Shown: positions 1-42,369 of the stretch, one piece after another | Numbering within the stretch: position 1 is the stretch's first letter | Layout of the letters: every line of letters begins with the position of its first letter | Notes under the pieces: generated by a model | Told to the model about the DNA's origin: nothing | What the model saw: the letters and a program-made list of their open reading frames with translations, nothing else | Database searches by the model: none | Position numbers and translations under genes: made by a program | Source of the DNA: a bacterium | GTDB taxonomy: Bacteria > Patescibacteriota > Microgenomatia > JAMCZE01 | Reading direction: 5' to 3' | Length of the DNA: 42,369 nucleotides | Assembly: GCA_021836035.1 (NCBI GenBank) | Contig: JAKBJL010000001.1 | Location: 1-42,369, forward strand

Positions 1-396
1 AATGTCGGCATCGGCACTACCGCCCCTGCCTCTCTTTTACACGTTGTGGGTGCTCCTGTCGGCAAAGCTTTAACTACCCTGAACTATACCGGTACCGATC
101 AGAATATTTTTGTTGCTTCCCAATCGGGACTTTTGAAATTTGCCCTTAACGGTATCGGTACTAATCCTACCGCTTCCGTTTCCGGGACTACCTCCTTTGC
201 TTCACTTCTGGTGGATAACACCACCGGAGATTTAATTACCGCCTCTTCTTCGGGGTTAACCAGATTTACGGTAACGCAAAACGGTCTGGTAAATATACCC
301 GGTTTAACCGCTTCTTCGGGAGTCTATACCGATGCTTCCAACAACCTGACCACTACCGTTCCCACTTCGGGGACTCTGGGTTTCTGGCAACGAAAC
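1..396 (+). repeat. Intragenic repeat A (also 2704-3099; first 200 bp also at 2107-2306)
   Basis: By-eye comparison: 1-396 matches 2704-3099 (offset 2703); 1-200 matches 2107-2306. Confidence 0.9.
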
Positions 397-3300
397 AGCG
401 GGGTTCTTGCTCCGGGCAACATTGCCGATTCCCTAATCATCGGAGCCACGGGAACGGGATCGGGACAGATGCAGATCTACGGCCTGAATGCTCTTAATCC
501 GGTTGCTTCCATCTCCGCCCGATCCTCCCAGGCAGCCATGGTCATCGATAACACCGTCGGGGATCTCTTTACCGCATCCAGTAGCGGTACCACCAGATTC
601 GTCATTACCCAAAACGGCAATATCGGCGTCGGAACTGCTGCTCCCAGCGCGGTTTTCCAGATTTCTTCCTCCGTTACCAGCAGTTTGTTTGACATTACCA
701 GTGCCGGTTCTTCCGTCTTTAACGTTTCCGATACCGCCTTTACAACTTCTTTACCGACCAGCTTTACCGCTCCGGGAGATGTCAGCATGGCCTACGATCT
801 TAACTTCAGCAATACTACTAACAGCAATATCTTCAGCGCCGGGCCGCTTTCCCTCTTTGCCGGACGTAACTACAATTCCGACAATTTAACGCTCGGAACT
901 TATAACTCGGGCAATGTTGTCGTTGATTCCCAGGCTTTGTTAACTTTGTATTCAGCCACGGTTTCCGGTCAACTCTTAGTCGGTACTTCTTCCGCCACGC
1001 CGAATATCGGAAACTTTTACTTAACTAATTCCTCCACCTTCGGTAAAGCTTTAGCGATCCTTAATCAAACGGAATCTGCCGATGTCTTTACCGCTTCGAC
1101 CTCGGGGACCACCAGGTTTACCATTGACGGCAGCGGTAACGTCGGCATCGGTACTATTGCCCCCACTTCCCTTTTACAGGTTAACGGTGCTCCGGCAGGT
1201 AATGCATTGACCGCACTAAATTATACGGGCGCAGATCAAAATATCTTTGTCGCTTCCCAGTCGGGGTTAATAAAGTTTGCCCTTAACGGCCTAGGCACTA
1301 ACTTTACAGCCTCTGTCGCCGGTACTACTTCCCAAGCAGCTCTCTTAGTCGACAACACTATCGGTGACCTCTTTACCGCCAGTAGTAGCGGCTTACCTCG
1401 TTTCGTTATAACCCAGAACGGGAACGTAGGGATTGGAACAACGAGTCCGGTATTTAATCTTGAAGTAATTGGGACTGGTCGGTATTCGGGACAACTTTAT
1501 GCAAATGGTGGGCTTAGAGTTAGTAATAATCTTTTCCTTGATGACGGAGGTTCTAAAACTACAAGGATAATGGCCTCTGGAGATGAGGACATCTTCATTG
1601 GCCCATATCCAACTGCCGGATATGTTACCAATATTAGAATTGGGAATACAGAAACCTCACCGTTTGTGTTCGTTAATACCACTGGCTCCGTCGGTATCGG
1701 TACGACCGGACCGTTAGCTACCCTTGACGTCCGCGGCAATTCCGGGATTGCCCCCGTGGCTTCCGTTTCCGGGACTACCTCCTTTGCCGGGCTGGTGGTC
1801 GATAATTCCGGCCTGGGAGATCTCTTTACCGCCTCTTCTTCCGGGACGCCCCGCTTTGTGATTACCCAAAATGGCAATGTGGGCATCGGGACGACAAATC
1901 CTAGTAAGCGTTTATATGTAAACGGTGATGTCCAAGCTGATGGGAATGCAACTTTTTGGAATGTTAATGCGGGAACGGGTGTTTACTCACCAACTCTTGG
2001 AACTAACACCGCTTATAATTCCAATACAACCATCTCCACTCAAACTGGTTATGACATAATATTAGGGAGCGGTGCAACTACCTACGCAACTATCAAAAGT
2101 GGTGGTAATGTCGGCATCGGCACTACCGCCCCTGCCTCTCTTTTACACGTTGTGGGTGCTCCTGTCGGCAAAGCTTTAACTACCCTGAACTATACCGGTA
2201 CCGATCAGAATATTTTTGTTGCTTCCCAATCGGGACTTTTGAAATTTGCCCTTAACGGTATCGGTACTAATCCTACCGCTTCCGTTTCCGGGACTACCTC
2301 CTTTGCCGGGCTGGTGGTCGATAATTCCGGCCTGGGAGATCTCTTTACCGCCTCTTCTTCCGGGACGCCCCGCTTTGTGATTACCCAAAATGGCAATGTG
2401 GGGATTGGGACAACAAGCCCTGGAGCGATACTTGATGTTTATGGTACGGCGCCTCAATTTAGAAGTGATAACTATACCTTGAAGTTCAATATGACAAATG
2501 GTGGGTTCGGAGAAGTTCCGGGAGGGCCATTTATTAGCCCGTCTGGAACTACTTCAAATTTGACTTTGGCTCCAACTGAAACTAGTACTGCAGGTATCAA
2601 ATTGGAACTGGCTTACTACAACAGTACGCAAGCTTATTCTGCACTAGAGGTTACCAATGTTGCTAGCGGATACAGTAATTTGTTGTTAATGAAATCTGGT
2701 GGCAATGTCGGCATCGGCACTACCGCCCCTGCCTCTCTTTTACACGTTGTGGGTGCTCCTGTCGGCAAAGCTTTAACTACCCTGAACTATACCGGTACCG
2801 ATCAGAATATTTTTGTTGCTTCCCAATCGGGACTTTTGAAATTTGCCCTTAACGGTATCGGTACTAATCCTACCGCTTCCGTTTCCGGGACTACCTCCTT
2901 TGCTTCACTTCTGGTGGATAACACCACCGGAGATTTAATTACCGCCTCTTCTTCGGGGTTAACCAGATTTACGGTAACGCAAAACGGTCTGGTAAATATA
3001 CCCGGTTTAACCGCTTCTTCGGGAGTCTATACCGATGCTTCCAACAACCTGACCACTACCGTTCCCACTTCGGGGACTCTGGGTTTCTGGCAACGAAACT
3101 CGACCACTCTCTCTCCGGCTACCCTGGGTGATTATGTAGGCATCGGAACCATCTCGCCGTTAGCCACCTTGGATGTCCGGGGGAACTTAGGAACGATTCC
3201 TGCCGCCTCCATTTCCGCTACTTCCAGTTTTGCAGGTCTCGTCGTTGGCAACACGATCGGCGATTTAATTACCGCTTCCGCTTCCGGAGTAACCAAATTT

Positions 3301-4407
3301 ACCGTCGCCCAAAACGGCGACGTAACGATCGTCGGTTCCGGAACGACCTGTTCTATCGGCAACGGCACCAGCGCGACCAACTGTACTTCCGATATCCGTT
3401 TGAAAAAAGATATTACGCCCCTGGGCGATTCTTTGAATTTGATTCTGGGGTTGAATCCGGTCAATTTTGCCTGGAAAGATAACCGCGACGGCGGTGCAAC
3501 CCACTCCGGCTTTATTGCCCAGGAAGTGCAGAAAGTTTTCCCCAACGTGGTCCACGAAGTCGGCACCACCGGTTACCTGGGAATTGATTATGCCAACTTA
3601 ATTGTCCCGACAATTAAAGCCCTCCAGGAAGAAGATCTTAAGACCGCTTCCCTCTCGGCCGACCTTTCCCTGGTTTTAAATAAACTGCCGACCATCCAGG
3701 ACCAGATCGCCTCGATTGCCGCGGAAATGTCCTCGGTTTCGGCCAGGCTGGCAAAAGTGGAACAATCGTCTGCTTCCGGTTATCAGCAATTGACCCAAGC
3801 TCAGGCCGGAGATCTATCAGCTTCAGGTTCTTCGGTTCTCAGTTCTTCAGTTTCCGGCGTCCTGACAACCGACCAACTAGCCGCGCAAGGTCTCTCTTTG
3901 CTCATGCAGGGTGAAACCCTAAACATCGCCACGCTCTCCGCTGAATTTGGAACTTTTAGCGATTCGTTAAGGGTCGTCGGTACTACCCAGCTTGCTAATA
4001 CCACCATCGGCGGGACACTTAACGTCGGTCTCGTCCACATTGACGATTTAAACGCCGACATAAGTAGCTTAAACGGCCTCTTAACATTTCAAAACGGATC
4101 AGTAACCGTCGATGCCGCGGGCAACATCAAGACTTCCGGAACAGTGAAAGCCAAAGCGGTCGAAGTGGAAACGGTTAAAGTTTTGGGCAGCAAATCCGCC
4201 GGCTCGGCGACTCTTAGCTCCGGCAACAGCGTTATTACCGTTTACGCCGACTCGGTTACCCCGACCTCCCGGGTAATGCTGACCCCGACAACCTTAACCG
4301 ACCGCATACTTACGGTAACGGAAAAAGGCGGGGGGTATTTCAAGGTCAGCGTGAAATCCCCCGACAGCCAGAATATCAATTTTGACTGGTTTATTGTCCA
4401 AAATTAA
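1..4407 (+). CDS. Giant repetitive fibre/adhesin-like surface protein (GNVGIGT repeats) with Peptidase_S74-type intramolecular chaperone, coiled coil and C-terminal beta domain; 5'-truncated by the window edge
   Basis: Frame is open from base 1 (AAT GTC GGC = NVG, mid-repeat), so the GTG at 46 is not the true start. Many GNVGIGTTxP repeats. SDIRLKKDI...GFIAQEVQKVFP...IDYANLIVPTIKALQE begins at 3388. Confidence 0.85.
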   Translation, partial: NVGIGTTAPASLLHVVGAPVGKALTTLNYTGTDQNIFVASQSGLLKFALNGIGTNPTASVSGTTSFASLLVDNTTGDLITASSSGLTRFTVTQNGLVNIPGLTASSGVYTDASNNLTTTVPTSGTLGFWQRNSGVLAPGNIADSLIIGATGTGSGQMQIYGLNALNPVASISARSSQAAMVIDNTVGDLFTASSSGTTRFVITQNGNIGVGTAAPSAVFQISSSVTSSLFDITSAGSSVFNVSDTAFTTSLPTSFTAPGDVSMAYDLNFSNTTNSNIFSAGPLSLFAGRNYNSDNLTLGTYNSGNVVVDSQALLTLYSATVSGQLLVGTSSATPNIGNFYLTNSSTFGKALAILNQTESADVFTASTSGTTRFTIDGSGNVGIGTIAPTSLLQVNGAPAGNALTALNYTGADQNIFVASQSGLIKFALNGLGTNFTASVAGTTSQAALLVDNTIGDLFTASSSGLPRFVITQNGNVGIGTTSPVFNLEVIGTGRYSGQLYANGGLRVSNNLFLDDGGSKTTRIMASGDEDIFIGPYPTAGYVTNIRIGNTETSPFVFVNTTGSVGIGTTGPLATLDVRGNSGIAPVASVSGTTSFAGLVVDNSGLGDLFTASSSGTPRFVITQNGNVGIGTTNPSKRLYVNGDVQADGNATFWNVNAGTGVYSPTLGTNTAYNSNTTISTQTGYDIILGSGATTYATIKSGGNVGIGTTAPASLLHVVGAPVGKALTTLNYTGTDQNIFVASQSGLLKFALNGIGTNPTASVSGTTSFAGLVVDNSGLGDLFTASSSGTPRFVITQNGNVGIGTTSPGAILDVYGTAPQFRSDNYTLKFNMTNGGFGEVPGGPFISPSGTTSNLTLAPTETSTAGIKLELAYYNSTQAYSALEVTNVASGYSNLLLMKSGGNVGIGTTAPASLLHVVGAPVGKALTTLNYTGTDQNIFVASQSGLLKFALNGIGTNPTASVSGTTSFASLLVDNTTGDLITASSSGLTRFTVTQNGLVNIPGLTASSGVYTDASNNLTTTVPTSGTLGFWQRNSTTLSPATLGDYVGIGTISPLATLDVRGNLGTIPAASISATSSFAGLVVGNTIGDLITASASGVTKFTVAQNGDVTIVGSGTTCSIGNGTSATNCTSDIRLKKDITPLGDSLNLILGLNPVNFAWKDNRDGGATHSGFIAQEVQKVFPNVVHEVGTTGYLGIDYANLIVPTIKALQEEDLKTASLSADLSLVLNKLPTIQDQIASIAAEMSSVSARLAKVEQSSASGYQQLTQAQAGDLSASGSSVLSSSVSGVLTTDQLAAQGLSLLMQGETLNIATLSAEFGTFSDSLRVVGTTQLANTTIGGTLNVGLVHIDDLNADISSLNGLLTFQNGSVTVDAAGNIKTSGTVKAKAVEVETVKVLGSKSAGSATLSSGNSVITVYADSVTPTSRVMLTPTTLTDRILTVTEKGGGYFKVSVKSPDSQNINFDWFIVQN
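1759..1883 (+). repeat. Intragenic repeat B (second copy 2278-2402)
   Basis: 125-bp match at offset 519. Confidence 0.9.
2107..2402 (+). repeat. Chimeric repeat A/B copy
   Basis: 2107-2306 matches repeat A and 2278-2402 matches repeat B; they overlap in a shared 29-bp motif. Confidence 0.85.
2704..3099 (+). repeat. Intragenic repeat A, full-length second copy
   Basis: Matches 1-396. Confidence 0.9.
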
Positions 4408-4428
4408 ATCAATTTACAATTATTTAAC

Positions 4429-4864
4429 TTTCAATTTTCAATTAATTTACCATGACGAAACTAGCAAACAAATACGATTCAGAGGAAAGAGCGGCCAGAT
4501 TCGGTGAAGAAATAATTACCTTTTGTAAAACTTCCCGGGGGGATGTGACTATCGGCACGGTAATCAACCAAATCATCCGTTCCGCAACCGGTATCAGGGC
4601 GAATCGCTGTGAAACCGGCGGGGCCGGTTCCAAAACCACTCCCAGAAATAAAAATTTTCTCCGCCGGAAGGAAGCTCGGGAAACCAAACATTGGCTAAGA
4701 GTGTTTGCCGCCTGTTACCCCGGGAAAAACGTACCCCTAGGAAACTTCTGGCCGGAAACCCGGAAATTCGTATTAATATTTCAAAAATTTCCAGCTCCCT
4801 TAAGGTTTGAAAATTGAGAGGATGAAACATTCAGTAAAAATTGAAAATTGGAAATTGAAAATTA
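4429..4864. repeat. Heptamer-periodic inverted repeat arms flanking the four-helix-bundle gene
   Basis: TTTCAATTTTCAATT (4429-4443) is complementary to AATTGAAAATTGGAA (4839-4853, 14/15). TCAATTTTCAA (4431-4441) is perfectly complementary to TTGAAAATTGA (4807-4817). Confidence 0.75.
4452..4817 (+). CDS. Four-helix-bundle protein (23S rRNA IVP / bAvd-like family), appears degenerate
   Basis: KYDSEERAARFGEEIITFCK...NQIIRSATGIRANRCE...KEARETKHWLR fits the family pattern (QxxRSxxSIGANYxE...KEARETxHWL) with several non-conservative changes. Confidence 0.8.
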   Translation: MTKLANKYDSEERAARFGEEIITFCKTSRGDVTIGTVINQIIRSATGIRANRCETGGAGSKTTPRNKNFLRRKEARETKHWLRVFAACYPGKNVPLGNFWPETRKFVLIFQKFPAPLRFEN

Positions 4865-7800
4865 TCAGGAGAATTACCCGCCGGTTACGGGTAATAATAC
4901 CGGCAATAGGAATGGCCGCTATCGCTGTGGCTATTCTCTGGTCCAAGTTAGCTTCCCCGGTCAAGGCTGTCCCCTGGCCAAGCCATATGAGCGATTGGGG
5001 TAAACGCAAACAAATTACCCTGGTAAACAACAGCGGCCAGACTTTAAATCCGAATACTACCTACCAGGTAAACATTGATACCAGGGGTCTTAGCAATATA
5101 CCTAATGATTTACAAAGAAACTGTGATGATTTAAGGGTAGTCTACCAGCCCTCTTCTACCCAGGCGGTAGAACTTTCCCGTTCTCTCGCCCTGGCTTCCG
5201 GAGCAAGCGACTGTTCCAACTCTTCCTCCACAATTGTTTCTTTTCCTTTACAGGCGGCGATAACCAACGGAAGCAGTGACGCTAACTATTATATCTACTA
5301 CTCCAACCACAACGCGGTTTCCCCTAACGGGACCAACGGTGAAGTAGGACCAGCCCTTTCAGCTTACGACACAACGCCCGGTGCGGCCAGTTTTGTCGCC
5401 CCCTTCAACGGCACAACCCAGGCTCTTGCCTCCGGCTCCGGTACCCCGACCACCGCCACCGGGGCGATCAGATACAGTGGAGGAAAGAGTGCGGTAAATT
5501 TTAGTACTAGTTTAATAGCTATTGGTATAAGAACAACCGGATTTAATGCTAATACCGGAACGCTTACAATTTGGGTCAACAATCGAGCAAACAATGAAGC
5601 TATATTAAGGGGATTATTTGGCCATACTAGTTCTAGTTCAAACAGAATTTATGTGTATAAGGATACGGACAACGTGCTCAAAGTAATATTAGGAGGAGGT
5701 AATATGATGACCACCTCCTGGGCTTTTGATACTAATACATGGCACCAGATTTCTCTAACTTGGAATAATGGCACCGCTTTCGCATATGTCGATGGGTCCC
5801 AGGTCGGTACCGTTTCATACTCCGACTTAACTGCTTTTGGTCCTACCGCCCAAATTGGTAATGACTTTTGTGGTCATGGATGGAACGGTCTAATTGCTGA
5901 AACGGCGATTTATAATAGAGCTCTTTCATCAACTGAAATTATATCTGCATATAATTCTTCTAAAAAGGGGACTCCGTTGGTTCGTAATTCTTCAATTGTT
6001 GGGCTTTATCATTTTGACGAAAATGGTAATGATCCTCGGTCAGCAAATACAGCTTATGATGATTCTGGTAACGGTAATAACGGCACTTGTTATAACGGTG
6101 GCTGGGTAGTTACTCCCTGTGTTTACATTTCCGGTTTAGTTGGCGTTGACGGAACAAAGGATAACGGTCTGGCCAATTCCCAAAGCTATGCTTCCCACCA
6201 GGGCGTCTTTATCGAAGAAGGCACGACCAACAAAATTACCAACCCTTCTTTTGAAAACTCCGCCTTTGATACCAATTGGTCTACTTCCTCGTCCACGATT
6301 GCCTCTGCCGGAACAATTGCCGATTCCACGGGCTTGGGTTTTCAAAACCATTTAATTTATGCCACCAATTCTGCCCAATGGTGGTTTTTCTATATTGATT
6401 CGGCCAGTCTTAATCAACTGAAAAGCAGGTATTCTACGGACTTGATTAACTGGAATTCAGGCACGACTTTGACTTTGGTTAACAACAGTGATGCAGATAA
6501 TCGGGATTTTTCCGTCGCCTATAAAAATATCAACAACACCGATGTTATTCAGGTTGGAACCTCCTATCGGCTCGCCAACGGGAATGTTCAACACTATCAT
6601 GTCCGCGGCACAATCAGCGGCCCAACTTTAACCTGGGGAACTGAATCTCAACTTTCACTGACTAACCCTGGAAGCTGGGGAAGTTATGTGGTACCTGACG
6701 GTCCGGCCACTATTTTTGATAGTAATAACTATATCTGGGACGCAACTGATTTCTGGTGCGAAAACGAAAGTAACTGCGCAGGCAGCAATACCGGAAATGC
6801 CTACATTGCCCGATCAACAAATGCCGACGCCGGTTCTTCCTGGACTGCCGGGTTTAACGCTAAAACTAGCTTAACCGGAGTAAATTATTTTATTCATAGT
6901 CGATTTTTAGCTTCCCTGGGCTCAGGCAACTTGATTCACCTTTTTGATAATGGTCAAAGCTCTAGCACTTTCACGAATATTGTTTCTTATAAATATACCG
7001 GAAGTTGGACAACCCCAGGAAATATTTTATTTGGAGATCTTTCTGTCGCCCAGGATACCCATGATTGGTCGGCAGTTGCCCGAACCGCTACCGATGTTCA
7101 CGTGGTTGTCCGGACCGGGGCCAACACCTTTTCCCACCGCCGCTATAACGGTAGCTCCTGGTCTGACGGGGCTTCGATTCCGGCTCAAAATACCAAAGCT
7201 GGCGCTGGCCTTTTTATGGCGACGGACGGAACTGACGTTTGGCTCTTCGCCATCGACTCAGACTCGGCCAACACCGTTCGTTATTCCCGCTGGTCTTCGG
7301 GATCAAATACCTGGAGTACCTGGTCGGCGCTGGAATCATCAACTCAAACACGAATTGCTCTGAGCGGTAACTCCCAAGTTACCAACAATACTATTGCGGT
7401 TATGTGGTCTCAGACCAACGGGTCGAATTATGATATCGTCTCGAAAGCGCTATCTACTTCTTCCGGTGAAACGGCAGTAAATACAACCTACCCTTACTAC
7501 AAATTCGGATCACAATCTGTTAAGATCGTGGCCCCTTCAGGTGCTGGCATAAATTACACCACCTCCATCAATCCCGGCGACACCAACACCCAGACTTTTT
7601 CCGCTTATGTTTATGACGGCACCACAGGAAACGTGGGCGGAACCGTTTCCTCCAGTATCGCTGAATTGATTTTCAACGACACGGCCGTTACCACAACCTA
7701 TGCCGACGCCGGAGGCGGCTGGTGGAGACTAACTTATTCTGCCGCCGGCGTCAATGCCGCCGGCAATTATGGCTTGGAGATCGAGGGCTCAAAAACTATC

Positions 7801-10800
7801 TACATCGACGGCGTCCAGCTGGAAGAAAAAGCCTACGCGACAACGTATGCCGACGGGAGTTTAGGAACAGGGTATGCCTGGACCGGAACGGCCAACAATT
7901 CCACAAGCACGAGAACAATGGCTACCCTGGAATATTCCTCGACAAGTAATATCAAAGATACCGTTGGCACAGTTAGCTTTTGGATAAAGCCAACTTATGC
8001 TTCTTCAAGTGAAATTATTGATAAGGTATTTTTAGCTCAGGGTAACGATAACTGGTTCGAAATTCAACTTAATACCGGTGCAAATGCCAACAGAATAGGC
8101 ATACAAGGACTTTCCTTTTCTTGGATGCAATTCAGTGCTACTTGGGCTGCAAATTCCTGGAACCATCTTGTATTAATATATACAAATGGATCAACTCCAC
8201 GGATCTATTTCAATGGCTCTGCACTGACCTGCACCTTAGATTGCTCTACGACCTATACTTCAACTGGCGTATTCGGCAATAGGATTGCTTTTCACGGATT
8301 TGATAATTCGGTGGTTTTGAGTAAAACCATGTCCGACCTTCGTATCTTTGATCGTGTTCTCACTGCCACCCAGGTTTCCCAACTCTACTATACCGGTCTT
8401 GGTAGTCACTCCGAAGCGGCCCCGGTTAACCGCTTTGCCAACGCCGAAGACCCGGTCGTCTACTATAAAATGGACGAAGGAACTGGAACGACTCTAAACA
8501 ACTCGGCACCCAATATTGAGACTAACGGGTCTAATTTGGCTAACTCCTCTTATACCGCCACCCTTTCCGGGACGGTTAACCTTCCCGCCTGGCAAACACC
8601 GGATATGTGCGTTTCCGGAGACTGTCTCTACTTTGAAGGCAGTAACGCCTATGCGGGTCTCAACAACTCGACTCCTTCTGCCATCCAATCCCTCTCCTTG
8701 TGGGCCAAACCGGCTTCCTCTTCCGGGACAATTCCTTTAATCTCCTTTTCCGGTTCCGCTAACGTTTCCCTCAGCGGGTCGACCTTACAGTCAACCGGCC
8801 TGAACTCCCCCACTTACTACGTTAACGGCAAGATCGGAACTACTTTGACCGCCAACCAATGGAACCATATCGAGATTACCCAGTCTTCTTCTATTACCCC
8901 TACCGCCCTTACTTTGGGAACTATCGATTCCGTCACCTTCTTTAAGGGATTTCTGGACGAAGTGAAGTTTTACAACTACGCCAGAAGTGCCGACCAGGTT
9001 AAAAACGACTACAACCGGGGAGCGACCAAGATCGGACAAACCTCCGCCGACCCCTTAAACAAGGGTTTAGTCGGTTACTGGAAGATGGACGAGGCTACCT
9101 GGAGCGGGCAGCTAAACGAAGTTAAAGACTCCTCCGGCAACGGCAACGACGGCACGGCCCAGGGAGCGACCGGAGGCAAAGCCTACCCCGGAGCAGGCAA
9201 ATTTGGCAACGGCGGGGTTTTTGACGGGGTGGATGATGGTGTTTTATTACCTAATGTGAAATATTCTACCTATGCTAATGATTTTTCAATTTGCATGTGG
9301 ATAAACCCAAAAAGTTACCCAGATCAAGCATTTCTACTTTCGTGGAACAATGGAAGCGTATCCCCTTATTACTCTTTATTGCTTCGATTAAGTTGGAATG
9401 GGACCATACAACTTCTCGCGTACGATGGAACCAATTATCGCTTTACGTCAGGTTCTGCCGTACCCCTGAACATATGGTCGCATGTCTGCACCACAGTTGC
9501 TCTCAATAAACAGGTGGCAATATATATAAATGCCGTAAGTAACACACCTCAATCAGCGGGAAACCATATAATAGCAGCTAATCCAAATGCTTATGACCAA
9601 ACTAATATTGGTTATTATCCTGGGCAGGGTGTAGGTGTAAAAACATCTCTTGACGAACTCCGTATCTATAACCGTGCCCTTTCCCCCGCCGAGGTCCGGC
9701 AACTCTACAACTTCGCCCCGGGGCCTGTGGGTTGGTGGAAGTTTGATGAAGGATCAGGAGTAACTGTTTCCGATTCTTCCGGCAACGGCAACACCGGAAC
9801 CTGGGCCGGAACCGGAAATCACTGGATAAATGGCAAATTCGGCAAAGCGGGAAGTTTTAATGGCGTAGATGATCAAGTTTCAATAACAGCTAACACTAAT
9901 AGCCCGTTTGATTTTACGACTGCTCTAACTTTTGAAGCTTGGGCAAATCCAAAAGCTGTCCCTTCAAACCGAAATACGATAATTAAAAAATATGGCTCAA
10001 ATGGTTATTCTTTAGATTCGTCCAGTTCTAACAATATCTTTAGATGTTATATGTCTGGTCTAACACCAACTGAATTAAGTGCCCCAAGTGCTATATCTCT
10101 TAATACCTGGACCCATATTACTTGTACTTATGATGGAGTGAGCCGGAAAATGTTTTTAAACGGTGTATTGGTTGCCAACGATTCCCCAACGGGAATCATG
10201 GATGTTAATAATACCCCCTTAGCTATTGGGAATAGTAGCGTTTACTCCGGACCAGGTTACGGATTTAATGGTTCCATTGACGACGTTAAAATCTATAACT
10301 ACGCCCGCACTCCTGACCAGATTGCCGAGGATATGGCCGGGCGGGCGGGATCGGTTTCTTTTGCTGGAGTTCAGGCCGGAAGCTCGGTAGAGATGGGCCA
10401 TTGGGCTTTCGACGAAGGTTACGGCACTGTCACCCATGACGCCAGCGGCCACGGAAATGACGGCACCATAACCGGCGCCGTCTGGAACCAGAACGGGAAA
10501 TTTGGGAAGGCATTGCAGTTTAACGGAAGCAGCAATTTTGTCAATATAGGTAACCAAACTAGTCTCCAATTAACTCATACTGGTACTGTTTCCGTTTGGT
10601 TAAATATTTCCGATAATCTCAATAATAGTCCGGCCTTTGTCTGCAAAGATAATTGGGACACTGACACAAACGGATATTGTCTAGCTTCGTGGGGCAATGG
10701 AGATATAATTGGCGAAATAGCCAATGGTAGCTTCTATAACCAAATTCACTCTACCAATAAAAATTATGCTGACCACAAATGGCACCATGTTGTTTTTACT

Positions 10801-12330
10801 TGGGATGGTTCCTTTTTAAACTTGTATATTGACAGTAAAGTAGCCGCCACGCCAGTAGCACAAACTATTGATGCAGTCTCGACAGTCTATAATCTACAAA
10901 TTGGCCGAGATCCGAATACCGGTAACTATCAATATAATGGTCTTATTGACGACGTCAAAATCTACAACTACGCCCTCACTTCCGACGAAGTGCTGGCGGA
11001 GTATAATCACGGGGGCGCCTTAGCCTTTGGTTCCCTGTCTGACACGTCTGGCTTGTCTGGTGGGTCTGTTGCGTCTAACAGCGCGAGCGCTGTTTATTGT
11101 GTCCCCGGCTCCTCCGATCCCTGCGCCCCGCCGGTCGGAGAGTGGAATTTTGAGGAAGGGCAAGGCGGGACGGTCAACGATTCGTCGGGAAACGGGAATA
11201 CGGGGACGTGGTATGGCAGCGGGACTCATTGGGGTACCGGGAAACAGGGTAAGGGAGGGGTGTTTAACGGAAGTAATGATTACGTACAATTTACCCGGTC
11301 TAGCGATATCCAAAATATTACTAATGACGGCACAATTGAAGGTTGGGTAAAAATGTCGACAGTGGGTCGAAACCAAACCTTTTTTGATCTTTCAGGGTCG
11401 GGGCCTAATGGGCTCATTGTTTTTTCAAATTATACGGCAGGTCTCTACAAGGTGGATTTTCAGCAAGGCTCACGCCATGCTTATTCAACAACGATCCCTC
11501 AATCTAACACTTGGTATTATTTATCTGCTACTTGGGATTCCAGTGGGCTAAAGCTGTTTGTAAATGGAATATTGCAAGGAACAAATGGTACGGTGCCATC
11601 AGTAATAGTTGGAGCCGGGACATCCAGAATTGGTCAATATGATTATTACGCTTTCTATAATGGTTCCATTGACGACGTCAAAATCTTTAACTACGCCCGC
11701 ACCCCCGCCCAGATTGCCTGGGACTATAACCGGGGCAAGCCGGCCGGTGTTTGGCACTTCGACGAGTGCTCCGGAACAACAATCCACGACGAAGGAACGG
11801 CGACCAACTCCGCAACTTTAACCGGGGCAACAGCGGGTACCTGCGATGACGGGACGAATACCACCTTCTGGAATAAGGGGAGATCGGGAAAATACGGAGC
11901 GTCGGGATATTTCGGGGGAACCGACGATGTGGCAACGGTCGCCGCTCCGATTAATAACGTATATGCCCTTTCTTTCTGGGCCAAACCTTCTACGGCAGCC
12001 CAGTCTTACCTGCAACTTAGCTCCGGGGTTTACGTTACTTCCGACGCTAACGGTACCGTTACCGCTACCGGCTTTGCCTCCCCTTCCGTTTACGTTAACG
12101 GGAAACTGAACGGGACAGTAACCGCCGGTTCCTGGAACCATATCCTGGTAACTTCCGCCACTTCCCTTTCCGCCGATTCCATAAAATTCGGCCAGCAAAA
12201 TTCAACCTACTATACCGGGCAACTGGATGAAGTAAAGATTTTCAATTACCCGTTAACTACTACGCAAATCAAGTTGGATTACAACCAAAATTCGGCGATC
12301 AGATTCGGACCGGATACCGGAAACCCCTAG
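4822..12330 (+). CDS. Giant secreted protein: signal peptide, DUF2341-like domain, about 8 LamG/concanavalin-like domains, CBM-like domain interrupted by a propeller-like insert
   Basis: About 2500-aa ORF; ATG at 4822 preferred to TTG at 4807. Hydrophobic segment ending ASPVKA. WGKRKQITLVN...CDDLRVVY...YYIYYSN. Repeated GxWKFDEG...DSSGNGN...W(N/H)H...IDDVKIYNYA. Confidence 0.88.
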   Translation: MKHSVKIENWKLKIIRRITRRLRVIIPAIGMAAIAVAILWSKLASPVKAVPWPSHMSDWGKRKQITLVNNSGQTLNPNTTYQVNIDTRGLSNIPNDLQRNCDDLRVVYQPSSTQAVELSRSLALASGASDCSNSSSTIVSFPLQAAITNGSSDANYYIYYSNHNAVSPNGTNGEVGPALSAYDTTPGAASFVAPFNGTTQALASGSGTPTTATGAIRYSGGKSAVNFSTSLIAIGIRTTGFNANTGTLTIWVNNRANNEAILRGLFGHTSSSSNRIYVYKDTDNVLKVILGGGNMMTTSWAFDTNTWHQISLTWNNGTAFAYVDGSQVGTVSYSDLTAFGPTAQIGNDFCGHGWNGLIAETAIYNRALSSTEIISAYNSSKKGTPLVRNSSIVGLYHFDENGNDPRSANTAYDDSGNGNNGTCYNGGWVVTPCVYISGLVGVDGTKDNGLANSQSYASHQGVFIEEGTTNKITNPSFENSAFDTNWSTSSSTIASAGTIADSTGLGFQNHLIYATNSAQWWFFYIDSASLNQLKSRYSTDLINWNSGTTLTLVNNSDADNRDFSVAYKNINNTDVIQVGTSYRLANGNVQHYHVRGTISGPTLTWGTESQLSLTNPGSWGSYVVPDGPATIFDSNNYIWDATDFWCENESNCAGSNTGNAYIARSTNADAGSSWTAGFNAKTSLTGVNYFIHSRFLASLGSGNLIHLFDNGQSSSTFTNIVSYKYTGSWTTPGNILFGDLSVAQDTHDWSAVARTATDVHVVVRTGANTFSHRRYNGSSWSDGASIPAQNTKAGAGLFMATDGTDVWLFAIDSDSANTVRYSRWSSGSNTWSTWSALESSTQTRIALSGNSQVTNNTIAVMWSQTNGSNYDIVSKALSTSSGETAVNTTYPYYKFGSQSVKIVAPSGAGINYTTSINPGDTNTQTFSAYVYDGTTGNVGGTVSSSIAELIFNDTAVTTTYADAGGGWWRLTYSAAGVNAAGNYGLEIEGSKTIYIDGVQLEEKAYATTYADGSLGTGYAWTGTANNSTSTRTMATLEYSSTSNIKDTVGTVSFWIKPTYASSSEIIDKVFLAQGNDNWFEIQLNTGANANRIGIQGLSFSWMQFSATWAANSWNHLVLIYTNGSTPRIYFNGSALTCTLDCSTTYTSTGVFGNRIAFHGFDNSVVLSKTMSDLRIFDRVLTATQVSQLYYTGLGSHSEAAPVNRFANAEDPVVYYKMDEGTGTTLNNSAPNIETNGSNLANSSYTATLSGTVNLPAWQTPDMCVSGDCLYFEGSNAYAGLNNSTPSAIQSLSLWAKPASSSGTIPLISFSGSANVSLSGSTLQSTGLNSPTYYVNGKIGTTLTANQWNHIEITQSSSITPTALTLGTIDSVTFFKGFLDEVKFYNYARSADQVKNDYNRGATKIGQTSADPLNKGLVGYWKMDEATWSGQLNEVKDSSGNGNDGTAQGATGGKAYPGAGKFGNGGVFDGVDDGVLLPNVKYSTYANDFSICMWINPKSYPDQAFLLSWNNGSVSPYYSLLLRLSWNGTIQLLAYDGTNYRFTSGSAVPLNIWSHVCTTVALNKQVAIYINAVSNTPQSAGNHIIAANPNAYDQTNIGYYPGQGVGVKTSLDELRIYNRALSPAEVRQLYNFAPGPVGWWKFDEGSGVTVSDSSGNGNTGTWAGTGNHWINGKFGKAGSFNGVDDQVSITANTNSPFDFTTALTFEAWANPKAVPSNRNTIIKKYGSNGYSLDSSSSNNIFRCYMSGLTPTELSAPSAISLNTWTHITCTYDGVSRKMFLNGVLVANDSPTGIMDVNNTPLAIGNSSVYSGPGYGFNGSIDDVKIYNYARTPDQIAEDMAGRAGSVSFAGVQAGSSVEMGHWAFDEGYGTVTHDASGHGNDGTITGAVWNQNGKFGKALQFNGSSNFVNIGNQTSLQLTHTGTVSVWLNISDNLNNSPAFVCKDNWDTDTNGYCLASWGNGDIIGEIANGSFYNQIHSTNKNYADHKWHHVVFTWDGSFLNLYIDSKVAATPVAQTIDAVSTVYNLQIGRDPNTGNYQYNGLIDDVKIYNYALTSDEVLAEYNHGGALAFGSLSDTSGLSGGSVASNSASAVYCVPGSSDPCAPPVGEWNFEEGQGGTVNDSSGNGNTGTWYGSGTHWGTGKQGKGGVFNGSNDYVQFTRSSDIQNITNDGTIEGWVKMSTVGRNQTFFDLSGSGPNGLIVFSNYTAGLYKVDFQQGSRHAYSTTIPQSNTWYYLSATWDSSGLKLFVNGILQGTNGTVPSVIVGAGTSRIGQYDYYAFYNGSIDDVKIFNYARTPAQIAWDYNRGKPAGVWHFDECSGTTIHDEGTATNSATLTGATAGTCDDGTNTTFWNKGRSGKYGASGYFGGTDDVATVAAPINNVYALSFWAKPSTAAQSYLQLSSGVYVTSDANGTVTATGFASPSVYVNGKLNGTVTAGSWNHILVTSATSLSADSIKFGQQNSTYYTGQLDEVKIFNYPLTTTQIKLDYNQNSAIRFGPDTGNP
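4943..10322 (+). repeat. 5,380-bp direct repeat, copy 1
   Basis: Constant offset of 7883 to 12826-18205. Main-frame translation and all alternative-frame ORFs in the track are identical in both copies. Confidence 0.93.
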
Positions 12331-12335
12331 ACTAT

Positions 12336-12662
12336 ATGGATAAGAACAATACCGATTATAAAGATCATTCGGGTTATAAAAGCCTGTCGTTTTATGTTCA
12401 ATCGGGAGTAATCCACGATTTTACCGTCGAATTCGCCAAGGTCTACATTGATAAAATTTATAAAGATTACAGCGATTATATAACTTGTCTTCGTTCTCCC
12501 GGGAAAGCGGAAAACACGACGGTTTGTCTTATTAACCAAACTAACCAGCTCCTCGACCAAAAACTCAGCCGGACGGAGGAAGAATTTAGCAAACCCGGTG
12601 GCTTGCGGAAAAATCTTTTTAAGAAAAGGGTTGCATATAAGAAAAAAAGTCAGCAAAATTAA
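12336..12662 (+). pseudogene. Four-helix-bundle 'suffix domain' protein, internally deleted
   Basis: N-terminal GYKSLSFYVQSGVIHDFTVEF and C-terminal ENTTVCLINQTNQLLDQKL...EEEFSKPGGLRKNLFKKR match the family. The central bundle (QxxQAARS...NIAEG) is missing. Confidence 0.7.
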
Positions 12663-12668
12663 ATAATT

Positions 12669-15600
12669 ATGAAATCGACGTATTTTAAGTTGATTAAAAA
12701 TTTCAACCCATTCGATAAACTCAAGGTTATCTTGAGCCTGTCGAAGGACAAATCAAAAATTTCAAATTATCTAAAGGTCGGGTTAGCCCTGCTTTTGGTA
12801 GGCTTGGGAGTTTTTATTTATTGGACCAAGTTAGCTTCCCCGGTCAAGGCTGTCCCCTGGCCAAGCCATATGAGCGATTGGGGTAAACGCAAACAAATTA
12901 CCCTGGTAAACAACAGCGGCCAGACTTTAAATCCGAATACTACCTACCAGGTAAACATTGATACCAGGGGTCTTAGCAATATACCTAATGATTTACAAAG
13001 AAACTGTGATGATTTAAGGGTAGTCTACCAGCCCTCTTCTACCCAGGCGGTAGAACTTTCCCGTTCTCTCGCCCTGGCTTCCGGAGCAAGCGACTGTTCC
13101 AACTCTTCCTCCACAATTGTTTCTTTTCCTTTACAGGCGGCGATAACCAACGGAAGCAGTGACGCTAACTATTATATCTACTACTCCAACCACAACGCGG
13201 TTTCCCCTAACGGGACCAACGGTGAAGTAGGACCAGCCCTTTCAGCTTACGACACAACGCCCGGTGCGGCCAGTTTTGTCGCCCCCTTCAACGGCACAAC
13301 CCAGGCTCTTGCCTCCGGCTCCGGTACCCCGACCACCGCCACCGGGGCGATCAGATACAGTGGAGGAAAGAGTGCGGTAAATTTTAGTACTAGTTTAATA
13401 GCTATTGGTATAAGAACAACCGGATTTAATGCTAATACCGGAACGCTTACAATTTGGGTCAACAATCGAGCAAACAATGAAGCTATATTAAGGGGATTAT
13501 TTGGCCATACTAGTTCTAGTTCAAACAGAATTTATGTGTATAAGGATACGGACAACGTGCTCAAAGTAATATTAGGAGGAGGTAATATGATGACCACCTC
13601 CTGGGCTTTTGATACTAATACATGGCACCAGATTTCTCTAACTTGGAATAATGGCACCGCTTTCGCATATGTCGATGGGTCCCAGGTCGGTACCGTTTCA
13701 TACTCCGACTTAACTGCTTTTGGTCCTACCGCCCAAATTGGTAATGACTTTTGTGGTCATGGATGGAACGGTCTAATTGCTGAAACGGCGATTTATAATA
13801 GAGCTCTTTCATCAACTGAAATTATATCTGCATATAATTCTTCTAAAAAGGGGACTCCGTTGGTTCGTAATTCTTCAATTGTTGGGCTTTATCATTTTGA
13901 CGAAAATGGTAATGATCCTCGGTCAGCAAATACAGCTTATGATGATTCTGGTAACGGTAATAACGGCACTTGTTATAACGGTGGCTGGGTAGTTACTCCC
14001 TGTGTTTACATTTCCGGTTTAGTTGGCGTTGACGGAACAAAGGATAACGGTCTGGCCAATTCCCAAAGCTATGCTTCCCACCAGGGCGTCTTTATCGAAG
14101 AAGGCACGACCAACAAAATTACCAACCCTTCTTTTGAAAACTCCGCCTTTGATACCAATTGGTCTACTTCCTCGTCCACGATTGCCTCTGCCGGAACAAT
14201 TGCCGATTCCACGGGCTTGGGTTTTCAAAACCATTTAATTTATGCCACCAATTCTGCCCAATGGTGGTTTTTCTATATTGATTCGGCCAGTCTTAATCAA
14301 CTGAAAAGCAGGTATTCTACGGACTTGATTAACTGGAATTCAGGCACGACTTTGACTTTGGTTAACAACAGTGATGCAGATAATCGGGATTTTTCCGTCG
14401 CCTATAAAAATATCAACAACACCGATGTTATTCAGGTTGGAACCTCCTATCGGCTCGCCAACGGGAATGTTCAACACTATCATGTCCGCGGCACAATCAG
14501 CGGCCCAACTTTAACCTGGGGAACTGAATCTCAACTTTCACTGACTAACCCTGGAAGCTGGGGAAGTTATGTGGTACCTGACGGTCCGGCCACTATTTTT
14601 GATAGTAATAACTATATCTGGGACGCAACTGATTTCTGGTGCGAAAACGAAAGTAACTGCGCAGGCAGCAATACCGGAAATGCCTACATTGCCCGATCAA
14701 CAAATGCCGACGCCGGTTCTTCCTGGACTGCCGGGTTTAACGCTAAAACTAGCTTAACCGGAGTAAATTATTTTATTCATAGTCGATTTTTAGCTTCCCT
14801 GGGCTCAGGCAACTTGATTCACCTTTTTGATAATGGTCAAAGCTCTAGCACTTTCACGAATATTGTTTCTTATAAATATACCGGAAGTTGGACAACCCCA
14901 GGAAATATTTTATTTGGAGATCTTTCTGTCGCCCAGGATACCCATGATTGGTCGGCAGTTGCCCGAACCGCTACCGATGTTCACGTGGTTGTCCGGACCG
15001 GGGCCAACACCTTTTCCCACCGCCGCTATAACGGTAGCTCCTGGTCTGACGGGGCTTCGATTCCGGCTCAAAATACCAAAGCTGGCGCTGGCCTTTTTAT
15101 GGCGACGGACGGAACTGACGTTTGGCTCTTCGCCATCGACTCAGACTCGGCCAACACCGTTCGTTATTCCCGCTGGTCTTCGGGATCAAATACCTGGAGT
15201 ACCTGGTCGGCGCTGGAATCATCAACTCAAACACGAATTGCTCTGAGCGGTAACTCCCAAGTTACCAACAATACTATTGCGGTTATGTGGTCTCAGACCA
15301 ACGGGTCGAATTATGATATCGTCTCGAAAGCGCTATCTACTTCTTCCGGTGAAACGGCAGTAAATACAACCTACCCTTACTACAAATTCGGATCACAATC
15401 TGTTAAGATCGTGGCCCCTTCAGGTGCTGGCATAAATTACACCACCTCCATCAATCCCGGCGACACCAACACCCAGACTTTTTCCGCTTATGTTTATGAC
15501 GGCACCACAGGAAACGTGGGCGGAACCGTTTCCTCCAGTATCGCTGAATTGATTTTCAACGACACGGCCGTTACCACAACCTATGCCGACGCCGGAGGCG

Positions 15601-18600
15601 GCTGGTGGAGACTAACTTATTCTGCCGCCGGCGTCAATGCCGCCGGCAATTATGGCTTGGAGATCGAGGGCTCAAAAACTATCTACATCGACGGCGTCCA
15701 GCTGGAAGAAAAAGCCTACGCGACAACGTATGCCGACGGGAGTTTAGGAACAGGGTATGCCTGGACCGGAACGGCCAACAATTCCACAAGCACGAGAACA
15801 ATGGCTACCCTGGAATATTCCTCGACAAGTAATATCAAAGATACCGTTGGCACAGTTAGCTTTTGGATAAAGCCAACTTATGCTTCTTCAAGTGAAATTA
15901 TTGATAAGGTATTTTTAGCTCAGGGTAACGATAACTGGTTCGAAATTCAACTTAATACCGGTGCAAATGCCAACAGAATAGGCATACAAGGACTTTCCTT
16001 TTCTTGGATGCAATTCAGTGCTACTTGGGCTGCAAATTCCTGGAACCATCTTGTATTAATATATACAAATGGATCAACTCCACGGATCTATTTCAATGGC
16101 TCTGCACTGACCTGCACCTTAGATTGCTCTACGACCTATACTTCAACTGGCGTATTCGGCAATAGGATTGCTTTTCACGGATTTGATAATTCGGTGGTTT
16201 TGAGTAAAACCATGTCCGACCTTCGTATCTTTGATCGTGTTCTCACTGCCACCCAGGTTTCCCAACTCTACTATACCGGTCTTGGTAGTCACTCCGAAGC
16301 GGCCCCGGTTAACCGCTTTGCCAACGCCGAAGACCCGGTCGTCTACTATAAAATGGACGAAGGAACTGGAACGACTCTAAACAACTCGGCACCCAATATT
16401 GAGACTAACGGGTCTAATTTGGCTAACTCCTCTTATACCGCCACCCTTTCCGGGACGGTTAACCTTCCCGCCTGGCAAACACCGGATATGTGCGTTTCCG
16501 GAGACTGTCTCTACTTTGAAGGCAGTAACGCCTATGCGGGTCTCAACAACTCGACTCCTTCTGCCATCCAATCCCTCTCCTTGTGGGCCAAACCGGCTTC
16601 CTCTTCCGGGACAATTCCTTTAATCTCCTTTTCCGGTTCCGCTAACGTTTCCCTCAGCGGGTCGACCTTACAGTCAACCGGCCTGAACTCCCCCACTTAC
16701 TACGTTAACGGCAAGATCGGAACTACTTTGACCGCCAACCAATGGAACCATATCGAGATTACCCAGTCTTCTTCTATTACCCCTACCGCCCTTACTTTGG
16801 GAACTATCGATTCCGTCACCTTCTTTAAGGGATTTCTGGACGAAGTGAAGTTTTACAACTACGCCAGAAGTGCCGACCAGGTTAAAAACGACTACAACCG
16901 GGGAGCGACCAAGATCGGACAAACCTCCGCCGACCCCTTAAACAAGGGTTTAGTCGGTTACTGGAAGATGGACGAGGCTACCTGGAGCGGGCAGCTAAAC
17001 GAAGTTAAAGACTCCTCCGGCAACGGCAACGACGGCACGGCCCAGGGAGCGACCGGAGGCAAAGCCTACCCCGGAGCAGGCAAATTTGGCAACGGCGGGG
17101 TTTTTGACGGGGTGGATGATGGTGTTTTATTACCTAATGTGAAATATTCTACCTATGCTAATGATTTTTCAATTTGCATGTGGATAAACCCAAAAAGTTA
17201 CCCAGATCAAGCATTTCTACTTTCGTGGAACAATGGAAGCGTATCCCCTTATTACTCTTTATTGCTTCGATTAAGTTGGAATGGGACCATACAACTTCTC
17301 GCGTACGATGGAACCAATTATCGCTTTACGTCAGGTTCTGCCGTACCCCTGAACATATGGTCGCATGTCTGCACCACAGTTGCTCTCAATAAACAGGTGG
17401 CAATATATATAAATGCCGTAAGTAACACACCTCAATCAGCGGGAAACCATATAATAGCAGCTAATCCAAATGCTTATGACCAAACTAATATTGGTTATTA
17501 TCCTGGGCAGGGTGTAGGTGTAAAAACATCTCTTGACGAACTCCGTATCTATAACCGTGCCCTTTCCCCCGCCGAGGTCCGGCAACTCTACAACTTCGCC
17601 CCGGGGCCTGTGGGTTGGTGGAAGTTTGATGAAGGATCAGGAGTAACTGTTTCCGATTCTTCCGGCAACGGCAACACCGGAACCTGGGCCGGAACCGGAA
17701 ATCACTGGATAAATGGCAAATTCGGCAAAGCGGGAAGTTTTAATGGCGTAGATGATCAAGTTTCAATAACAGCTAACACTAATAGCCCGTTTGATTTTAC
17801 GACTGCTCTAACTTTTGAAGCTTGGGCAAATCCAAAAGCTGTCCCTTCAAACCGAAATACGATAATTAAAAAATATGGCTCAAATGGTTATTCTTTAGAT
17901 TCGTCCAGTTCTAACAATATCTTTAGATGTTATATGTCTGGTCTAACACCAACTGAATTAAGTGCCCCAAGTGCTATATCTCTTAATACCTGGACCCATA
18001 TTACTTGTACTTATGATGGAGTGAGCCGGAAAATGTTTTTAAACGGTGTATTGGTTGCCAACGATTCCCCAACGGGAATCATGGATGTTAATAATACCCC
18101 CTTAGCTATTGGGAATAGTAGCGTTTACTCCGGACCAGGTTACGGATTTAATGGTTCCATTGACGACGTTAAAATCTATAACTACGCCCGCACTCCTGAC
18201 CAGATCCTTGAGGATATGCAAGGCCGGGCCGCGGTAATCAGCTCCACAGCCGTCGGAATCAGGACTCCTGCTGACTATTGGAAATTTGATGAAGGCCAGG
18301 GAATAACCGCCCACTCCTCCGGCACTCAAAATACTAACGGGACTTTAACCAATATGGCCTCTCCGGCTACCGGAGTTTCCGGCTGGCAACAGACAGGCAA
18401 ATACGGTAAAGCGTTAGCCTTTAACGGCACCAACAATTATGTTGATTTCGGTGATATGACATACCTCGAAAATACCGGCACCATGTCCGCCTCACTCTGG
18501 GTGAAGCCTAATGCATTAGGGACGCAGCGATGTTTACTCTGCAAATACCAAAATAGTGCCGCCGCCGGCAAACGGTCCTTCGGGATTGAGACGGGGTCTT

Positions 18601-21389
18601 CCGATTCCTCGGCTATCCTTCTGGAGTGGTCCAATGACGGCAACACCACCCAAGCGACTGCCACTTCACCAACCGGGGCGCTAACTGCCGGCCAATGGAC
18701 CCATATTGTCGTCACCTACGACGCTTCCCGGTATTTAGACGGCAACAGCAACGTCTTAAAGCTTTATATCAACGGCGTTCAAAAAGCTCTGACCTTTACC
18801 GGCACGGTTCCCGCCTCTATCTATGCCACGACGGCCAACATGCGAGCCGGCGCCTCATCCGACAGTACCGCCGCCAGACTTTTTAACGGGATGATTGATG
18901 AACTTAAAATCTATACAGGAGCGTTAAATTCAGATGGGGTTAAGACGGAATACAACCACGGGGCAGCGATGGTGTTGGGGGCAAATACAACCGAGGGAAA
19001 TTATCTTGCCTATGATTCTTTTACCAGAAGTGACGGAGCTATCGGCCAAACAGAAAGCACAGACCCCAACGGCAAACCCCTTACTCCCCTAGCCTGGAGC
19101 TCTTCCGGCTCTACTTGGACAGTCTCTTCTAATGGAGCCATAAACACGCCAACCTTAGGAACGGATATTTTCCCCAACGGTAATATGGAATCCGGCAACC
19201 CCCCCACCGGTTGGACAGCATTAAACGGATGTACCTTAACTGCGGAAGCTGATAGAACTGGTTCCGGGACTCAATCCTTAGGGGTAGTGAGAGGAACTAG
19301 TAATTACTGTGCCAAACTTACTGCTACTCAAACAGTCGGTATTTGGTATCAGTTTTGGGGATGGGCTAAATCGGATTTAGCGGGACAATCTTTACTCCTT
19401 GAGACTGGCAGTGGCGTCCAGCCGCAGTATGGGTTTTATTCTCAATGTTGGCCTACTATAACTAGCTGGTATCGGTTTAAAGACGTTGTGGGCGTAGACA
19501 GTGTTCCAGCCATTGCCCGAGCTACAGGTACTACTCGAACATTCCAAATCGATTCTAACGATAGCTCAAAAAAGTACTTTGATGATTTGACTCTCCAACC
19601 GCTGGTAACTTCAGAGCTAATGACCAGTGTGTCTGCATCAAATACGGATGTCGATGCCAGCGCTAATGTAACGTTAAGTAATCGCAGCAGCGAGGTAGGT
19701 CTGGTTCTAAATTTAGATTCTGTAAGTAATCCTCAAAACTACGTCCTTGTTTACTTATCCTCAAATGCTGATAACACTATTAATGTAAACTTGGAAAAGG
19801 TAATCAATGGTATTTACACAACCGTTTGGAACGCCTACCCTTTACCTCTTAACGGTAATAATAACACTATCAACCATTCACTCTATCAAGCTGGATCGCC
19901 GCTCGAGGTCATTAAATCCGGTACCAACTATACTGTCTATTACAACAACAAATATATTGGAACAGCCACAATTTCCGATTCTCAAATAATTAATAATACC
20001 CGGTACGGCTTATTTAATACCTACTCTGGAAATAACTTAGATAATTTTTCTTTAATGACGGTTGGCAATGGCGGAGAAAATTCTTTACCGGGAAATTACT
20101 CTGGTAATCCAATTGCCCAATGGAAATTTGAGGAAGGTTCGGGAACAACCGTTAATGATTCAACCGGCAACAATAATACGGGGACAATTACACCGGGGAA
20201 CGGTTACTGGACACAGGGGAAAATAGGCAAGGGGTTCATGTTTGATGGTAGTACAAGCACAATAAATGCTGGCTCAGGGACGATTATCGATAATTTACCC
20301 TCTGGGGGTATGACTATCGAAGCGTGGATCTACCCACGCAGTATGGGGAAAAATAACGCTGGAGTAATTATGGCTAAAAATGTTGGGCCGACACCATCTT
20401 CCGGATGGCTTTTCCAGATGGCCGGAACAAATGCTCTAACTTTTAGAGTAAACGCTTACGATGGTTCTCCGAATACAGATATGATCCGAACCACAATTAA
20501 TGATGTTTTAACTCTTAATGCCTGGAACCATGTTGTTGTCACTTGGGCTAACCCTCATGGGATGTACGACGTGACGGTTTCCAATGTCCATATATATGTC
20601 AATGGTTTTGAGACATCTTATGCTACAAGCACCGATGGCAACCGCGTCAGAGCACCTGACGATTCATCAAATTTTTACATCGGTAATGATAGTACTTCAG
20701 CTAGCACCTTTGACGGCAAGATTGACCAGGTCACAATTTTTAACTACGCCCGGACTCCCGCCCAGATTGCCTGGGACTATAACCGCGGCGGGCCGGTTGG
20801 GTATTGGAAATTTAACGAATGTACGGGAACGACTCTGCACGACAGCGCTTCGGCTACCAATTCGGCCACTATTACCCCCGGCTCGGCCGGAGTCGGAACC
20901 TGTACCGACGGAACCGGTACGACCTTCTGGAATAAGGGAGCAACGGGAAAATACGGGGCTTCGGGATATTTTGATGGTTCGGCTACGCTTGCTACAGTCG
21001 CGGCACCTATCAATAATGTCTATGCCGTTTCTTTCTGGGCAAAAGCTACTACCGCCGCCCAGTCTTATCTGCAGTTAAATCCCGGGGTCTATATTACTTC
21101 CGACGCAAATGGCACCGTTAGCGCTACCGGTTTCTCCTCCCCATCCGTCTATGTCAACGGGAAACTGAACGGGACAGTAACCGCCGGTTCCTGGAACCAT
21201 ATCCTGGTAACTTCCGCTACTTCTCTTTCCGCTTCAGCTATTAAGTTTGGGATTCAAAATTCCATCTACTATACGGGCCAAATAGATGAAGTCAAAATCT
21301 GGAACTATGCCCTGACTTCGGTTCAAGTGAAACTGGATTACAACCAAGCATCGGCAATCAGGTTTGGACCATTAACCGGTGCACCATGA
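12669..21389 (+). CDS. Giant secreted multi-LamG protein, paralogue of 4822-12330, with a distinct C-terminal third including extra CBM-like/lectin-like domains
   Basis: 2906-aa ORF. Its own N-terminal hydrophobic segment, then identical to the paralogue for about 1790 aa. Divergent LamG6-7 plus a PNGNMESG-type CBM-like insert. Similar final LamG domain. Confidence 0.88.
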   Translation: MKSTYFKLIKNFNPFDKLKVILSLSKDKSKISNYLKVGLALLLVGLGVFIYWTKLASPVKAVPWPSHMSDWGKRKQITLVNNSGQTLNPNTTYQVNIDTRGLSNIPNDLQRNCDDLRVVYQPSSTQAVELSRSLALASGASDCSNSSSTIVSFPLQAAITNGSSDANYYIYYSNHNAVSPNGTNGEVGPALSAYDTTPGAASFVAPFNGTTQALASGSGTPTTATGAIRYSGGKSAVNFSTSLIAIGIRTTGFNANTGTLTIWVNNRANNEAILRGLFGHTSSSSNRIYVYKDTDNVLKVILGGGNMMTTSWAFDTNTWHQISLTWNNGTAFAYVDGSQVGTVSYSDLTAFGPTAQIGNDFCGHGWNGLIAETAIYNRALSSTEIISAYNSSKKGTPLVRNSSIVGLYHFDENGNDPRSANTAYDDSGNGNNGTCYNGGWVVTPCVYISGLVGVDGTKDNGLANSQSYASHQGVFIEEGTTNKITNPSFENSAFDTNWSTSSSTIASAGTIADSTGLGFQNHLIYATNSAQWWFFYIDSASLNQLKSRYSTDLINWNSGTTLTLVNNSDADNRDFSVAYKNINNTDVIQVGTSYRLANGNVQHYHVRGTISGPTLTWGTESQLSLTNPGSWGSYVVPDGPATIFDSNNYIWDATDFWCENESNCAGSNTGNAYIARSTNADAGSSWTAGFNAKTSLTGVNYFIHSRFLASLGSGNLIHLFDNGQSSSTFTNIVSYKYTGSWTTPGNILFGDLSVAQDTHDWSAVARTATDVHVVVRTGANTFSHRRYNGSSWSDGASIPAQNTKAGAGLFMATDGTDVWLFAIDSDSANTVRYSRWSSGSNTWSTWSALESSTQTRIALSGNSQVTNNTIAVMWSQTNGSNYDIVSKALSTSSGETAVNTTYPYYKFGSQSVKIVAPSGAGINYTTSINPGDTNTQTFSAYVYDGTTGNVGGTVSSSIAELIFNDTAVTTTYADAGGGWWRLTYSAAGVNAAGNYGLEIEGSKTIYIDGVQLEEKAYATTYADGSLGTGYAWTGTANNSTSTRTMATLEYSSTSNIKDTVGTVSFWIKPTYASSSEIIDKVFLAQGNDNWFEIQLNTGANANRIGIQGLSFSWMQFSATWAANSWNHLVLIYTNGSTPRIYFNGSALTCTLDCSTTYTSTGVFGNRIAFHGFDNSVVLSKTMSDLRIFDRVLTATQVSQLYYTGLGSHSEAAPVNRFANAEDPVVYYKMDEGTGTTLNNSAPNIETNGSNLANSSYTATLSGTVNLPAWQTPDMCVSGDCLYFEGSNAYAGLNNSTPSAIQSLSLWAKPASSSGTIPLISFSGSANVSLSGSTLQSTGLNSPTYYVNGKIGTTLTANQWNHIEITQSSSITPTALTLGTIDSVTFFKGFLDEVKFYNYARSADQVKNDYNRGATKIGQTSADPLNKGLVGYWKMDEATWSGQLNEVKDSSGNGNDGTAQGATGGKAYPGAGKFGNGGVFDGVDDGVLLPNVKYSTYANDFSICMWINPKSYPDQAFLLSWNNGSVSPYYSLLLRLSWNGTIQLLAYDGTNYRFTSGSAVPLNIWSHVCTTVALNKQVAIYINAVSNTPQSAGNHIIAANPNAYDQTNIGYYPGQGVGVKTSLDELRIYNRALSPAEVRQLYNFAPGPVGWWKFDEGSGVTVSDSSGNGNTGTWAGTGNHWINGKFGKAGSFNGVDDQVSITANTNSPFDFTTALTFEAWANPKAVPSNRNTIIKKYGSNGYSLDSSSSNNIFRCYMSGLTPTELSAPSAISLNTWTHITCTYDGVSRKMFLNGVLVANDSPTGIMDVNNTPLAIGNSSVYSGPGYGFNGSIDDVKIYNYARTPDQILEDMQGRAAVISSTAVGIRTPADYWKFDEGQGITAHSSGTQNTNGTLTNMASPATGVSGWQQTGKYGKALAFNGTNNYVDFGDMTYLENTGTMSASLWVKPNALGTQRCLLCKYQNSAAAGKRSFGIETGSSDSSAILLEWSNDGNTTQATATSPTGALTAGQWTHIVVTYDASRYLDGNSNVLKLYINGVQKALTFTGTVPASIYATTANMRAGASSDSTAARLFNGMIDELKIYTGALNSDGVKTEYNHGAAMVLGANTTEGNYLAYDSFTRSDGAIGQTESTDPNGKPLTPLAWSSSGSTWTVSSNGAINTPTLGTDIFPNGNMESGNPPTGWTALNGCTLTAEADRTGSGTQSLGVVRGTSNYCAKLTATQTVGIWYQFWGWAKSDLAGQSLLLETGSGVQPQYGFYSQCWPTITSWYRFKDVVGVDSVPAIARATGTTRTFQIDSNDSSKKYFDDLTLQPLVTSELMTSVSASNTDVDASANVTLSNRSSEVGLVLNLDSVSNPQNYVLVYLSSNADNTINVNLEKVINGIYTTVWNAYPLPLNGNNNTINHSLYQAGSPLEVIKSGTNYTVYYNNKYIGTATISDSQIINNTRYGLFNTYSGNNLDNFSLMTVGNGGENSLPGNYSGNPIAQWKFEEGSGTTVNDSTGNNNTGTITPGNGYWTQGKIGKGFMFDGSTSTINAGSGTIIDNLPSGGMTIEAWIYPRSMGKNNAGVIMAKNVGPTPSSGWLFQMAGTNALTFRVNAYDGSPNTDMIRTTINDVLTLNAWNHVVVTWANPHGMYDVTVSNVHIYVNGFETSYATSTDGNRVRAPDDSSNFYIGNDSTSASTFDGKIDQVTIFNYARTPAQIAWDYNRGGPVGYWKFNECTGTTLHDSASATNSATITPGSAGVGTCTDGTGTTFWNKGATGKYGASGYFDGSATLATVAAPINNVYAVSFWAKATTAAQSYLQLNPGVYITSDANGTVSATGFSSPSVYVNGKLNGTVTAGSWNHILVTSATSLSASAIKFGIQNSIYYTGQIDEVKIWNYALTSVQVKLDYNQASAIRFGPLTGAP
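12711..12745. repeat. REP-like palindrome within the 5' end of the CDS
   Basis: TTCGATAAACTCAAG-GTTAT-CTTGAGCCTGTCGAA forms a 15-bp stem with 12 Watson-Crick pairs, 1 G-U pair and 2 mismatches. Confidence 0.7.
12826..18205 (+). repeat. 5,380-bp direct repeat, copy 2
   Basis: Matches 4943-10322. Confidence 0.93.
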
Positions 21390-21433
21390 ACAAACTGATA
21401 TTTTTTCATCTATTCACTCCGATTTTATCGTGG

Positions 21434-21454
21434 TTTGCTATTTGCTATTTGCTA
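21434..21454. repeat. Tandem heptamer (TTTGCTA)x3
   Basis: Three exact copies ending 1 bp before the IS3 end. Confidence 0.85.
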
Positions 21455-21455
21455 C

Positions 21456-22624
21456 TGTCAAGTACCCGGTTTGCTAGACAAACATTCAAGTTGTCTTTGT
21501 CCGTAACTTCGCCGGAACTTGGCTGGGGAAGTTTTTAGAGAGCGGTGAATCTTTCCTGGTTGTAGTAATTTATCGTTTGGTGAATGGCCTCAATGAGTTC
21601 TCCAACAGAGTTAAACCGGTCAAATTCCAAGCCTAAATCAGTTTTGAAATTATTAAAGAAAGATTCCTGGTAACCGTTTTCCCAGGGAGAACTCTTTTTA
21701 CTCATGGAGATTTGAATACCTAGAGACCCGGCTAGTTTTAGGTACCCCCGGCTGGCGTATTCTGCTCCCTGATCGGAGTGGATAATCTGGGGAGAATGGC
21801 CTGTATTTATCGCCGCGTCGATTAAAGCGTTACCAACTGGCTCTGTGGTGTGCTTTGCTGCTATGTCCCAACCGATAATTTCCCAGGTAAACAGATCCAT
21901 TAAAGTGGCCAGGTACCGATACTTATCTTTATATTTTGAGTAGGTAAAGTCCGAAACATACACCAGCCCCGGTCTTATCGGCCAACTATTTTTGATCAGA
22001 TTGGCAAACTTTTCCGGCGGCCGTCTTTCGTCCCGGCGTTTCCTCCATCGAGCCAGTCTTTTGTATGGTTTAACCCCGAACTTTTTCATCACCCGACGGA
22101 CAGACCGCTTTCCCACGCCTAAAGCAAGAGCGATTCGACGATGTCCATAGCTGGGATTAGCGGAAAGGACCTGGAGAATCTTTTCCCGAAGAATCTCGTC
22201 CCGGTCAAGGATCTTGTTATCCTGCCGGTACAAACCAGCCCGGGACAGACCTAAAACTGAAGCGACTAACGATCGGCTGATTCCGGCGACCTTTTCCAGG
22301 TTTAGCTCCTTAACGGCCGTTCTTTTTTTTGTTTTCTCTACCTCAAGGCTTAAAACCCCGATAATTTGTTTAAGCTGCTCGTTTTCCTTTTTTACCCGGT
22401 TATATTCCAAAAGAGAAACAGTTCCCAGAGCTTTACCTTTAAGCCAGGCATAAATTGACCGGTAGGAAACCCCATACTGTTTGGCAAGAACGATGACCGG
22501 TGTTCCGGATTTAACTTTTGCCAGAATTTCTGCCTTAACTTCTGAGGCAACATTGGTGTATTGGTCTCCTTCTAAAGATTCGTTAATTACTTGAATCTTT
22601 GTCTATTTTACCGGAGACCTGTCA
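21456..22624 (-). mobile_element. IS3-family insertion sequence (about 1.17 kb)
   Basis: TG...CA termini. 36-bp imperfect terminal inverted repeats at 21456-21491 and 22589-22624 (27/36 match). Encloses a DDE transposase. No clear target-site duplication. Confidence 0.88.
21458..22560 (-). pseudogene. IS3 transposase (OrfA and OrfB in one frame), damaged
   Basis: HTH segment (LAKQYGVSYRSIYAW) is in frame upstream of the called ORF, but no canonical in-frame start follows the AGGAG at 22566-22570. DDE motifs SDFTY, HSDQGAEY, WENGYQESF. A 1-bp loss near 21550 turns YNQERIHRSL...TGA(21458) into YNQERFTAL*. Confidence 0.82.
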
Positions 22625-22691
22625 CTTCGTAGTCCCTGCCAGTTAACAAGCCAGAATGGGACGGATCCACTGATATCTGACGAATTGTTTG

Positions 22692-22725
22692 GATTCCGGC
22701 ATAAGTTTTGACATATGCCCGAATC
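22692..22725. promoter_or_regulatory. Palindrome, possible operator, upstream of the MerR-like gene
   Basis: GATTCCGGCATA-N10-TATGCCCGAATC (11/12 complementary), with TTGACA in the spacer. Confidence 0.35.
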
Positions 22726-22777
22726 ATATTCCTTAGAAGAAAAGTGCAAAATGCCCTTGCACATTATATTCTCCCTC

Positions 22778-22806
22778 TTGACAACCGTTTAATTTCCTTC
22801 TAATTT
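22778..22806 (+). promoter_or_regulatory. Putative sigma70 promoter
   Basis: TTGACA-17 bp-TAATTT, 38 bp upstream of ATG 22845. Confidence 0.45.
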
Positions 22807-22844
22807 AGAGTATAGTAATTTCTCTTGATAAGAAAATCAGGCTA

Positions 22845-23408
22845 ATGGGTAAGTTACTTGCGATCAGCGAACTCATCGAATTAGCAAAATTGCGCGGCAT
22901 CGACTTCGGCCCCGGCAATCCCCGAACCCATTTGGCTTATTTAACGGAAATCGGCCTGCTCCCCCCTGCTATCCGGCGCAAATCCGCCCAGGGCGGGCTA
23001 GAAGGACATTATACTGACGAAACTTTAGGAACTCTCGAGAAAATCGAAACCCTCAAAAAACAAGGACTTAGTTACGCGGATATAACGAAGCGTCTGGGGG
23101 CTAGCGACGAGCGGCTAAAAAAAACATTTTCGCCTACTTACTCTGCTAGCCCCTTGCCCTTGACTGCCAGTCCCTATATATTCTTAATCATTGGCCTGCT
23201 CCTCGGTTTTTTACTGGGTAAAGGCGACTTTAACACTCCCGGGGTTTCTCAGGCGACGGTAACTGACAGCAAGGCCGGCGGCCTAACAGCCATTGTCGTT
23301 CCCCAGGAAGCGATCACCCCTTCCGGCGGAAGTTACCTTATTTCCCTCCCCGACGATAATTTGAAGGTTAAAAATTTATATAAAATAGAAGGAATACAAA
23401 TAAAATAA
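22845..23408 (+). CDS. MerR-like HTH protein with one transmembrane helix
   Basis: ISELIELAK...LAYLTEIGLLPPAIRR...GHYTDETLGTLEKIETLKKQGLSYADI is MerR-like. Hydrophobic segment YIFLIIGLLLGFLLG follows. Confidence 0.75.
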   Translation: MGKLLAISELIELAKLRGIDFGPGNPRTHLAYLTEIGLLPPAIRRKSAQGGLEGHYTDETLGTLEKIETLKKQGLSYADITKRLGASDERLKKTFSPTYSASPLPLTASPYIFLIIGLLLGFLLGKGDFNTPGVSQATVTDSKAGGLTAIVVPQEAITPSGGSYLISLPDDNLKVKNLYKIEGIQIK

Positions 23409-23489
23409 GCGGATAGCGGAAAGCGTATAGCGTATAGACCGCGAAAGGAAGGAAACTTTCTTTACGCTATCCGCTAAACGCGTTACACT
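23408..23489. repeat. Heptamer-periodic inverted repeat (hairpin)
   Basis: AGCGGAT AGCGGAA AGCGTAT AGCGTAT ... TACGCT ATCCGCT AAACGCG. 23408-23418 is perfectly complementary to 23465-23475. Confidence 0.75.
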
Positions 23490-23495
23490 AAAAAA

Positions 23496-25619
23496 ATGGA
23501 CGAACCAACTATTACTATCAGCCAGGAGAAAGTAAACACCGTTTTAGACAAGGTTTTGCGCTTCGGCCTACTGGCCGTCGTTTTCCTCCTGCCTCTGGTT
23601 ATGGCTCCGGTAACCAGCGATTGGTTTGAGATGAATAAGCAGCTCTTTTTAACCGTTTCTGTTTCACTTTTGTCTGCAATATATGTTTTACGCGCTCTGA
23701 TAACCCGCCGCTTTTCTCTTAGCAGGTCAATCTTTGATCTGCCAATCGTTCTTCTGACTCTTGTCACTCTTATCTCTAATCTGCTAACACCAAATAGATT
23801 GCTTGACCTGACAACCCAGGCAGTTCCGGCGCTAACCCTTTTCCTCCTCTTCTTCTTAATTGCTAATAATTTCTCTACAGAAGATGATGTCCGCAGCCTG
23901 TTAATAACCCTGGTAGCAGCGGCCGCCCTGGTATCCGTCTTTCCTATTCTCCAGTTTTTCGTATACTTGGCCGGCCGGCTGCCCTCGCCTTCCTTAAACC
24001 AGGCAATCAGCGGCTTAACCACCCAATTTCCCTTCTTTTTGCCGACGTTTTCTCTGACAGGAACCCTTTTTACCCAGGCTTTCTTCCTGGTGATTCTCCT
24101 TCCCCTGGTTCTCGGTCTTATTTATCAAGCCAGAAAAAATAACAGCGCTGCTGCGGTCGCCAATTATTCCGTTCTCCTCGCCCTGCTCTCTGTAGCCCTG
24201 CTCTCGACCCTCTACCAACTGTTTATTAACCGTCCGGTTTTCCTGGACCTCGAGAGCAGTTGGAAAATTGCCACCGGCAGCATCGGCCAAAGCCTTCTGA
24301 CAGCCTTCTTCGGTATGGGACCCGGTAATTACGTGGACGCTTTTTCCGCCTACCGGCCGGTTAATTTAAATATGACGCCTTTTTGGAGTTTGCGCTTCGG
24401 CGCCGCCGCCGATTACTATTTGTTTTTATTAACCGGCCTGGGAATTGCCGGTCTGGCCGCCTTTTTGCTTTTGGTCCAAAAGGTTTTCCGAGCGGTCAAA
24501 ATCCGCGCCTTGGGCGGCTCCGCTTCTCCGGAGGAAACCGGCCTTCTCGCTTCTCTTTCTCTTGTTCTGGTACTTATGCTCGTCTTTCCCGCCCCCTCCC
24601 TTATCCTATTTATGCTCTTCGTTCTTTTGGCAGCTCTCGCGGTTTACTATAAAAGCCGGGGGGCTGGCGCTTTTGCCGGAGATTACGACTGGCTTACAAA
24701 AGTTCCGGCCCCGGCCACCTACCTTGCCGCACTCATCCTCTTGGCTCTGGCCGGTGCCCTAATCTACGCGGGCGGCCGGGTTTATCTTGCCGACTATTAT
24801 TTTGCGCAAGCTGCCAAAGCGGCCCAAAACAACCAGGGTACCCAAACTTACAATCTCCAAATTAAAGCCTTGGAGCTTAATCCCTGGAACGACGCTTACC
24901 GGGTCGCCTATTCCCAAACCAATCTGGCCCTGGCCGATTCCCTGGCGGGGCAAATAGCGAGCCCCAGCAGCGGTACCGACCAGCAAAAAGCTACCATTAT
25001 TCAATTGGTCCAGCAAGCGATCCGCGAAGGGCGCAACGCCGTAGCTTTAAATCCCCGCCGCTCCACCAACTGGGAAAATCTGGGAGCGATTTACCGTAAC
25101 CTGATTAATTTTGCCCAGGGCGCCGACCAATGGGCCATTGCTTCCCTAAATCAGGCGATTGTTGCCGATCCCAATAACCCCCGATTGCGTTTGGAATTAG
25201 GCAACATATATTTTGCTTTGGGCAATTATCAGGGCGCAGCCCAGGCTTTTGCCGCCGCCGTCAATCTCAAACCGGATTATGTCGCCGCCCATTACAGCCT
25301 GGCCCAGGCGGCGAAACTCGCCAATGATAATAATTTGGCGGTTCAGGAGCTGACCACAATAACCAGTTTGATTTGTAACACCGGTGCGCCTACGGCAGAC
25401 TGCCAAAAGGTCCGGGGGGAATTGGCCGATTTACAAAAACCCGCCGCAGCCGCCCCGGCACCAACTCCGACCCCCGCTGCTCCGCCCACCGAACAGGTCG
25501 CTACTCCCGGCGGCGCGCCCAGTAATTTGCCTAAGGCGAAAACCCAACCCCCGGCCGTGATCTCTTCCCCTTCCGGGGAGCTAAGACAGCTAGCGCCGAC
25601 AGTAACACCGGCTCCATAA
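23496..25619 (+). CDS. O-antigen-ligase-like polytopic membrane protein with C-terminal TPRs and a Pro/Ala-rich tail
   Basis: About 12 hydrophobic segments. FEMNKQ and FFGMGPGNY motifs. TPR patterns (ALELNPWN, AVALNPRR, AIVADPNNP, AVNLKPDY). Confidence 0.78.
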   Translation: MDEPTITISQEKVNTVLDKVLRFGLLAVVFLLPLVMAPVTSDWFEMNKQLFLTVSVSLLSAIYVLRALITRRFSLSRSIFDLPIVLLTLVTLISNLLTPNRLLDLTTQAVPALTLFLLFFLIANNFSTEDDVRSLLITLVAAAALVSVFPILQFFVYLAGRLPSPSLNQAISGLTTQFPFFLPTFSLTGTLFTQAFFLVILLPLVLGLIYQARKNNSAAAVANYSVLLALLSVALLSTLYQLFINRPVFLDLESSWKIATGSIGQSLLTAFFGMGPGNYVDAFSAYRPVNLNMTPFWSLRFGAAADYYLFLLTGLGIAGLAAFLLLVQKVFRAVKIRALGGSASPEETGLLASLSLVLVLMLVFPAPSLILFMLFVLLAALAVYYKSRGAGAFAGDYDWLTKVPAPATYLAALILLALAGALIYAGGRVYLADYYFAQAAKAAQNNQGTQTYNLQIKALELNPWNDAYRVAYSQTNLALADSLAGQIASPSSGTDQQKATIIQLVQQAIREGRNAVALNPRRSTNWENLGAIYRNLINFAQGADQWAIASLNQAIVADPNNPRLRLELGNIYFALGNYQGAAQAFAAAVNLKPDYVAAHYSLAQAAKLANDNNLAVQELTTITSLICNTGAPTADCQKVRGELADLQKPAAAAPAPTPTPAAPPTEQVATPGGAPSNLPKAKTQPPAVISSPSGELRQLAPTVTPAP

Positions 25620-25620
25620 A

Positions 25621-25694
25621 AGTGAAAAGCGCATAGCGTATATAAGATTCTTTTCTAATTCTTATTTCTTTCTAAACGCTAACCGCGATACGCT
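25621..25694. repeat. Heptamer-periodic inverted repeat
   Basis: AGTGAAA AGCGCAT AGCGTAT ... AAACGCT AACCGCG ATACGCT, the same unit family as 23408-23489. Confidence 0.65.
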
Positions 25695-25708
25695 CTTTAT
25701 TTATTTTA

Positions 25709-25737
25709 TTGATTTTATTAACTTTATTAGATATAAT
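25709..25737 (+). promoter_or_regulatory. Sigma70 promoter for the zinc-ribbon gene
   Basis: TTGATT-17 bp-TATAAT. Strong RBS GGAGGTG at 25819-25825. Confidence 0.65.
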
Positions 25738-25835
25738 GTCTTCGGTTTACAGGGTCCCTTGGTTTGCTTCATTTCTAGCATCCATTTGGAAGTCCCGAGG
25801 AACTAATCAAAAAAGAGCGGAGGTGAAATTTCCGA

Positions 25836-26165
25836 ATGGATGACAATTCCCAATTCAGCGATCAGACGTTAACTTGTCGTGATTGCGGCAACAGCTTCGT
25901 CTGGACCGCTTCCGAACAAAAGTTTTACGCCGATAAAGGCTTTCAAAACTCTCCGGTTCGTTGCCCTTCCTGCCGCGCTTTAAAAAAGCAGCAAACAGGT
26001 AATGGCGGCGGGTACAGTCGCGGCGGAGGCTATGCCAATGCCGGTCCCCGGCAGATGTTTGACGTAACTTGCAGCAAATGCGGCAAGCCGGCACAGGTCC
26101 CCTTTCAACCGAGAGGTGACCGCCCGGTCTATTGCAACGATTGCTACAAAAGCATGAGAGCGTAA
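25836..26165 (+). CDS. Zinc-ribbon protein (zf-trcl-like plus CxxC-x17-CxxC domain)
   Basis: CRDC...EQKFYADKGFQNSPVRCPSC, Gly-rich linker, RQMFDVTCSKCG...VPFQPRGDRPVYCNDC. Confidence 0.9.
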   Translation: MDDNSQFSDQTLTCRDCGNSFVWTASEQKFYADKGFQNSPVRCPSCRALKKQQTGNGGGYSRGGGYANAGPRQMFDVTCSKCGKPAQVPFQPRGDRPVYCNDCYKSMRA

Positions 26166-26176
26166 ACCGAAACGAC

Positions 26177-26249
26177 TAAGCTTATAGCTAATAGCAAATG
26201 ACTCGGGGCTTCTAAGGCTTCGAGTTTGAAGCTATTAGCTATTTGCTAT
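26177..26249. terminator. Probable bidirectional terminator hairpin extended by heptamer arms
   Basis: Lies between convergent genes. Inner stem ACTCGGGGC...GCTTCGAGT (26201-26225). Outer ATAGCTAATAGC (26184-26195) is perfectly complementary to GCTATTAGCTAT (26231-26242). Confidence 0.65.
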
Positions 26250-26929
26250 TTACCCCGATAAAGTCGGGGTTTACCGAAGTTTAAAAAATAAACCTCCACG
26301 GGAGAAAGGGCTGCCGGGATCTTCAGGCCAAATTGGCTGACAAATCTCCCTTTGTCTAGTATTTTCCTTCCCCGGCATTTCAAGCCGGCTACTTCAGTCA
26401 GTTTCAGGAATTTACTCAGAGAGTATTGCCGGACCTGGGGAAAATTGATCATTCGACAAGCTGCCATTAACAAAGGATATCCGGTTTCTTCGACTATCTC
26501 CAGATATCGGGGCAAAAAGGATTCCACGACAAGAATTTCCCCTCCGGGCTTGAGAACTCTTTTAATTTCCGCTAATCCCCCTATTACTGAACGGTCAGTC
26601 TCGTCCAGCGTTTTCTCCGCCAGATGGTGAAATAGAAACTGCGCCAGAACGGTGTCAAAACGGCCGGCAGGCAGCGATAAATACCGTACGTCGGAAACCA
26701 AATGTCGGTGTTTAACTGGAAGCTTTATCCTGACCGAAAATAAATCTACGGTAGTCAGACTATCTACCCTGGCCAAATCATAATTAACCACCCCTGCAGA
26801 ACCGACATCCAGAACTTCGCCTTTAACCGCGGGACTTATTACCCGGCTGATATTTTTATAGAGATCTCCCAGACCCGTTTCCGTTTGCCGGGCATAATTG
26901 CGCCAGAACCGAGCGTAATTTCTCTTCAT
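26246..26929 (-). CDS. Class I SAM-dependent methyltransferase
   Basis: VLDVGSAG, FDTVLAQFLFHHL, EIKRVLKPGG. Confidence 0.85.
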   Translation of the reverse strand: MKRNYARFWRNYARQTETGLGDLYKNISRVISPAVKGEVLDVGSAGVVNYDLARVDSLTTVDLFSVRIKLPVKHRHLVSDVRYLSLPAGRFDTVLAQFLFHHLAEKTLDETDRSVIGGLAEIKRVLKPGGEILVVESFLPRYLEIVEETGYPLLMAACRMINFPQVRQYSLSKFLKLTEVAGLKCRGRKILDKGRFVSQFGLKIPAALSPVEVYFLNFGKPRLYRGK

Positions 26930-27675
26930 CTTTTTTGCACCAGAACCAATAGCGAAACTCCAAAAGGCAAGTCAAAATATTTTAATAGCTCATTTTCGGT
27001 TCGCAAAATCCACAGCAAAACGCTATTCAAGACGCCGGGTACTAACAGCAAATCGGTCTTAATCCGGGCCTTATCCCCTGCCAAGCGCTCCAAACTTGTT
27101 CTTAAAAGCCACCAGGGAAAAAAGAAGGAAATAAAATAGCTGCTTTTTTTTATTTTAAAACCCCTGTCCTCCAATGGCCGTTGCAAATCTTCCCGCCGGT
27201 AGCGCCGGAAATGCCCCAGCCTTTTATCCCGGCTGCTCCAAAGCGAAGGAAAGGCCGGCACAGTAACCAAAAAATAACCCCCGTTTTTTAAGACTCTATT
27301 TATTTGGTCCAGTACTTTCTCTTCGCTATTAATATGCTCTAATAAATCCAAGGCGATCACAACATCAAAAAAGCGATCAGAATAAGGCAAATGGTTTGCC
27401 ACTCCCCTCTTGATTTTTAATTTTTGCTGCCGGCAAGCAGCAACCGCCCGAGCGGACTTATCGATACCAAATCCTCCGGCGCCTTTTTTTTGTAATTCCG
27501 CGAGCAGCAACCCCGAACCGCAGCCAAGATCCAGAATTTTTTTCCCCCGTAAACTTCCGCTGAAACGAACCAGTAATTCCCCAACCAATTCCCTACGCCC
27601 CCGCGACCACCAATAATCCCGGTCCGCTTGATAATGCAGGTTCCAGTCGTAGTTGGTTATAGCTATTCTAGCCAT
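26926..27675 (-). CDS. Class I SAM-dependent methyltransferase (type often found beside glycosyltransferases)
   Basis: YWWSRGRR, ILDLGCGSG, LDLLEHI, TVPAFPSLWSSRDKRLGHFRRY. 4-bp overlap with the next gene. Confidence 0.9.
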   Translation of the reverse strand: MARIAITNYDWNLHYQADRDYWWSRGRRELVGELLVRFSGSLRGKKILDLGCGSGLLLAELQKKGAGGFGIDKSARAVAACRQQKLKIKRGVANHLPYSDRFFDVVIALDLLEHINSEEKVLDQINRVLKNGGYFLVTVPAFPSLWSSRDKRLGHFRRYRREDLQRPLEDRGFKIKKSSYFISFFFPWWLLRTSLERLAGDKARIKTDLLLVPGVLNSVLLWILRTENELLKYFDLPFGVSLLVLVQKR

Positions 27676-27760
27676 AAAATCCGATGTACCTCTTGATTTT
27701 TAACAATTCCCAAAATATCCCGGCAGACTTTTTCAAGCAGAAAATCGATATCGAAAAGCA

Positions 27761-28420
27761 TTATATAGGCTTTTCGTCTATTGAGAAAGAGAGGCTATTA
27801 TTTAGTTTGCAGCCGCTACCAGAATGGAAGCTTGAGCGTCGGTAATTTCCTTGCCTCTCTGGGCTTCTACTACTTGGATAAAAAGATTGAAGTTTATTTA
27901 TCGCGTCTTGACGGTTATCGGTATTAATTGCGGTAAGAGAATCGAAGGCATTTTGTAGTTTTGAACCCAAGCTGTTTTCGATCCCCTGCTGTAAACTAAA
28001 GTTTTCGAAAACATTTATCAAATTTACCCCTGGGTTATCAGCAGGGTAGAGATTCAATCCGTCAAAAGCTACCGCCCCGTTAGCCCATTCAAGATGGGGC
28101 ATAATCTCGATTTGATTATCGCTGCCGAAATTGAATATATATGTGAGATAGACCCAACCGGTTATCATTTTATGTGCACAGAAGAACGCTTGCCCGTCCG
28201 GATATAAGTAGGAGGTTTTAAGGTACACTCCGAAAATATAATTTGTATTTGGGGTAACATTAATTGGCTGACTAGCCCAAGAGTTGTTATTTATATCTGT
28301 GCTTGGTAAGCGCGTGCTTTTCCCCCTGGTAAAAGTTGTCGTATCTGCCGTCATATTGAAAGTCCCGGGGGAATACCCCCAAACTAAATCCCAATTGGCT
28401 AAGAATTTGCCGGAAAGAAA
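27761..28420 (-). pseudogene. Remnant of a secreted carbohydrate-binding-module protein with a FIMAH-like helical C-terminus
   Basis: SQPINVTPNTNYIFGVYLKT...FDGLNL is CBM-like. GIENSLGSKLQNA...AINKLQSF continues in another frame as IQVVEAQRGKEITDAQASIL after an extra base in the homopolymer at about 27880-27884, followed by an internal stop. No intact N-terminus. Confidence 0.6.
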
Positions 28421-28521
28421 AAATGTACTGCCAGGAGGAGAGCAATTAAGGCACCAAAAATTCTCTTCACGATTTAGATATTACATAGTAATATCGAGGA
28501 GTCAAGAGAAAGGTACTAAAA

Positions 28522-31113
28522 TTACTCGCCTTCTTTATCCCACCATTGGCTGATCCCCTTTAGAGGGTGCATCTTTAGGTGTATTTGACGTTTACCGAGA
28601 AACCAGAAAAGAAGAGCTAAAAAAGTAGCTATCGAAACCAAATAGCCCAACTTTTCGACAGGGCCTAAGGAGTATTGAAAAGTAATTTTATCGCCCGCCT
28701 GCGCTTTTGCCAAAGGAACGTACATAAAACCTGGTCCCGCCCGGTAAATCCTTGCAGTTCGGCCATTTATCAAAGCCCCCCAATTACCGTTAGTAAGCTC
28801 CCTCAATAATACCCCGCCTCCCCGGCTGCTATCTGCCTTAATCTCGATCTCCCGGCTCTCCGGGTTTGGGAACCTGGCTTCATAATTAATCTCCCTGCCG
28901 GGCTCTCCAGTTAAAGCCAAATATATATCCGTCAATAACTCAGTTTCCTGAAGATTCTTCCGCTGGTCGAGGTAATAAGGCAAATTCATCCCTGACCAGA
29001 CAACTTTCCCTCGCTGCCAATTGCCTGCGACAACTAGTGGCCGATCTTTGCTAGTTAAAAGAATCCGGCTGTTTTTCACTAAATCGCTGCCGAGTTGCAC
29101 CTTCCAGGGGCTTTCGCCTGAAGTAGTAGACCCGAAAGGGGCGCTCAGTCCCCAATCCCCTTTCAATTCTCCTGCCGTCAGTTTTTTCACCGGAAGAAAT
29201 ACCGGCAAAGGCCTATCTCCCCAAGGATTCCCCTCAATATAAACATTGCCTCCAGCAGCAAGGTATTGTTCTATAAGTTTACTTTCCGCCATCTGATCCT
29301 TAAATTTCGCTTCATATAAAATAATGAGATTAAACTTTTTCAACTCTTCTAGATTATATCCGGATAAATTCGTGCCGCCCTGTAAAGGTAACAGCTTGGA
29401 AGAATTCACATTAGCCCGCGCTAAAGCACGAAAAATAATATCAAACTGCGCTCGCCCGCCGGTAATTACGAGGGCCGTAGGAACGGTAACTACGGAAAGA
29501 ATGGGTTCGGGTTTTAAATATTCGAAAGCTTTAAAATCCCGGTTTTCTCCCAAAGATTTAATGGGGATATTCTCTGCTGAAAACTTCTGATAATCATCAG
29601 TCTGGGAAACTAAAAATTTATCCACCGCCCACCAATCAAGTAAAAAAAGAGCCTCGTTAAGGTTATTCTTTTGGTGCCAAATAGTTTGCTGAAAATAGAA
29701 ATATGCGTTGGGGTCAGTGATGCAATTGGCGCAATAGTCCCTGGTTTGCGGTAAGTGCGGGTAAAGAATATTAAACCAAACGGCAAGACGCCCATAATCG
29801 CCAGTTCCAAAGCGATACCGCGGTGTATCTTGAAGTTGCATATTCTGGAAAAGCTCACTCCTAGATAGCGGCCGTTCAAACGGGGCGCGCGACATGGGAC
29901 TGCTTAACGGAAATTGTAAAAAAAGCCAGAGCAATAAAAGTCCCATTCCCAATAGGGAGATAACATTAAGAACCAACCGCCTACTTTCTAAAATTGTGGC
30001 ATTGATAACGCCAGCCAAAATGAGAGCAAAAAAGGCTAGGAAGGGTAAAAGCCATTTCGGAAGCCAAATCCCGCCATATATCAAACCTAAAAAGGGAAAA
30101 AGCACCATAGTGTACACCGTTAATCCCCCAACCAACATTAAGATGCCTAGAATAAACTTACCCGACAGATCCTGAGGAATCTTTCTCCGCACAAAACAAA
30201 AAGCCAACAAGATCATACTAAGCAAAAAAACAGAAACCAAGACCGGCTGTAAGGTCCAGAGGTAGGGAATCTGAAAACTATAATGATCAACAATCTGATT
30301 GCCGGGTCGAATAAGGAAAAGAAGATCTCTTAAATATGCTACGTTTCCCTGCGGGGCTAGCTTTGCTGGAGCAGAAAACGGGAAACCGGGAAATCCCAGT
30401 ATTACCGGCGGTAACATTTCAAAAGCGCTTAAGAGAAAACCGGGTATTGCTACTTTGACAAAACTGCCGATAGCGTCCCACAAATTACGATCATAGATCA
30501 GGCCCCAATAGAGCAAAACCAGCAGTAAAACAAATCCCGTTAGCCCTTGGATCGCAAAAGTCAGACCGATAAAAAACACGGTAAAAAGAAAATTGTGCCG
30601 GTTATTCTTTTCTTGTAAATAACTGATAAAGGCCCAGAGCGCCAAGGAAAAGGGCGCTAGGGCAAAAAAACGTTCATAAAGTCCGCTTTCAAAACTCCAT
30701 CCCCACAAGGCCGGAGTTGCAACCAGGCACATCGCCAGAAATAACGGCAGCAGAAATTTACCGGTCAGGCGATTAATAATCAGATACAAACCGAAAGCCA
30801 GAATCCCGGCAGAAAAAACCGTCATAAAGTTAAGGGTAAATTCTGCACTTACATGAAAAAGATTAGCGAAGGAGGCCATTACGGCGTATGGAAAAACGAC
30901 GGGATACCAGGTAAAAAATGCCATGCCCCCCGCCCAAACCGGTAACCACCAGATATGCGGCCAAAACTGCTGGATTAACTTAAGTTGGAAAATGTGGACA
31001 TTAGCATCCCAACCGCGGGGATATCCCGCCCAGCCATAAATCAGATAACTAACCAGAAAGGCAAAACCAAGGAGAAGAACCAGAGAGAAAAGGTGGGAAA
31101 AAATATTTTTCAT
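28522..31113 (-). CDS. GT-C-fold (YfhO / 6-PTPS-related membrane domain) glycosyltransferase-like protein with a large extracytoplasmic domain
   Basis: GWDANVH, WWLPVWAGG...WYP, many hydrophobic segments, C-terminal NWGALING...AGPGFMYVPL plus a final TM helix. Confidence 0.75.
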   Translation of the reverse strand: MKNIFSHLFSLVLLLGFAFLVSYLIYGWAGYPRGWDANVHIFQLKLIQQFWPHIWWLPVWAGGMAFFTWYPVVFPYAVMASFANLFHVSAEFTLNFMTVFSAGILAFGLYLIINRLTGKFLLPLFLAMCLVATPALWGWSFESGLYERFFALAPFSLALWAFISYLQEKNNRHNFLFTVFFIGLTFAIQGLTGFVLLLVLLYWGLIYDRNLWDAIGSFVKVAIPGFLLSAFEMLPPVILGFPGFPFSAPAKLAPQGNVAYLRDLLFLIRPGNQIVDHYSFQIPYLWTLQPVLVSVFLLSMILLAFCFVRRKIPQDLSGKFILGILMLVGGLTVYTMVLFPFLGLIYGGIWLPKWLLPFLAFFALILAGVINATILESRRLVLNVISLLGMGLLLLWLFLQFPLSSPMSRAPFERPLSRSELFQNMQLQDTPRYRFGTGDYGRLAVWFNILYPHLPQTRDYCANCITDPNAYFYFQQTIWHQKNNLNEALFLLDWWAVDKFLVSQTDDYQKFSAENIPIKSLGENRDFKAFEYLKPEPILSVVTVPTALVITGGRAQFDIIFRALARANVNSSKLLPLQGGTNLSGYNLEELKKFNLIILYEAKFKDQMAESKLIEQYLAAGGNVYIEGNPWGDRPLPVFLPVKKLTAGELKGDWGLSAPFGSTTSGESPWKVQLGSDLVKNSRILLTSKDRPLVVAGNWQRGKVVWSGMNLPYYLDQRKNLQETELLTDIYLALTGEPGREINYEARFPNPESREIEIKADSSRGGGVLLRELTNGNWGALINGRTARIYRAGPGFMYVPLAKAQAGDKITFQYSLGPVEKLGYLVSIATFLALLFWFLGKRQIHLKMHPLKGISQWWDKEGE

Positions 31114-31865
31114 TCTCTATTAGTTTTACCATTAGTTGTTATATGTTCCGGTAAGATAATGTGGTAAAGCCTGCGGATACGGAGAAGCTCCCGAAAAATC
31201 GCCAGCGACTTAGAAAGATTGTATTTTATCCGTGTATCGGGATTATGGGTCCAATCGGCCGGGACCTCCGCAATTTTGGCCCCCGCCCGGTGCGCCAGAA
31301 GCAAAAATTCCAAGTCAAAAAGAACGCTGTTGGTTTTTACCTTAGCAAAGGCTTTTTTCCCGATACTCGTTTTGAAAAGTTTAAAACCGCATTGGGGATC
31401 AGCTACTCCGTACGCCAGGAGAAATTTGGAAAGGGTTCCGAAAGATTTTCCCAGAAGCTCCCGGGGAAATCCCTGGCTTTGCAGGACTTTTGCTCCGTGC
31501 TTTTCCCGGGAAGCGACGCTTATATCATGGCCTTCCGTAATCGGTCCCCACAATTGATCAAAGTACCTTATGGGAACAGAAAGATCGGCATCCGTAAATA
31601 AAATATAATCCCCTTTGGCAGCTTTGACTCCGGTCCGCACCGCTGCCCCCTTACCGAGATTACAATGATGGCTAATAAGCTTAATATTCGGAGATTTTTC
31701 GGCTAACTGCCTAACCACAGCCGCGGTTTTATCTATGGAACCGTCATCAATAACTAGTATTTCATAGTTAATCTTGGCCGCTCTAAAAAATCTTCTGATT
31801 TGTTCTATCGTTCCCCCAATTCTCTCCGCTTCGTTAAATGCCGGAATGATTATAGTTAAAAGCAT
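31110..31865 (-). CDS. Polyprenol-phosphate glycosyltransferase (GT2, Dol-P-Glc/Man synthase-like)
   Basis: IIIPAFNEAERI, IDDGSIDKT, NLGKGAAV, FTDADLS, DPQCGFKLF, FDLEFL. ATG at 31865 preferred. Confidence 0.9.
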   Translation of the reverse strand: MLLTIIIPAFNEAERIGGTIEQIRRFFRAAKINYEILVIDDGSIDKTAAVVRQLAEKSPNIKLISHHCNLGKGAAVRTGVKAAKGDYILFTDADLSVPIRYFDQLWGPITEGHDISVASREKHGAKVLQSQGFPRELLGKSFGTLSKFLLAYGVADPQCGFKLFKTSIGKKAFAKVKTNSVLFDLEFLLLAHRAGAKIAEVPADWTHNPDTRIKYNLSKSLAIFRELLRIRRLYHIILPEHITTNGKTNRE

Positions 31866-33885
31866 GCCGTAGATAATATACAAAAAATATCGCAGAAAGA
31901 ATACTGACGAGAAAACTTATTAAAACATCCGTGGTGGGAGAAAAAGAAAGCTTTATTTCTGCCGCAGCGTTATGAATATTTATAAACCCGATCGGGTCCG
32001 ACTCAATCTCCAGCTGCTTTCCACTTTTATCAAAAGCCGACCAGCCCGGCTGATACGAGATTCTAACCAGGAGATCGTGGGGGTTATCCGGAGCAAAAAC
32101 CGTCATCTGCGACCAATTATTCCCCAAGGGGTAGTTGATTCTCAAAGATTCGGCACTCTCTACCCGTCCTAAATATTTTTCCAGTCTTTCTTTATCTAAA
32201 ACAATTTTACCGGATTTTAAGTTATCTGGCTGGCTAAACGTTTTAGCCCAACCCGGTTCCAAGGCCAAAGCTAAAGAGGTATTTGTTGACGGAACTTCAT
32301 AGATAATATCGCCTTCGTATTCATAAACATTTCGAAGCCAGCTGTATTTTCCCGGGTAAGTGTAATCTTTGAAGTAAACCCGGGAATCAGCGGTATTCAC
32401 GACAATATACTTAATACCCAAAGCCTGTAACCAATTAAGAGCAAGCTTCCCATCCGCTCCCTTAAGCAACTGATAGCTTATATGGGCCCACCAGGGATTT
32501 AAGCCTCCGAAATCACCGCCCTTGACCCCCCGCAGTTGGGGAACATTAGTAAAAACATTCAACCATTGCGAGTGGGTTCCCGTAGCATAGACGCGCGTCC
32601 TCGCACTATGTTCCTCTAACCAACGGGCTACCCGATACTCGCTGCTTTGAGAAATATCACTATTGGGTTTTGCCAGATTCGAGAAATTATCAATTCGGGG
32701 AAGGATAAAAATTCCGACCAGAAAAAATAATACGCCCCAGAACGCGATTCGAAGATATTTATTAATTCCCAAATCGCATTCTGTTGCTAAAAGACTGGCT
32801 AGGAAAAGCGCTGAGGAGAGATCTAGCTCGGGCCCGAAACGTTGTAGATAATCATGAGGAAGCGGAAGTAAGGAAAAATCGTAACGGTATTGTAAAAAAA
32901 TCAGGAAAAAGAAAAGCAGAGACCAAATTGCCGTGAGAACGAACGGGAAACTACGAACATTTTTTTGGATTAGATATTTAAGGGAAAAATATATGGTAAC
33001 CAAAGCCGGAAATATCACGAAAATGATAAAGACCGGGTTGCGATACATTCCCCTAACAATTCCCCCCTCCTGAGCAAAACCAATCGCCGCCTCAAGGAAA
33101 GAAGGGTTATACCAAAATAATCCCAGTCCCAAGACAAATAGGGCAACTGCGAAAGCCTGTTTGAGCGTATGGCTACCTGCTCCTCTGGCCATCTCCAGCA
33201 TCAATAAAACTAACACCATAATAACCAGCGGCATAAAAGCCGTAGAAGAAGTTAATAAAATAAACAGAAATGTCATGACACTTGAGAAAAACCAATTTTT
33301 TTGTCCCGTCTCCAGCAGCTTTTTGAAACAAAGCAAAGCTATGGGTAAAACCGCTATACCCCAGGTATGTGCCCCTTCCCCGAAGTAAATCAGAACCAGC
33401 AAGCGCCAGGGTAAAAAATTAAAACCCTGCATAAATTGGGCAATTGGAGAAATTAACAGCGTTCCTAGTGGTATAGCAGAATAAAGCAGGGCGGCAAAAA
33501 ACGCCGGTAGGTTCTTCTTGATCAGCTCTTTGGCTAAGAAGAAACAGGAAATGCTTCCCAAAGTGTAAGCTATACCTATACTTATCCGGTAAATCCCGCC
33601 GGGGTTCACCCCGGAAACAAAACTTGCCAACGCTATAGAAAACGGCACAATCGGTTGGTAGACAAGATAAAATGGAAAGCCAAAATACCAAAACGGATGC
33701 CAGATAATATGTGGGAAACTTTCTAAAATGAATTTCACGTAGGCCAAATATTGGCTTTCAATAGAAGGCATGACCGCGGTATATTCCCCCGTAAACAGCA
33801 AGCGGGTAAAAATTAGGTTCAAAACGGCAAGCAACAATACCGGCAAGCCTCCCGCTAAAATGGCTTTTATCCTGTTATTCTTCAT
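31834..33885 (-). CDS. GT-C-fold (YfhO-like) membrane glycosyltransferase-like protein
   Basis: WHPFWYFGFPFYLVYQP, GEGAH, FWYNPSF, PQLRG, LQALGIKYIVV, VRISYQPGWSA...DPIGFINI. Confidence 0.75.
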   Translation of the reverse strand: MKNNRIKAILAGGLPVLLLAVLNLIFTRLLFTGEYTAVMPSIESQYLAYVKFILESFPHIIWHPFWYFGFPFYLVYQPIVPFSIALASFVSGVNPGGIYRISIGIAYTLGSISCFFLAKELIKKNLPAFFAALLYSAIPLGTLLISPIAQFMQGFNFLPWRLLVLIYFGEGAHTWGIAVLPIALLCFKKLLETGQKNWFFSSVMTFLFILLTSSTAFMPLVIMVLVLLMLEMARGAGSHTLKQAFAVALFVLGLGLFWYNPSFLEAAIGFAQEGGIVRGMYRNPVFIIFVIFPALVTIYFSLKYLIQKNVRSFPFVLTAIWSLLFFFLIFLQYRYDFSLLPLPHDYLQRFGPELDLSSALFLASLLATECDLGINKYLRIAFWGVLFFLVGIFILPRIDNFSNLAKPNSDISQSSEYRVARWLEEHSARTRVYATGTHSQWLNVFTNVPQLRGVKGGDFGGLNPWWAHISYQLLKGADGKLALNWLQALGIKYIVVNTADSRVYFKDYTYPGKYSWLRNVYEYEGDIIYEVPSTNTSLALALEPGWAKTFSQPDNLKSGKIVLDKERLEKYLGRVESAESLRINYPLGNNWSQMTVFAPDNPHDLLVRISYQPGWSAFDKSGKQLEIESDPIGFINIHNAAAEIKLSFSPTTDVLISFLVSILSAIFFVYYLRHAFNYNHSGI

Positions 33886-35189
33886 GAGCGTAAAGATTTT
33901 CCGGTTCGGGGATAAATTTCCAGTAAAACTAACGCCGCAAGCGTTACGAAGGTCAGCAGGTCTCCGATTACGCGGGACCAGCCGTCAAAGCCGTCTTTGG
34001 CGAGCCACAAATGGCTTTTGGCGGTTTGGTCTAAACCTTGCGCCAATTCTTCTCCGGCCGGCAGCGCCGTCTTCCCGCCCATCCAGATAATCAGGGTAAT
34101 TAATACTACGGCGATAAGGAGTCCCGCCATGTTCGGCCAGGGGAAGCGGTTTTGCAGAGTATCGTTAATTTTTACCGTGGCCATCCCCGCCAAAAGCGCT
34201 AAAGCGATGCCCAGCTCCGGGTAGTAGCGCGAGGAACTGGACGAGAGAAAGCCGTGCAGGCCGGCCATGGCGATTAGAACAAAAACAATCGTCCAAAAGC
34301 TTGCCAGAAATACCGGCTGGAGGTTGGCCTTGCGGTCAAAAAGCAGGAAACCGAAAGCCCCCAGGACGGGAACGATAAAAAGCGACAGCGGAATCAGGTT
34401 CGCTAAAACCTGGCGCATTTCGCGGCCCAGCGGCCCGGAGACCATCCACCAGGCAAAGACCGGGTTATACCAAAATGCGGCCAGGGCCCCGGCGATCAGA
34501 AAAACTATCAGGAAGCGTAATAGTTTCAACCGACCGTGTCCTAAAAGCATTTCCGAAAAAGCGGCCAGCACCGCGAAAATCAAATAGGTCAGAAAGCCGA
34601 AGGGTGAAATTAAAACTATCGCCGTGCTCAAGAAGGCCGCGATTAATAAATTGTGGCGGCCGCCGAATCTTAAAAAAGCCATCAGGCTGTAAATCGCCAG
34701 GGGCATTATCCCAAGGCTTGCTATATGCGGCCCGTCATTGCCGGTAAATCCGGCTGACAACCGGCTCTTGGCAAAAAAGTATTCGGGAACAGTGGCCGTT
34801 AAAACCGCAATAATTGCCGCCAGTTTCCGGCCGGTCAAAAAGGAGATCAGGAAGTAAAAGGTTACCGGGAAAAACAGAAAGAAGAGAATCTGCACCAGCT
34901 GTACCGCATAAATAAAGGGCAGGCTGACAATGCGGGAGAGTAAGTTGGCCAGATACGGAATTGCCGGCCCGGAAAAGGGGGCAATCACCGCGGCTGTTCC
35001 CATCAGGGGAGCAGTCAGATAATAATTCAGGGCGACCAGAACAATTAGCGCAGTAAATTCGACCAGTCTCCCTCCCCATTTCCCGGGAGTAACGAGCCCC
35101 GGCAGCCTGCTTTCCCGCAGCCGCTCGCTGATCCGCCGGGCCCGTTTCGCGGCAATGGTTTCCTGAGTTTGCGGAACTATATTTTCCAT
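33882..35189 (-). CDS. Shorter GT-C-like polytopic membrane paralogue
   Basis: GNDGPH, FWYNPVF and RYYPELG parallel motifs in 31834-33885. ATG at 35189 (MENIVPQ), preceded by GGAG, preferred as start. Confidence 0.65.
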   Translation of the reverse strand: MENIVPQTQETIAAKRARRISERLRESRLPGLVTPGKWGGRLVEFTALIVLVALNYYLTAPLMGTAAVIAPFSGPAIPYLANLLSRIVSLPFIYAVQLVQILFFLFFPVTFYFLISFLTGRKLAAIIAVLTATVPEYFFAKSRLSAGFTGNDGPHIASLGIMPLAIYSLMAFLRFGGRHNLLIAAFLSTAIVLISPFGFLTYLIFAVLAAFSEMLLGHGRLKLLRFLIVFLIAGALAAFWYNPVFAWWMVSGPLGREMRQVLANLIPLSLFIVPVLGAFGFLLFDRKANLQPVFLASFWTIVFVLIAMAGLHGFLSSSSSRYYPELGIALALLAGMATVKINDTLQNRFPWPNMAGLLIAVVLITLIIWMGGKTALPAGEELAQGLDQTAKSHLWLAKDGFDGWSRVIGDLLTFVTLAALVLLEIYPRTGKSLRS

Positions 35190-36559
35190 AAAATATCTCC
35201 GTTTCCTTCCCAGACTTTTTGCCCGATATCCTCCCATTTTCGCAAATTTTTAAAGTCATGATAATACTCAAATGAGTCCGGGCCGCTGACGAGTACATAT
35301 GACACGCCAAGTTCCCGTAATGCTGCCAGGGTTTCTTCCGGGCCGCTTCCCTCGCGGATAAGATAAGCCGCCCGTGCCCAGCTTTTTTCTACCGCTGCCT
35401 CGTCCCTTCCTCCCCGGACCTGGTAAAAATCCGCCAGGGCGTTGGACCAAAAAACCGGCGTCCCCGAGAAAAATACCCGCCGGTCCCCGACAATTTCCTT
35501 GATCTCTCCCATTTCCGCTACCAGCTTAGTGGTTTCCCCTAAGTTCCTTATAACCCCCAACTCCCTTGTTGTAAAAGCGGATACAGCCACGGCCATAATT
35601 ATGGGGGCCAAAGCTAGCCGCCGCTTACCGATTGTTATGATCGCTAACCACACTCCGATCTCCAATTCTCCAAACCAGGCAATCCAATCCAGCCAAAAAT
35701 CCGGATCGGCCAAAAGGCGGAAAAGCGTCAGGGCGAGAAAACTAACCAGCCAAATCAGGGCAAACCTTCTTAGCCGGTCAGCTTTCTTATCCAAAAAAGC
35801 TGCTGCGGCAACCGCCAGTCCCACCGGAAGGATAGTCCGCAACCAGTTAAGCAGTTTCCCTGCCAGCACGATCATTCCTTCCCCGCCCAACGAGGAATTG
35901 CCTAAAATGGTCAGCCAAAAACCGGGGGTATACCAAACAGTAGATAGTGCAAGGGCAAGAGCAAAGACAACAAGCAAATGACGGACTGAAACAAAAGGTT
36001 CCCCGGTGGTTGCCAGAAGGGCGATTACTCCTATGAGCATTGTCGGCAGGATGCCCGTATTCGTCAGGAGCAAAAAAGTCAGAGCAACTACCGCGAGGAG
36101 CAAATTCCTTACCGAACGCCTGGCCAGGTAAAAATCCAGAGCGATTAGCCCCCAAGGAAAGAGAGCCAAGGCAAGCGCCGCCGACACCTCGTTTAAAGCA
36201 TACGCCGAGAGGTATTTCCAGGGCAGTACGAGGAAGATTACTATATAAAATAGTATCTTTCTGTCTCTGACTAGCTTCGGGTTTTGGTCAGCCAGCTTCG
36301 AAACCAAAATGCTCCAACCGATAGCAGAAAGAATAAAGCTTAAAGCTATTAGCCAATAGCTTAAAGCTAGGAACGCTTGCCCGGGAAATAACTTATGCAG
36401 TAAAACCAGAAGTATCGGCACCACCGGACCAATGAGATACTTAACCGGCGTCGTCCCCAGGTACCAGTAGGGATACAGGCCGGAGAAGCCATGGGCCGCA
36501 ATGAACCTGGTAAGCGCCAGCGTTACCGGTATTAATGATGTCGTCGGCGGATAAAACAT
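35177..36559 (-). CDS. GT-C-like polytopic membrane paralogue
   Basis: LYPYWYLGTTPVKYLIGPVVP, VWYTPGFW, YQVRGG, LRELGVSYVLV...YYHDFKN parallel motifs in 31834-33885. Confidence 0.7.
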   Translation of the reverse strand: MFYPPTTSLIPVTLALTRFIAAHGFSGLYPYWYLGTTPVKYLIGPVVPILLVLLHKLFPGQAFLALSYWLIALSFILSAIGWSILVSKLADQNPKLVRDRKILFYIVIFLVLPWKYLSAYALNEVSAALALALFPWGLIALDFYLARRSVRNLLLAVVALTFLLLTNTGILPTMLIGVIALLATTGEPFVSVRHLLVVFALALALSTVWYTPGFWLTILGNSSLGGEGMIVLAGKLLNWLRTILPVGLAVAAAAFLDKKADRLRRFALIWLVSFLALTLFRLLADPDFWLDWIAWFGELEIGVWLAIITIGKRRLALAPIIMAVAVSAFTTRELGVIRNLGETTKLVAEMGEIKEIVGDRRVFFSGTPVFWSNALADFYQVRGGRDEAAVEKSWARAAYLIREGSGPEETLAALRELGVSYVLVSGPDSFEYYHDFKNLRKWEDIGQKVWEGNGDILWKI

Positions 36560-36563
36560 CGGC

Positions 36564-37109
36564 TTATGTTCCCTTTTCCTCTAATACGTACCTATAGGCA
36601 AACCACCAAAAGCCAAAGAGCCAGATAATCGTCAGAAAAGCCGCGAGGTAGTCGTGGTAAATATAGCCGTAAATCGGGCGCAGATAAGCAAAAATCAAAA
36701 CGATCACCGAAAGCCGCGAGAGGTTGATCAGGAAGGTCCCCAGAAGCCCGATTAAAAAAACTTCCAGGACAGAGCCGATAGTATAGCGGCTGTCCCGCAA
36801 CCCGGCCAGAAGGGTAATAAAAAAAAGCAGGAGGCTCTGCCACCCTAAACAATTCCAGGTCATTTCCAGAAAAGTAGCGTTGACCATAAATCCGTTAGTG
36901 TAAGTAACAATTTTCAAAGGAAAAGGCGACAGCAGCAGGGCGACCATGCCTACTTCTATCGGGACGAGATATTTTTGCAGAGCATGGTAAAGAATAAACC
37001 GTTCCGCTAATTTTGTCAGAGCCTCGTTAAAAGTTAGCATCAACGGCAGCAAGGCCAAAAATATAGCCAGGAGCGCAAAGATTACGCTAAAAGTCTTTTT
37101 AGGCCGCAA
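36564..37109 (-). CDS. Exosortase/archaeosortase family transpeptidase
   Basis: Polytopic 181 aa with the catalytic-triad pattern: Cys in EMTWNCLGWQS (36849-36851), Arg in INLSRL (36714-36716), His in YHD (36654-36656). TTG start overlaps the upstream gene's end. Confidence 0.85.
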   Translation of the reverse strand: MRPKKTFSVIFALLAIFLALLPLMLTFNEALTKLAERFILYHALQKYLVPIEVGMVALLLSPFPLKIVTYTNGFMVNATFLEMTWNCLGWQSLLLFFITLLAGLRDSRYTIGSVLEVFLIGLLGTFLINLSRLSVIVLIFAYLRPIYGYIYHDYLAAFLTIIWLFGFWWFAYRYVLEEKGT

Positions 37110-40100
37110 GGGGGGTTCGCCTCCTCTCTTTCAGCCAAAGAATTGTGCCGATAAGAACCGGAGCGGCTGCCAGGAGAATGAAGCTATTTTCCGGGACGGT
37201 GATAGCCGAAGGAGGCTGAATATTACTGATATAGTTGGCAGCGGAGCCATCGTAGCCTAAATTATAGCTCCCGCCGGCACCGGCGGCGGTTCCGATGATC
37301 TCAAAATACAGACGGCAGGGCGAAGCTTCGGTACAAGTGTAGCCGGAAGTAACGCTGGCAGTCTGGGCGTGCAAACCGAGAGCAGTCGAAGGAGTATATT
37401 GGATATTACTGCTGGTTCCCAAAACCGTGTAAGTAGCTCCGGTCCCGCAAGGGTCCCCCGTCCCGCCGCTGCAATAGCCCACCACAAAATTCCAGGTAAT
37501 AGTTTTACTGCCGGTGGGTTGGAGGGCAACATAATCGTTATATGTCCAGGTCCCGGACGGAAGGGGAACCGTTCCTGTCCCGGTCGGCAGTTTTTGGGAG
37601 TACCAGTAAGCCGTTGTAGTTTTGGTTACTGTCAAGGTAGCGTTGCTTGCTCCCGACGTAGCCCCCCGCATACTTTTCCCGACATTGACCACACCGGTTG
37701 ACAAATCAAAGCCGATTTCGTCAGTAGCGCTGTTCCAGAAATAAAAATTCGTCACGGTGGAAGCATAAGTGCTGGGAGCTCCGCGGGTTAGGGAAAAAAG
37801 CGTCACCGTCAAAATAAGAACCAGGGCTAATACTGCCCTGCCTATAAAACGCCGGCCCCGGTACCTTATGGTAAAGCGGTTAAAACGGTTGTTCGCCGAA
37901 GCAAGTGCCAGATAGGAATTAACTTCATATGCCGCCGCGGGTAAAGCCGGGGTAGGGGTAGATACCCCCCGCCCGCCGAAGATCCCGGAAATCAGCCGGT
38001 AGAAACGCCCGCGGGTAAAGACGTCCGTAATCCGCCCCGTTTTCGGCGTCCGGAACCAGGGCCCTTCCCGGCTTTCCAGAAAACCTTTTACCGAAGCGTA
38101 CGCCTGAAACGGCACGACCAAATAGGAAAGGGCTATAAAGCTGGCGATACCCAGATAATCCTTTTCTTCCGATTCTTCTAGAAATAATCCCACCACATTT
38201 ACCAAGGGCAGGGAAAGCATGTTGGTTAAAACCAGGGACCATCCCCAAAGCGCCGTCCAGAAAGGCAGGCGGGCGCCGAAAACTACTTCCGAAAAAAGCC
38301 AGGATAAAGTTCCGGCCAAAAAGAAGGCCGCCTGGAGGTAGTAAGGCGCAAGATAAAAAACTTCGACCTTCTCCGGAGCCGTCAGCCTATTAGAGGCCAA
38401 AAGTTTCGCCACCATTTTGCGGATATTGTTGCTGTGCCCCTCCGCCCAGCGCATTCTTTGCCTCACCAGTCTTTGCAGGGTGGAAACGCATTCGGCCGGA
38501 GCCTGGATGTAGGGGGTATAGACCACTTTGTATCCTTTCTCATAAAGCTTCAGCGTTAACTCAAAGTCCTCGGTAATAGAGGTCCCCCAGCCGACTTCTT
38601 CGAGAGGTGCCCGCCGGATCATATAGACCGATCCGGAAATCATTTTTAGTCCGCCGTAAAGCTCGGTCCCCGCCCTTTCAATGACATAGCTGCCGGCGTA
38701 TTCGCTCCTGACCCCCCGGGTTATCCAATTCTCCGATTTGTTTAAAACGTGCCATTGATAGCCCTGGACCGCCGCTACATTAGAGCGTTGGTAATCCTCG
38801 CGCATGTTGTTTTGGACCTTAAAATACTTCAAAAAGAGGGTTAGGGTGTCCGGATACGGGACAAAATCGGCATCAAAAACGGCGATAAACTCCGTGCGCG
38901 GGTCGGTATTTTTTAAAGCCAAGCCCAAGGCGGCCCCCTTATAGCCGCTTCGGCTGGTGCGATGCAGGTGTTTAAGAACCAGACCGGGACGAACTTCTAC
39001 GCTGGACAGAGTAAAGCCGCTGCCCTCCAGGATTTGGACCCGCCCGTATTTTTCCTGGAAACGGCGGATCAGCTGCGGCGTCTCGTCGGTGGAATCATCG
39101 GCGAGCATTACTTCCAAATCCGGGTAATCTAAATTACAGGCCGCTGTGATTGCCCTTTCCACCACATTCTTTTCGTTATAAAAAGGGACCTGCACGGAAA
39201 TTTTGGGGTACTTTTCCAGGCGGACGTGTTCCAGGTTGGGCTCCAACCCCACCGGGTTCCGGCGCAGTCCTCCGTTTTGTCCCCTGTTTCTGATACCCAA
39301 GATCCAGGACAGAAAGCCGCCTCGGCCGATTAACTCATCTTCCCCCTCCGGTGCAAATCCTCCCAGGGTTTTTTGGGAAAAGGAAAGGACAATGGCTAAT
39401 GTTAAATAGTATTTAAGCGAATAGAGGAAAAAGAGGCTGCCGGTAAAAAGCGAAACAGAAGCTAAAACAAGTCCCAGGCCGGAAACAAAAGTGGCGCTTT
39501 CTAGCAGTTTGACCCAATAAATAATAGAAGCGCCGGAAGCTATAGCTATAACCAAAACCCAAATGAGGCTCCTGGTTTGCCTGCCTAGAAGAGAAATTAA
39601 AGCTTGCGGAGGGGGTGCGGGAGCGAAATTGGGAATAAACCGCTGCCAAATTTGTCCGACTTTTTCCCTGAAGGCGGGAAAGATAACCGGCTTTGGAGCT
39701 CTGCTTCCCGCTTTCTCGGCATATTGCCGGCGGTCTTCCTCCCGAGAGAGATTAGCCCGTTCCAGGGCCAGCTGCACGCCGTGATTACCGACATATCCCA
39801 GCCTGGCGGCAATTTGATGGGAAGAGAGTTCCGGCGCAGTAGCTGCCAAACCCAGGATGGCTTTGACGGCGCTTTCCCGCAATCCGCGCGGGTGCATAAC
39901 TCCCAGCGGATGTTGGTCCCCCATCGCCGGAGCCAAAGCCAAATCCTCCTGTTGGGCCGATAGGTAGCGCTTCTTCCACTTGGCAAAAGTTTTCCGCGAA
40001 ACCTTAAATTCCCGGCAAACGGCTCCGGCTTTTTTCCCGAGGATCAGCACGTCTTCGACCATCCGCTTTCGGGCATAAGCGGAAAGGCGGAGATACCCCG

Positions 40101-40512
40101 GGCACTGCCCTTCCCCCAACCCGGGGTTAATCCGGAAATTGCCGGCATAAGTGCGCCTGGCGGAAGCTAAAGTTAAGTTGCGTTTTTTTAACAACAACCA
40201 TATGCTCCGGCAGCTGAATTTTATCCCCTCTTCTTTTAGTTTGTATTCAATTTTTTGCGGACCGAATTCGGGATGGCCTACGACGATTTTTAGTATTTCA
40301 CGCTCGATATCTGCGGGCTGGCGGTATTTTATAAAATTGATCTTATCCTGTCTTTTCTGACTCTCCTCTGCCTGATTTCGGCGGTAGCTGGCGAGCCACA
40401 GGTAGAGCGTTTTCCGGGATATTCCTAATTTCGCGGCTGCCTTAGTCTTTTGTAGCTTTCCGATTGCGACCCTTTTTAATATTCCCCGTTGGCTGGAAGA
40501 AAAGGCTGGCAC
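37099..40512 (-). CDS. Fusion protein: tandem IS481-transposase-like HTH modules, cellulose-synthase-like GT2, extracellular domain and PEP-CTERM-like (VPEN) sorting tail
   Basis: HTHs: AAAKLGISRKTLYLWL, HPEFGPQKI...SCRSIWLLLKK, VCREFKVSRKTFAKWKKRY, APELSSHQIA...GNHGVQLALER. GT2 motifs: DDSTD, YKGAAL, FDADF (DAD 38866-38874), TED (38566-38574), QRMRW (38446-38460), RTPK. C-terminus: VPEN (37186-37197), hydrophobic helix, KERRR. Confidence 0.85.
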   Translation of the reverse strand: MPAFSSSQRGILKRVAIGKLQKTKAAAKLGISRKTLYLWLASYRRNQAEESQKRQDKINFIKYRQPADIEREILKIVVGHPEFGPQKIEYKLKEEGIKFSCRSIWLLLKKRNLTLASARRTYAGNFRINPGLGEGQCPGYLRLSAYARKRMVEDVLILGKKAGAVCREFKVSRKTFAKWKKRYLSAQQEDLALAPAMGDQHPLGVMHPRGLRESAVKAILGLAATAPELSSHQIAARLGYVGNHGVQLALERANLSREEDRRQYAEKAGSRAPKPVIFPAFREKVGQIWQRFIPNFAPAPPPQALISLLGRQTRSLIWVLVIAIASGASIIYWVKLLESATFVSGLGLVLASVSLFTGSLFFLYSLKYYLTLAIVLSFSQKTLGGFAPEGEDELIGRGGFLSWILGIRNRGQNGGLRRNPVGLEPNLEHVRLEKYPKISVQVPFYNEKNVVERAITAACNLDYPDLEVMLADDSTDETPQLIRRFQEKYGRVQILEGSGFTLSSVEVRPGLVLKHLHRTSRSGYKGAALGLALKNTDPRTEFIAVFDADFVPYPDTLTLFLKYFKVQNNMREDYQRSNVAAVQGYQWHVLNKSENWITRGVRSEYAGSYVIERAGTELYGGLKMISGSVYMIRRAPLEEVGWGTSITEDFELTLKLYEKGYKVVYTPYIQAPAECVSTLQRLVRQRMRWAEGHSNNIRKMVAKLLASNRLTAPEKVEVFYLAPYYLQAAFFLAGTLSWLFSEVVFGARLPFWTALWGWSLVLTNMLSLPLVNVVGLFLEESEEKDYLGIASFIALSYLVVPFQAYASVKGFLESREGPWFRTPKTGRITDVFTRGRFYRLISGIFGGRGVSTPTPALPAAAYEVNSYLALASANNRFNRFTIRYRGRRFIGRAVLALVLILTVTLFSLTRGAPSTYASTVTNFYFWNSATDEIGFDLSTGVVNVGKSMRGATSGASNATLTVTKTTTAYWYSQKLPTGTGTVPLPSGTWTYNDYVALQPTGSKTITWNFVVGYCSGGTGDPCGTGATYTVLGTSSNIQYTPSTALGLHAQTASVTSGYTCTEASPCRLYFEIIGTAAGAGGSYNLGYDGSAANYISNIQPPSAITVPENSFILLAAAPVLIGTILWLKERRRTPLAA

Positions 40513-40520
40513 ATATTTAG

Positions 40521-40547
40521 TGTTACTTATTATGGGTACTCTGTCAA
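40521..40547 (-). promoter_or_regulatory. 27-bp repeat copy 1, containing a TTGACA box; probable promoter/operator of the fusion gene
   Basis: TGTTACTTATTATGGGTACTCTGTCAA. On the - strand: TTGACA-17 bp-AACACT-6 bp-GTG start, consistent with a leaderless transcript. The -10 match is weak. Confidence 0.55.
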
Positions 40548-41443
40548 GAGGATTTTTTATCCGAAGATATATTAGTTGTCTTTATTATCTATATCGGTTT
40601 TTGCCGTTAATTGTTTTTGATAATATCTGTGTATATTTTATATTTACCTTAAATTGTGTAACCATTTTAGAATATTGGCTTTATTTTACGGTAATATTGA
40701 TTATCTACTTGAGAAATATCGTTAATTTTCACCTTTTAGAATAACTTTATAGACCCCCGTTTATTATTTATCGCTTATATATCGGCCGTCATCACAATAT
40801 TTCTTCTTTTTCCCCCCTTCTCTTTTCCTTTAAGGCACGATTGAATCGCCTTATGGGAATAATTCTTTTTATTGCGCATATATATCTTCTAAAATATTTA
40901 TTAACCATAATTCATCATGAATGATTCTTACAATTTTTGATTATCCTTAATTTATTCTTAAATAAACTATAATATCTACTTCCCCTAATTCTTACTTTTT
41001 ATGGTTTTGCCAAAAATAGCCGCCTTTTAACGGTTAATCTTACGATTTGGATCTCTAAATAAAGCTATATTATTAAACGCTGGATAATTTTCTCCTAAAT
41101 ATTCTAATTTCCCCTGTTACCTCTGATTTTTGACCATTTTGGACCCTTCAGAGGTCAGAAAAATGCCAATTTATATAGGTTGTCGCTTTATGAACGTCTT
41201 AGCTATTTTTATTAACCGCGATATTTTGGTTATTAGCTCAAAAAGCGCTTTATGTCGATTCTTAATATTCCATTAATCACGGGTATTTTCTGATTTAGGC
41301 TTCTGCTGGTTCCTTTTGCTAAAGATAACTTAAAAGTTATTTATCAAAAATACCCGGCTAAATATGGGAACCTGGCCGCTCCCCTCCACCGCGAGAATAT
41401 ATATTCTTTTGAAACATTGTGAGATATTACCTGTTAATTATTA

Positions 41444-41470
41444 TGTTACCTATTATGGATACTATGTCAA
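41444..41470 (-). promoter_or_regulatory. 27-bp repeat copy 2
   Basis: TGTTACCTATTATGGATACTATGTCAA, 24/27 identical to 40521-40547. Confidence 0.55.
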
Positions 41471-41823
41471 TTAGCAAATATAGCTACAAAAATGTGTACC
41501 TATCAACAATAAAACAAAAACGAGAATATAAATATTAGATAATCCATAAAACAAGCACAATTATGTAACCATAATTTACCTGGTAAATCCGGAGAAATAC
41601 TTACAGGATTTTCCATTCCACCCCCGATTATCCTTCTCAACACCTGGCGTTCAGGAAACAGCTAAAATATGAATAAAAAATATAATCAAAATAAATCACG
41701 GCAAATATGTAAAATATTGAAAATTACCATAAAATATATAACCTGAAGACAAAAAAACCAGAAAAAAACCGCCGGAATAAATATCAACTATAAGCTGGCC
41801 AAAATAACTTCCAAGGAAAAGGT

Positions 41824-42024
41824 TTACGGATCCCGGGGATAGTTAACCGCCGTCAGGCGGGAAAAGGTTTGCCAGCAACTCCTACCCAGAGCTATTCCGG
41901 GAGTGTAGGCACGGTGCTTCTTAAGCTTTCTTTCCTCTTGCCGATCATCCCCGCGGGTAAGAAGCGTCAAGGAAAAGACTACGCCAAAGAGATAACCTAA
42001 CGAAAATACCGACCAAATTAACAT
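41824..42024 (-). CDS. Small hypothetical membrane protein
   Basis: 66 aa; N-terminal hydrophobic helix followed by a charged tail; TTGACA upstream at 42122-42127. Confidence 0.5.
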   Translation of the reverse strand: MLIWSVFSLGYLFGVVFSLTLLTRGDDRQEERKLKKHRAYTPGIALGRSCWQTFSRLTAVNYPRDP

Positions 42025-42229
42025 AATAAAACGGGCAAGCGATTAAAGACGTCCGCCGGAAGGATTAACCTTTGAAGCAGCCTGAGAACGTTAAGGAGCT
42101 TTTACTGCGTGAAAATAGGCTTGTCAAGAGGCGCTAAGGGCAATTATGTAGCCCGAACACGTAAGGAGGCGATTTGAATTGAAAAAATCCACTAGAAAAA
42201 TGCAAAAAAAACATAGTAGAATAAGGGGT

Positions 42230-42369
42230 ATGCCCGAACGCTATACATTCGCAAGTGTTTTTAATTACGATGCTACACTTGGAACGATAACACTAAACTT
42301 CCCCATTATCATAAATGGTCTGAGATACAATCAAGGGGCCGTGGTTACTAGATATACCCCATTTATAGG
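42230..42369 (+). CDS. Hypothetical protein, 3'-truncated by the window edge
   Basis: ATG-started frame (MPERYTFASVFNYDATLGTI...) open to the end. TAGAAT -10-like box at 42217-42222. Confidence 0.45.
   Translation, partial: MPERYTFASVFNYDATLGTITLNFPIIINGLRYNQGAVVTRYTPFI

Follow-up and report, generated by a model that had tools for sequence, protein, structure and literature searches.

Can a single polypeptide be at once a glycan synthase and the only target of a neighbouring exosortase? The question is raised by a locus of the Patescibacteriota (Microgenomatia; JAMCZE01), in assembly GCA_021836035.1, contig JAKBJL010000001.1, of which positions 1-42,369 of the forward strand were analysed (42,369 nucleotides, hereafter the window). 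The original prediction pointed to a polysaccharide-synthase-like protein with helix-turn-helix (HTH) domains, ending in a sortase-type tail and encoded beside an exosortase. The probable answer is that Microgenomates-type CPR bacteria, which are ultra-small and uncultured, possess a dedicated one-to-one exosortase/target system, its only target being the C-terminus of a processive GT2 glycan synthase embedded in the membrane.

Organisation of the locus

Seven minus-strand genes between 40512 and 28522 overlap or abut (Table 1), as had been claimed, and the layout is more than chance, since it was seen again in many independent assemblies. On the operon strand, the spacer upstream carries GGYTACAYAATT three times, a pattern derived from these copies themselves and present nowhere else in the 1.06-Mb genome. 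The pseudogene expected before the methyltransferase genes was confirmed as a frameshifted remnant, in which the frame shifts after ...LQSF, continues in another frame and then meets a stop; it matched no family in Pfam or NCBIfam.

Table 1. Positions of genes, protein regions and non-coding features in the window
Feature	Position	Strand	Description
AT-rich spacer	40513..42369	.	27-39% GC; without long ORFs; upstream of operon
Fusion gene, P0001	37099..40512	-	1137 aa; twin HTH, processive GT2 synthase, outer domain, sorting tail
Two tandem transposase-type HTH modules	39700..40497	-	residues ~6-125 and ~145-271; predicted cytoplasmic
Membrane-embedded GT2 synthase core	37963..39609	-	residues ~302-850: N-terminal TM hairpin, catalytic domain 436-757, C-terminal TM bundle
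Internal signal-peptide-like segment	37762..37866	-	residues 883-917: basic stretch, ~18 hydrophobic residues, conserved small-x-Ala
Thr/Gly/Ser-rich beta domain, predicted extracytoplasmic	37198..37761	-	residues 918-1105; variable part of family
C-terminal sorting signal	37102..37197	-	V1106-P-E-N1109, TM 1110-1127, K1128-E-R-R-R1132, then TPLAA
Mini-exosortase, P0002	36564..37109	-	181 aa; start overlaps fusion-gene stop by 11 nt
M1, P0003	35177..36559	-	460 aa; GT-C-fold membrane protein (predicted structure); 4-nt gap after exosortase
M2, P0004	33882..35237	-	451 aa; polytopic membrane paralogue; overlaps neighbour
M3, P0005	31834..33885	-	683 aa; polytopic paralogue, C-terminal outer domain and final TM; overlaps neighbour
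Small GT2, P0006	31110..31883	-	257 aa; polyprenol-phosphate-sugar-synthase-like; overlaps neighbour
M4, P0007	28522..31113	-	863 aa; large polytopic membrane protein; overlaps neighbour
Frameshifted gene remnant	27761..28354	-	between M4 and methyltransferases
Two class-I SAM methyltransferases	26926-27675 and 26246-26929	-	system membership uncertain

A glycan synthase with a sorting tail

Hydrophobic segments were computed for the synthase core of P0001 by hydropathy, and GT2 families of Pfam and NCBIfam match the protein at residues 436-757, where D473/D476, D547-A-D549, T647-E-D649 and Q685-R-M-R-W689 are invariant in 30 sequences. The best matches of the whole-protein model were BcsA (Foldseek E 6e-14), hyaluronan synthases and chitin synthases. 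In the signal-peptide-like segment that follows, again over 30 sequences, K/R predominate at positions 883, 885, 886, 888 and 892, position 915 is occupied by V (20), A (6), T (2) or I (1) and position 917 by A (29) or S (1), a motif at which the chain may be cut. The outer domain (T 17%, G 12.5%, S 11%) is modelled as beta strands with a pLDDT of 60-80. In relatives the post-core region spans 254-2890 aa (median 661, n=51, leaving out one frameshift-truncated ORF with 25 aa), and their outer domains are lectin-like in precomputed Pfam annotation, for example Laminin_G_3 and DUF2341. A search for a stand-alone short homologue of the outer domain found none.

P0001 ends in ...AITVPENSFILLAAAPVLIGTILWLKERRRTPLAA. 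In a C-terminus that otherwise varies, P1118 never changes and P1107 and E1108 hardly do, all three being kept despite the range in length of the preceding domain. A tail, defined as the signature abutting a TM segment followed by a K/R cluster, was assigned by a classifier to 48 of the 56 3'-intact relatives drawn from 74 genome loci; of the other eight, two are classifier misses and six are genes split by a frameshift or a gap, which leaves the tail on the following ORF. Among 119 database homologues the tail was present in 86, many of the 33 misses being visibly truncated. The concern that homologues might lack the VPEx-TM-basic tail was thus allayed, and the predicted occurrence of such a tail on a synthase-like HTH protein holds across the relatives. 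One convincing tail was found among the 1831 ORFs of the window's genome; in related loci, 10 of 862 ORFs were tail-positive, nine of them fusion-gene fragments. No tail was seen on a non-GT2 protein across the 74 loci, so that within the loci examined it is exclusive to the GT2 synthase family. Curated sorting-signal models did not match the P0001 tail, nor did the PEP-CTERM and Firmicu-CTERM models.

A small exosortase genetically tied to the synthase

P0002 scored 29.3 bits against the exosortase/archaeosortase signature TIGR04178 (cut-off 23) and is the sole match above cut-off in the genome of the window. Typical exosortases are far longer than its 181 aa. No named Xrt/Art subfamily was reached, the XrtG model being hit by 0 of 27 exosortases, and ArtC, the closest archaeosortase model, was matched weakly by 9 of the 27. 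Across the same number of sequences C87, N129, R132 and H152 are invariant; a simple hydropathy count puts Cys87 on neither membrane face decisively. Cys/Arg/His is the triad named for the exosortase family in the accessible part of the Haft 2023 preprint, where dedicated one-to-one exosortase systems are likewise described.

The genetic linkage between the two genes was followed in 46 testable loci, that is, tail-bearing genes followed by 700 nt of sequence or more. An exosortase started no more than 100 nt past the stop in 24 of them, within 1 kb in 31 and in 36 when greater downstream distances on that strand are counted; the remaining 10 had no exosortase downstream. The two genes lay on different contigs in family f22. 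Working outward from the exosortases in an even sample of the phylum, a tail-bearing ORF was found just upstream in 9 of 14 loci other than the window's own. Of the 301 genomes in that sample, 14 encoded the exosortase, 12 the synthase, 12 both and none the synthase alone, and the synthase was absent from all 287 genomes lacking the exosortase; in the two genomes with the exosortase alone, its gene lies on a short contig with a tail-bearing ORF upstream. The 12 co-occurring genomes represent four families (own f1, f7, f22 and f31), whose kin are not independent. Unbiased neighbour clustering returned the exosortase first (43/74 loci) and GT-C-like proteins next (36/74). Moreover, in two protein clusters a GT2 core, an outer domain, IEVPEN-TM and an exosortase form a single chain: P0334 (946 aa) and P0351 (1227 aa, present in two assemblies). 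Adjacency, co-occurrence, these Rosetta-stone fusions and a count of one exosortase to one convincing tail in the window's genome support the dedication of the small exosortase to the tail-bearing synthase, in agreement with the original prediction, and the link persists among homologues.

Proposed mechanism

Both HTH modules are predicted to be cytoplasmic, as is the catalytic domain of the GT2 synthase, whilst the signal-peptide-like helix (890-909) would put the variable Thr/Gly/Ser-rich domain outside the cell and the last helix would re-enter the cytoplasm, ending in KERRR. The co-translated exosortase (Cys87/Arg132/His152) would recognise [V/I]-P-E-x abutting this helix and cut there. 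If it works like archaeosortase A and sortases, it would then transfer the new C-terminus to an acceptor, either lipid or glycan, and so fix the outer domain at the surface. As the target crosses the membrane several times anyway, such re-anchoring seems needless unless the outer domain is also freed on its N-terminal side; going by the motif, signal peptidase may provide this second cut at the conserved V-x-A917 and release the domain from the synthase. The adjacent GT-C-fold proteins and the polyprenol-P-sugar synthase of the locus may modify this product outside the membrane, adding sugars to the outer domain or else to the polymer.

It is also conceivable, albeit unlikely, that the last helix is a permanent anchor, never cut, as with BcsB beside BcsA or in AcsAB, the outer domain guiding or binding the nascent polymer and the exosortase cutting something else or serving the same glycan pathway without proteolysis. 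BcsB has a C-terminal anchor, and AcsAB is a fused form; the order of synthase, TM, outer domain and C-terminal TM in P0001 resembles a BcsA-BcsB fusion, BcsA is the best match of the whole-protein model, the outer domains of relatives are lectin-like, and the triple-fusion chain simply runs on into the exosortase. Against this, a purely structural helix would need no conserved P-E directly at its outer end, coupled with a basic cluster and kept across domains so different in length, the Cys/Arg/His residues of the exosortase are invariant, and the window's genome offers no other candidate substrate.

Membrane paralogues and the GT-C fold

The locus had been credited with four GT-C paralogues. 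M1, M2 and M3 are related by BLASTP (M1 to M3, E 6e-17 over ~430 residues; M1 to M2, 4e-4; M2 to M3, 6e-6). M4 is probably a fourth, on weaker ground because its similarity to M3 (E 8e-5) is confined to the first ~90 residues; it also matched PTPS_related below cut-off (E 0.0055). The predicted structure of M1 (AF2 pLDDT 82, pTM 0.82) is a GT-C fold with an oligosaccharyltransferase-like C-terminal globular domain: GT-C enzymes fill ranks 1-29 among the Foldseek matches listed, VIA-align gave Z 16.0 for STT3B (413 aligned, rmsd 4.0) and 15.9 for AglB, and residues 341-460 matched the C-terminal domains of AglB and PglB (Z 8.4 and 7.9). The fold is thereby upheld for M1, but to call M1 and M3 active GT-C transferases is premature, as the conserved acidic residue of the first outer loop is absent from both; in M1 no conserved acidic residue precedes D291. 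M1-M4 gave nothing above cut-off with the YfhO, PTPS_related and PMT models, a joint M1 and M3 alignment yielding weak PTPS_related matches in 7 of 23 sequences (best E 2.7e-4). M2 matched no Pfam or NCBIfam family; homologues in related loci number 12 for M2 and two for M4.

In the eukaryotic GPI transamidase, a Cys protease is paired with PIGU, a subunit that has the GT-C fold but is no glycosyltransferase. By analogy, the exosortase and the adjacent GT-C-fold protein or proteins could form a transamidase-like machine in which M1 presents a lipid-linked glycan to the cut C-terminus. The position of M1, 4 nt after the exosortase, the rank of GT-C-like proteins as second commonest neighbour, the missing first-loop residue in M1 and M3 and the presence of PIGU among the structural matches of M1 (Z 9.2-11.7) are in keeping with this arrangement. 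True transferases nonetheless match better (STT3, AglB, DPY19 and ArnT, Z 14-16), a common fold does not reveal function, and M1 retains the invariant D291, E298 and D386; the arrangement is considered improbable.

Relation to known systems

The dedicated one-to-one system proposed here has its closest known counterpart in XrtG/Firmicu-CTERM of Firmicutes, where, in the accessible part of PMC12854382, genes for a dedicated target that ends in a sorting domain, for a small exosortase and for glycosyltransferases are consecutive in a host with a single membrane (monoderm-type), as here. P0001 also weakly matches the XrtG-associated GT2 model TIGR03111 (29 bits). Target and GT2 are, however, separate proteins in XrtG systems, and neither the XrtG nor the Firmicu-CTERM model recognises the present pair. 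A literature search found no published HTH-synthase with its own tail and an adjacent exosortase. As far as this search goes, the claim that no such system is described stands for the union of synthase and predicted sortase target in one HTH-bearing polypeptide, and not for the gene logic, which is known.

Archaeosortase A, a Cys/Arg/His enzyme of the exosortase family, is comparable in that it cleaves off a C-terminal helix with a membrane-abutting signature and a lipid is attached (accessible part of the Haft 2023 preprint, in part general background). It differs in serving many substrates with ordinary N-terminal signal peptides and a PGF motif, as opposed to one polytopic enzyme with PEx, and in the weakness of the ArtC matches. 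The Haloferax S-layer glycoprotein, an ArtA substrate, is heavily glycosylated and requires both Dol-P-sugar synthases and a GT-C enzyme.

PEP-CTERM/XrtA-XrtB systems share the tripartite tail (Pro-Glu, TM, basic cluster) and an exosortase encoded among polysaccharide genes; they differ in pairing one enzyme with many targets and in the greater length of the typical enzyme. Exosortases are often encoded in EPS loci, according to the accessible part of the Haft 2023 preprint, and GT4, epimerase and PMT_2-like genes are found in related loci, which would suit an exopolysaccharide locus of the usual kind, its PEP-CTERM/exosortase system being one-to-many and the tail on the synthase incidental. 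This is very improbable given the single convincing tail in the window's genome, the restriction of the tail to the GT2 synthase family in the 74 loci, the lack of a P-E-P (Pro follows PE in 0 of 48 tails) and the unmatched PEP-CTERM models.

With the processive GT2 synthases (BcsA with BcsB or AcsAB; hyaluronan, chitin and PNAG synthases), P0001 shares the invariant D, DxD, TED and QRxRW motifs, TM helices flanking the catalytic domain and its top structural matches. It lacks PilZ, bears N-terminal HTH modules, a C-terminal outer domain and a sortase-type tail, and falls far below equivalog cut-offs (PgaC 91 vs 422; CelA 82 vs 699). Three-component glycosylation (GtrB/CsbB with a GT-C protein such as YfhO; Pgf of S. 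mutans, whose acceptor is a sortase-anchored, Thr-rich adhesin) likewise sets a polyprenol-P-sugar-synthase-like GT2 beside GT-C-fold proteins; unlike there, no flippase was identified in this locus, the small GT2 has no TM helices, and M1-M4 show the shortfalls described above.

The HTH modules

Residues ~10-250 of P0001 match HTH_23 (35.3 bits), HTH_28 (34.4) and HTH_Tnp_1 (33.2), all above Pfam cut-offs, and the N-terminus scored 80.8 bits against the NCBIfam IS481-transposase N-terminal model (cut-off 224). The modules are helical in the predicted structure (pLDDT 70-88), appear by sequence to be transposase-derived, may bind DNA and, as originally suggested, might serve as a regulator. 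A database search returned 463 homologues of P0001 at E<=1e-3. Homology to IS481-type DNA-binding regions and transposase genes close by (21535-22410 and just outside the window) might suggest an artefactual ORF, be it an assembly chimera, a pseudogene or a GT2 gene joined by read-through to what is left of an IS element, but this reading, with next to no chance of being right, is already contradicted: the HTH-GT2 order recurs in 68 of 79 5'-complete relatives from many assemblies, complete chromosomes included, alignment with relatives starts at the first residues, two per-run assemblies span 36500-40700 in one piece with zero differences, and P0001 has no similarity to the local transposase.

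Accessory genes

The gene predicted to encode a polyprenol-P glycosyltransferase matched Glycos_transf_2 (116.8 bits); its best NCBIfam matches (PgfS foremost, PpgS, ArnC, AglJ) are all below cut-off and its best solved relatives are the P. furiosus Dol-P-Man synthase (DPMS 5mlz, E 5e-19), GtrB and ArnC. The methyltransferases matched Methyltransf_23 (84.4 bits) and Methyltransf_11 (71.6 and 35.5 bits). Both assignments stand, whereas core membership of the system is not supported: homologues of the small GT2 occur in 5 of 74 related loci by clustering (seven loci by phmmer), and the methyltransferases are not conserved neighbours in the clustering, so that, being rarely linked in related loci, all three are accessories of the window's locus, not core parts. 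One database protein, P0252, has an exosortase of the P0002 type fused to a related methyltransferase.

Operon Layout and the Reality of the Fusion Synthase

The operon appears to encode a sorting system of the exosortase type in which the enzyme is minimal and the target has no known precedent. Its seven minus-strand open reading frames (ORFs), from the fusion synthase P0001 to the membrane protein M4, overlap or are spaced by at most 4 nt in the window, and the gene order and family descriptions of the original prediction proved accurate against this layout and against Pfam and NCBIfam; the HMM scans suggested there recovered TIGR04178 on the exosortase P0002 and HTH_28 with GT2 families on P0001. 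Downstream of M4, the helical C-terminal motif of a gene remnant runs on in another frame (...LQSF / FIQVVEAQRGKEITDAQ...) and is then ended by a stop.

Features of the operon, its upstream spacer, and the remainder of the window
Feature	Position (nt)	Strand	Basis or remark
Fusion synthase P0001	37099-40512	minus	ORF, 1137 aa
Exosortase P0002	36564-37109	minus	ORF, 181 aa
M1	35177-36559	minus	ORF
M2	33882-35237	minus	ORF
M3	31834-33885	minus	ORF
Small GT2 P0006	31110-31883	minus	ORF, 257 aa
M4	28522-31113	minus	ORF
Gene remnant, 197-codon ORF	27761-28354	minus	frameshifted, between M4 and methyltransferases
Methyltransferases, two class-I	downstream of frameshifted remnant	minus	Pfam
Spacer	40513-42369, on to ~C4:42900		~2 kb, 27-39% GC, no long ORFs
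GGYTACAYAATT, three copies	40652-40663; 41559-41570; 42142-42153	minus	candidate site or promoter element
Peptidase_S74 protein	46-4407	plus	1453 aa
23S_rRNA_IVP/bAvd-like protein	4452-4817	plus	24 bits, below cut-off
Giant Laminin_G_3 protein	4807-12330	plus	2507 aa
Giant Laminin_G_3 protein	12669-21389	plus	2906 aa
Transposase	21535-22410	minus	rve integrase core

At least 463 homologues of P0001 were recovered at E ≤ 1e-3 from 5.8 billion proteins searched, the 7985 candidates sharing most words being scored. Identity in the best 120 is 37-56%; nearly all of these combine the HTH and GT2 Pfam families, and their records bear the names Woesebacteria, Microgenomates, Chisholmbacteria, or Patescibacteria. 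When a single genome was scanned for each species, 161 relatives emerged, and 74 loci were retained. Of the 79 family ORFs that are complete at the 5' end, 68 have an HTH region that can be recognised from that of P0001; of the 11 others, four were inspected, one having the same Pfam HTH families, one a MerR/HTH_17-type HTH, and two no HTH family at all. P0001 can be aligned with its relatives from the first residues on (30-sequence alignment), and positions 36500-40700 are covered by one contig each in X1 and X2, two per-run assemblies from one study and possibly from the source sample, with zero differences; one RNA run had no contig there. Since relatives share the HTH-GT2 architecture and both assemblies agree, an assembly error, which the original prediction had named as a danger to its claim, is excluded for practical purposes, as is a read-through artefact.

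Several genomes (those of loci L006/L017, L011/L020, and L022/L024, and the sampled genome G215) carry two or three synthase copies, sometimes in tandem and with differing outer domains, together with up to three exosortase genes, which points to paralogous expansion of the whole synthase-exosortase module. Many metagenome-assembled records with a CPR-type synthase gene (L005, L006, L013, L018, L023, L025, L073, and others) bear the titles Gammaproteobacteria, Bathyarchaeia, Nevskiaceae, or Dehalococcoidales, probably because of mislabelling or mis-binning and not because the gene truly occurs outside CPR.

Anatomy of the Fusion Synthase

Tandem HTH modules occupy residues ~6-125 and 145-271 of P0001, with HTH_23, HTH_28, and HTH_Tnp_1 above their Pfam cut-offs. 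The first resembles the N-terminus of IS481 transposases in NCBIfam (80.8 bits against a cut-off of 224); an integrase core is absent from P0001 by Pfam and NCBIfam, sequence search returned no solved relative of the HTH region, and this region is unrelated to the transposase of the window (BLASTP E 0.34).

Processive membrane GT2 synthases are marked by the motif set D, DxD, TED, and Q(Q/R)xRW. GT2 families match P0001 at residues 436-757 with 59-70 bits in Pfam, and D473/D476, D547-A-D549, T647-E-D649, and Q685-R-M-R-W689 are invariant in 30 sequences, by which motifs the core is assigned to the processive membrane-embedded type represented by BcsA, HAS, Chs, PgaC, and NodC. The AlphaFold model of P0001 (pLDDT 62.9 overall; 80-92 in the GT2 core, 70-88 in the HTH region, 60-80 in the C-terminal beta domain) found its best Foldseek matches, which take in the transmembrane region, in BcsA (E 6e-14), HAS (6e-11), and Chs1 (1e-8), with plant CesA also present; the TM-scores are low (0.2-0.3 of query), a consequence of the length and moderate quality of the model. 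The GT2 equivalog models score far below their cut-offs (PgaC 91.1 against 422 bits, CelA 81.8 against 699, NodC 35 against 550), and the polymer is therefore not named by them.

Lysine or arginine residues at positions 883-892 lead into an 18-residue hydrophobic stretch (~890-909), after which position 915 is V in 20, A in 6, T in 2, and I in 1, and position 917 A in 29 and S in 1, of the 30 aligned sequences. Judged against the -3/-1 rule for signal peptidase I, this pattern fits, and segment 883-917 appears signal-peptide-like. Residues 918-1105, rich in Thr (17%), Gly (12.5%), and Ser (11%), are predicted to form beta-strands, and the positive-inside rule and the layout of the tail would together place this domain outside the cell between two helices; the protein ends in ...AITVPENSFILLAAAPVLIGTILWLKERRRTPLAA. 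The region between core and tail spans 254-2890 aa in the family (median 661, n = 51, one frameshift-truncated 25-aa ORF left out) and is occupied by differing Pfam domains in different relatives. No stand-alone C-terminal module was found at E ≤ 0.01 among proteins of 30-624 aa; a language-model search with the module gave as leads archaeal hypothetical proteins of ~250 aa (0.92) and PEP-CTERM and IPTL-CTERM clusters (~0.77).

The Sorting Tail

At the extreme C-terminus of P0001, V1106-P-E-N is followed by 18 hydrophobic residues and then KERRR. The tail shares with the PEP-CTERM domain the succession of signature, transmembrane helix, and basic cluster, but differs from it in the absence of a Pro-Glu-Pro signature and of any HMM match, no sorting-domain model being found at E ≤ 10 or in the whole-protein Pfam and NCBIfam scans. 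A classifier demanding P-E/D, 17 residues that are largely hydrophobic and include no more than one charge, and then at least three K/R within six, detected the tail in 48 of 56 family ORFs (≥400 aa, intact 3' end), some true tails having Lys inside the helix; of the eight misses, two have a tail by eye, and in the other six a frameshift or N-run interrupts the gene and the ORF that follows carries the tail. Pro is preceded by V in 25 of the 48 tails and by I in 17, and the residue after PE/PD is never P (N13, K10, R6, F5, Y3, I3, A3, L2, W1, M1, S1); P1107, E1108, and P1118 stay conserved despite a varied preceding region. Among database homologues, 86 of 119 were tail-positive, the 33 negatives including many that are visibly cut off and a few with variant tails.

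Outside the fusion family, the 74 loci hold 862 other ORFs that are complete at the 3' end and ≥100 aa long; 10 of these were tail-positive, nine being fragments of fusion genes and one junk. In the window's genome (1.06 Mb, 97.9% complete), the strict tail pattern matches P0001 alone, and the loose classifier returned 11 of 1831 stop-to-stop ORFs, of which 10 look false and only P0001 is convincing. In the surveyed loci, the tail belongs to this GT2 fusion family only.

A subclass of fusion proteins (P0012, P0041, P0045, P0062, P0085, P0086, P0091, P0094, P0096, P0126, and that of locus L035) has its basic cluster extended by a conserved cytoplasmic stretch of ~30 residues ending in ...LDxLPV.

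The Exosortase and Its Linkage to the Synthase

P0002 scores 29.3 bits against TIGR04178 (cut-off 23; 31.1 bits in the genome scan), a model that matches all 27 aligned exosortases of this type; the Pfam family Exosortase_EpsH (PF09721) does not match P0002 and gives 35 bits (cut-off 25.7) with the fused relative P0334. C87, N129, R132, and H152 are invariant in the 27 sequences, and Cys, Arg, and His form the putative catalytic triad of exosortases according to the Haft 2023 preprint. By these matches P0002 is assigned to the exosortase/archaeosortase family. It has 264 homologues of ~180 aa, and a search of 1.84 billion representative proteins gave 302 matches at E ≤ 1e-3 and 59 at 1e-30. 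The cut-off of no named subfamily (XrtA-Y, ArtA-..., CrtA-C) was reached, the best for P0002 being XrtM (21.9 bits against 125); weak matches among the 27 members were to XrtM (26), ArtC (9), XrtX (9), XrtY (1), and CrtC (1). A complex prediction for P0002 with synthase residues 1050-1137 scored 0.00 and, being without controls, counts neither for nor against binding.

Variants of the enzyme occur among database relatives. P0252 joins an exosortase 42% identical to P0002 to a class-I SAM methyltransferase that is 31% identical to the methyltransferase at window positions 26926-27675 (E 6e-15), a single-sequence lead; in other relatives, of 428-474 aa (P0312, P0316), there is a C-terminal extension of ~270 aa that is unassigned.

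The association of tail and exosortase that the original prediction expected of homologues was borne out: beside the frequency of the tail itself, of the 46 tail-bearing genes followed by 700 nt or more of sequence, 24 have an exosortase start within 100 nt downstream, 31 have one within 1 kb, and 36 have one at any distance downstream on the same strand, leaving ten with no downstream exosortase. Clustering of neighbours over the 74 loci placed the exosortase (43) next after the fusion family, followed by the M1/M2/M3 family (36) and a GT4 family (12). Viewed from the exosortase, a tail-bearing ORF lies immediately upstream in 9 of 14 loci from other genomes. In 301 genomes sampled evenly over the phylum (synthase threshold E ≤ 1e-60), the exosortase was found in 14, the synthase in 12, both in 12, and the synthase alone in none; every synthase genome thus has an exosortase (12/12), none of the 287 exosortase-less genomes has a synthase, and in the two exosortase-only genomes, where the contigs measure 2.0 and 2.5 kb, the ORF directly upstream of the exosortase bears a tail. 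These co-occurrences are not independent events, because the carriers fall into few genome families (f1, that of the window, and f7, f22, f31, and f58). In f22 the two genes lie on different contigs, G215 has two extra exosortase copies with other neighbours, and the window's genome has one exosortase above cut-off.

Linkage extends to fusion. P0334 (946 aa) and P0351 (1227 aa, with a second member of identical length in another assembly) unite in one chain a GT2 core, a signal-peptide-like helix, a Ser/Thr-rich domain, an IEVPEN-TM segment, and a complete exosortase, both without HTH. According to the Haft 2023 preprint, 'dedicated' sorting systems comprise an enzyme and a single target from consecutive genes, and a signature abutting the helix is expected for deeply membrane-embedded enzymes; the linkage results match that description of dedicated systems.

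Membrane Proteins, Small GT2, and Methyltransferases

The four GT-C-like paralogues of the original prediction held up in part. M1, M2, and M3 are mutually similar (M1 to M3, E 6e-17; M1 to M2, 4e-4; M2 to M3, 6e-6), while M4 is the weakest, its similarity to M3 (8e-5) covering ~90 residues only. HMM scans for YfhO and PTPS_related had been suggested there; none of M1-M4 reaches the cut-off of the curated GT-C families PTPS_related, YfhO, PMT, and STT3, or of any Pfam family, and PTPS_related appears below threshold in M4 (E 0.0055) and in 7 of 23 M1/M3 members (best E 2.7e-4). The M1/M3 profile matched no PDB sequence and no NCBIfam family.

A model of M1 built with 23 sequences (pLDDT 82, pTM 0.82) had GT-C enzymes as all of its best 29 Foldseek matches in the PDB (STT3, AglB, PglB, AftA, DPY19, ArnT, AftD, ALG12, PimE), with E-values from 1.4e-5 and TM-scores against the query of 0.32-0.60. 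VIA-align gave STT3B Z 16.0 (413 aligned, rmsd 4.0), AglB 15.9, DPY19 15.2, ArnT 13.9, and Pmt 13.6, and residues 341-460 match the C-terminal globular domains of AglB (Z 8.4) and PglB (Z 7.9) when these are taken by themselves. M1 accordingly has the GT-C membrane fold in this model and, with the C-terminal match, the two-part build of an oligosaccharyltransferase; M2-M4 are tied to M1 by sequence similarity only. The catalytic Asp or Glu of GT-C enzymes usually lies in the first extracytoplasmic loop. No column reaches 85% acidic residues upstream of position 291 among 19 M1 sequences, or upstream of position 170 among 9 M3 sequences, so these are named GT-C-fold proteins and not proven transferases; conserved acids in M1 are D291, E298, D386, E431, and D435, and M2 has E26 and E60.

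P0006 is a GT2 protein (116.8 bits) whose best solved relatives are the P. furiosus Dol-P-Man synthase 5mlz (E 5e-19, residues 6-237), GtrB sll0501, and ArnC, and whose best NCBIfam matches, PgfS, PpgS, ArnC, and AglJ, are all below cut-off. Its catalytic domain is, by sequence comparison, closest to polyprenol-phosphate sugar synthases of the DPM1/GtrB/ArnC type. GtrB and DPMS have C-terminal membrane helices, whereas no hydrophobic segment occurs in the 257 residues of P0006; soluble or peripheral polyprenol-phosphate sugar synthases exist elsewhere. Homologues of P0006 occur in 5 of 74 loci by clustering and in 7 by phmmer, and those of the methyltransferases in none; given this rare linkage, neither is a core part.

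A Probable Dedicated Exosortase for the Synthase Tail

Taken as a whole, the observations are best explained by a dedicated exosortase acting on the tail of the synthase, a reading that we hold to be probable, with the genetics and architecture observed and all of the chemistry inferred. The synthase would insert so that its variable domain lies outside the cell; the co-translated exosortase would cut at the boundary of PEx and helix and probably transfer the C-terminus so formed onto a lipid or glycan; and the GT-C-fold proteins would work on the same extracytoplasmic product.

A more elaborate scheme, in which P0001 is a polyprotein and the operon a self-contained surface-layer factory with a bacterial proteoglycan-like coat and HTH feedback to transcription, strikes us as improbable. 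Signal peptidase would cut after Ala917 and the exosortase at VPEN, excising the variable outer domain, the C-terminus of which would become covalently attached either to a glycan carried on a lipid or to the synthase's own polymer; the membrane-tethered HTH would couple the state of the synthase to transcription, for example via upstream GGYTACAYAATT sites. By analogy, the exosortase would act with a GT-C-fold partner in the manner of the GPI transamidase, where PIGU is a GT-C-fold subunit that serves a C-terminal transamidase and not sugar transfer. This part of the scheme is motivated by the presence of PIGU among the structural matches of M1 (Z 9.2-11.7).

To our knowledge, the exosortase targets described so far are secreted proteins of the ordinary kind, and one enzyme usually serves many of them. 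Among known arrangements, the XrtG system of Firmicutes comes nearest; there, according to PMC12854382, consecutive genes code for a Firmicu-CTERM protein, XrtG, and two associated glycosyltransferases. The likeness to the present operon, as far as that source describes the system, is in gene order only, target and GT2 being separate proteins there and one protein here; the XrtG model is absent among the matches of the 27 exosortases, as is Firmicu-CTERM for the P0001 tail. The claim that no such system had been described stands with a qualification for this similar gene order: full-text searches of literature with few subscription journals gave no description of an exosortase or PEP-CTERM system like the present one in Patescibacteria/CPR, and an earlier mention is conceivable.

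Exosortases are widespread, and their chemistry and acceptors are mostly obscure. The present system is a minimal case, with a 181-aa enzyme and one adjoining, sometimes fused, substrate in a single-membrane cell, so that cleavage site, acceptor, and mechanism are testable by co-expression of two genes. CPR envelopes and host-attachment structures are poorly understood, and the presence of a signal of the sortase type on a glycan synthase that is polytopic suggests that, in these bacteria, polymer synthesis is directly and physically linked to the anchoring of surface proteins. The recurrent fusion of HTH and synthase, with another HTH class (MerR/HTH_17) at the same position in at least one branch, hints at an unexplored mode of regulation.

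The Spacer and the Remainder of the Window

The spacer separates the operon from an IS-type transposase gene that lies shortly beyond the window's edge. It holds the three copies of GGYTACAYAATT, which occur nowhere else in the 1.06-Mb genome, a circular count since the pattern was derived from the same three copies; the element may serve as a binding site of the HTH modules or as part of a promoter. Promoter-like sites in the scan number 34 against 22.8 ± 4.4 expected and are concentrated in the AT-rich spacer, terminator-like sites are below expectation, and no operon boundary could be assigned from either. No Rfam family at gathering thresholds and no tRNA was found in the window.

On the plus strand, two giant paralogues have seven Laminin_G_3 repeats each and, by the strict pattern, no exosortase-type tail. 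The 1453-aa protein before them, the ORF of which may start before the first base of the contig, contains at 1115-1170 a Peptidase_S74 (endosialidase chaperone) domain of the kind present in the tail spikes and fibres of phages. Proteins of the bAvd type accompany diversity-generating retroelements; a small 23S_rRNA_IVP/bAvd-like protein is encoded between the giant genes, and a clear member (135 bits) adjoins the exosortase at L019:15572-15940, in one of the related loci.

Follow-up and report, generated by a model that had tools for sequence, protein, structure and literature searches.

What becomes of the last 255 residues of a bacterial membrane synthase that seem to carry export and sorting signals of their own, with an exosortase-family gene as the next gene? 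The question is raised by a window of 42,369 nucleotides (GCA_021836035.1, JAKBJL010000001.1:1-42369) from an uncultured CPR bacterium, whose genome is 97.9% complete. In the initial annotation of this window, the C-terminal part of a GT2 protein was described as a signal-like stretch, an S/T/G-rich domain with four Cys and a VPEN-TM-basic tail, and translation and family conservation confirm that unit.

Architecture of the synthase gene and its neighbors

Translation of positions 37099-40512 on the minus strand gave a single open, continuous frame of 1137 codons. The features of this frame and of the genes behind it, in window coordinates, are as follows.

39613..40512, minus: N-terminal cytoplasmic region, residues 1-300, with two helix-turn-helix units, like the N-terminus of an IS481-type transposase
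39379..39567, minus: first two membrane helices, residues 316-378 (hydropathy peaks at 316-334 and 345-378)
38383..39225, minus: processive GT2 catalytic domain, residues 430-710 (motifs DDS, DAD, TED and QRMRW)
38023..38382, minus: post-catalytic hydrophobic helices and conserved EGPWFRTPKTG motif, residues 711-830 (three hydropathy peaks, 728-804)
37852..38022, minus: basic linker, residues 831-887, assigned to the cytoplasm by charge count and ending in the RYRGRR n-region
37762..37851, minus: internal signal-peptide-like helix and c-region ending T-Y-A, residues 888-917 (hydropathy 2.3; AF2 helix 888-910)
37207..37761, minus: predicted extracytoplasmic jelly-roll beta-sandwich (ectodomain), residues 918-1102, 185 aa (AF2 fold and composition)
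37099..37206, minus: sorting tail, residues 1103-1137 and stop (AIT-VPEN, hydrophobic helix with a mid-helix Pro, KERRR)
36564..37109, minus: exosortase/archaeosortase-family gene, 181 aa, TTG start (protein P0002), overlapping the synthase stop by 11 nt
28522..36559, minus: downstream same-strand genes, comprising four polytopic membrane proteins (35177-36559, 33882-35237, 31834-33885 and 28522-31113) and a small GT2 (31110-31883; PF00535, 1.2e-33)

Residues 1-300 matched the Pfam families HTH_23, HTH_28 and HTH_Tnp_1, as well as the NCBIfam IS481 transposase model with an E-value of 1.1e-22, under the cut-off of that model. The catalytic domain matched PF13632, PF13641 and PF00535, with BcsA as its best solved relative (E 1.6e-11, alignment over 435-694). 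Residues D472, D473, D547, D549, T647-E648-D649 and Q685-R-M-R-W689 were invariant among 12 aligned sequences, and these motifs, together with the flanking membrane helices, place the protein among processive membrane GT2 synthases of the BcsA/PgaC/NodC type. Scores fell far under every NCBIfam equivalog cut-off (PgaC, 91 vs 422; CelA, 82 vs 699). The most conserved region was residues 711-830, with a mean identity of 75% across 11 relatives. The AF2 model of the full-length protein, built from a 12-row alignment, was poor (pLDDT 57.6, pTM 0.36), so our count of the membrane passes that separate the GT2 domain from the linker follows the charge rule and the analogy with BcsA. The loop spanning residues 805-889 contains 15 K/R and 4 D/E.

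Internal signal-like helix and ectodomain

Residues 883-1137 run from a basic cluster and hydrophobic helix ending in T-Y-A, through the ectodomain, to VPEN, a second helix and KERRR. The first part, residues 883-917, reads RYRGRRFIGRAVLALVLILTVTLFSLTRGAPSTYA in translation. It can be divided into an RYRGRR n-region, an h-region FIGRAVLALVLILTVTLFSL and a c-region TRGAPS-T-Y-A, the composition of a type I signal peptide; such peptides stand at the N-terminus of a precursor, whereas this one begins at residue 883 of 1137, with a polytopic enzyme ahead of it. We propose a candidate signal peptidase I site after Ala917. This -1 residue is Ala in all 12 of the close relatives compared, and 69 of 84 relatives have an [AVST]-x-A site 3-18 residues past the helix core. 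In 500 composition shuffles the same site was expected 31.4 +/- 4.0 times with a maximum of 42, a 2.2-fold enrichment that could partly reflect position, since the shuffle control retains positional bias and small residues may be favored near the membrane interface. As a positional control on one helix, the site followed the first membrane helix of the same proteins in 16 of 53 cases. The remaining 15 of the 84 relatives lack a strict [AVST]-x-A site, several of them carrying I or L at -3. At 23 residues in the AF2 model and with a hydrophobic stretch of about 17-19, this internal helix is long and could serve as a stable anchor instead of a cleaved signal. Three sequences in the genome score above the signal peptidase I cut-off, one of which contains an internal stop. 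Together, these comparative data lend weight to the earlier suggestion that signal peptidase I may act here.

The ectodomain is S/T/G-rich, with S+T+G accounting for 75 of 185 residues (40.5%) vs 19% in residues 1-874, and contains four Cys at 1014, 1022, 1060 and 1066. The AF2 model of the C-terminal module consists of a helix, a beta-sandwich and a helix (pLDDT 89.1, pTM 0.78). In structural comparisons with VIA, the modeled sandwich was closest to residues 363-555 of 8yzn_A, the C-terminal beta-sandwich of a CocE/PepX-type hydrolase (Z 13.9, rmsd 2.9, 152 aligned). Five more hydrolases of the PepX, CocE/NonD and aminopeptidase kinds followed at Z 8.1-11.5, and Foldseek recovered the same hydrolases with an E-value of 4.6e-5. 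Matches to CBM15, CBM36, CBM6 and CBM35 gave Z 5.9-7.3, with CBM15 at 7.3, and BcsB gave Z 7.3 and 6.5, the tool's range for a common arrangement. By its model, the ectodomain is a jelly-roll of the galactose-binding-domain-like/CBM-type class, a shared fold that shows no function.

The ectodomain is also the fastest-evolving part of the protein. Its mean identity across 11 relatives was 25% vs 65% for the GT2 domain, and the length past the synthase core varied from 302 to 2071 aa, with unrelated domains occupying that region, in keeping with the hypervariability foreseen for it. Because 15 K/R precede the internal helix and KERRR follows the last helix, residues 918-1102 would lie outside the cell, as far as the positive-inside rule tells. 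This check, by hydropathy and charge in place of SignalP/DeepTMHMM, thus returned no cytoplasmic placement, the outcome named in the initial annotation as refuting its reading.

Sorting tail and adjacent exosortase

In the tail, VPEN (residues 1106-1109, window 37186-37197) is followed by the hydrophobic stretch SFILLAAAPVLIGTILWL, then KERRRTPLAA and the stop codon. The C-terminal end has all three parts of a PEP-CTERM-like tripartite signal (motif, helix and basic cluster), with V-P-E-N in place of the near-invariant Pro-Glu-Pro. P1107 and E1108 were invariant among 12 aligned sequences. Among 69 unique tails of relatives, P occurred in 69 and E in 66, preceded by V in 39 and I in 25; the commonest residues after E were N (25), K (9), F (6) and R (5). 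An HMM built from these 69 tails found the synthase tail as its sole match among the 7908 ORFs of the genome (E 7.2e-8; next best, 0.19).

Curated models gave no match to this tail. NCBIfam yielded nothing for the last 45 or the last 263 residues at E <= 10, and Pfam yielded no sorting-domain family over the whole synthase protein at E <= 0.01. The PEP-CTERM domain model TIGR02595/PF07589 was not matched either, short models being easily lost to HMMER filters.

The next gene has an AGGAGG 10 nt ahead of its TTG start, and this start aligns with the Met starts of homologues. Its product, P0002, belongs to the exosortase/archaeosortase family, matching TIGR04178 over residues 82-171 at 29.3 bits against a cut-off of 23 (E 7.8e-7). 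Among the named subfamilies (XrtG, XrtM, XrtP and others), only XrtM gave a match, at 21.9 bits vs 125, and no other Xrt model matched at E <= 10. No curated model for the tail or for the P0002 exosortase subfamily was found in NCBIfam or Pfam, which we regard as an annotation gap. Residues of catalytic type were retained in 46 aligned homologues (C87 in 46, N129 in 42, R132 in 44 and H152 in 44), and C87 and H152 were invariant in a further exosortase alignment too. The conserved Cys87, Asn129-x-x-Arg132 and His152 match the Cys, Asn-x-x-Arg and His that the available text of PMC1569441 ascribes to EpsH.

P0002 is the only exosortase in the genome. With one exosortase and one such tail, the two form a dedicated pair, and we propose P0002 as the processing enzyme of the VPEN tail. 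A complex prediction of P0002 with the last 59 residues (205-263 of the 263-aa module) scored 0.00 against a mark of 0.32, a score that is uninformative either way. VPEN had been put forward as a lineage-specific sorting motif. Its [VI]-P-E core does recur throughout the family, with an exosortase alongside; the genome-wide search returned no other such tail, so it is not a general sorting system of the lineage.

Beyond the exosortase, the downstream genes offer leads to possible glycosylation machinery for the exported domain. The small GT2 had weak PgfS and PpgS-like matches, and PTPS_related matches among the downstream proteins were weak (E 0.0055 and 0.29). The 460-aa downstream protein resembled the GT-C-type clusters PTPS_related, PMT_2 and STT3, with feature scores of 0.97-0.98 and structural TM values of 0.72-0.85. 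PDB sequence searches with the 683-aa and 863-aa downstream membrane proteins returned nothing useful.

Conservation of the fused arrangement

Relatives were encoded in 276 of 300 candidate stretches (genome contigs), of which 74 loci were kept. An exhaustive phmmer search found 43 relatives, including full-length library proteins of about 1100-1230 aa, and a word-indexed homologue search with residues 860-1137, limited to lengths of 625-1990, returned only the synthase itself. A scan of metagenomes with P0024 gave 52 stretches that matched the pattern, none of which passed tblastn or was confirmed as a relative. An extension of at least 150 aa past WFRTPKTG was present in 49 of 52 closed synthase ORFs, and 46 of these 49 end in P-[ED] (mostly with V or I before it), then a hydrophobic stretch and a basic cluster. 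Exosortase adjacency was scored in the 46 relatives whose downstream DNA spans 700 nt or more. An exosortase frame started between -151 and +150 nt of the synthase stop in 26 and within 3 kb in 8 more, and was not found in the fetched downstream DNA of the other 12.

In some relatives the C-terminal unit is repeated within one frame. P0010 has three units in tandem, and L079 has four, followed by an exosortase frame; L079-L081 were found by a scan with a closer four-row alignment. Every tandem junction keeps both signals, in the order VP[ED], helix, basic cluster, helix, A-x-A and then APD. The ratio of one domain per synthase that had been supposed for the locus is therefore not general.

Frameshifts or in-frame stops occur elsewhere in some relatives (L035 and L031). 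L035 was considered as a case of split synthase and cargo genes and was rejected, as its frameshift falls at the signal region. Four short library proteins, P0008, P0036, P0042 and P0043, were considered as stand-alone cargo genes; they have their start at the internal signal or slightly ahead of it and may be gene fragments or mis-called starts.

The fused arrangement is a conserved and apparently undescribed family in Microgenomates-type CPR genomes. In the literature as far as its text was available, covering exosortases with glycosyltransferases, CPR lineages, XrtG/PEP-CTERM and internal-signal polyproteins, no description of it was found; a mention in Haft 2012 (J Bacteriol) is possible. 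Among the top-listed papers on exosortases and CPR lineages, none joins an exosortase term with a CPR term.

Proposed processing and alternatives

The whole C-terminal unit is probably an exported surface-protein cassette fused to the synthase. We lean, without great confidence, towards reading the C-terminal 255 residues of this HTH-GT2 synthase as a self-contained cassette of exosortase cargo, processed along the following path. The internal helix 888-910 would insert N-in/C-out after the basic linker, so that the jelly-roll ectodomain crosses the membrane. The C-terminal helix and KERRR would then stop transfer and leave V-P-E at the outer membrane face, as hydropathy, charge and the AF2 model suggest. 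Family membership, adjacency and motif conservation point to the exosortase as the protein that would recognize [VI]-P-E and cut there via Cys87/Arg132/His152. The new C-terminus would be passed to an acceptor, either a membrane lipid, by analogy with ArtA, or the glycan made by the same synthase. Signal peptidase I would probably cut after T-Y-A917, freeing a domain that starts STVTNFYF, a step suggested by the -3/-1 pattern and the tandem-unit relatives. The net outcome would be a synthase and one separate, fast-evolving surface protein, or three or four in the tandem-unit relatives, possibly glycosylated by the GT-C-like enzymes encoded downstream. A more specific version, in which signal peptidase I and the mini-exosortase cut a polyprotein into a synthase and one to four surface proteins, and the exosortase joins each domain covalently to the synthase's own glycan as a cap or anchor for that polymer, building a fast-evolving glycoprotein coat on CPR cells, strikes us as unlikely. 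Excision, glycosylation and re-anchoring of the ectodomain, which we infer here, formed the core of the initial interpretation; that interpretation is partly supported, and none of the three checks run, out of the four it proposed, went against it.

The internal helix might instead stay uncut, with the ectodomain pinned between two helices as a BcsB-like guide or glycan-binding module and the exosortase acting only on the tail, trimming its helix or coupling the C-terminus to lipid or glycan. We consider this possible, if rather doubtful. The length of helix 888-910 in the AF2 model would suit an anchor, and a CBM-type jelly-roll matching CBM15 (Z 7.3) and BcsB (Z 7.3, 6.5) would suit such a module, as would the kinship with BcsA, the closest solved enzyme, which works with a membrane-anchored periplasmic partner. 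The module also appears obligatory, since each of the 49 closed relatives free of visible breaks has the extension. However, a plain anchor has no need of an invariant -1 Ala or of a -3/-1 pattern 2.2-fold over shuffles, nor of the A-x-A retained at every junction of the tandem-unit relatives, and a Z of about 7 to BcsB falls in the range of common arrangements. An ectodomain that evolves far faster than its synthase and is swapped for unrelated domains of 300-2000 aa is likewise a poor fit with a fixed mechanical part.

That no processing takes place at all, with a structural last helix, a non-catalytic exosortase-like membrane partner and V-P-E as helix cap or docking motif, seems to us quite improbable. 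Direct biochemical proof of bacterial exosortase catalysis is scant, the mechanism being presented as a hypothesis in the available text of PMC1569441, and the tail matches no curated sorting-domain model. Yet the Cys, Asn-x-x-Arg and His are kept in 42-46 of 46 homologues, as expected of an active enzyme, and tandem-unit proteins repeat the tripartite signal at their internal junctions, where a structural end-helix would be meaningless. Cleavage is described for ArtA, a member of the same superfamily, in the available text of PMC7157517. We reject as having almost no likelihood the idea of a chance resemblance or an annotation artefact, such as two genes read through as one frame. Nothing was found in its favor, the frameshifts and in-frame stops of L035 and L031 lying at other places; against it stand the open and continuous 1137-codon frame, the one-frame arrangement in 49 closed relatives and in library proteins of about 1100-1230 aa, and the tail HMM (E 7.2e-8).

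Significance

To our knowledge, both the action of exosortases on their cargo and their constant siting beside polysaccharide genes are largely hypothesis in bacteria. This locus offers a minimal natural test case, as cargo, sorting tail and synthase share one polypeptide and the enzyme is encoded directly after it, giving one enzyme and one substrate, both small. One gene would probably supply both the synthase and a surface protein distinct from it. Cleavage of the internal signal, if it occurs, would make this a rare instance of bacterial polyprotein processing at the membrane, of which the tandem-unit relatives would be the clearest examples. As far as we know, very little has been learned of CPR cell envelopes. 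The ectodomain is a candidate CPR surface protein, fast-evolving and possibly glycosylated, and may mediate the contact of an episymbiont with hosts or phages.

Comparison with known systems

Polyproteins cut at an internal signal have precedents. The Bradyrhizobium japonicum FbcH protein is a cytochrome b/c1 precursor that is cut at an internal signal peptide, and in viral glycoprotein precursors one chain is split at the membrane by signal peptidase at an internal signal. Here that cleavage is suggested by the comparative pattern; unlike in both precedents, each unit would also receive a sortase-type cut at its opposite end. Relative to BcsA-BcsB (PDB 4hg6, 5eiy and 6yg8), which includes the closest solved relative of the GT2 domain and whose BcsB jelly-rolls match the ectodomain weakly, the synthase lacks a PilZ domain; BcsB is a separate polypeptide with no sorting signal, whereas the cargo here is fused.

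The PEP-CTERM/EpsH system (XrtA; Haft 2006, PMC1569441), in the text available, shares with this locus a tripartite signal whose P-E motif lies at the outer membrane face, with helix and basic cluster behind it; a polytopic enzyme carrying Cys, Asn-x-x-Arg and His; and a setting among polysaccharide-synthesis loci. Its cargo proteins are also Ser/Thr-rich, little related to known proteins and headed by a signal peptide. The motif differs, being [VI]-P-E-[N/K/...] here and P-E-P there, as does the number of targets per genome, one here vs a median of eight (PMC1569441). Unlike PEP-CTERM cargo, the cargo here is fused behind a GT2 synthase, so that its signal peptide is internal, and the exosortase has just 181 aa, unlike that of the EpsH/XrtA system. 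The host is a CPR bacterium, whereas PEP-CTERM is described, in the same available text, only in bacteria with an outer membrane.

The XrtG/Firmicu-CTERM system of Firmicutes, in the available text of PMC12854382, pairs an exosortase-family enzyme with a single neighboring cargo, as here. Both settings include a GT2 and PTPS-related-type membrane glycosyltransferases, and both belong to lineages not known for an outer membrane. The XrtG cargo is a separate gene, whereas here it is fused; P0002 gave no match to the XrtG model, and the GT2 scored 29 bits vs 364 against TIGR03111, the XrtG-associated GT2 of NCBIfam. The ArtA/PGF-CTERM system of Haloferax volcanii resembles the present one in enzyme superfamily and tripartite signal. 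According to the available text of PMC7157517, ArtA cleaves and lipidates its substrates, cleavage being coupled to covalent lipid attachment, a coupling that may hold here as well. ArtA differs in being archaeal, in its PGF motif and in having many substrates, none of them, in that text, fused to a synthase. One of these substrates, HVO_0405, is cleaved by ArtA at a centrally placed, mid-chain tripartite site, as the tandem-unit relatives of this family would require.

Architecture of the synthase and its C-terminal cassette

The gene analyzed here encodes a GT2 synthase with a DNA-binding front and, at its C-terminus, a secreted-protein-like cassette (residues 883-1137) whose coordinates were verified by translation. 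The unit proposed in the initial annotation (a basic, hydrophobic and small-x-Ala signal, an S/T/G-rich domain with four Cys and a VPEN-TM-basic tail) is exact in the translation.

Features of the synthase locus

37099-40512 (-), synthase ORF, 1137 codons, GTG start, with the cassette at its 3' end
39613-40512 (-), two HTH units like the front of IS481-type transposases (Pfam HTH_23, HTH_28, HTH_Tnp_1; NCBIfam IS481, E = 1.1e-22, below cut-off)
residues 316-378 (-), two membrane helices (hydropathy)
within the synthase (-), GT2 domain of the processive kind (PF13632, 3.6e-19; PF13641, 4.7e-19)
residues 728-804 (-), three hydrophobic segments, followed by a conserved EGPWFRTPKTG motif
residues 805-889 (-), basic loop, 85 residues, 15 K/R
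residues 883-917 (-), internal signal RYRGRR-FIGRAVLALVLILTVTLFSL-TRGAPSTYA (translation)
residues 918-1102 (-), ectodomain, 185 residues, between internal signal and sorting tail
after residue 1102, to the C-terminus (-), sorting tail AIT-VPEN-SFILLAAAPVLIGTILWL-KERRRTPLAA (translation)
36564-37109 (-), exosortase-family ORF, 181 aa, TTG start, 11-nt overlap with the synthase stop
downstream of the exosortase gene (-), four polytopic membrane proteins and a small GT2

The closest solved relative of the GT2 domain is BcsA (E = 1.6e-11, residues 435-694). Ser, Thr and Gly account for 75 of the 185 ectodomain residues (40.5%, versus 19% elsewhere in the synthase), and the cysteines are at 1014, 1022, 1060 and 1066. 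The DNA-binding front, placed on a membrane enzyme, might serve as a regulator tethered to the membrane or as an allosteric module. It resembles the HTH region of a transposase like that encoded about 15 kb away by a 291-aa ORF (21535-22410 (-); rve integrase core plus HTH units, IS3/IS481-type). In some relatives, P0010, P0020 and P0046 among them, a response-regulator receiver-like N-terminus (judged by eye) takes its place; the regulatory front of the family is exchangeable.

Conservation of the cassette

A word-indexed search for cassette homologues returned nothing beyond the query itself. An exhaustive phmmer search with the last 263 residues against 1.84 billion representatives identified 43 proteins with E <= 1e-3 (16 at <= 1e-10, 4 at <= 1e-30), many of them 900-1230 aa long, with the match at the extreme C-terminus and the same HTH-GT2 front. 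Of 44 sequences, counting the query, 36 carry the tail by a strict pattern; when the eight misses were read individually, six contained the motif with a charged residue breaking the hydrophobic stretch, one (P0021) was truncated and one (P0011) had a different end.

Among genome contigs, 276 of 300 candidate stretches encoded relatives, and 74 loci were kept, almost all from Microgenomates-type CPR assemblies (Woese-, Davies-, Curtiss-, Chisholm- and Gottesmanbacteria), often with at least two copies per genome. Three of their 52 closed synthase frames terminate prematurely and seem broken: the GT2 region of L031 contains an in-frame stop (7747-7749) and L035 has a frameshift exactly at the internal signal (about 8550-8592), both of which may be assembly errors or decaying copies, and L060 has a masked stretch. 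In 46 of the remaining 49, the C-terminus consists of P-[ED] followed by a hydrophobic stretch and then a basic cluster; the exceptions (L024, L059 and L034's second ORF, which contains masked bases) all look truncated. In 69 unique tails, Pro is universal (69/69), followed by Glu in 66 and Asp in 3 and preceded by Val in 39 or Ile in 25, with a mid-helix Pro in 59; P1107 and E1108 are invariant in a 12-sequence full-length alignment. At the level of sequence, these comparisons establish the cassette and its conservation.

Pairing with a dedicated exosortase

The adjacent 181-aa protein scored above the cut-off of the NCBIfam exosortase/archaeosortase signature (TIGR04178, 29.3 bits versus 23). 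A Pfam scan gave no match, and the sole exosortase subfamily match, XrtM, was below cut-off (21.9 bits versus 125). In an alignment with 45 related-locus homologues, C87 (46/46), N129 (42/46), R132 (44/46) and H152 (44/46) are kept, as also in the exosortase alignment A3; these correspond to the Cys, Asn-x-x-Arg and His that Haft 2006 named for EpsH (PMC1569441). The TTG start aligns with a Met start in many homologues. An AGGAGG at 37120-37125 (-), 10 nt before the TTG at 37109, is Shine-Dalgarno-like and built from two Arg codons of the synthase basic cluster, so that the sorting-tail coding sequence is predicted to double as a translation signal for its own processing enzyme.

We counted pairing in the 46 closed relatives for which 700 nt or more of DNA beyond the synthase was available, taking exosortase frames from stop to stop, so that each distance is a minimum for the true start. 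The frame begins -151 to +150 nt from the synthase stop in 26 and lies within 3 kb in another 8; the downstream DNA of the other 12 gave no exosortase, and searching with an HMM made from the hits brought no more. Some loci (L024, L052, L059, L073 and L007) have two genes of the exosortase family, arranged in tandem or on either side of the synthase, and L030 has two copies of the synthase and, within the DNA retrieved, no exosortase.

The query's own genome (97.9% complete) has one exosortase. Its ORFs of 80 aa or more number 2927; a helix with basic residues closes 46 of these, with V-P-E in the synthase alone, and a tail HMM run against 7908 ORFs found only the synthase (E = 7.2e-8; next best 0.19). 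VPEN had been suggested as a lineage-specific sorting motif: as [VI]-P-[ED] the tail is indeed family-wide, but a search of this genome for other VPEx-TM-basic ends yielded none. With one enzyme and one tail, the two form a dedicated one-enzyme, one-substrate pair, a pairing that the gene order and genome-wide counts establish. The same genome also seems to hold an LPXTG-type system: in a 234-aa ORF (C3, (-)) and a 209-aa ORF (C4, (-)), the C-terminus has the layout of a classical sortase substrate, with LPPTG or LPQTG ahead of a hydrophobic stretch and basic residues.

Topology and fold of the ectodomain

Both the N-terminal DNA-binding units and the GT2 domain have to lie in the cytoplasm. 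The loop leading into the internal helix is highly basic, and KERRR comes after the last helix; by the positive-inside rule, the internal helix would run in-to-out and the last helix out-to-in, placing residues 918-1102 outside and V-P-E at the outer face. An outside ectodomain, which we regard as very probable, requires that the three segments at 728-804 together cross the membrane an even number of times. In BcsA, one comparable segment is an interface helix preceding the cytoplasmic gating loop. The AF2 model of the full-length synthase was poor (pLDDT 57.6) and did not settle these crossings.

The last 263 residues (31-row alignment) were modeled with pLDDT 89.1 and pTM 0.78, giving a helix (888-910), a beta-sandwich (917-1107) and a second helix (1111-1136). 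In an exhaustive structural search, the best ectodomain match was 8yzn_A (PaL) residues 363-555 (Z 13.9, rmsd 2.9, 152 residues), and the next five (Z 8.1-11.5) were all hydrolases: the X-prolyl dipeptidyl aminopeptidases 6nff and 1lns, the archaeal aminopeptidase 4pf1, the cocaine esterase 3i2f and the CocE/NonD-family hydrolase 3ib3. Lower matches included CBM15 (Z 7.3), CBM36, CBM6 and CBM35 (about 6-7) and BcsB (7.3 and 6.5), the weaker ones being in the range that the tool rates as common arrangements. Foldseek likewise ranked cocaine esterases, PaL and a CocE/NonD hydrolase at the top (E = 4.6e-5; 19 matches with E <= 1e-3). The modeled ectodomain thus belongs with the jelly-rolls of galactose-binding or CBM type, a fold likeness that gives no function.

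Divergence and tandem units

The initial annotation asked whether the ectodomain is hypervariable while the GT2 domain is conserved, and this is so: across 11 relatives, mean identity to the query is 25% (range 11-38%) versus 65%, with 75% for the post-catalytic helices, 39% for the tail and 40% for the internal signal. Past WFRTPKTG, the 49 closed relatives extend by 302 to 2071 aa (222 in L024, which ends early), and phmmer with the query ectodomain matched 9 locus frames only. By these alignments, the cassette ends are kept and the content between them is swapped, the content being fast-evolving and of predicted jelly-roll fold. In P0018 (669 aa) and P0022 (1218 aa), the jelly-roll unit is broken up or lengthened by large inserts, one stretch of P0018 being ConA/LamG-like by eye, which shows that domains insert inside the cassette.

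Some relatives carry several units in one frame: three in P0010 (1566 aa) and four in the metagenome contig L079, with an exosortase frame after. P0015, P0018, P0034 and P0044 are fragments of this kind. The proposed 1:1 ratio of domain to synthase is accordingly not general. Each unit runs from a basic cluster through a helix, A-x-A then APD and the ectodomain to VP[ED], a helix and a basic cluster, and every internal junction keeps both signals. This is hard to explain if the signals act as topology-setters alone; on sequence grounds, it fits a chain meant for cutting into pieces.

Proposed processing

Ala917, at -1 of T-Y-A, is invariant in the 12-sequence alignment. In the wider family, the first post-linker helix has a basic cluster before it and V-L-A, V-K-A, S-Y-A or A-Q-A-like sites after it, irrespective of the ectodomain. 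An [AVST]-x-A site (Pro barred at -2 or +1) lies 3-18 residues past the helix core in 69 of 84 relatives, 4 of 88 rows having been dropped because the detected helix was >110 residues past the anchor. Shuffled windows gave 31.4 +/- 4.0 (maximum 42 in 500) and the first membrane helix of the same proteins 16 of 53, both controls leaving positional bias partly in; in several of the 15 relatives lacking the site, -3 is occupied by I or L. Three signal peptidase I matches in the own genome score above cut-off, one containing an internal stop. In sequence, the internal signal conforms to the rules for a type I signal peptide, but it is not N-terminal, and its helix is long. The pattern is that of a cleaved signal, not proof of one; we slightly favor a signal peptidase cut after Ala917, and consider an exosortase cut at [VI]-P-E likely.

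Other genes in the window

Three giant ORFs on the forward strand (46-4407, 1453 aa; 4807-12330, 2507 aa; 12669-21389, 2906 aa) are probably large surface adhesins: the 2507- and 2906-aa products each have seven Laminin_G_3 (ConA-like lectin) stretches (E about 1e-131), and the 1453-aa product has a Peptidase_S74 intramolecular-chaperone domain, as in endosialidase-type tail fibres. The V-P-E tail is absent from all three. At the far end of the same-strand row as the synthase, two SAM-methyltransferase genes (26246-27675 (-); PF13489, 9.7e-24; PF08241, 1.6e-8) may modify a glycan.

Comparison with known systems

A literature search, covering its sources in part, returned no paper on a synthase-fused exosortase cargo in CPR bacteria. 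Downstream of the exosortase gene, the small GT2 matches PF00535 (1.2e-33) and two membrane proteins weakly match Pfam PTPS_related (E = 0.0055 and 0.29); the 460-aa membrane protein adjoins PTPS_related, PMT_2 and STT3 clusters in the protein atlas (0.97-0.98 by features, TM 0.72-0.85 by structure). XrtG systems contain an exosortase, its cargo and two glycosyltransferases (PMC12854382), a make-up that this gene set resembles. By this analogy, glycosylation of the S/T-rich ectodomain is plausible, as a lead. For cuts at internal tandem junctions, the reported cleavage by ArtA of a centrally placed site in HVO_0405 offers an experimental precedent of the sortase type (PMC7157517). The synthase tail is recognized neither by the curated PEP-CTERM model nor by the P-E-P motif and therefore represents a distinct signal type; together with the 181-aa enzyme, itself a superfamily member, it would work like a PEP-CTERM/exosortase or ArtA/PGF-CTERM pair.

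Follow-up and report, generated by a model that had tools for sequence, protein, structure and literature searches.

Why would a membrane-embedded polysaccharide synthase carry at its N-terminus what reads as the DNA-binding part of a transposase? The question is raised by a gene at 37099..40512 (-) in the stretch of 42,369 nucleotides analysed here (contig JAKBJL010000001.1, hereafter the window), which was identified from its ORF and translation and from Pfam and NCBIfam matches. A sequence-only reading had drawn attention to 39715-40512, corresponding to residues 1-266 of the 1137-residue product, and had proposed that this region is a domesticated, duplicated DNA-binding module of the IS481 type. 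The domain order of the protein is a tandem HTH head, two transmembrane helices, a processive GT2 synthase, a bundle of transmembrane helices, a beta-rich domain predicted to lie outside the membrane and a C-terminal sorting tag. This layout is kept across 10 aligned homologues.

The translation contains the recognition-helix motif S-R-K-T...W twice (about residues 31-43 and 171-183), followed in each case by a second helical unit bearing P-E (about residues 73-88 and 219-234). The Pfam families HTH_23, HTH_28, HTH_Tnp_1 and HTH_32 each match in two stretches, as does the NCBIfam profile of IS481 transposases (NF033577; E 1.1e-22, 80.8 bits against a cut-off of 224), for which the whole-protein search covers the N-terminal part of the profile only. 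Searched alone, residues 1-133 match positions 4-110 of the 284 in this profile with E 3.2e-12, and residues 134-300 match positions 2-117 with E 4.7e-12; for both halves IS481 is the top-scoring profile of insertion sequences, with IS630 and IS3 lower. The match is beyond chance: each half reaches an E-value of about 1e-12 with a curated profile, and the 290-residue region is matched at E <= 1e-3 by 373 cluster representatives of a 1.84-billion-protein library. Aligned with each other in a single comparison, the two halves share 21% identity over 98 columns (E 4e-4). No rve or DDE match was returned by the Pfam and NCBIfam searches of the synthase protein. The two consecutive bipartite copies, their IS481-type pattern and the missing DDE domain are thus as the sequence-only reading had described them.

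The AlphaFold2 (AF2) model of the head has a mean pLDDT of 91.5 and comprises four three-helix HTH units, in agreement with the HTH assignment. Module 1 (residues ~5-124; 40141..40500 (-)), delimited like its neighbour by the IS481 profile match and the AF2 helices, is built from an HTH (residues 6-45), a long linker helix and a second helical subdomain (residues 66-124); its helices span residues 6-17, 22-29, 33-62, 66-79, 85-94, 101-110 and 116-123, with mean pLDDT values of 80-98 over 10-residue blocks. Module 2 (residues ~139-271; 39700..40098 (-)) is proximal to the membrane, and its helices run from residues 145-156 to residues 258-269. When a profile of 42 heads was compared with the sequences in the PDB, the best match was the RED subdomain of the Sleeping Beauty transposase (E 1.4e-4). 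Foldseek with the 290-residue head model returned nothing from the PDB at E <= 1e-3, and a wide search with VIA gave no hit with Z >= 8; the best Z-score, 7.2, is common for helical models. The partial fold matches include the DNA-bound HTHs of the Pax5 and Pax6 paired domains, SETMAR and the bipartite domain of Tc3 (Foldseek; Tc3 also by VIA), as well as IstA and TnsABCD (VIA). These structural searches serve solely to show the likeness of the subdomains to DNA-binding HTHs.

The assignment of the head as a tandem of two transposase-type bipartite (paired-like) HTH modules lacking a DDE core is well supported. An HTH joined to a second helical subdomain, with the recognition-helix motif, is common to the N-terminus of IS481 transposases and to the paired-like PAI and RED subdomains of IS630/Tc1-mariner elements, and we infer a transposase origin for the head. 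Unlike IS481 transposases, however, it has no DDE core, comprises two modules in tandem, is fused to membrane helices and an enzyme, and belongs to a gene present as a single copy; the head itself likewise occurs once in the genome. A scan of the upstream region for repeats detected weak inverted pairs of at most 24 nt and at most 75% complementarity.

Between head and catalytic domain lies a linker (residues ~272-310; 39583..39699 (-)), recognised from the pLDDT profile and the alignment. Its confidence is low (pLDDT 55-57 over residues 271-290), and it includes a conserved Pro-rich stretch (about residues 296-303) in which A297 and P300 each occur in 90% or more of 10 sequences. Two hydrophobic helices follow (residues 311-339 and 342-378; 39379..39582 (-)), as indicated by hydropathy peaks at residues 316-334, 345-363 and 360-378 and by two long helices ahead of the GT2 domain in the full-length AF2 model. 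The latter was built from 10 sequences and has a mean pLDDT of 52.6; it was used for secondary structure alone. The connection of the head through a Pro-rich linker to membrane helices and a GT2 domain, which the sequence-only reading had noted, is hence recovered, with Pfam GT2 matches extending over residues 436-757.

The GT2 catalytic domain (residues ~425-720; 38353..39240 (-)) is matched above cut-off by three Pfam GT2 families, including Glyco_tranf_2_3 (residues 436-691) and Glyco_trans_2_3 (residues 543-757). The motifs DDS, DAD, TED and QRMRW are invariant in 10 sequences (columns D473, D547/D549, T647-D649 and Q685-W689), and the best solved relative is BcsA (E 1.6e-11). The stretch F-R-T-P-K-T-G at residues 820-826, also invariant in 10 sequences, presumably resembles the BcsA gating loop. 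Hydrophobic helices flank the domain on both sides in the hydropathy profile and in the full-length model; those on the C-terminal side form a membrane region (residues ~723-909; 37786..38346 (-)) defined by hydropathy peaks and AF2 helices. The scores for named equivalogs stay far below their cut-offs (PgaC, 91.1 versus 422 bits; CelA, 81.8 versus 699; NodC, 35 versus 550). With BcsA, PgaC/IcaA and NodC the protein has in common a GT2 domain with the D, DxD, TED and QxxRW motifs and flanking membrane helices. Unlike them, it bears a DNA-binding-type head instead of PilZ or another known regulatory module, and it adds a surface domain and a sorting tag. Since the head is joined to the synthase via the linker and two membrane helices, it should share the cytoplasmic location of the GT2 domain.

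The domain beyond the membrane region (residues ~910-1100; 37213..37785 (-)) is variable and rich in beta strands, which span residues 957-1086 in a low-confidence model. Homologue sequences cannot be aligned across it in the alignment of 10, and it has no match in Pfam or NCBIfam. The protein ends in a tail resembling a sorting signal (residues 1106-1137; 37102..37197 (-)), read from the translation and the alignment and composed of V-P-E, a hydrophobic helix and a basic cluster; E1108 does not vary among 10 homologues, and P1107 is found in 90% or more of them. No other six-frame ORF of the genome carries a tail of this kind (HMM E 1.2e-10; the runner-up has E 0.12). The tail is matched by no model in NCBIfam and therefore represents an undescribed type of tag. 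Overlapping the synthase stop is a gene for a mini-exosortase of 181 residues (36564..37109 (-); TIGR04178, 29.3 bits against a cut-off of 23), the sole copy in the genome. Among 45 loci with sufficient downstream DNA, exosortase relatives start between -200 and +150 nt from the synthase stop in 24 and lie within 3.5 kb of the synthase in nine more.

A tag made of a motif, a membrane helix and a basic cluster, together with an adjoining gene of the exosortase family, is shared with the PEP-CTERM/exosortase system (Haft 2006, PMC1569441). The glycosyltransferases that NCBIfam names as XrtG- and XrtP-associated likewise link exosortases with polysaccharide synthesis. Unlike the known exosortase systems, the tag here is on the synthase itself, one tag is paired with one exosortase in the genome and the exosortase has only 181 residues; neither the curated tag models nor any specific exosortase subtype gives a match.

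Relatives of the synthase number 318 among species-representative genomes, and 74 of their loci, most of them labelled Patescibacteria, were retrieved. The sequence-only reading had raised the prospect that the HTH region is absent or decaying in homologues; it is not, as at least one HTH module is present in 65 of the 74 relatives with an intact N-terminus, and the dN/dS of the HTH region is 0.06-0.24 in six close pairs picked by BLAST. The two modules differ in their conservation: module 1 is variable, and partly or wholly absent in 22 of 74 relatives, while module 2 is better conserved, is retained in relatives with a single module and holds most of the invariant head columns in the 10-homologue alignment. 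In a tree of modules, the single ones cluster with module 2. The family is patchy: of 301 genomes sampled from the class, 39 contain it (counting this genome and the unpublished G068).

All 11 matches from a length-restricted search are GT2 fusions; one is the window's own protein (P0003), and the heads of the other 10 show 29-44% identity. Across hundreds of diverged homologues with the fusion, head identity is 20-44%. Of 157 library proteins bearing the head, 107 contain a GT core. The remaining 50 include 46 of only 101-368 residues, leaving no room for a DDE core after the modules, and four longer proteins (418-611 residues) in which no rve match was found. Four proteins (P0104, P0135, P0153 and P0156) combine the tandem head with one or two hydrophobic segments and a different C-terminal part, with no GT2 domain. 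In two relatives (L045 and L051) the slot of the head, ahead of the first membrane helix, is taken by a MerR/HTH_17 domain. It is well supported that the fusion of head and synthase is old and that the head forms a conserved portion of the synthase, maintained by purifying selection. Of the earlier description of the head as domesticated, conservation under purifying selection stands, and domestication itself is read from the distribution rather than from a rooted phylogeny.

What the head might bind is suggested by the DNA ahead of the gene. A promoter-like element, TTGACA-N16-TAACAC, lies at 40520..40547 (-), ends 7 nt ahead of the GTG start and scores 23.3 bits with a position weight matrix (PWM). 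It holds a rigid, two-part motif of 20 bp, AGTWCCCAT-N4-GKTAACA, whose halves at this gene are GTACCCAT and GTAACA and which takes up both spacer and -10 region of the element. A second copy of the element is found 923 nt further upstream (41443..41470 (-); PWM 24.7 bits); the two are identical at 24 of 27 bases (89%), and no ORF of at least 50 residues was found behind the second. These are the only two sites above 20 bits in the 1.06-Mb genome, both of them 5' of the synthase gene, which rules out the motif as a general promoter of this genome; 14 loose matches to TTGACN-N15-18-TWACA elsewhere in the genome all lack the spacer element. Alignment of the 0.9 kb between the motif copies with L001 and L002 disclosed no convincing conservation, and Rfam returned two sub-threshold matches only for 40400-42369.

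The motif is conserved and specific to head-bearing synthase genes. In many species it precedes homologues, at a distance of 6-61 nt from the start codon, and in the genome G301 (~1 Mb) the sole exact match to the pattern sits 8 nt before a homologue. In cross-validation, 15 of 34 and 10 of 31 test genes had an upstream score of at least 15 bits, so that about 40% of held-out upstream regions reach this threshold; among the other ORFs of the same loci the corresponding numbers were 1 of 288 and 0 of 215. None of eight relatives without a head reaches 15 bits upstream. In a comparison covering five of the six ortholog pairs, an identical block of 32-35 nt surrounds the motif where the dS of the head-coding region is 0.7-1.0. 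The spacing of the halves is fixed while the -35 hexamer shifts by 0-3 nt, which is consistent with both being read by a single bipartite protein. Gene-less second copies are also present upstream in L001 and L002, and divergent copies in L048, L054, L056 and L065 are followed by no substantial ORF.

On these grounds we consider it about as probable as improbable that the head binds the motif in its own promoter and that the synthase regulates itself. Transposase-type modules would have been recruited long ago, in Patescibacteria, to a processive GT2 synthase of the BcsA kind as its lasting cytoplasmic head, tethered by the flexible Pro-rich linker and the two membrane helices. The head would bind DNA sequence-specifically, its likeliest target being the AGTWCCCAT-N4-GKTAACA motif, and we infer that the head itself, not another factor, is what occupies this site. 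A membrane enzyme could in this way regulate its own operon of synthase and exosortase, presumably, as the simplest mode, by negative feedback. The DNA-bound synthase might also keep its own locus at the membrane. The earlier suggestion of a membrane-tethered transcription factor or DNA tether thereby gains indirect support, from the promoter motif, the basic charge of the head and the MerR-type HTH found in the same slot.

Other observations weigh against self-regulation. The motif overlaps promoter elements and could be read by RNA polymerase with some sigma factor or by a separate regulator. Shared descent confounds the association between head and motif, and the headless relatives may represent few clades. 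Moreover, a polytopic membrane protein reaches a promoter only when the locus is at the membrane. Also unfavourable are the fraction of about 40% of held-out upstream regions that attain the threshold, the weakness of the fold matches, the variability and frequent loss of module 1 and the patchy distribution of the family.

Self-regulation may be extended to a coupling between the state of the head and that of the enzyme, through substrate supply, polymer translocation or exosortase processing of the protein's own surface cargo, such that the synthase is its own transcription factor. Assembly of the cell surface would then feed back on the promoter with no soluble regulator, and the two motif copies would permit DNA looping by the two modules. 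We regard this extension as rather doubtful.

An alternative is that the head no longer reads DNA and now mediates protein contacts, either docking on the GT2 domain for autoinhibition or activation or driving oligomerisation of the synthase, with RNA polymerase or another regulator reading the motif. HTH folds are indeed reused for protein binding, and one such case, sigma region 4 with anti-sigma factors, is among the fold matches; the motif contains -35-like and -10-like hexamers, and the number of modules varies among relatives. However, all 42 heads in the set are strongly basic (net charge +13 to +47, pI 9.5-11.4), both modules keep the recognition-helix S-R in 90% or more of sequences, an unrelated DNA-binding HTH of MerR type occupies the head slot in the two relatives described above, and the motif is specific to head-bearing genes. 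We consider this explanation unlikely.

It appears quite unlikely that the head binds DNA in a non-regulatory manner, tethering the nucleoid or other DNA to the synthase for placement of the enzyme, for chromosome-envelope coupling in a very small cell or for DNA-gated catalysis. Such a role would suit its very high positive charge and four consecutive HTH units, as well as the motif copies that precede no gene in this window and in L001 and L002 and the divergent ones in four other loci. Against it, the motif has a fixed place before the start codon in many species and there are two sites only in this genome, which makes it operator-like, unlike a general tether.

A recent accidental fusion, caused by insertion of an IS481-like element before the synthase gene and leaving a neutral or decaying HTH region, could call on the transposase family as best profile match and on an IS3-family ORF 15 kb away in the window, but it is refuted by the spread of the fusion across hundreds of diverged homologues and by the low dN/dS, and there is neither a DDE core nor a remnant of one. 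The IS3-family ORF (21535-22410) belongs to another family and matches the catalytic part of the profiles only, and a link to it was rejected.

The proposed self-regulation by the head has partial counterparts among known proteins. PutA is a trigger enzyme, a membrane-associating proline dehydrogenase whose N-terminal DNA-binding domain represses its own operon; this domain is of the ribbon-helix-helix type, and PutA, as a peripheral protein, moves back and forth between DNA and the membrane. The likeness consists in an enzyme with a built-in DNA-binding domain, a proposed regulation of its own genes and a membrane association tied to the enzymatic role. The two proteins are not homologous, and the synthase, with its putative regulatory role, is integral to the membrane. 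ToxR and CadC, membrane-bound regulators of the one-component kind, have an OmpR-type winged helix, a single membrane helix, a periplasmic sensor and no enzyme domain. What they share with the synthase is a DNA-binding domain at a cytoplasmic N-terminus that is anchored to the membrane by transmembrane segments, an arrangement to be compared with that of the four GT2-less proteins with a tandem head. No description of an architecture joining an HTH head to a synthase was found in the literature, in a survey with most subscription journals and bioRxiv supplements outside its scope.

Patescibacteria are abundant and uncultured, and to our knowledge little is known of how they regulate genes and build their envelope. 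The family described here is widespread and unites in one polypeptide four functions, those of a head predicted to bind DNA, a polymer synthase, a surface domain of variable sequence and a sorting tag, and it is accompanied by a candidate operator conserved across species. If the head binds this operator, the protein would be the first known example of a polysaccharide synthase that controls its own expression through direct DNA binding; it would also illustrate clearly, in a bacterium, how the DNA-binding domain of a transposase can be recruited to control host genes, and the protein-DNA pair could be tested in vitro with no need for culture of the organism. Should the synthase indeed act as its own transcription factor, it would provide a compact control circuit suiting ultra-small cells with few regulators.

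The 1137-codon synthase reading frame (37099–40512, minus strand) opens with a head of 266 codons in which Pfam recognizes HTH_23, HTH_28, HTH_Tnp_1 and HTH_32, two stretches each within the first ~250 residues. The best non-GT match of the protein in NCBIfam is an IS481 transposase model (E 1.1e-22), again over two stretches. When the two halves of the head were scanned singly against IS profiles, residues 1–133 matched positions 4–110 of the 284 in the IS481 profile (E 3.2e-12) and residues 134–300 matched positions 2–117 (E 4.7e-12), with IS630 and IS3 models scoring lower. These results bear out the sequence-only reading, which had described two consecutive bipartite HTH copies of IS481 N-terminal type in the first ~265 residues. 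The halves are only 21% identical (E 4e-4), so the duplication is old. In agreement with the same reading, no rve or DDE domain was matched in the protein by the Pfam and NCBIfam scans, and the whole-protein IS481 score of 80.8 bits falls far under the cut-off of 224. The head is akin to the DNA-binding end of IS481/IS630-type transposases in sequence and, as we read it, in working, but it lacks the catalytic feature that defines those families and so is not a transposase.

The window also carries an IS3-family transposase ORF (21535–22410, minus strand), which matches only positions 68–356 of its 369-position profile, probably represents the catalytic frame of an IS3 element with two frames, and is adjoined by a small MerR-type HTH ORF (22845–23408, plus strand). 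Kinship of the head with this IS3-family ORF was rejected, as separate profile scans show the two to be unrelated.

The head was modelled with AlphaFold2 from an alignment of the window head and 41 homologous heads from related loci (A2). The model has a mean pLDDT of 91.5 and comprises four three-helix units (residues 6–45, 66–124, 145–188 and 213–269), as the proposal of HTHs would have it, and the sole low-confidence stretch is the linker beyond residue 270. The best solved sequence relative, from the A2 profile, is the RED subdomain of Sleeping Beauty transposase (E 1.4e-4). Foldseek returned nothing for the head model at E ≤ 1e-3; the better ones among its weak, partial matches are the paired domains of Pax5 and Pax6, SETMAR on its inverted repeat, TnsB, Tc3 and CENP-B. 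The matches from VIA-align are likewise partial and weak (best Z 7.2) and correspond to single HTH DNA-binding domains and, across a whole module, to Tc3 (Z 5.9, 98 residues), IstA and TnsABCD. Look-alikes in the ESM Atlas are clusters of 137–179 amino acids, most of them annotated as transposases or HTH proteins and three just as hypothetical. Every unit of the head is thus predicted to be an HTH of DNA-binding type, and the fold searches show no more than this.

A word-indexed search with residues 1–290, restricted to proteins of 625–1990 amino acids, returned 11 matches including the window's own protein. GT2 domains are present in 11/11, and the other 10 share 29–44% identity in the head. 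Of 1.84 billion cluster representatives searched exhaustively with phmmer, 373 matched at E ≤ 1e-3, 154 of them at E ≤ 1e-10. We inspected 157 proteins, namely the 147 that were new among the best 150 phmmer matches and the 10 from the word-indexed search, and found the synthase core in 107. Among the remaining 50, 46 are only 101–368 amino acids long and so cannot hold a DDE core after the modules; many end in or just past the first membrane helix. The other four, which are longer (P0104, P0135, P0153 and P0156), combine the tandem head with one or two hydrophobic segments and a different C-terminal part, and no rve domain was found in them.

Scanning a single genome for each species yielded 318 relatives, and 74 loci were kept. 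Their labels, all automatic, are mostly Patescibacteria (Woese-, Chisholm-, Davies-, Curtiss- and Gottesmanbacteria), several loci bearing other labels. Together with the window they contain 85 synthase ORFs, of which 11 lose their 5' part where the contig ends. The 74 intact ORFs carry two full modules in 43 cases, a full module together with just a first HTH in 15, a single module in 7 and none in 9, shares that are biased upward because the loci were chosen with a query containing the head. Among the nine headless ORFs, two are possible gene fragments (L044:7750 and L027:6001); the L044 synthase frame (5635–9087) is broken by a single stop (5635–7746, then 7750–9087). For the six closest pairs dN/dS is 0.06–0.24 in the head and, in five of them, 0.03–0.10 in the GT core, the sixth being saturated; these values are rough because dS is 0.7–3.4. 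With at least one module in 65/74 intact ORFs and such ratios, the head is not decaying in homologues, and a recent accidental fusion is rejected given its occurrence in many diverged homologues.

A quick, weakly supported module tree clusters most first and second modules by position (label changes 11 and 16, versus ~34.5 in shuffles), with a few recent re-duplications (L018, L020/L036). Single modules cluster with second modules, which suggests that the membrane-proximal module is the constant one. At L018 (5533–15126) the two re-duplicated modules are near-identical and unusually widely separated.

The head is single-copy in the window's own genome (1.06 Mb, 98% complete). Matches at E ≤ 1e-10 occur in 39/301 sampled genomes of the class, a count that includes the window's genome and the unpublished G068 and in which some of the weakest matches, in frames of 300–400 amino acids, may be true transposases. 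Only one of 15 other genomes of the window's own family has a match, and it is weak. The GC content is 52.6% in the synthase gene, 45.7% in the genome and 34% in the 1.7-kb upstream spacer (40513–42178; no ORF above 74 aa), and the cassette could conceivably have arrived by horizontal transfer. A sub-threshold c-di-AMP riboswitch match (42044–42186, plus strand; 17.8 bits versus a gathering score of 38, E 0.37), just ahead of an ORF starting at 42179, is probably due to chance.

Two long helices (residues 311–339 and 342–378), seen in hydropathy and in a low-confidence full-length model, separate the head from the GT2 domain. Both domains are predicted to be cytoplasmic, because the substrates of GT2 are nucleotide sugars and a head of 300 residues that lacks a signal peptide is not exportable. 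Three GT2 families cover residues 436–757 (Pfam), the motifs DDS, DAD, TED and QRMRW are invariant across 10 aligned sequences, and the nearest solved relative of this domain is BcsA (E 1.6e-11). All NCBIfam equivalog cut-offs are missed by far, and the protein appears to be a processive-type synthase that belongs to none of the named equivalogs. Past the membrane region, a variable beta-rich domain is followed by a sorting-tag-like tail (37102–37197, minus strand) of V-P-E, a hydrophobic helix and a basic cluster, which is conserved in 10/10 aligned homologues, unique within the genome and matched by none of the curated sorting-tag models.

The next gene (36564–37109, minus strand; 181 aa) overlaps the synthase stop codon and is the only exosortase-family gene in the genome (NCBIfam). 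With a single tag and a single exosortase genome-wide, the two look like a dedicated one-to-one sorting pair, with the tag on the synthase itself. Among 45 loci with enough downstream DNA, exosortase relatives lie −200 to +150 nt from the synthase stop in 24 and within 3.5 kb in 9 further loci, and were not found in 12. Two polytopic membrane proteins of 460 aa (35177–36559, minus strand) and 683 aa (31834–33885, minus strand), each with 8–9 hydrophobic segments and unassigned to any Pfam or NCBIfam family, are probably part of the same system, since relatives of each occur in 27/74 related loci. A small GT2 gene (31110–31883) and two methyltransferase genes follow this pair. Elsewhere in the window are three giant plus-strand ORFs (46–4407, 4807–12330 and 12669–21389). 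An endosialidase-chaperone (Peptidase_S74) domain occurs in one of them. The remaining two, of 2507 and 2906 aa, are paralogous; each contains seven LamG-type repeats, and they have identical stretches in common, the same 22-mer with its flanks lying at 9875 and 17758.

Sequence comparison identified a promoter-like element, TTGACA-N16-TAACAC, on the minus strand upstream of the GTG start of the synthase gene, ending 7 nt ahead of it. A second copy with 24/27 bases identical lies 923 nt further upstream (41443–41470, minus strand), and the genome contains no further match. No ORF of at least 50 aa lies behind this orphan copy, and no Rfam family matched there. Second copies are also present upstream in loci L001 and L002, and divergent ones in L048, L054, L056 and L065. 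The same element precedes homologous genes in many species, and a weight matrix of the sites has a rigid core, AGTWCCCAT-N4-GKTAACA, relative to which the −35 hexamer shifts by 0–3 nt.

For cross-validation, the loci were split by locus number and the matrix was trained on one half, with a threshold of 15 bits. Sites at or above this threshold lie upstream of 15/34 and 10/31 held-out head-bearing genes in the two halves, versus 1/288 and 0/215 of the remaining ORFs with 100 aa or more in those loci (Mann–Whitney p 2e-14 and 8e-9, overstated because related genes are not independent). With a matrix trained on the same data, 43 such sites were counted across the 74 loci (1.49 Mb, both strands counted), 32 of them within 250 nt upstream of head-bearing synthase genes and 11 elsewhere, versus 7 in reversed controls. 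Headless relatives have no such site upstream (0/8; best 12.4 bits). In another sampled genome, G301, the sole exact match to the strict pattern in ~1 Mb sits 8 nt ahead of a homologue. In three ortholog pairs (head coding dS 0.7–1.0) a 32–35-nt block that contains the motif shows no or almost no differences between the orthologs, in contrast to its flanks; these pairs have further conserved blocks too, and in a fourth pair, which is closer, conservation runs through the entire region. On these results the motif is functional, specific to these synthase genes and linked to the presence of the head.

Strong basicity is shared by all 42 aligned heads (pI 9.5–11.4, net charge +13 to +47; +31 for the window head). 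In L045 and L051, which have no transposase-type head, a MerR/HTH_17-type HTH lies directly before the first membrane helix; a different DNA-binding fold fills the same slot there. Charge, slot and motif all bear indirectly on DNA binding by the head. A bipartite HTH module would be the expected reader of a two-part, 20-bp site of fixed spacing. We give about an even chance to sequence-specific binding of the head to the putative site in its own promoter, through which the bound head would regulate the synthase-exosortase operon. The simplest guess for the sign of control would be repression, since both the spacer and the −10 region lie within the site. It is unlikely that the head instead serves in protein–protein contacts and the motif is read by something else, and a head that binds DNA as a tether, with no effect on gene regulation, seems less probable still.

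The original interpretation is supported in part: a transposase-type head retained on a synthase stands on the profiles and dN/dS, and a role as transcription factor or DNA tether is indirectly supported. No description of the head–synthase architecture was found in a full-text literature search judged partly on titles. PutA is a trigger enzyme and ToxR a membrane-bound regulator, and the whole synthase protein resembles such systems in logic only. Transposase DNA-binding domains recruited to other uses are a known kind, as are enzymes that carry their own regulator, and the synthase would be a variant of both.
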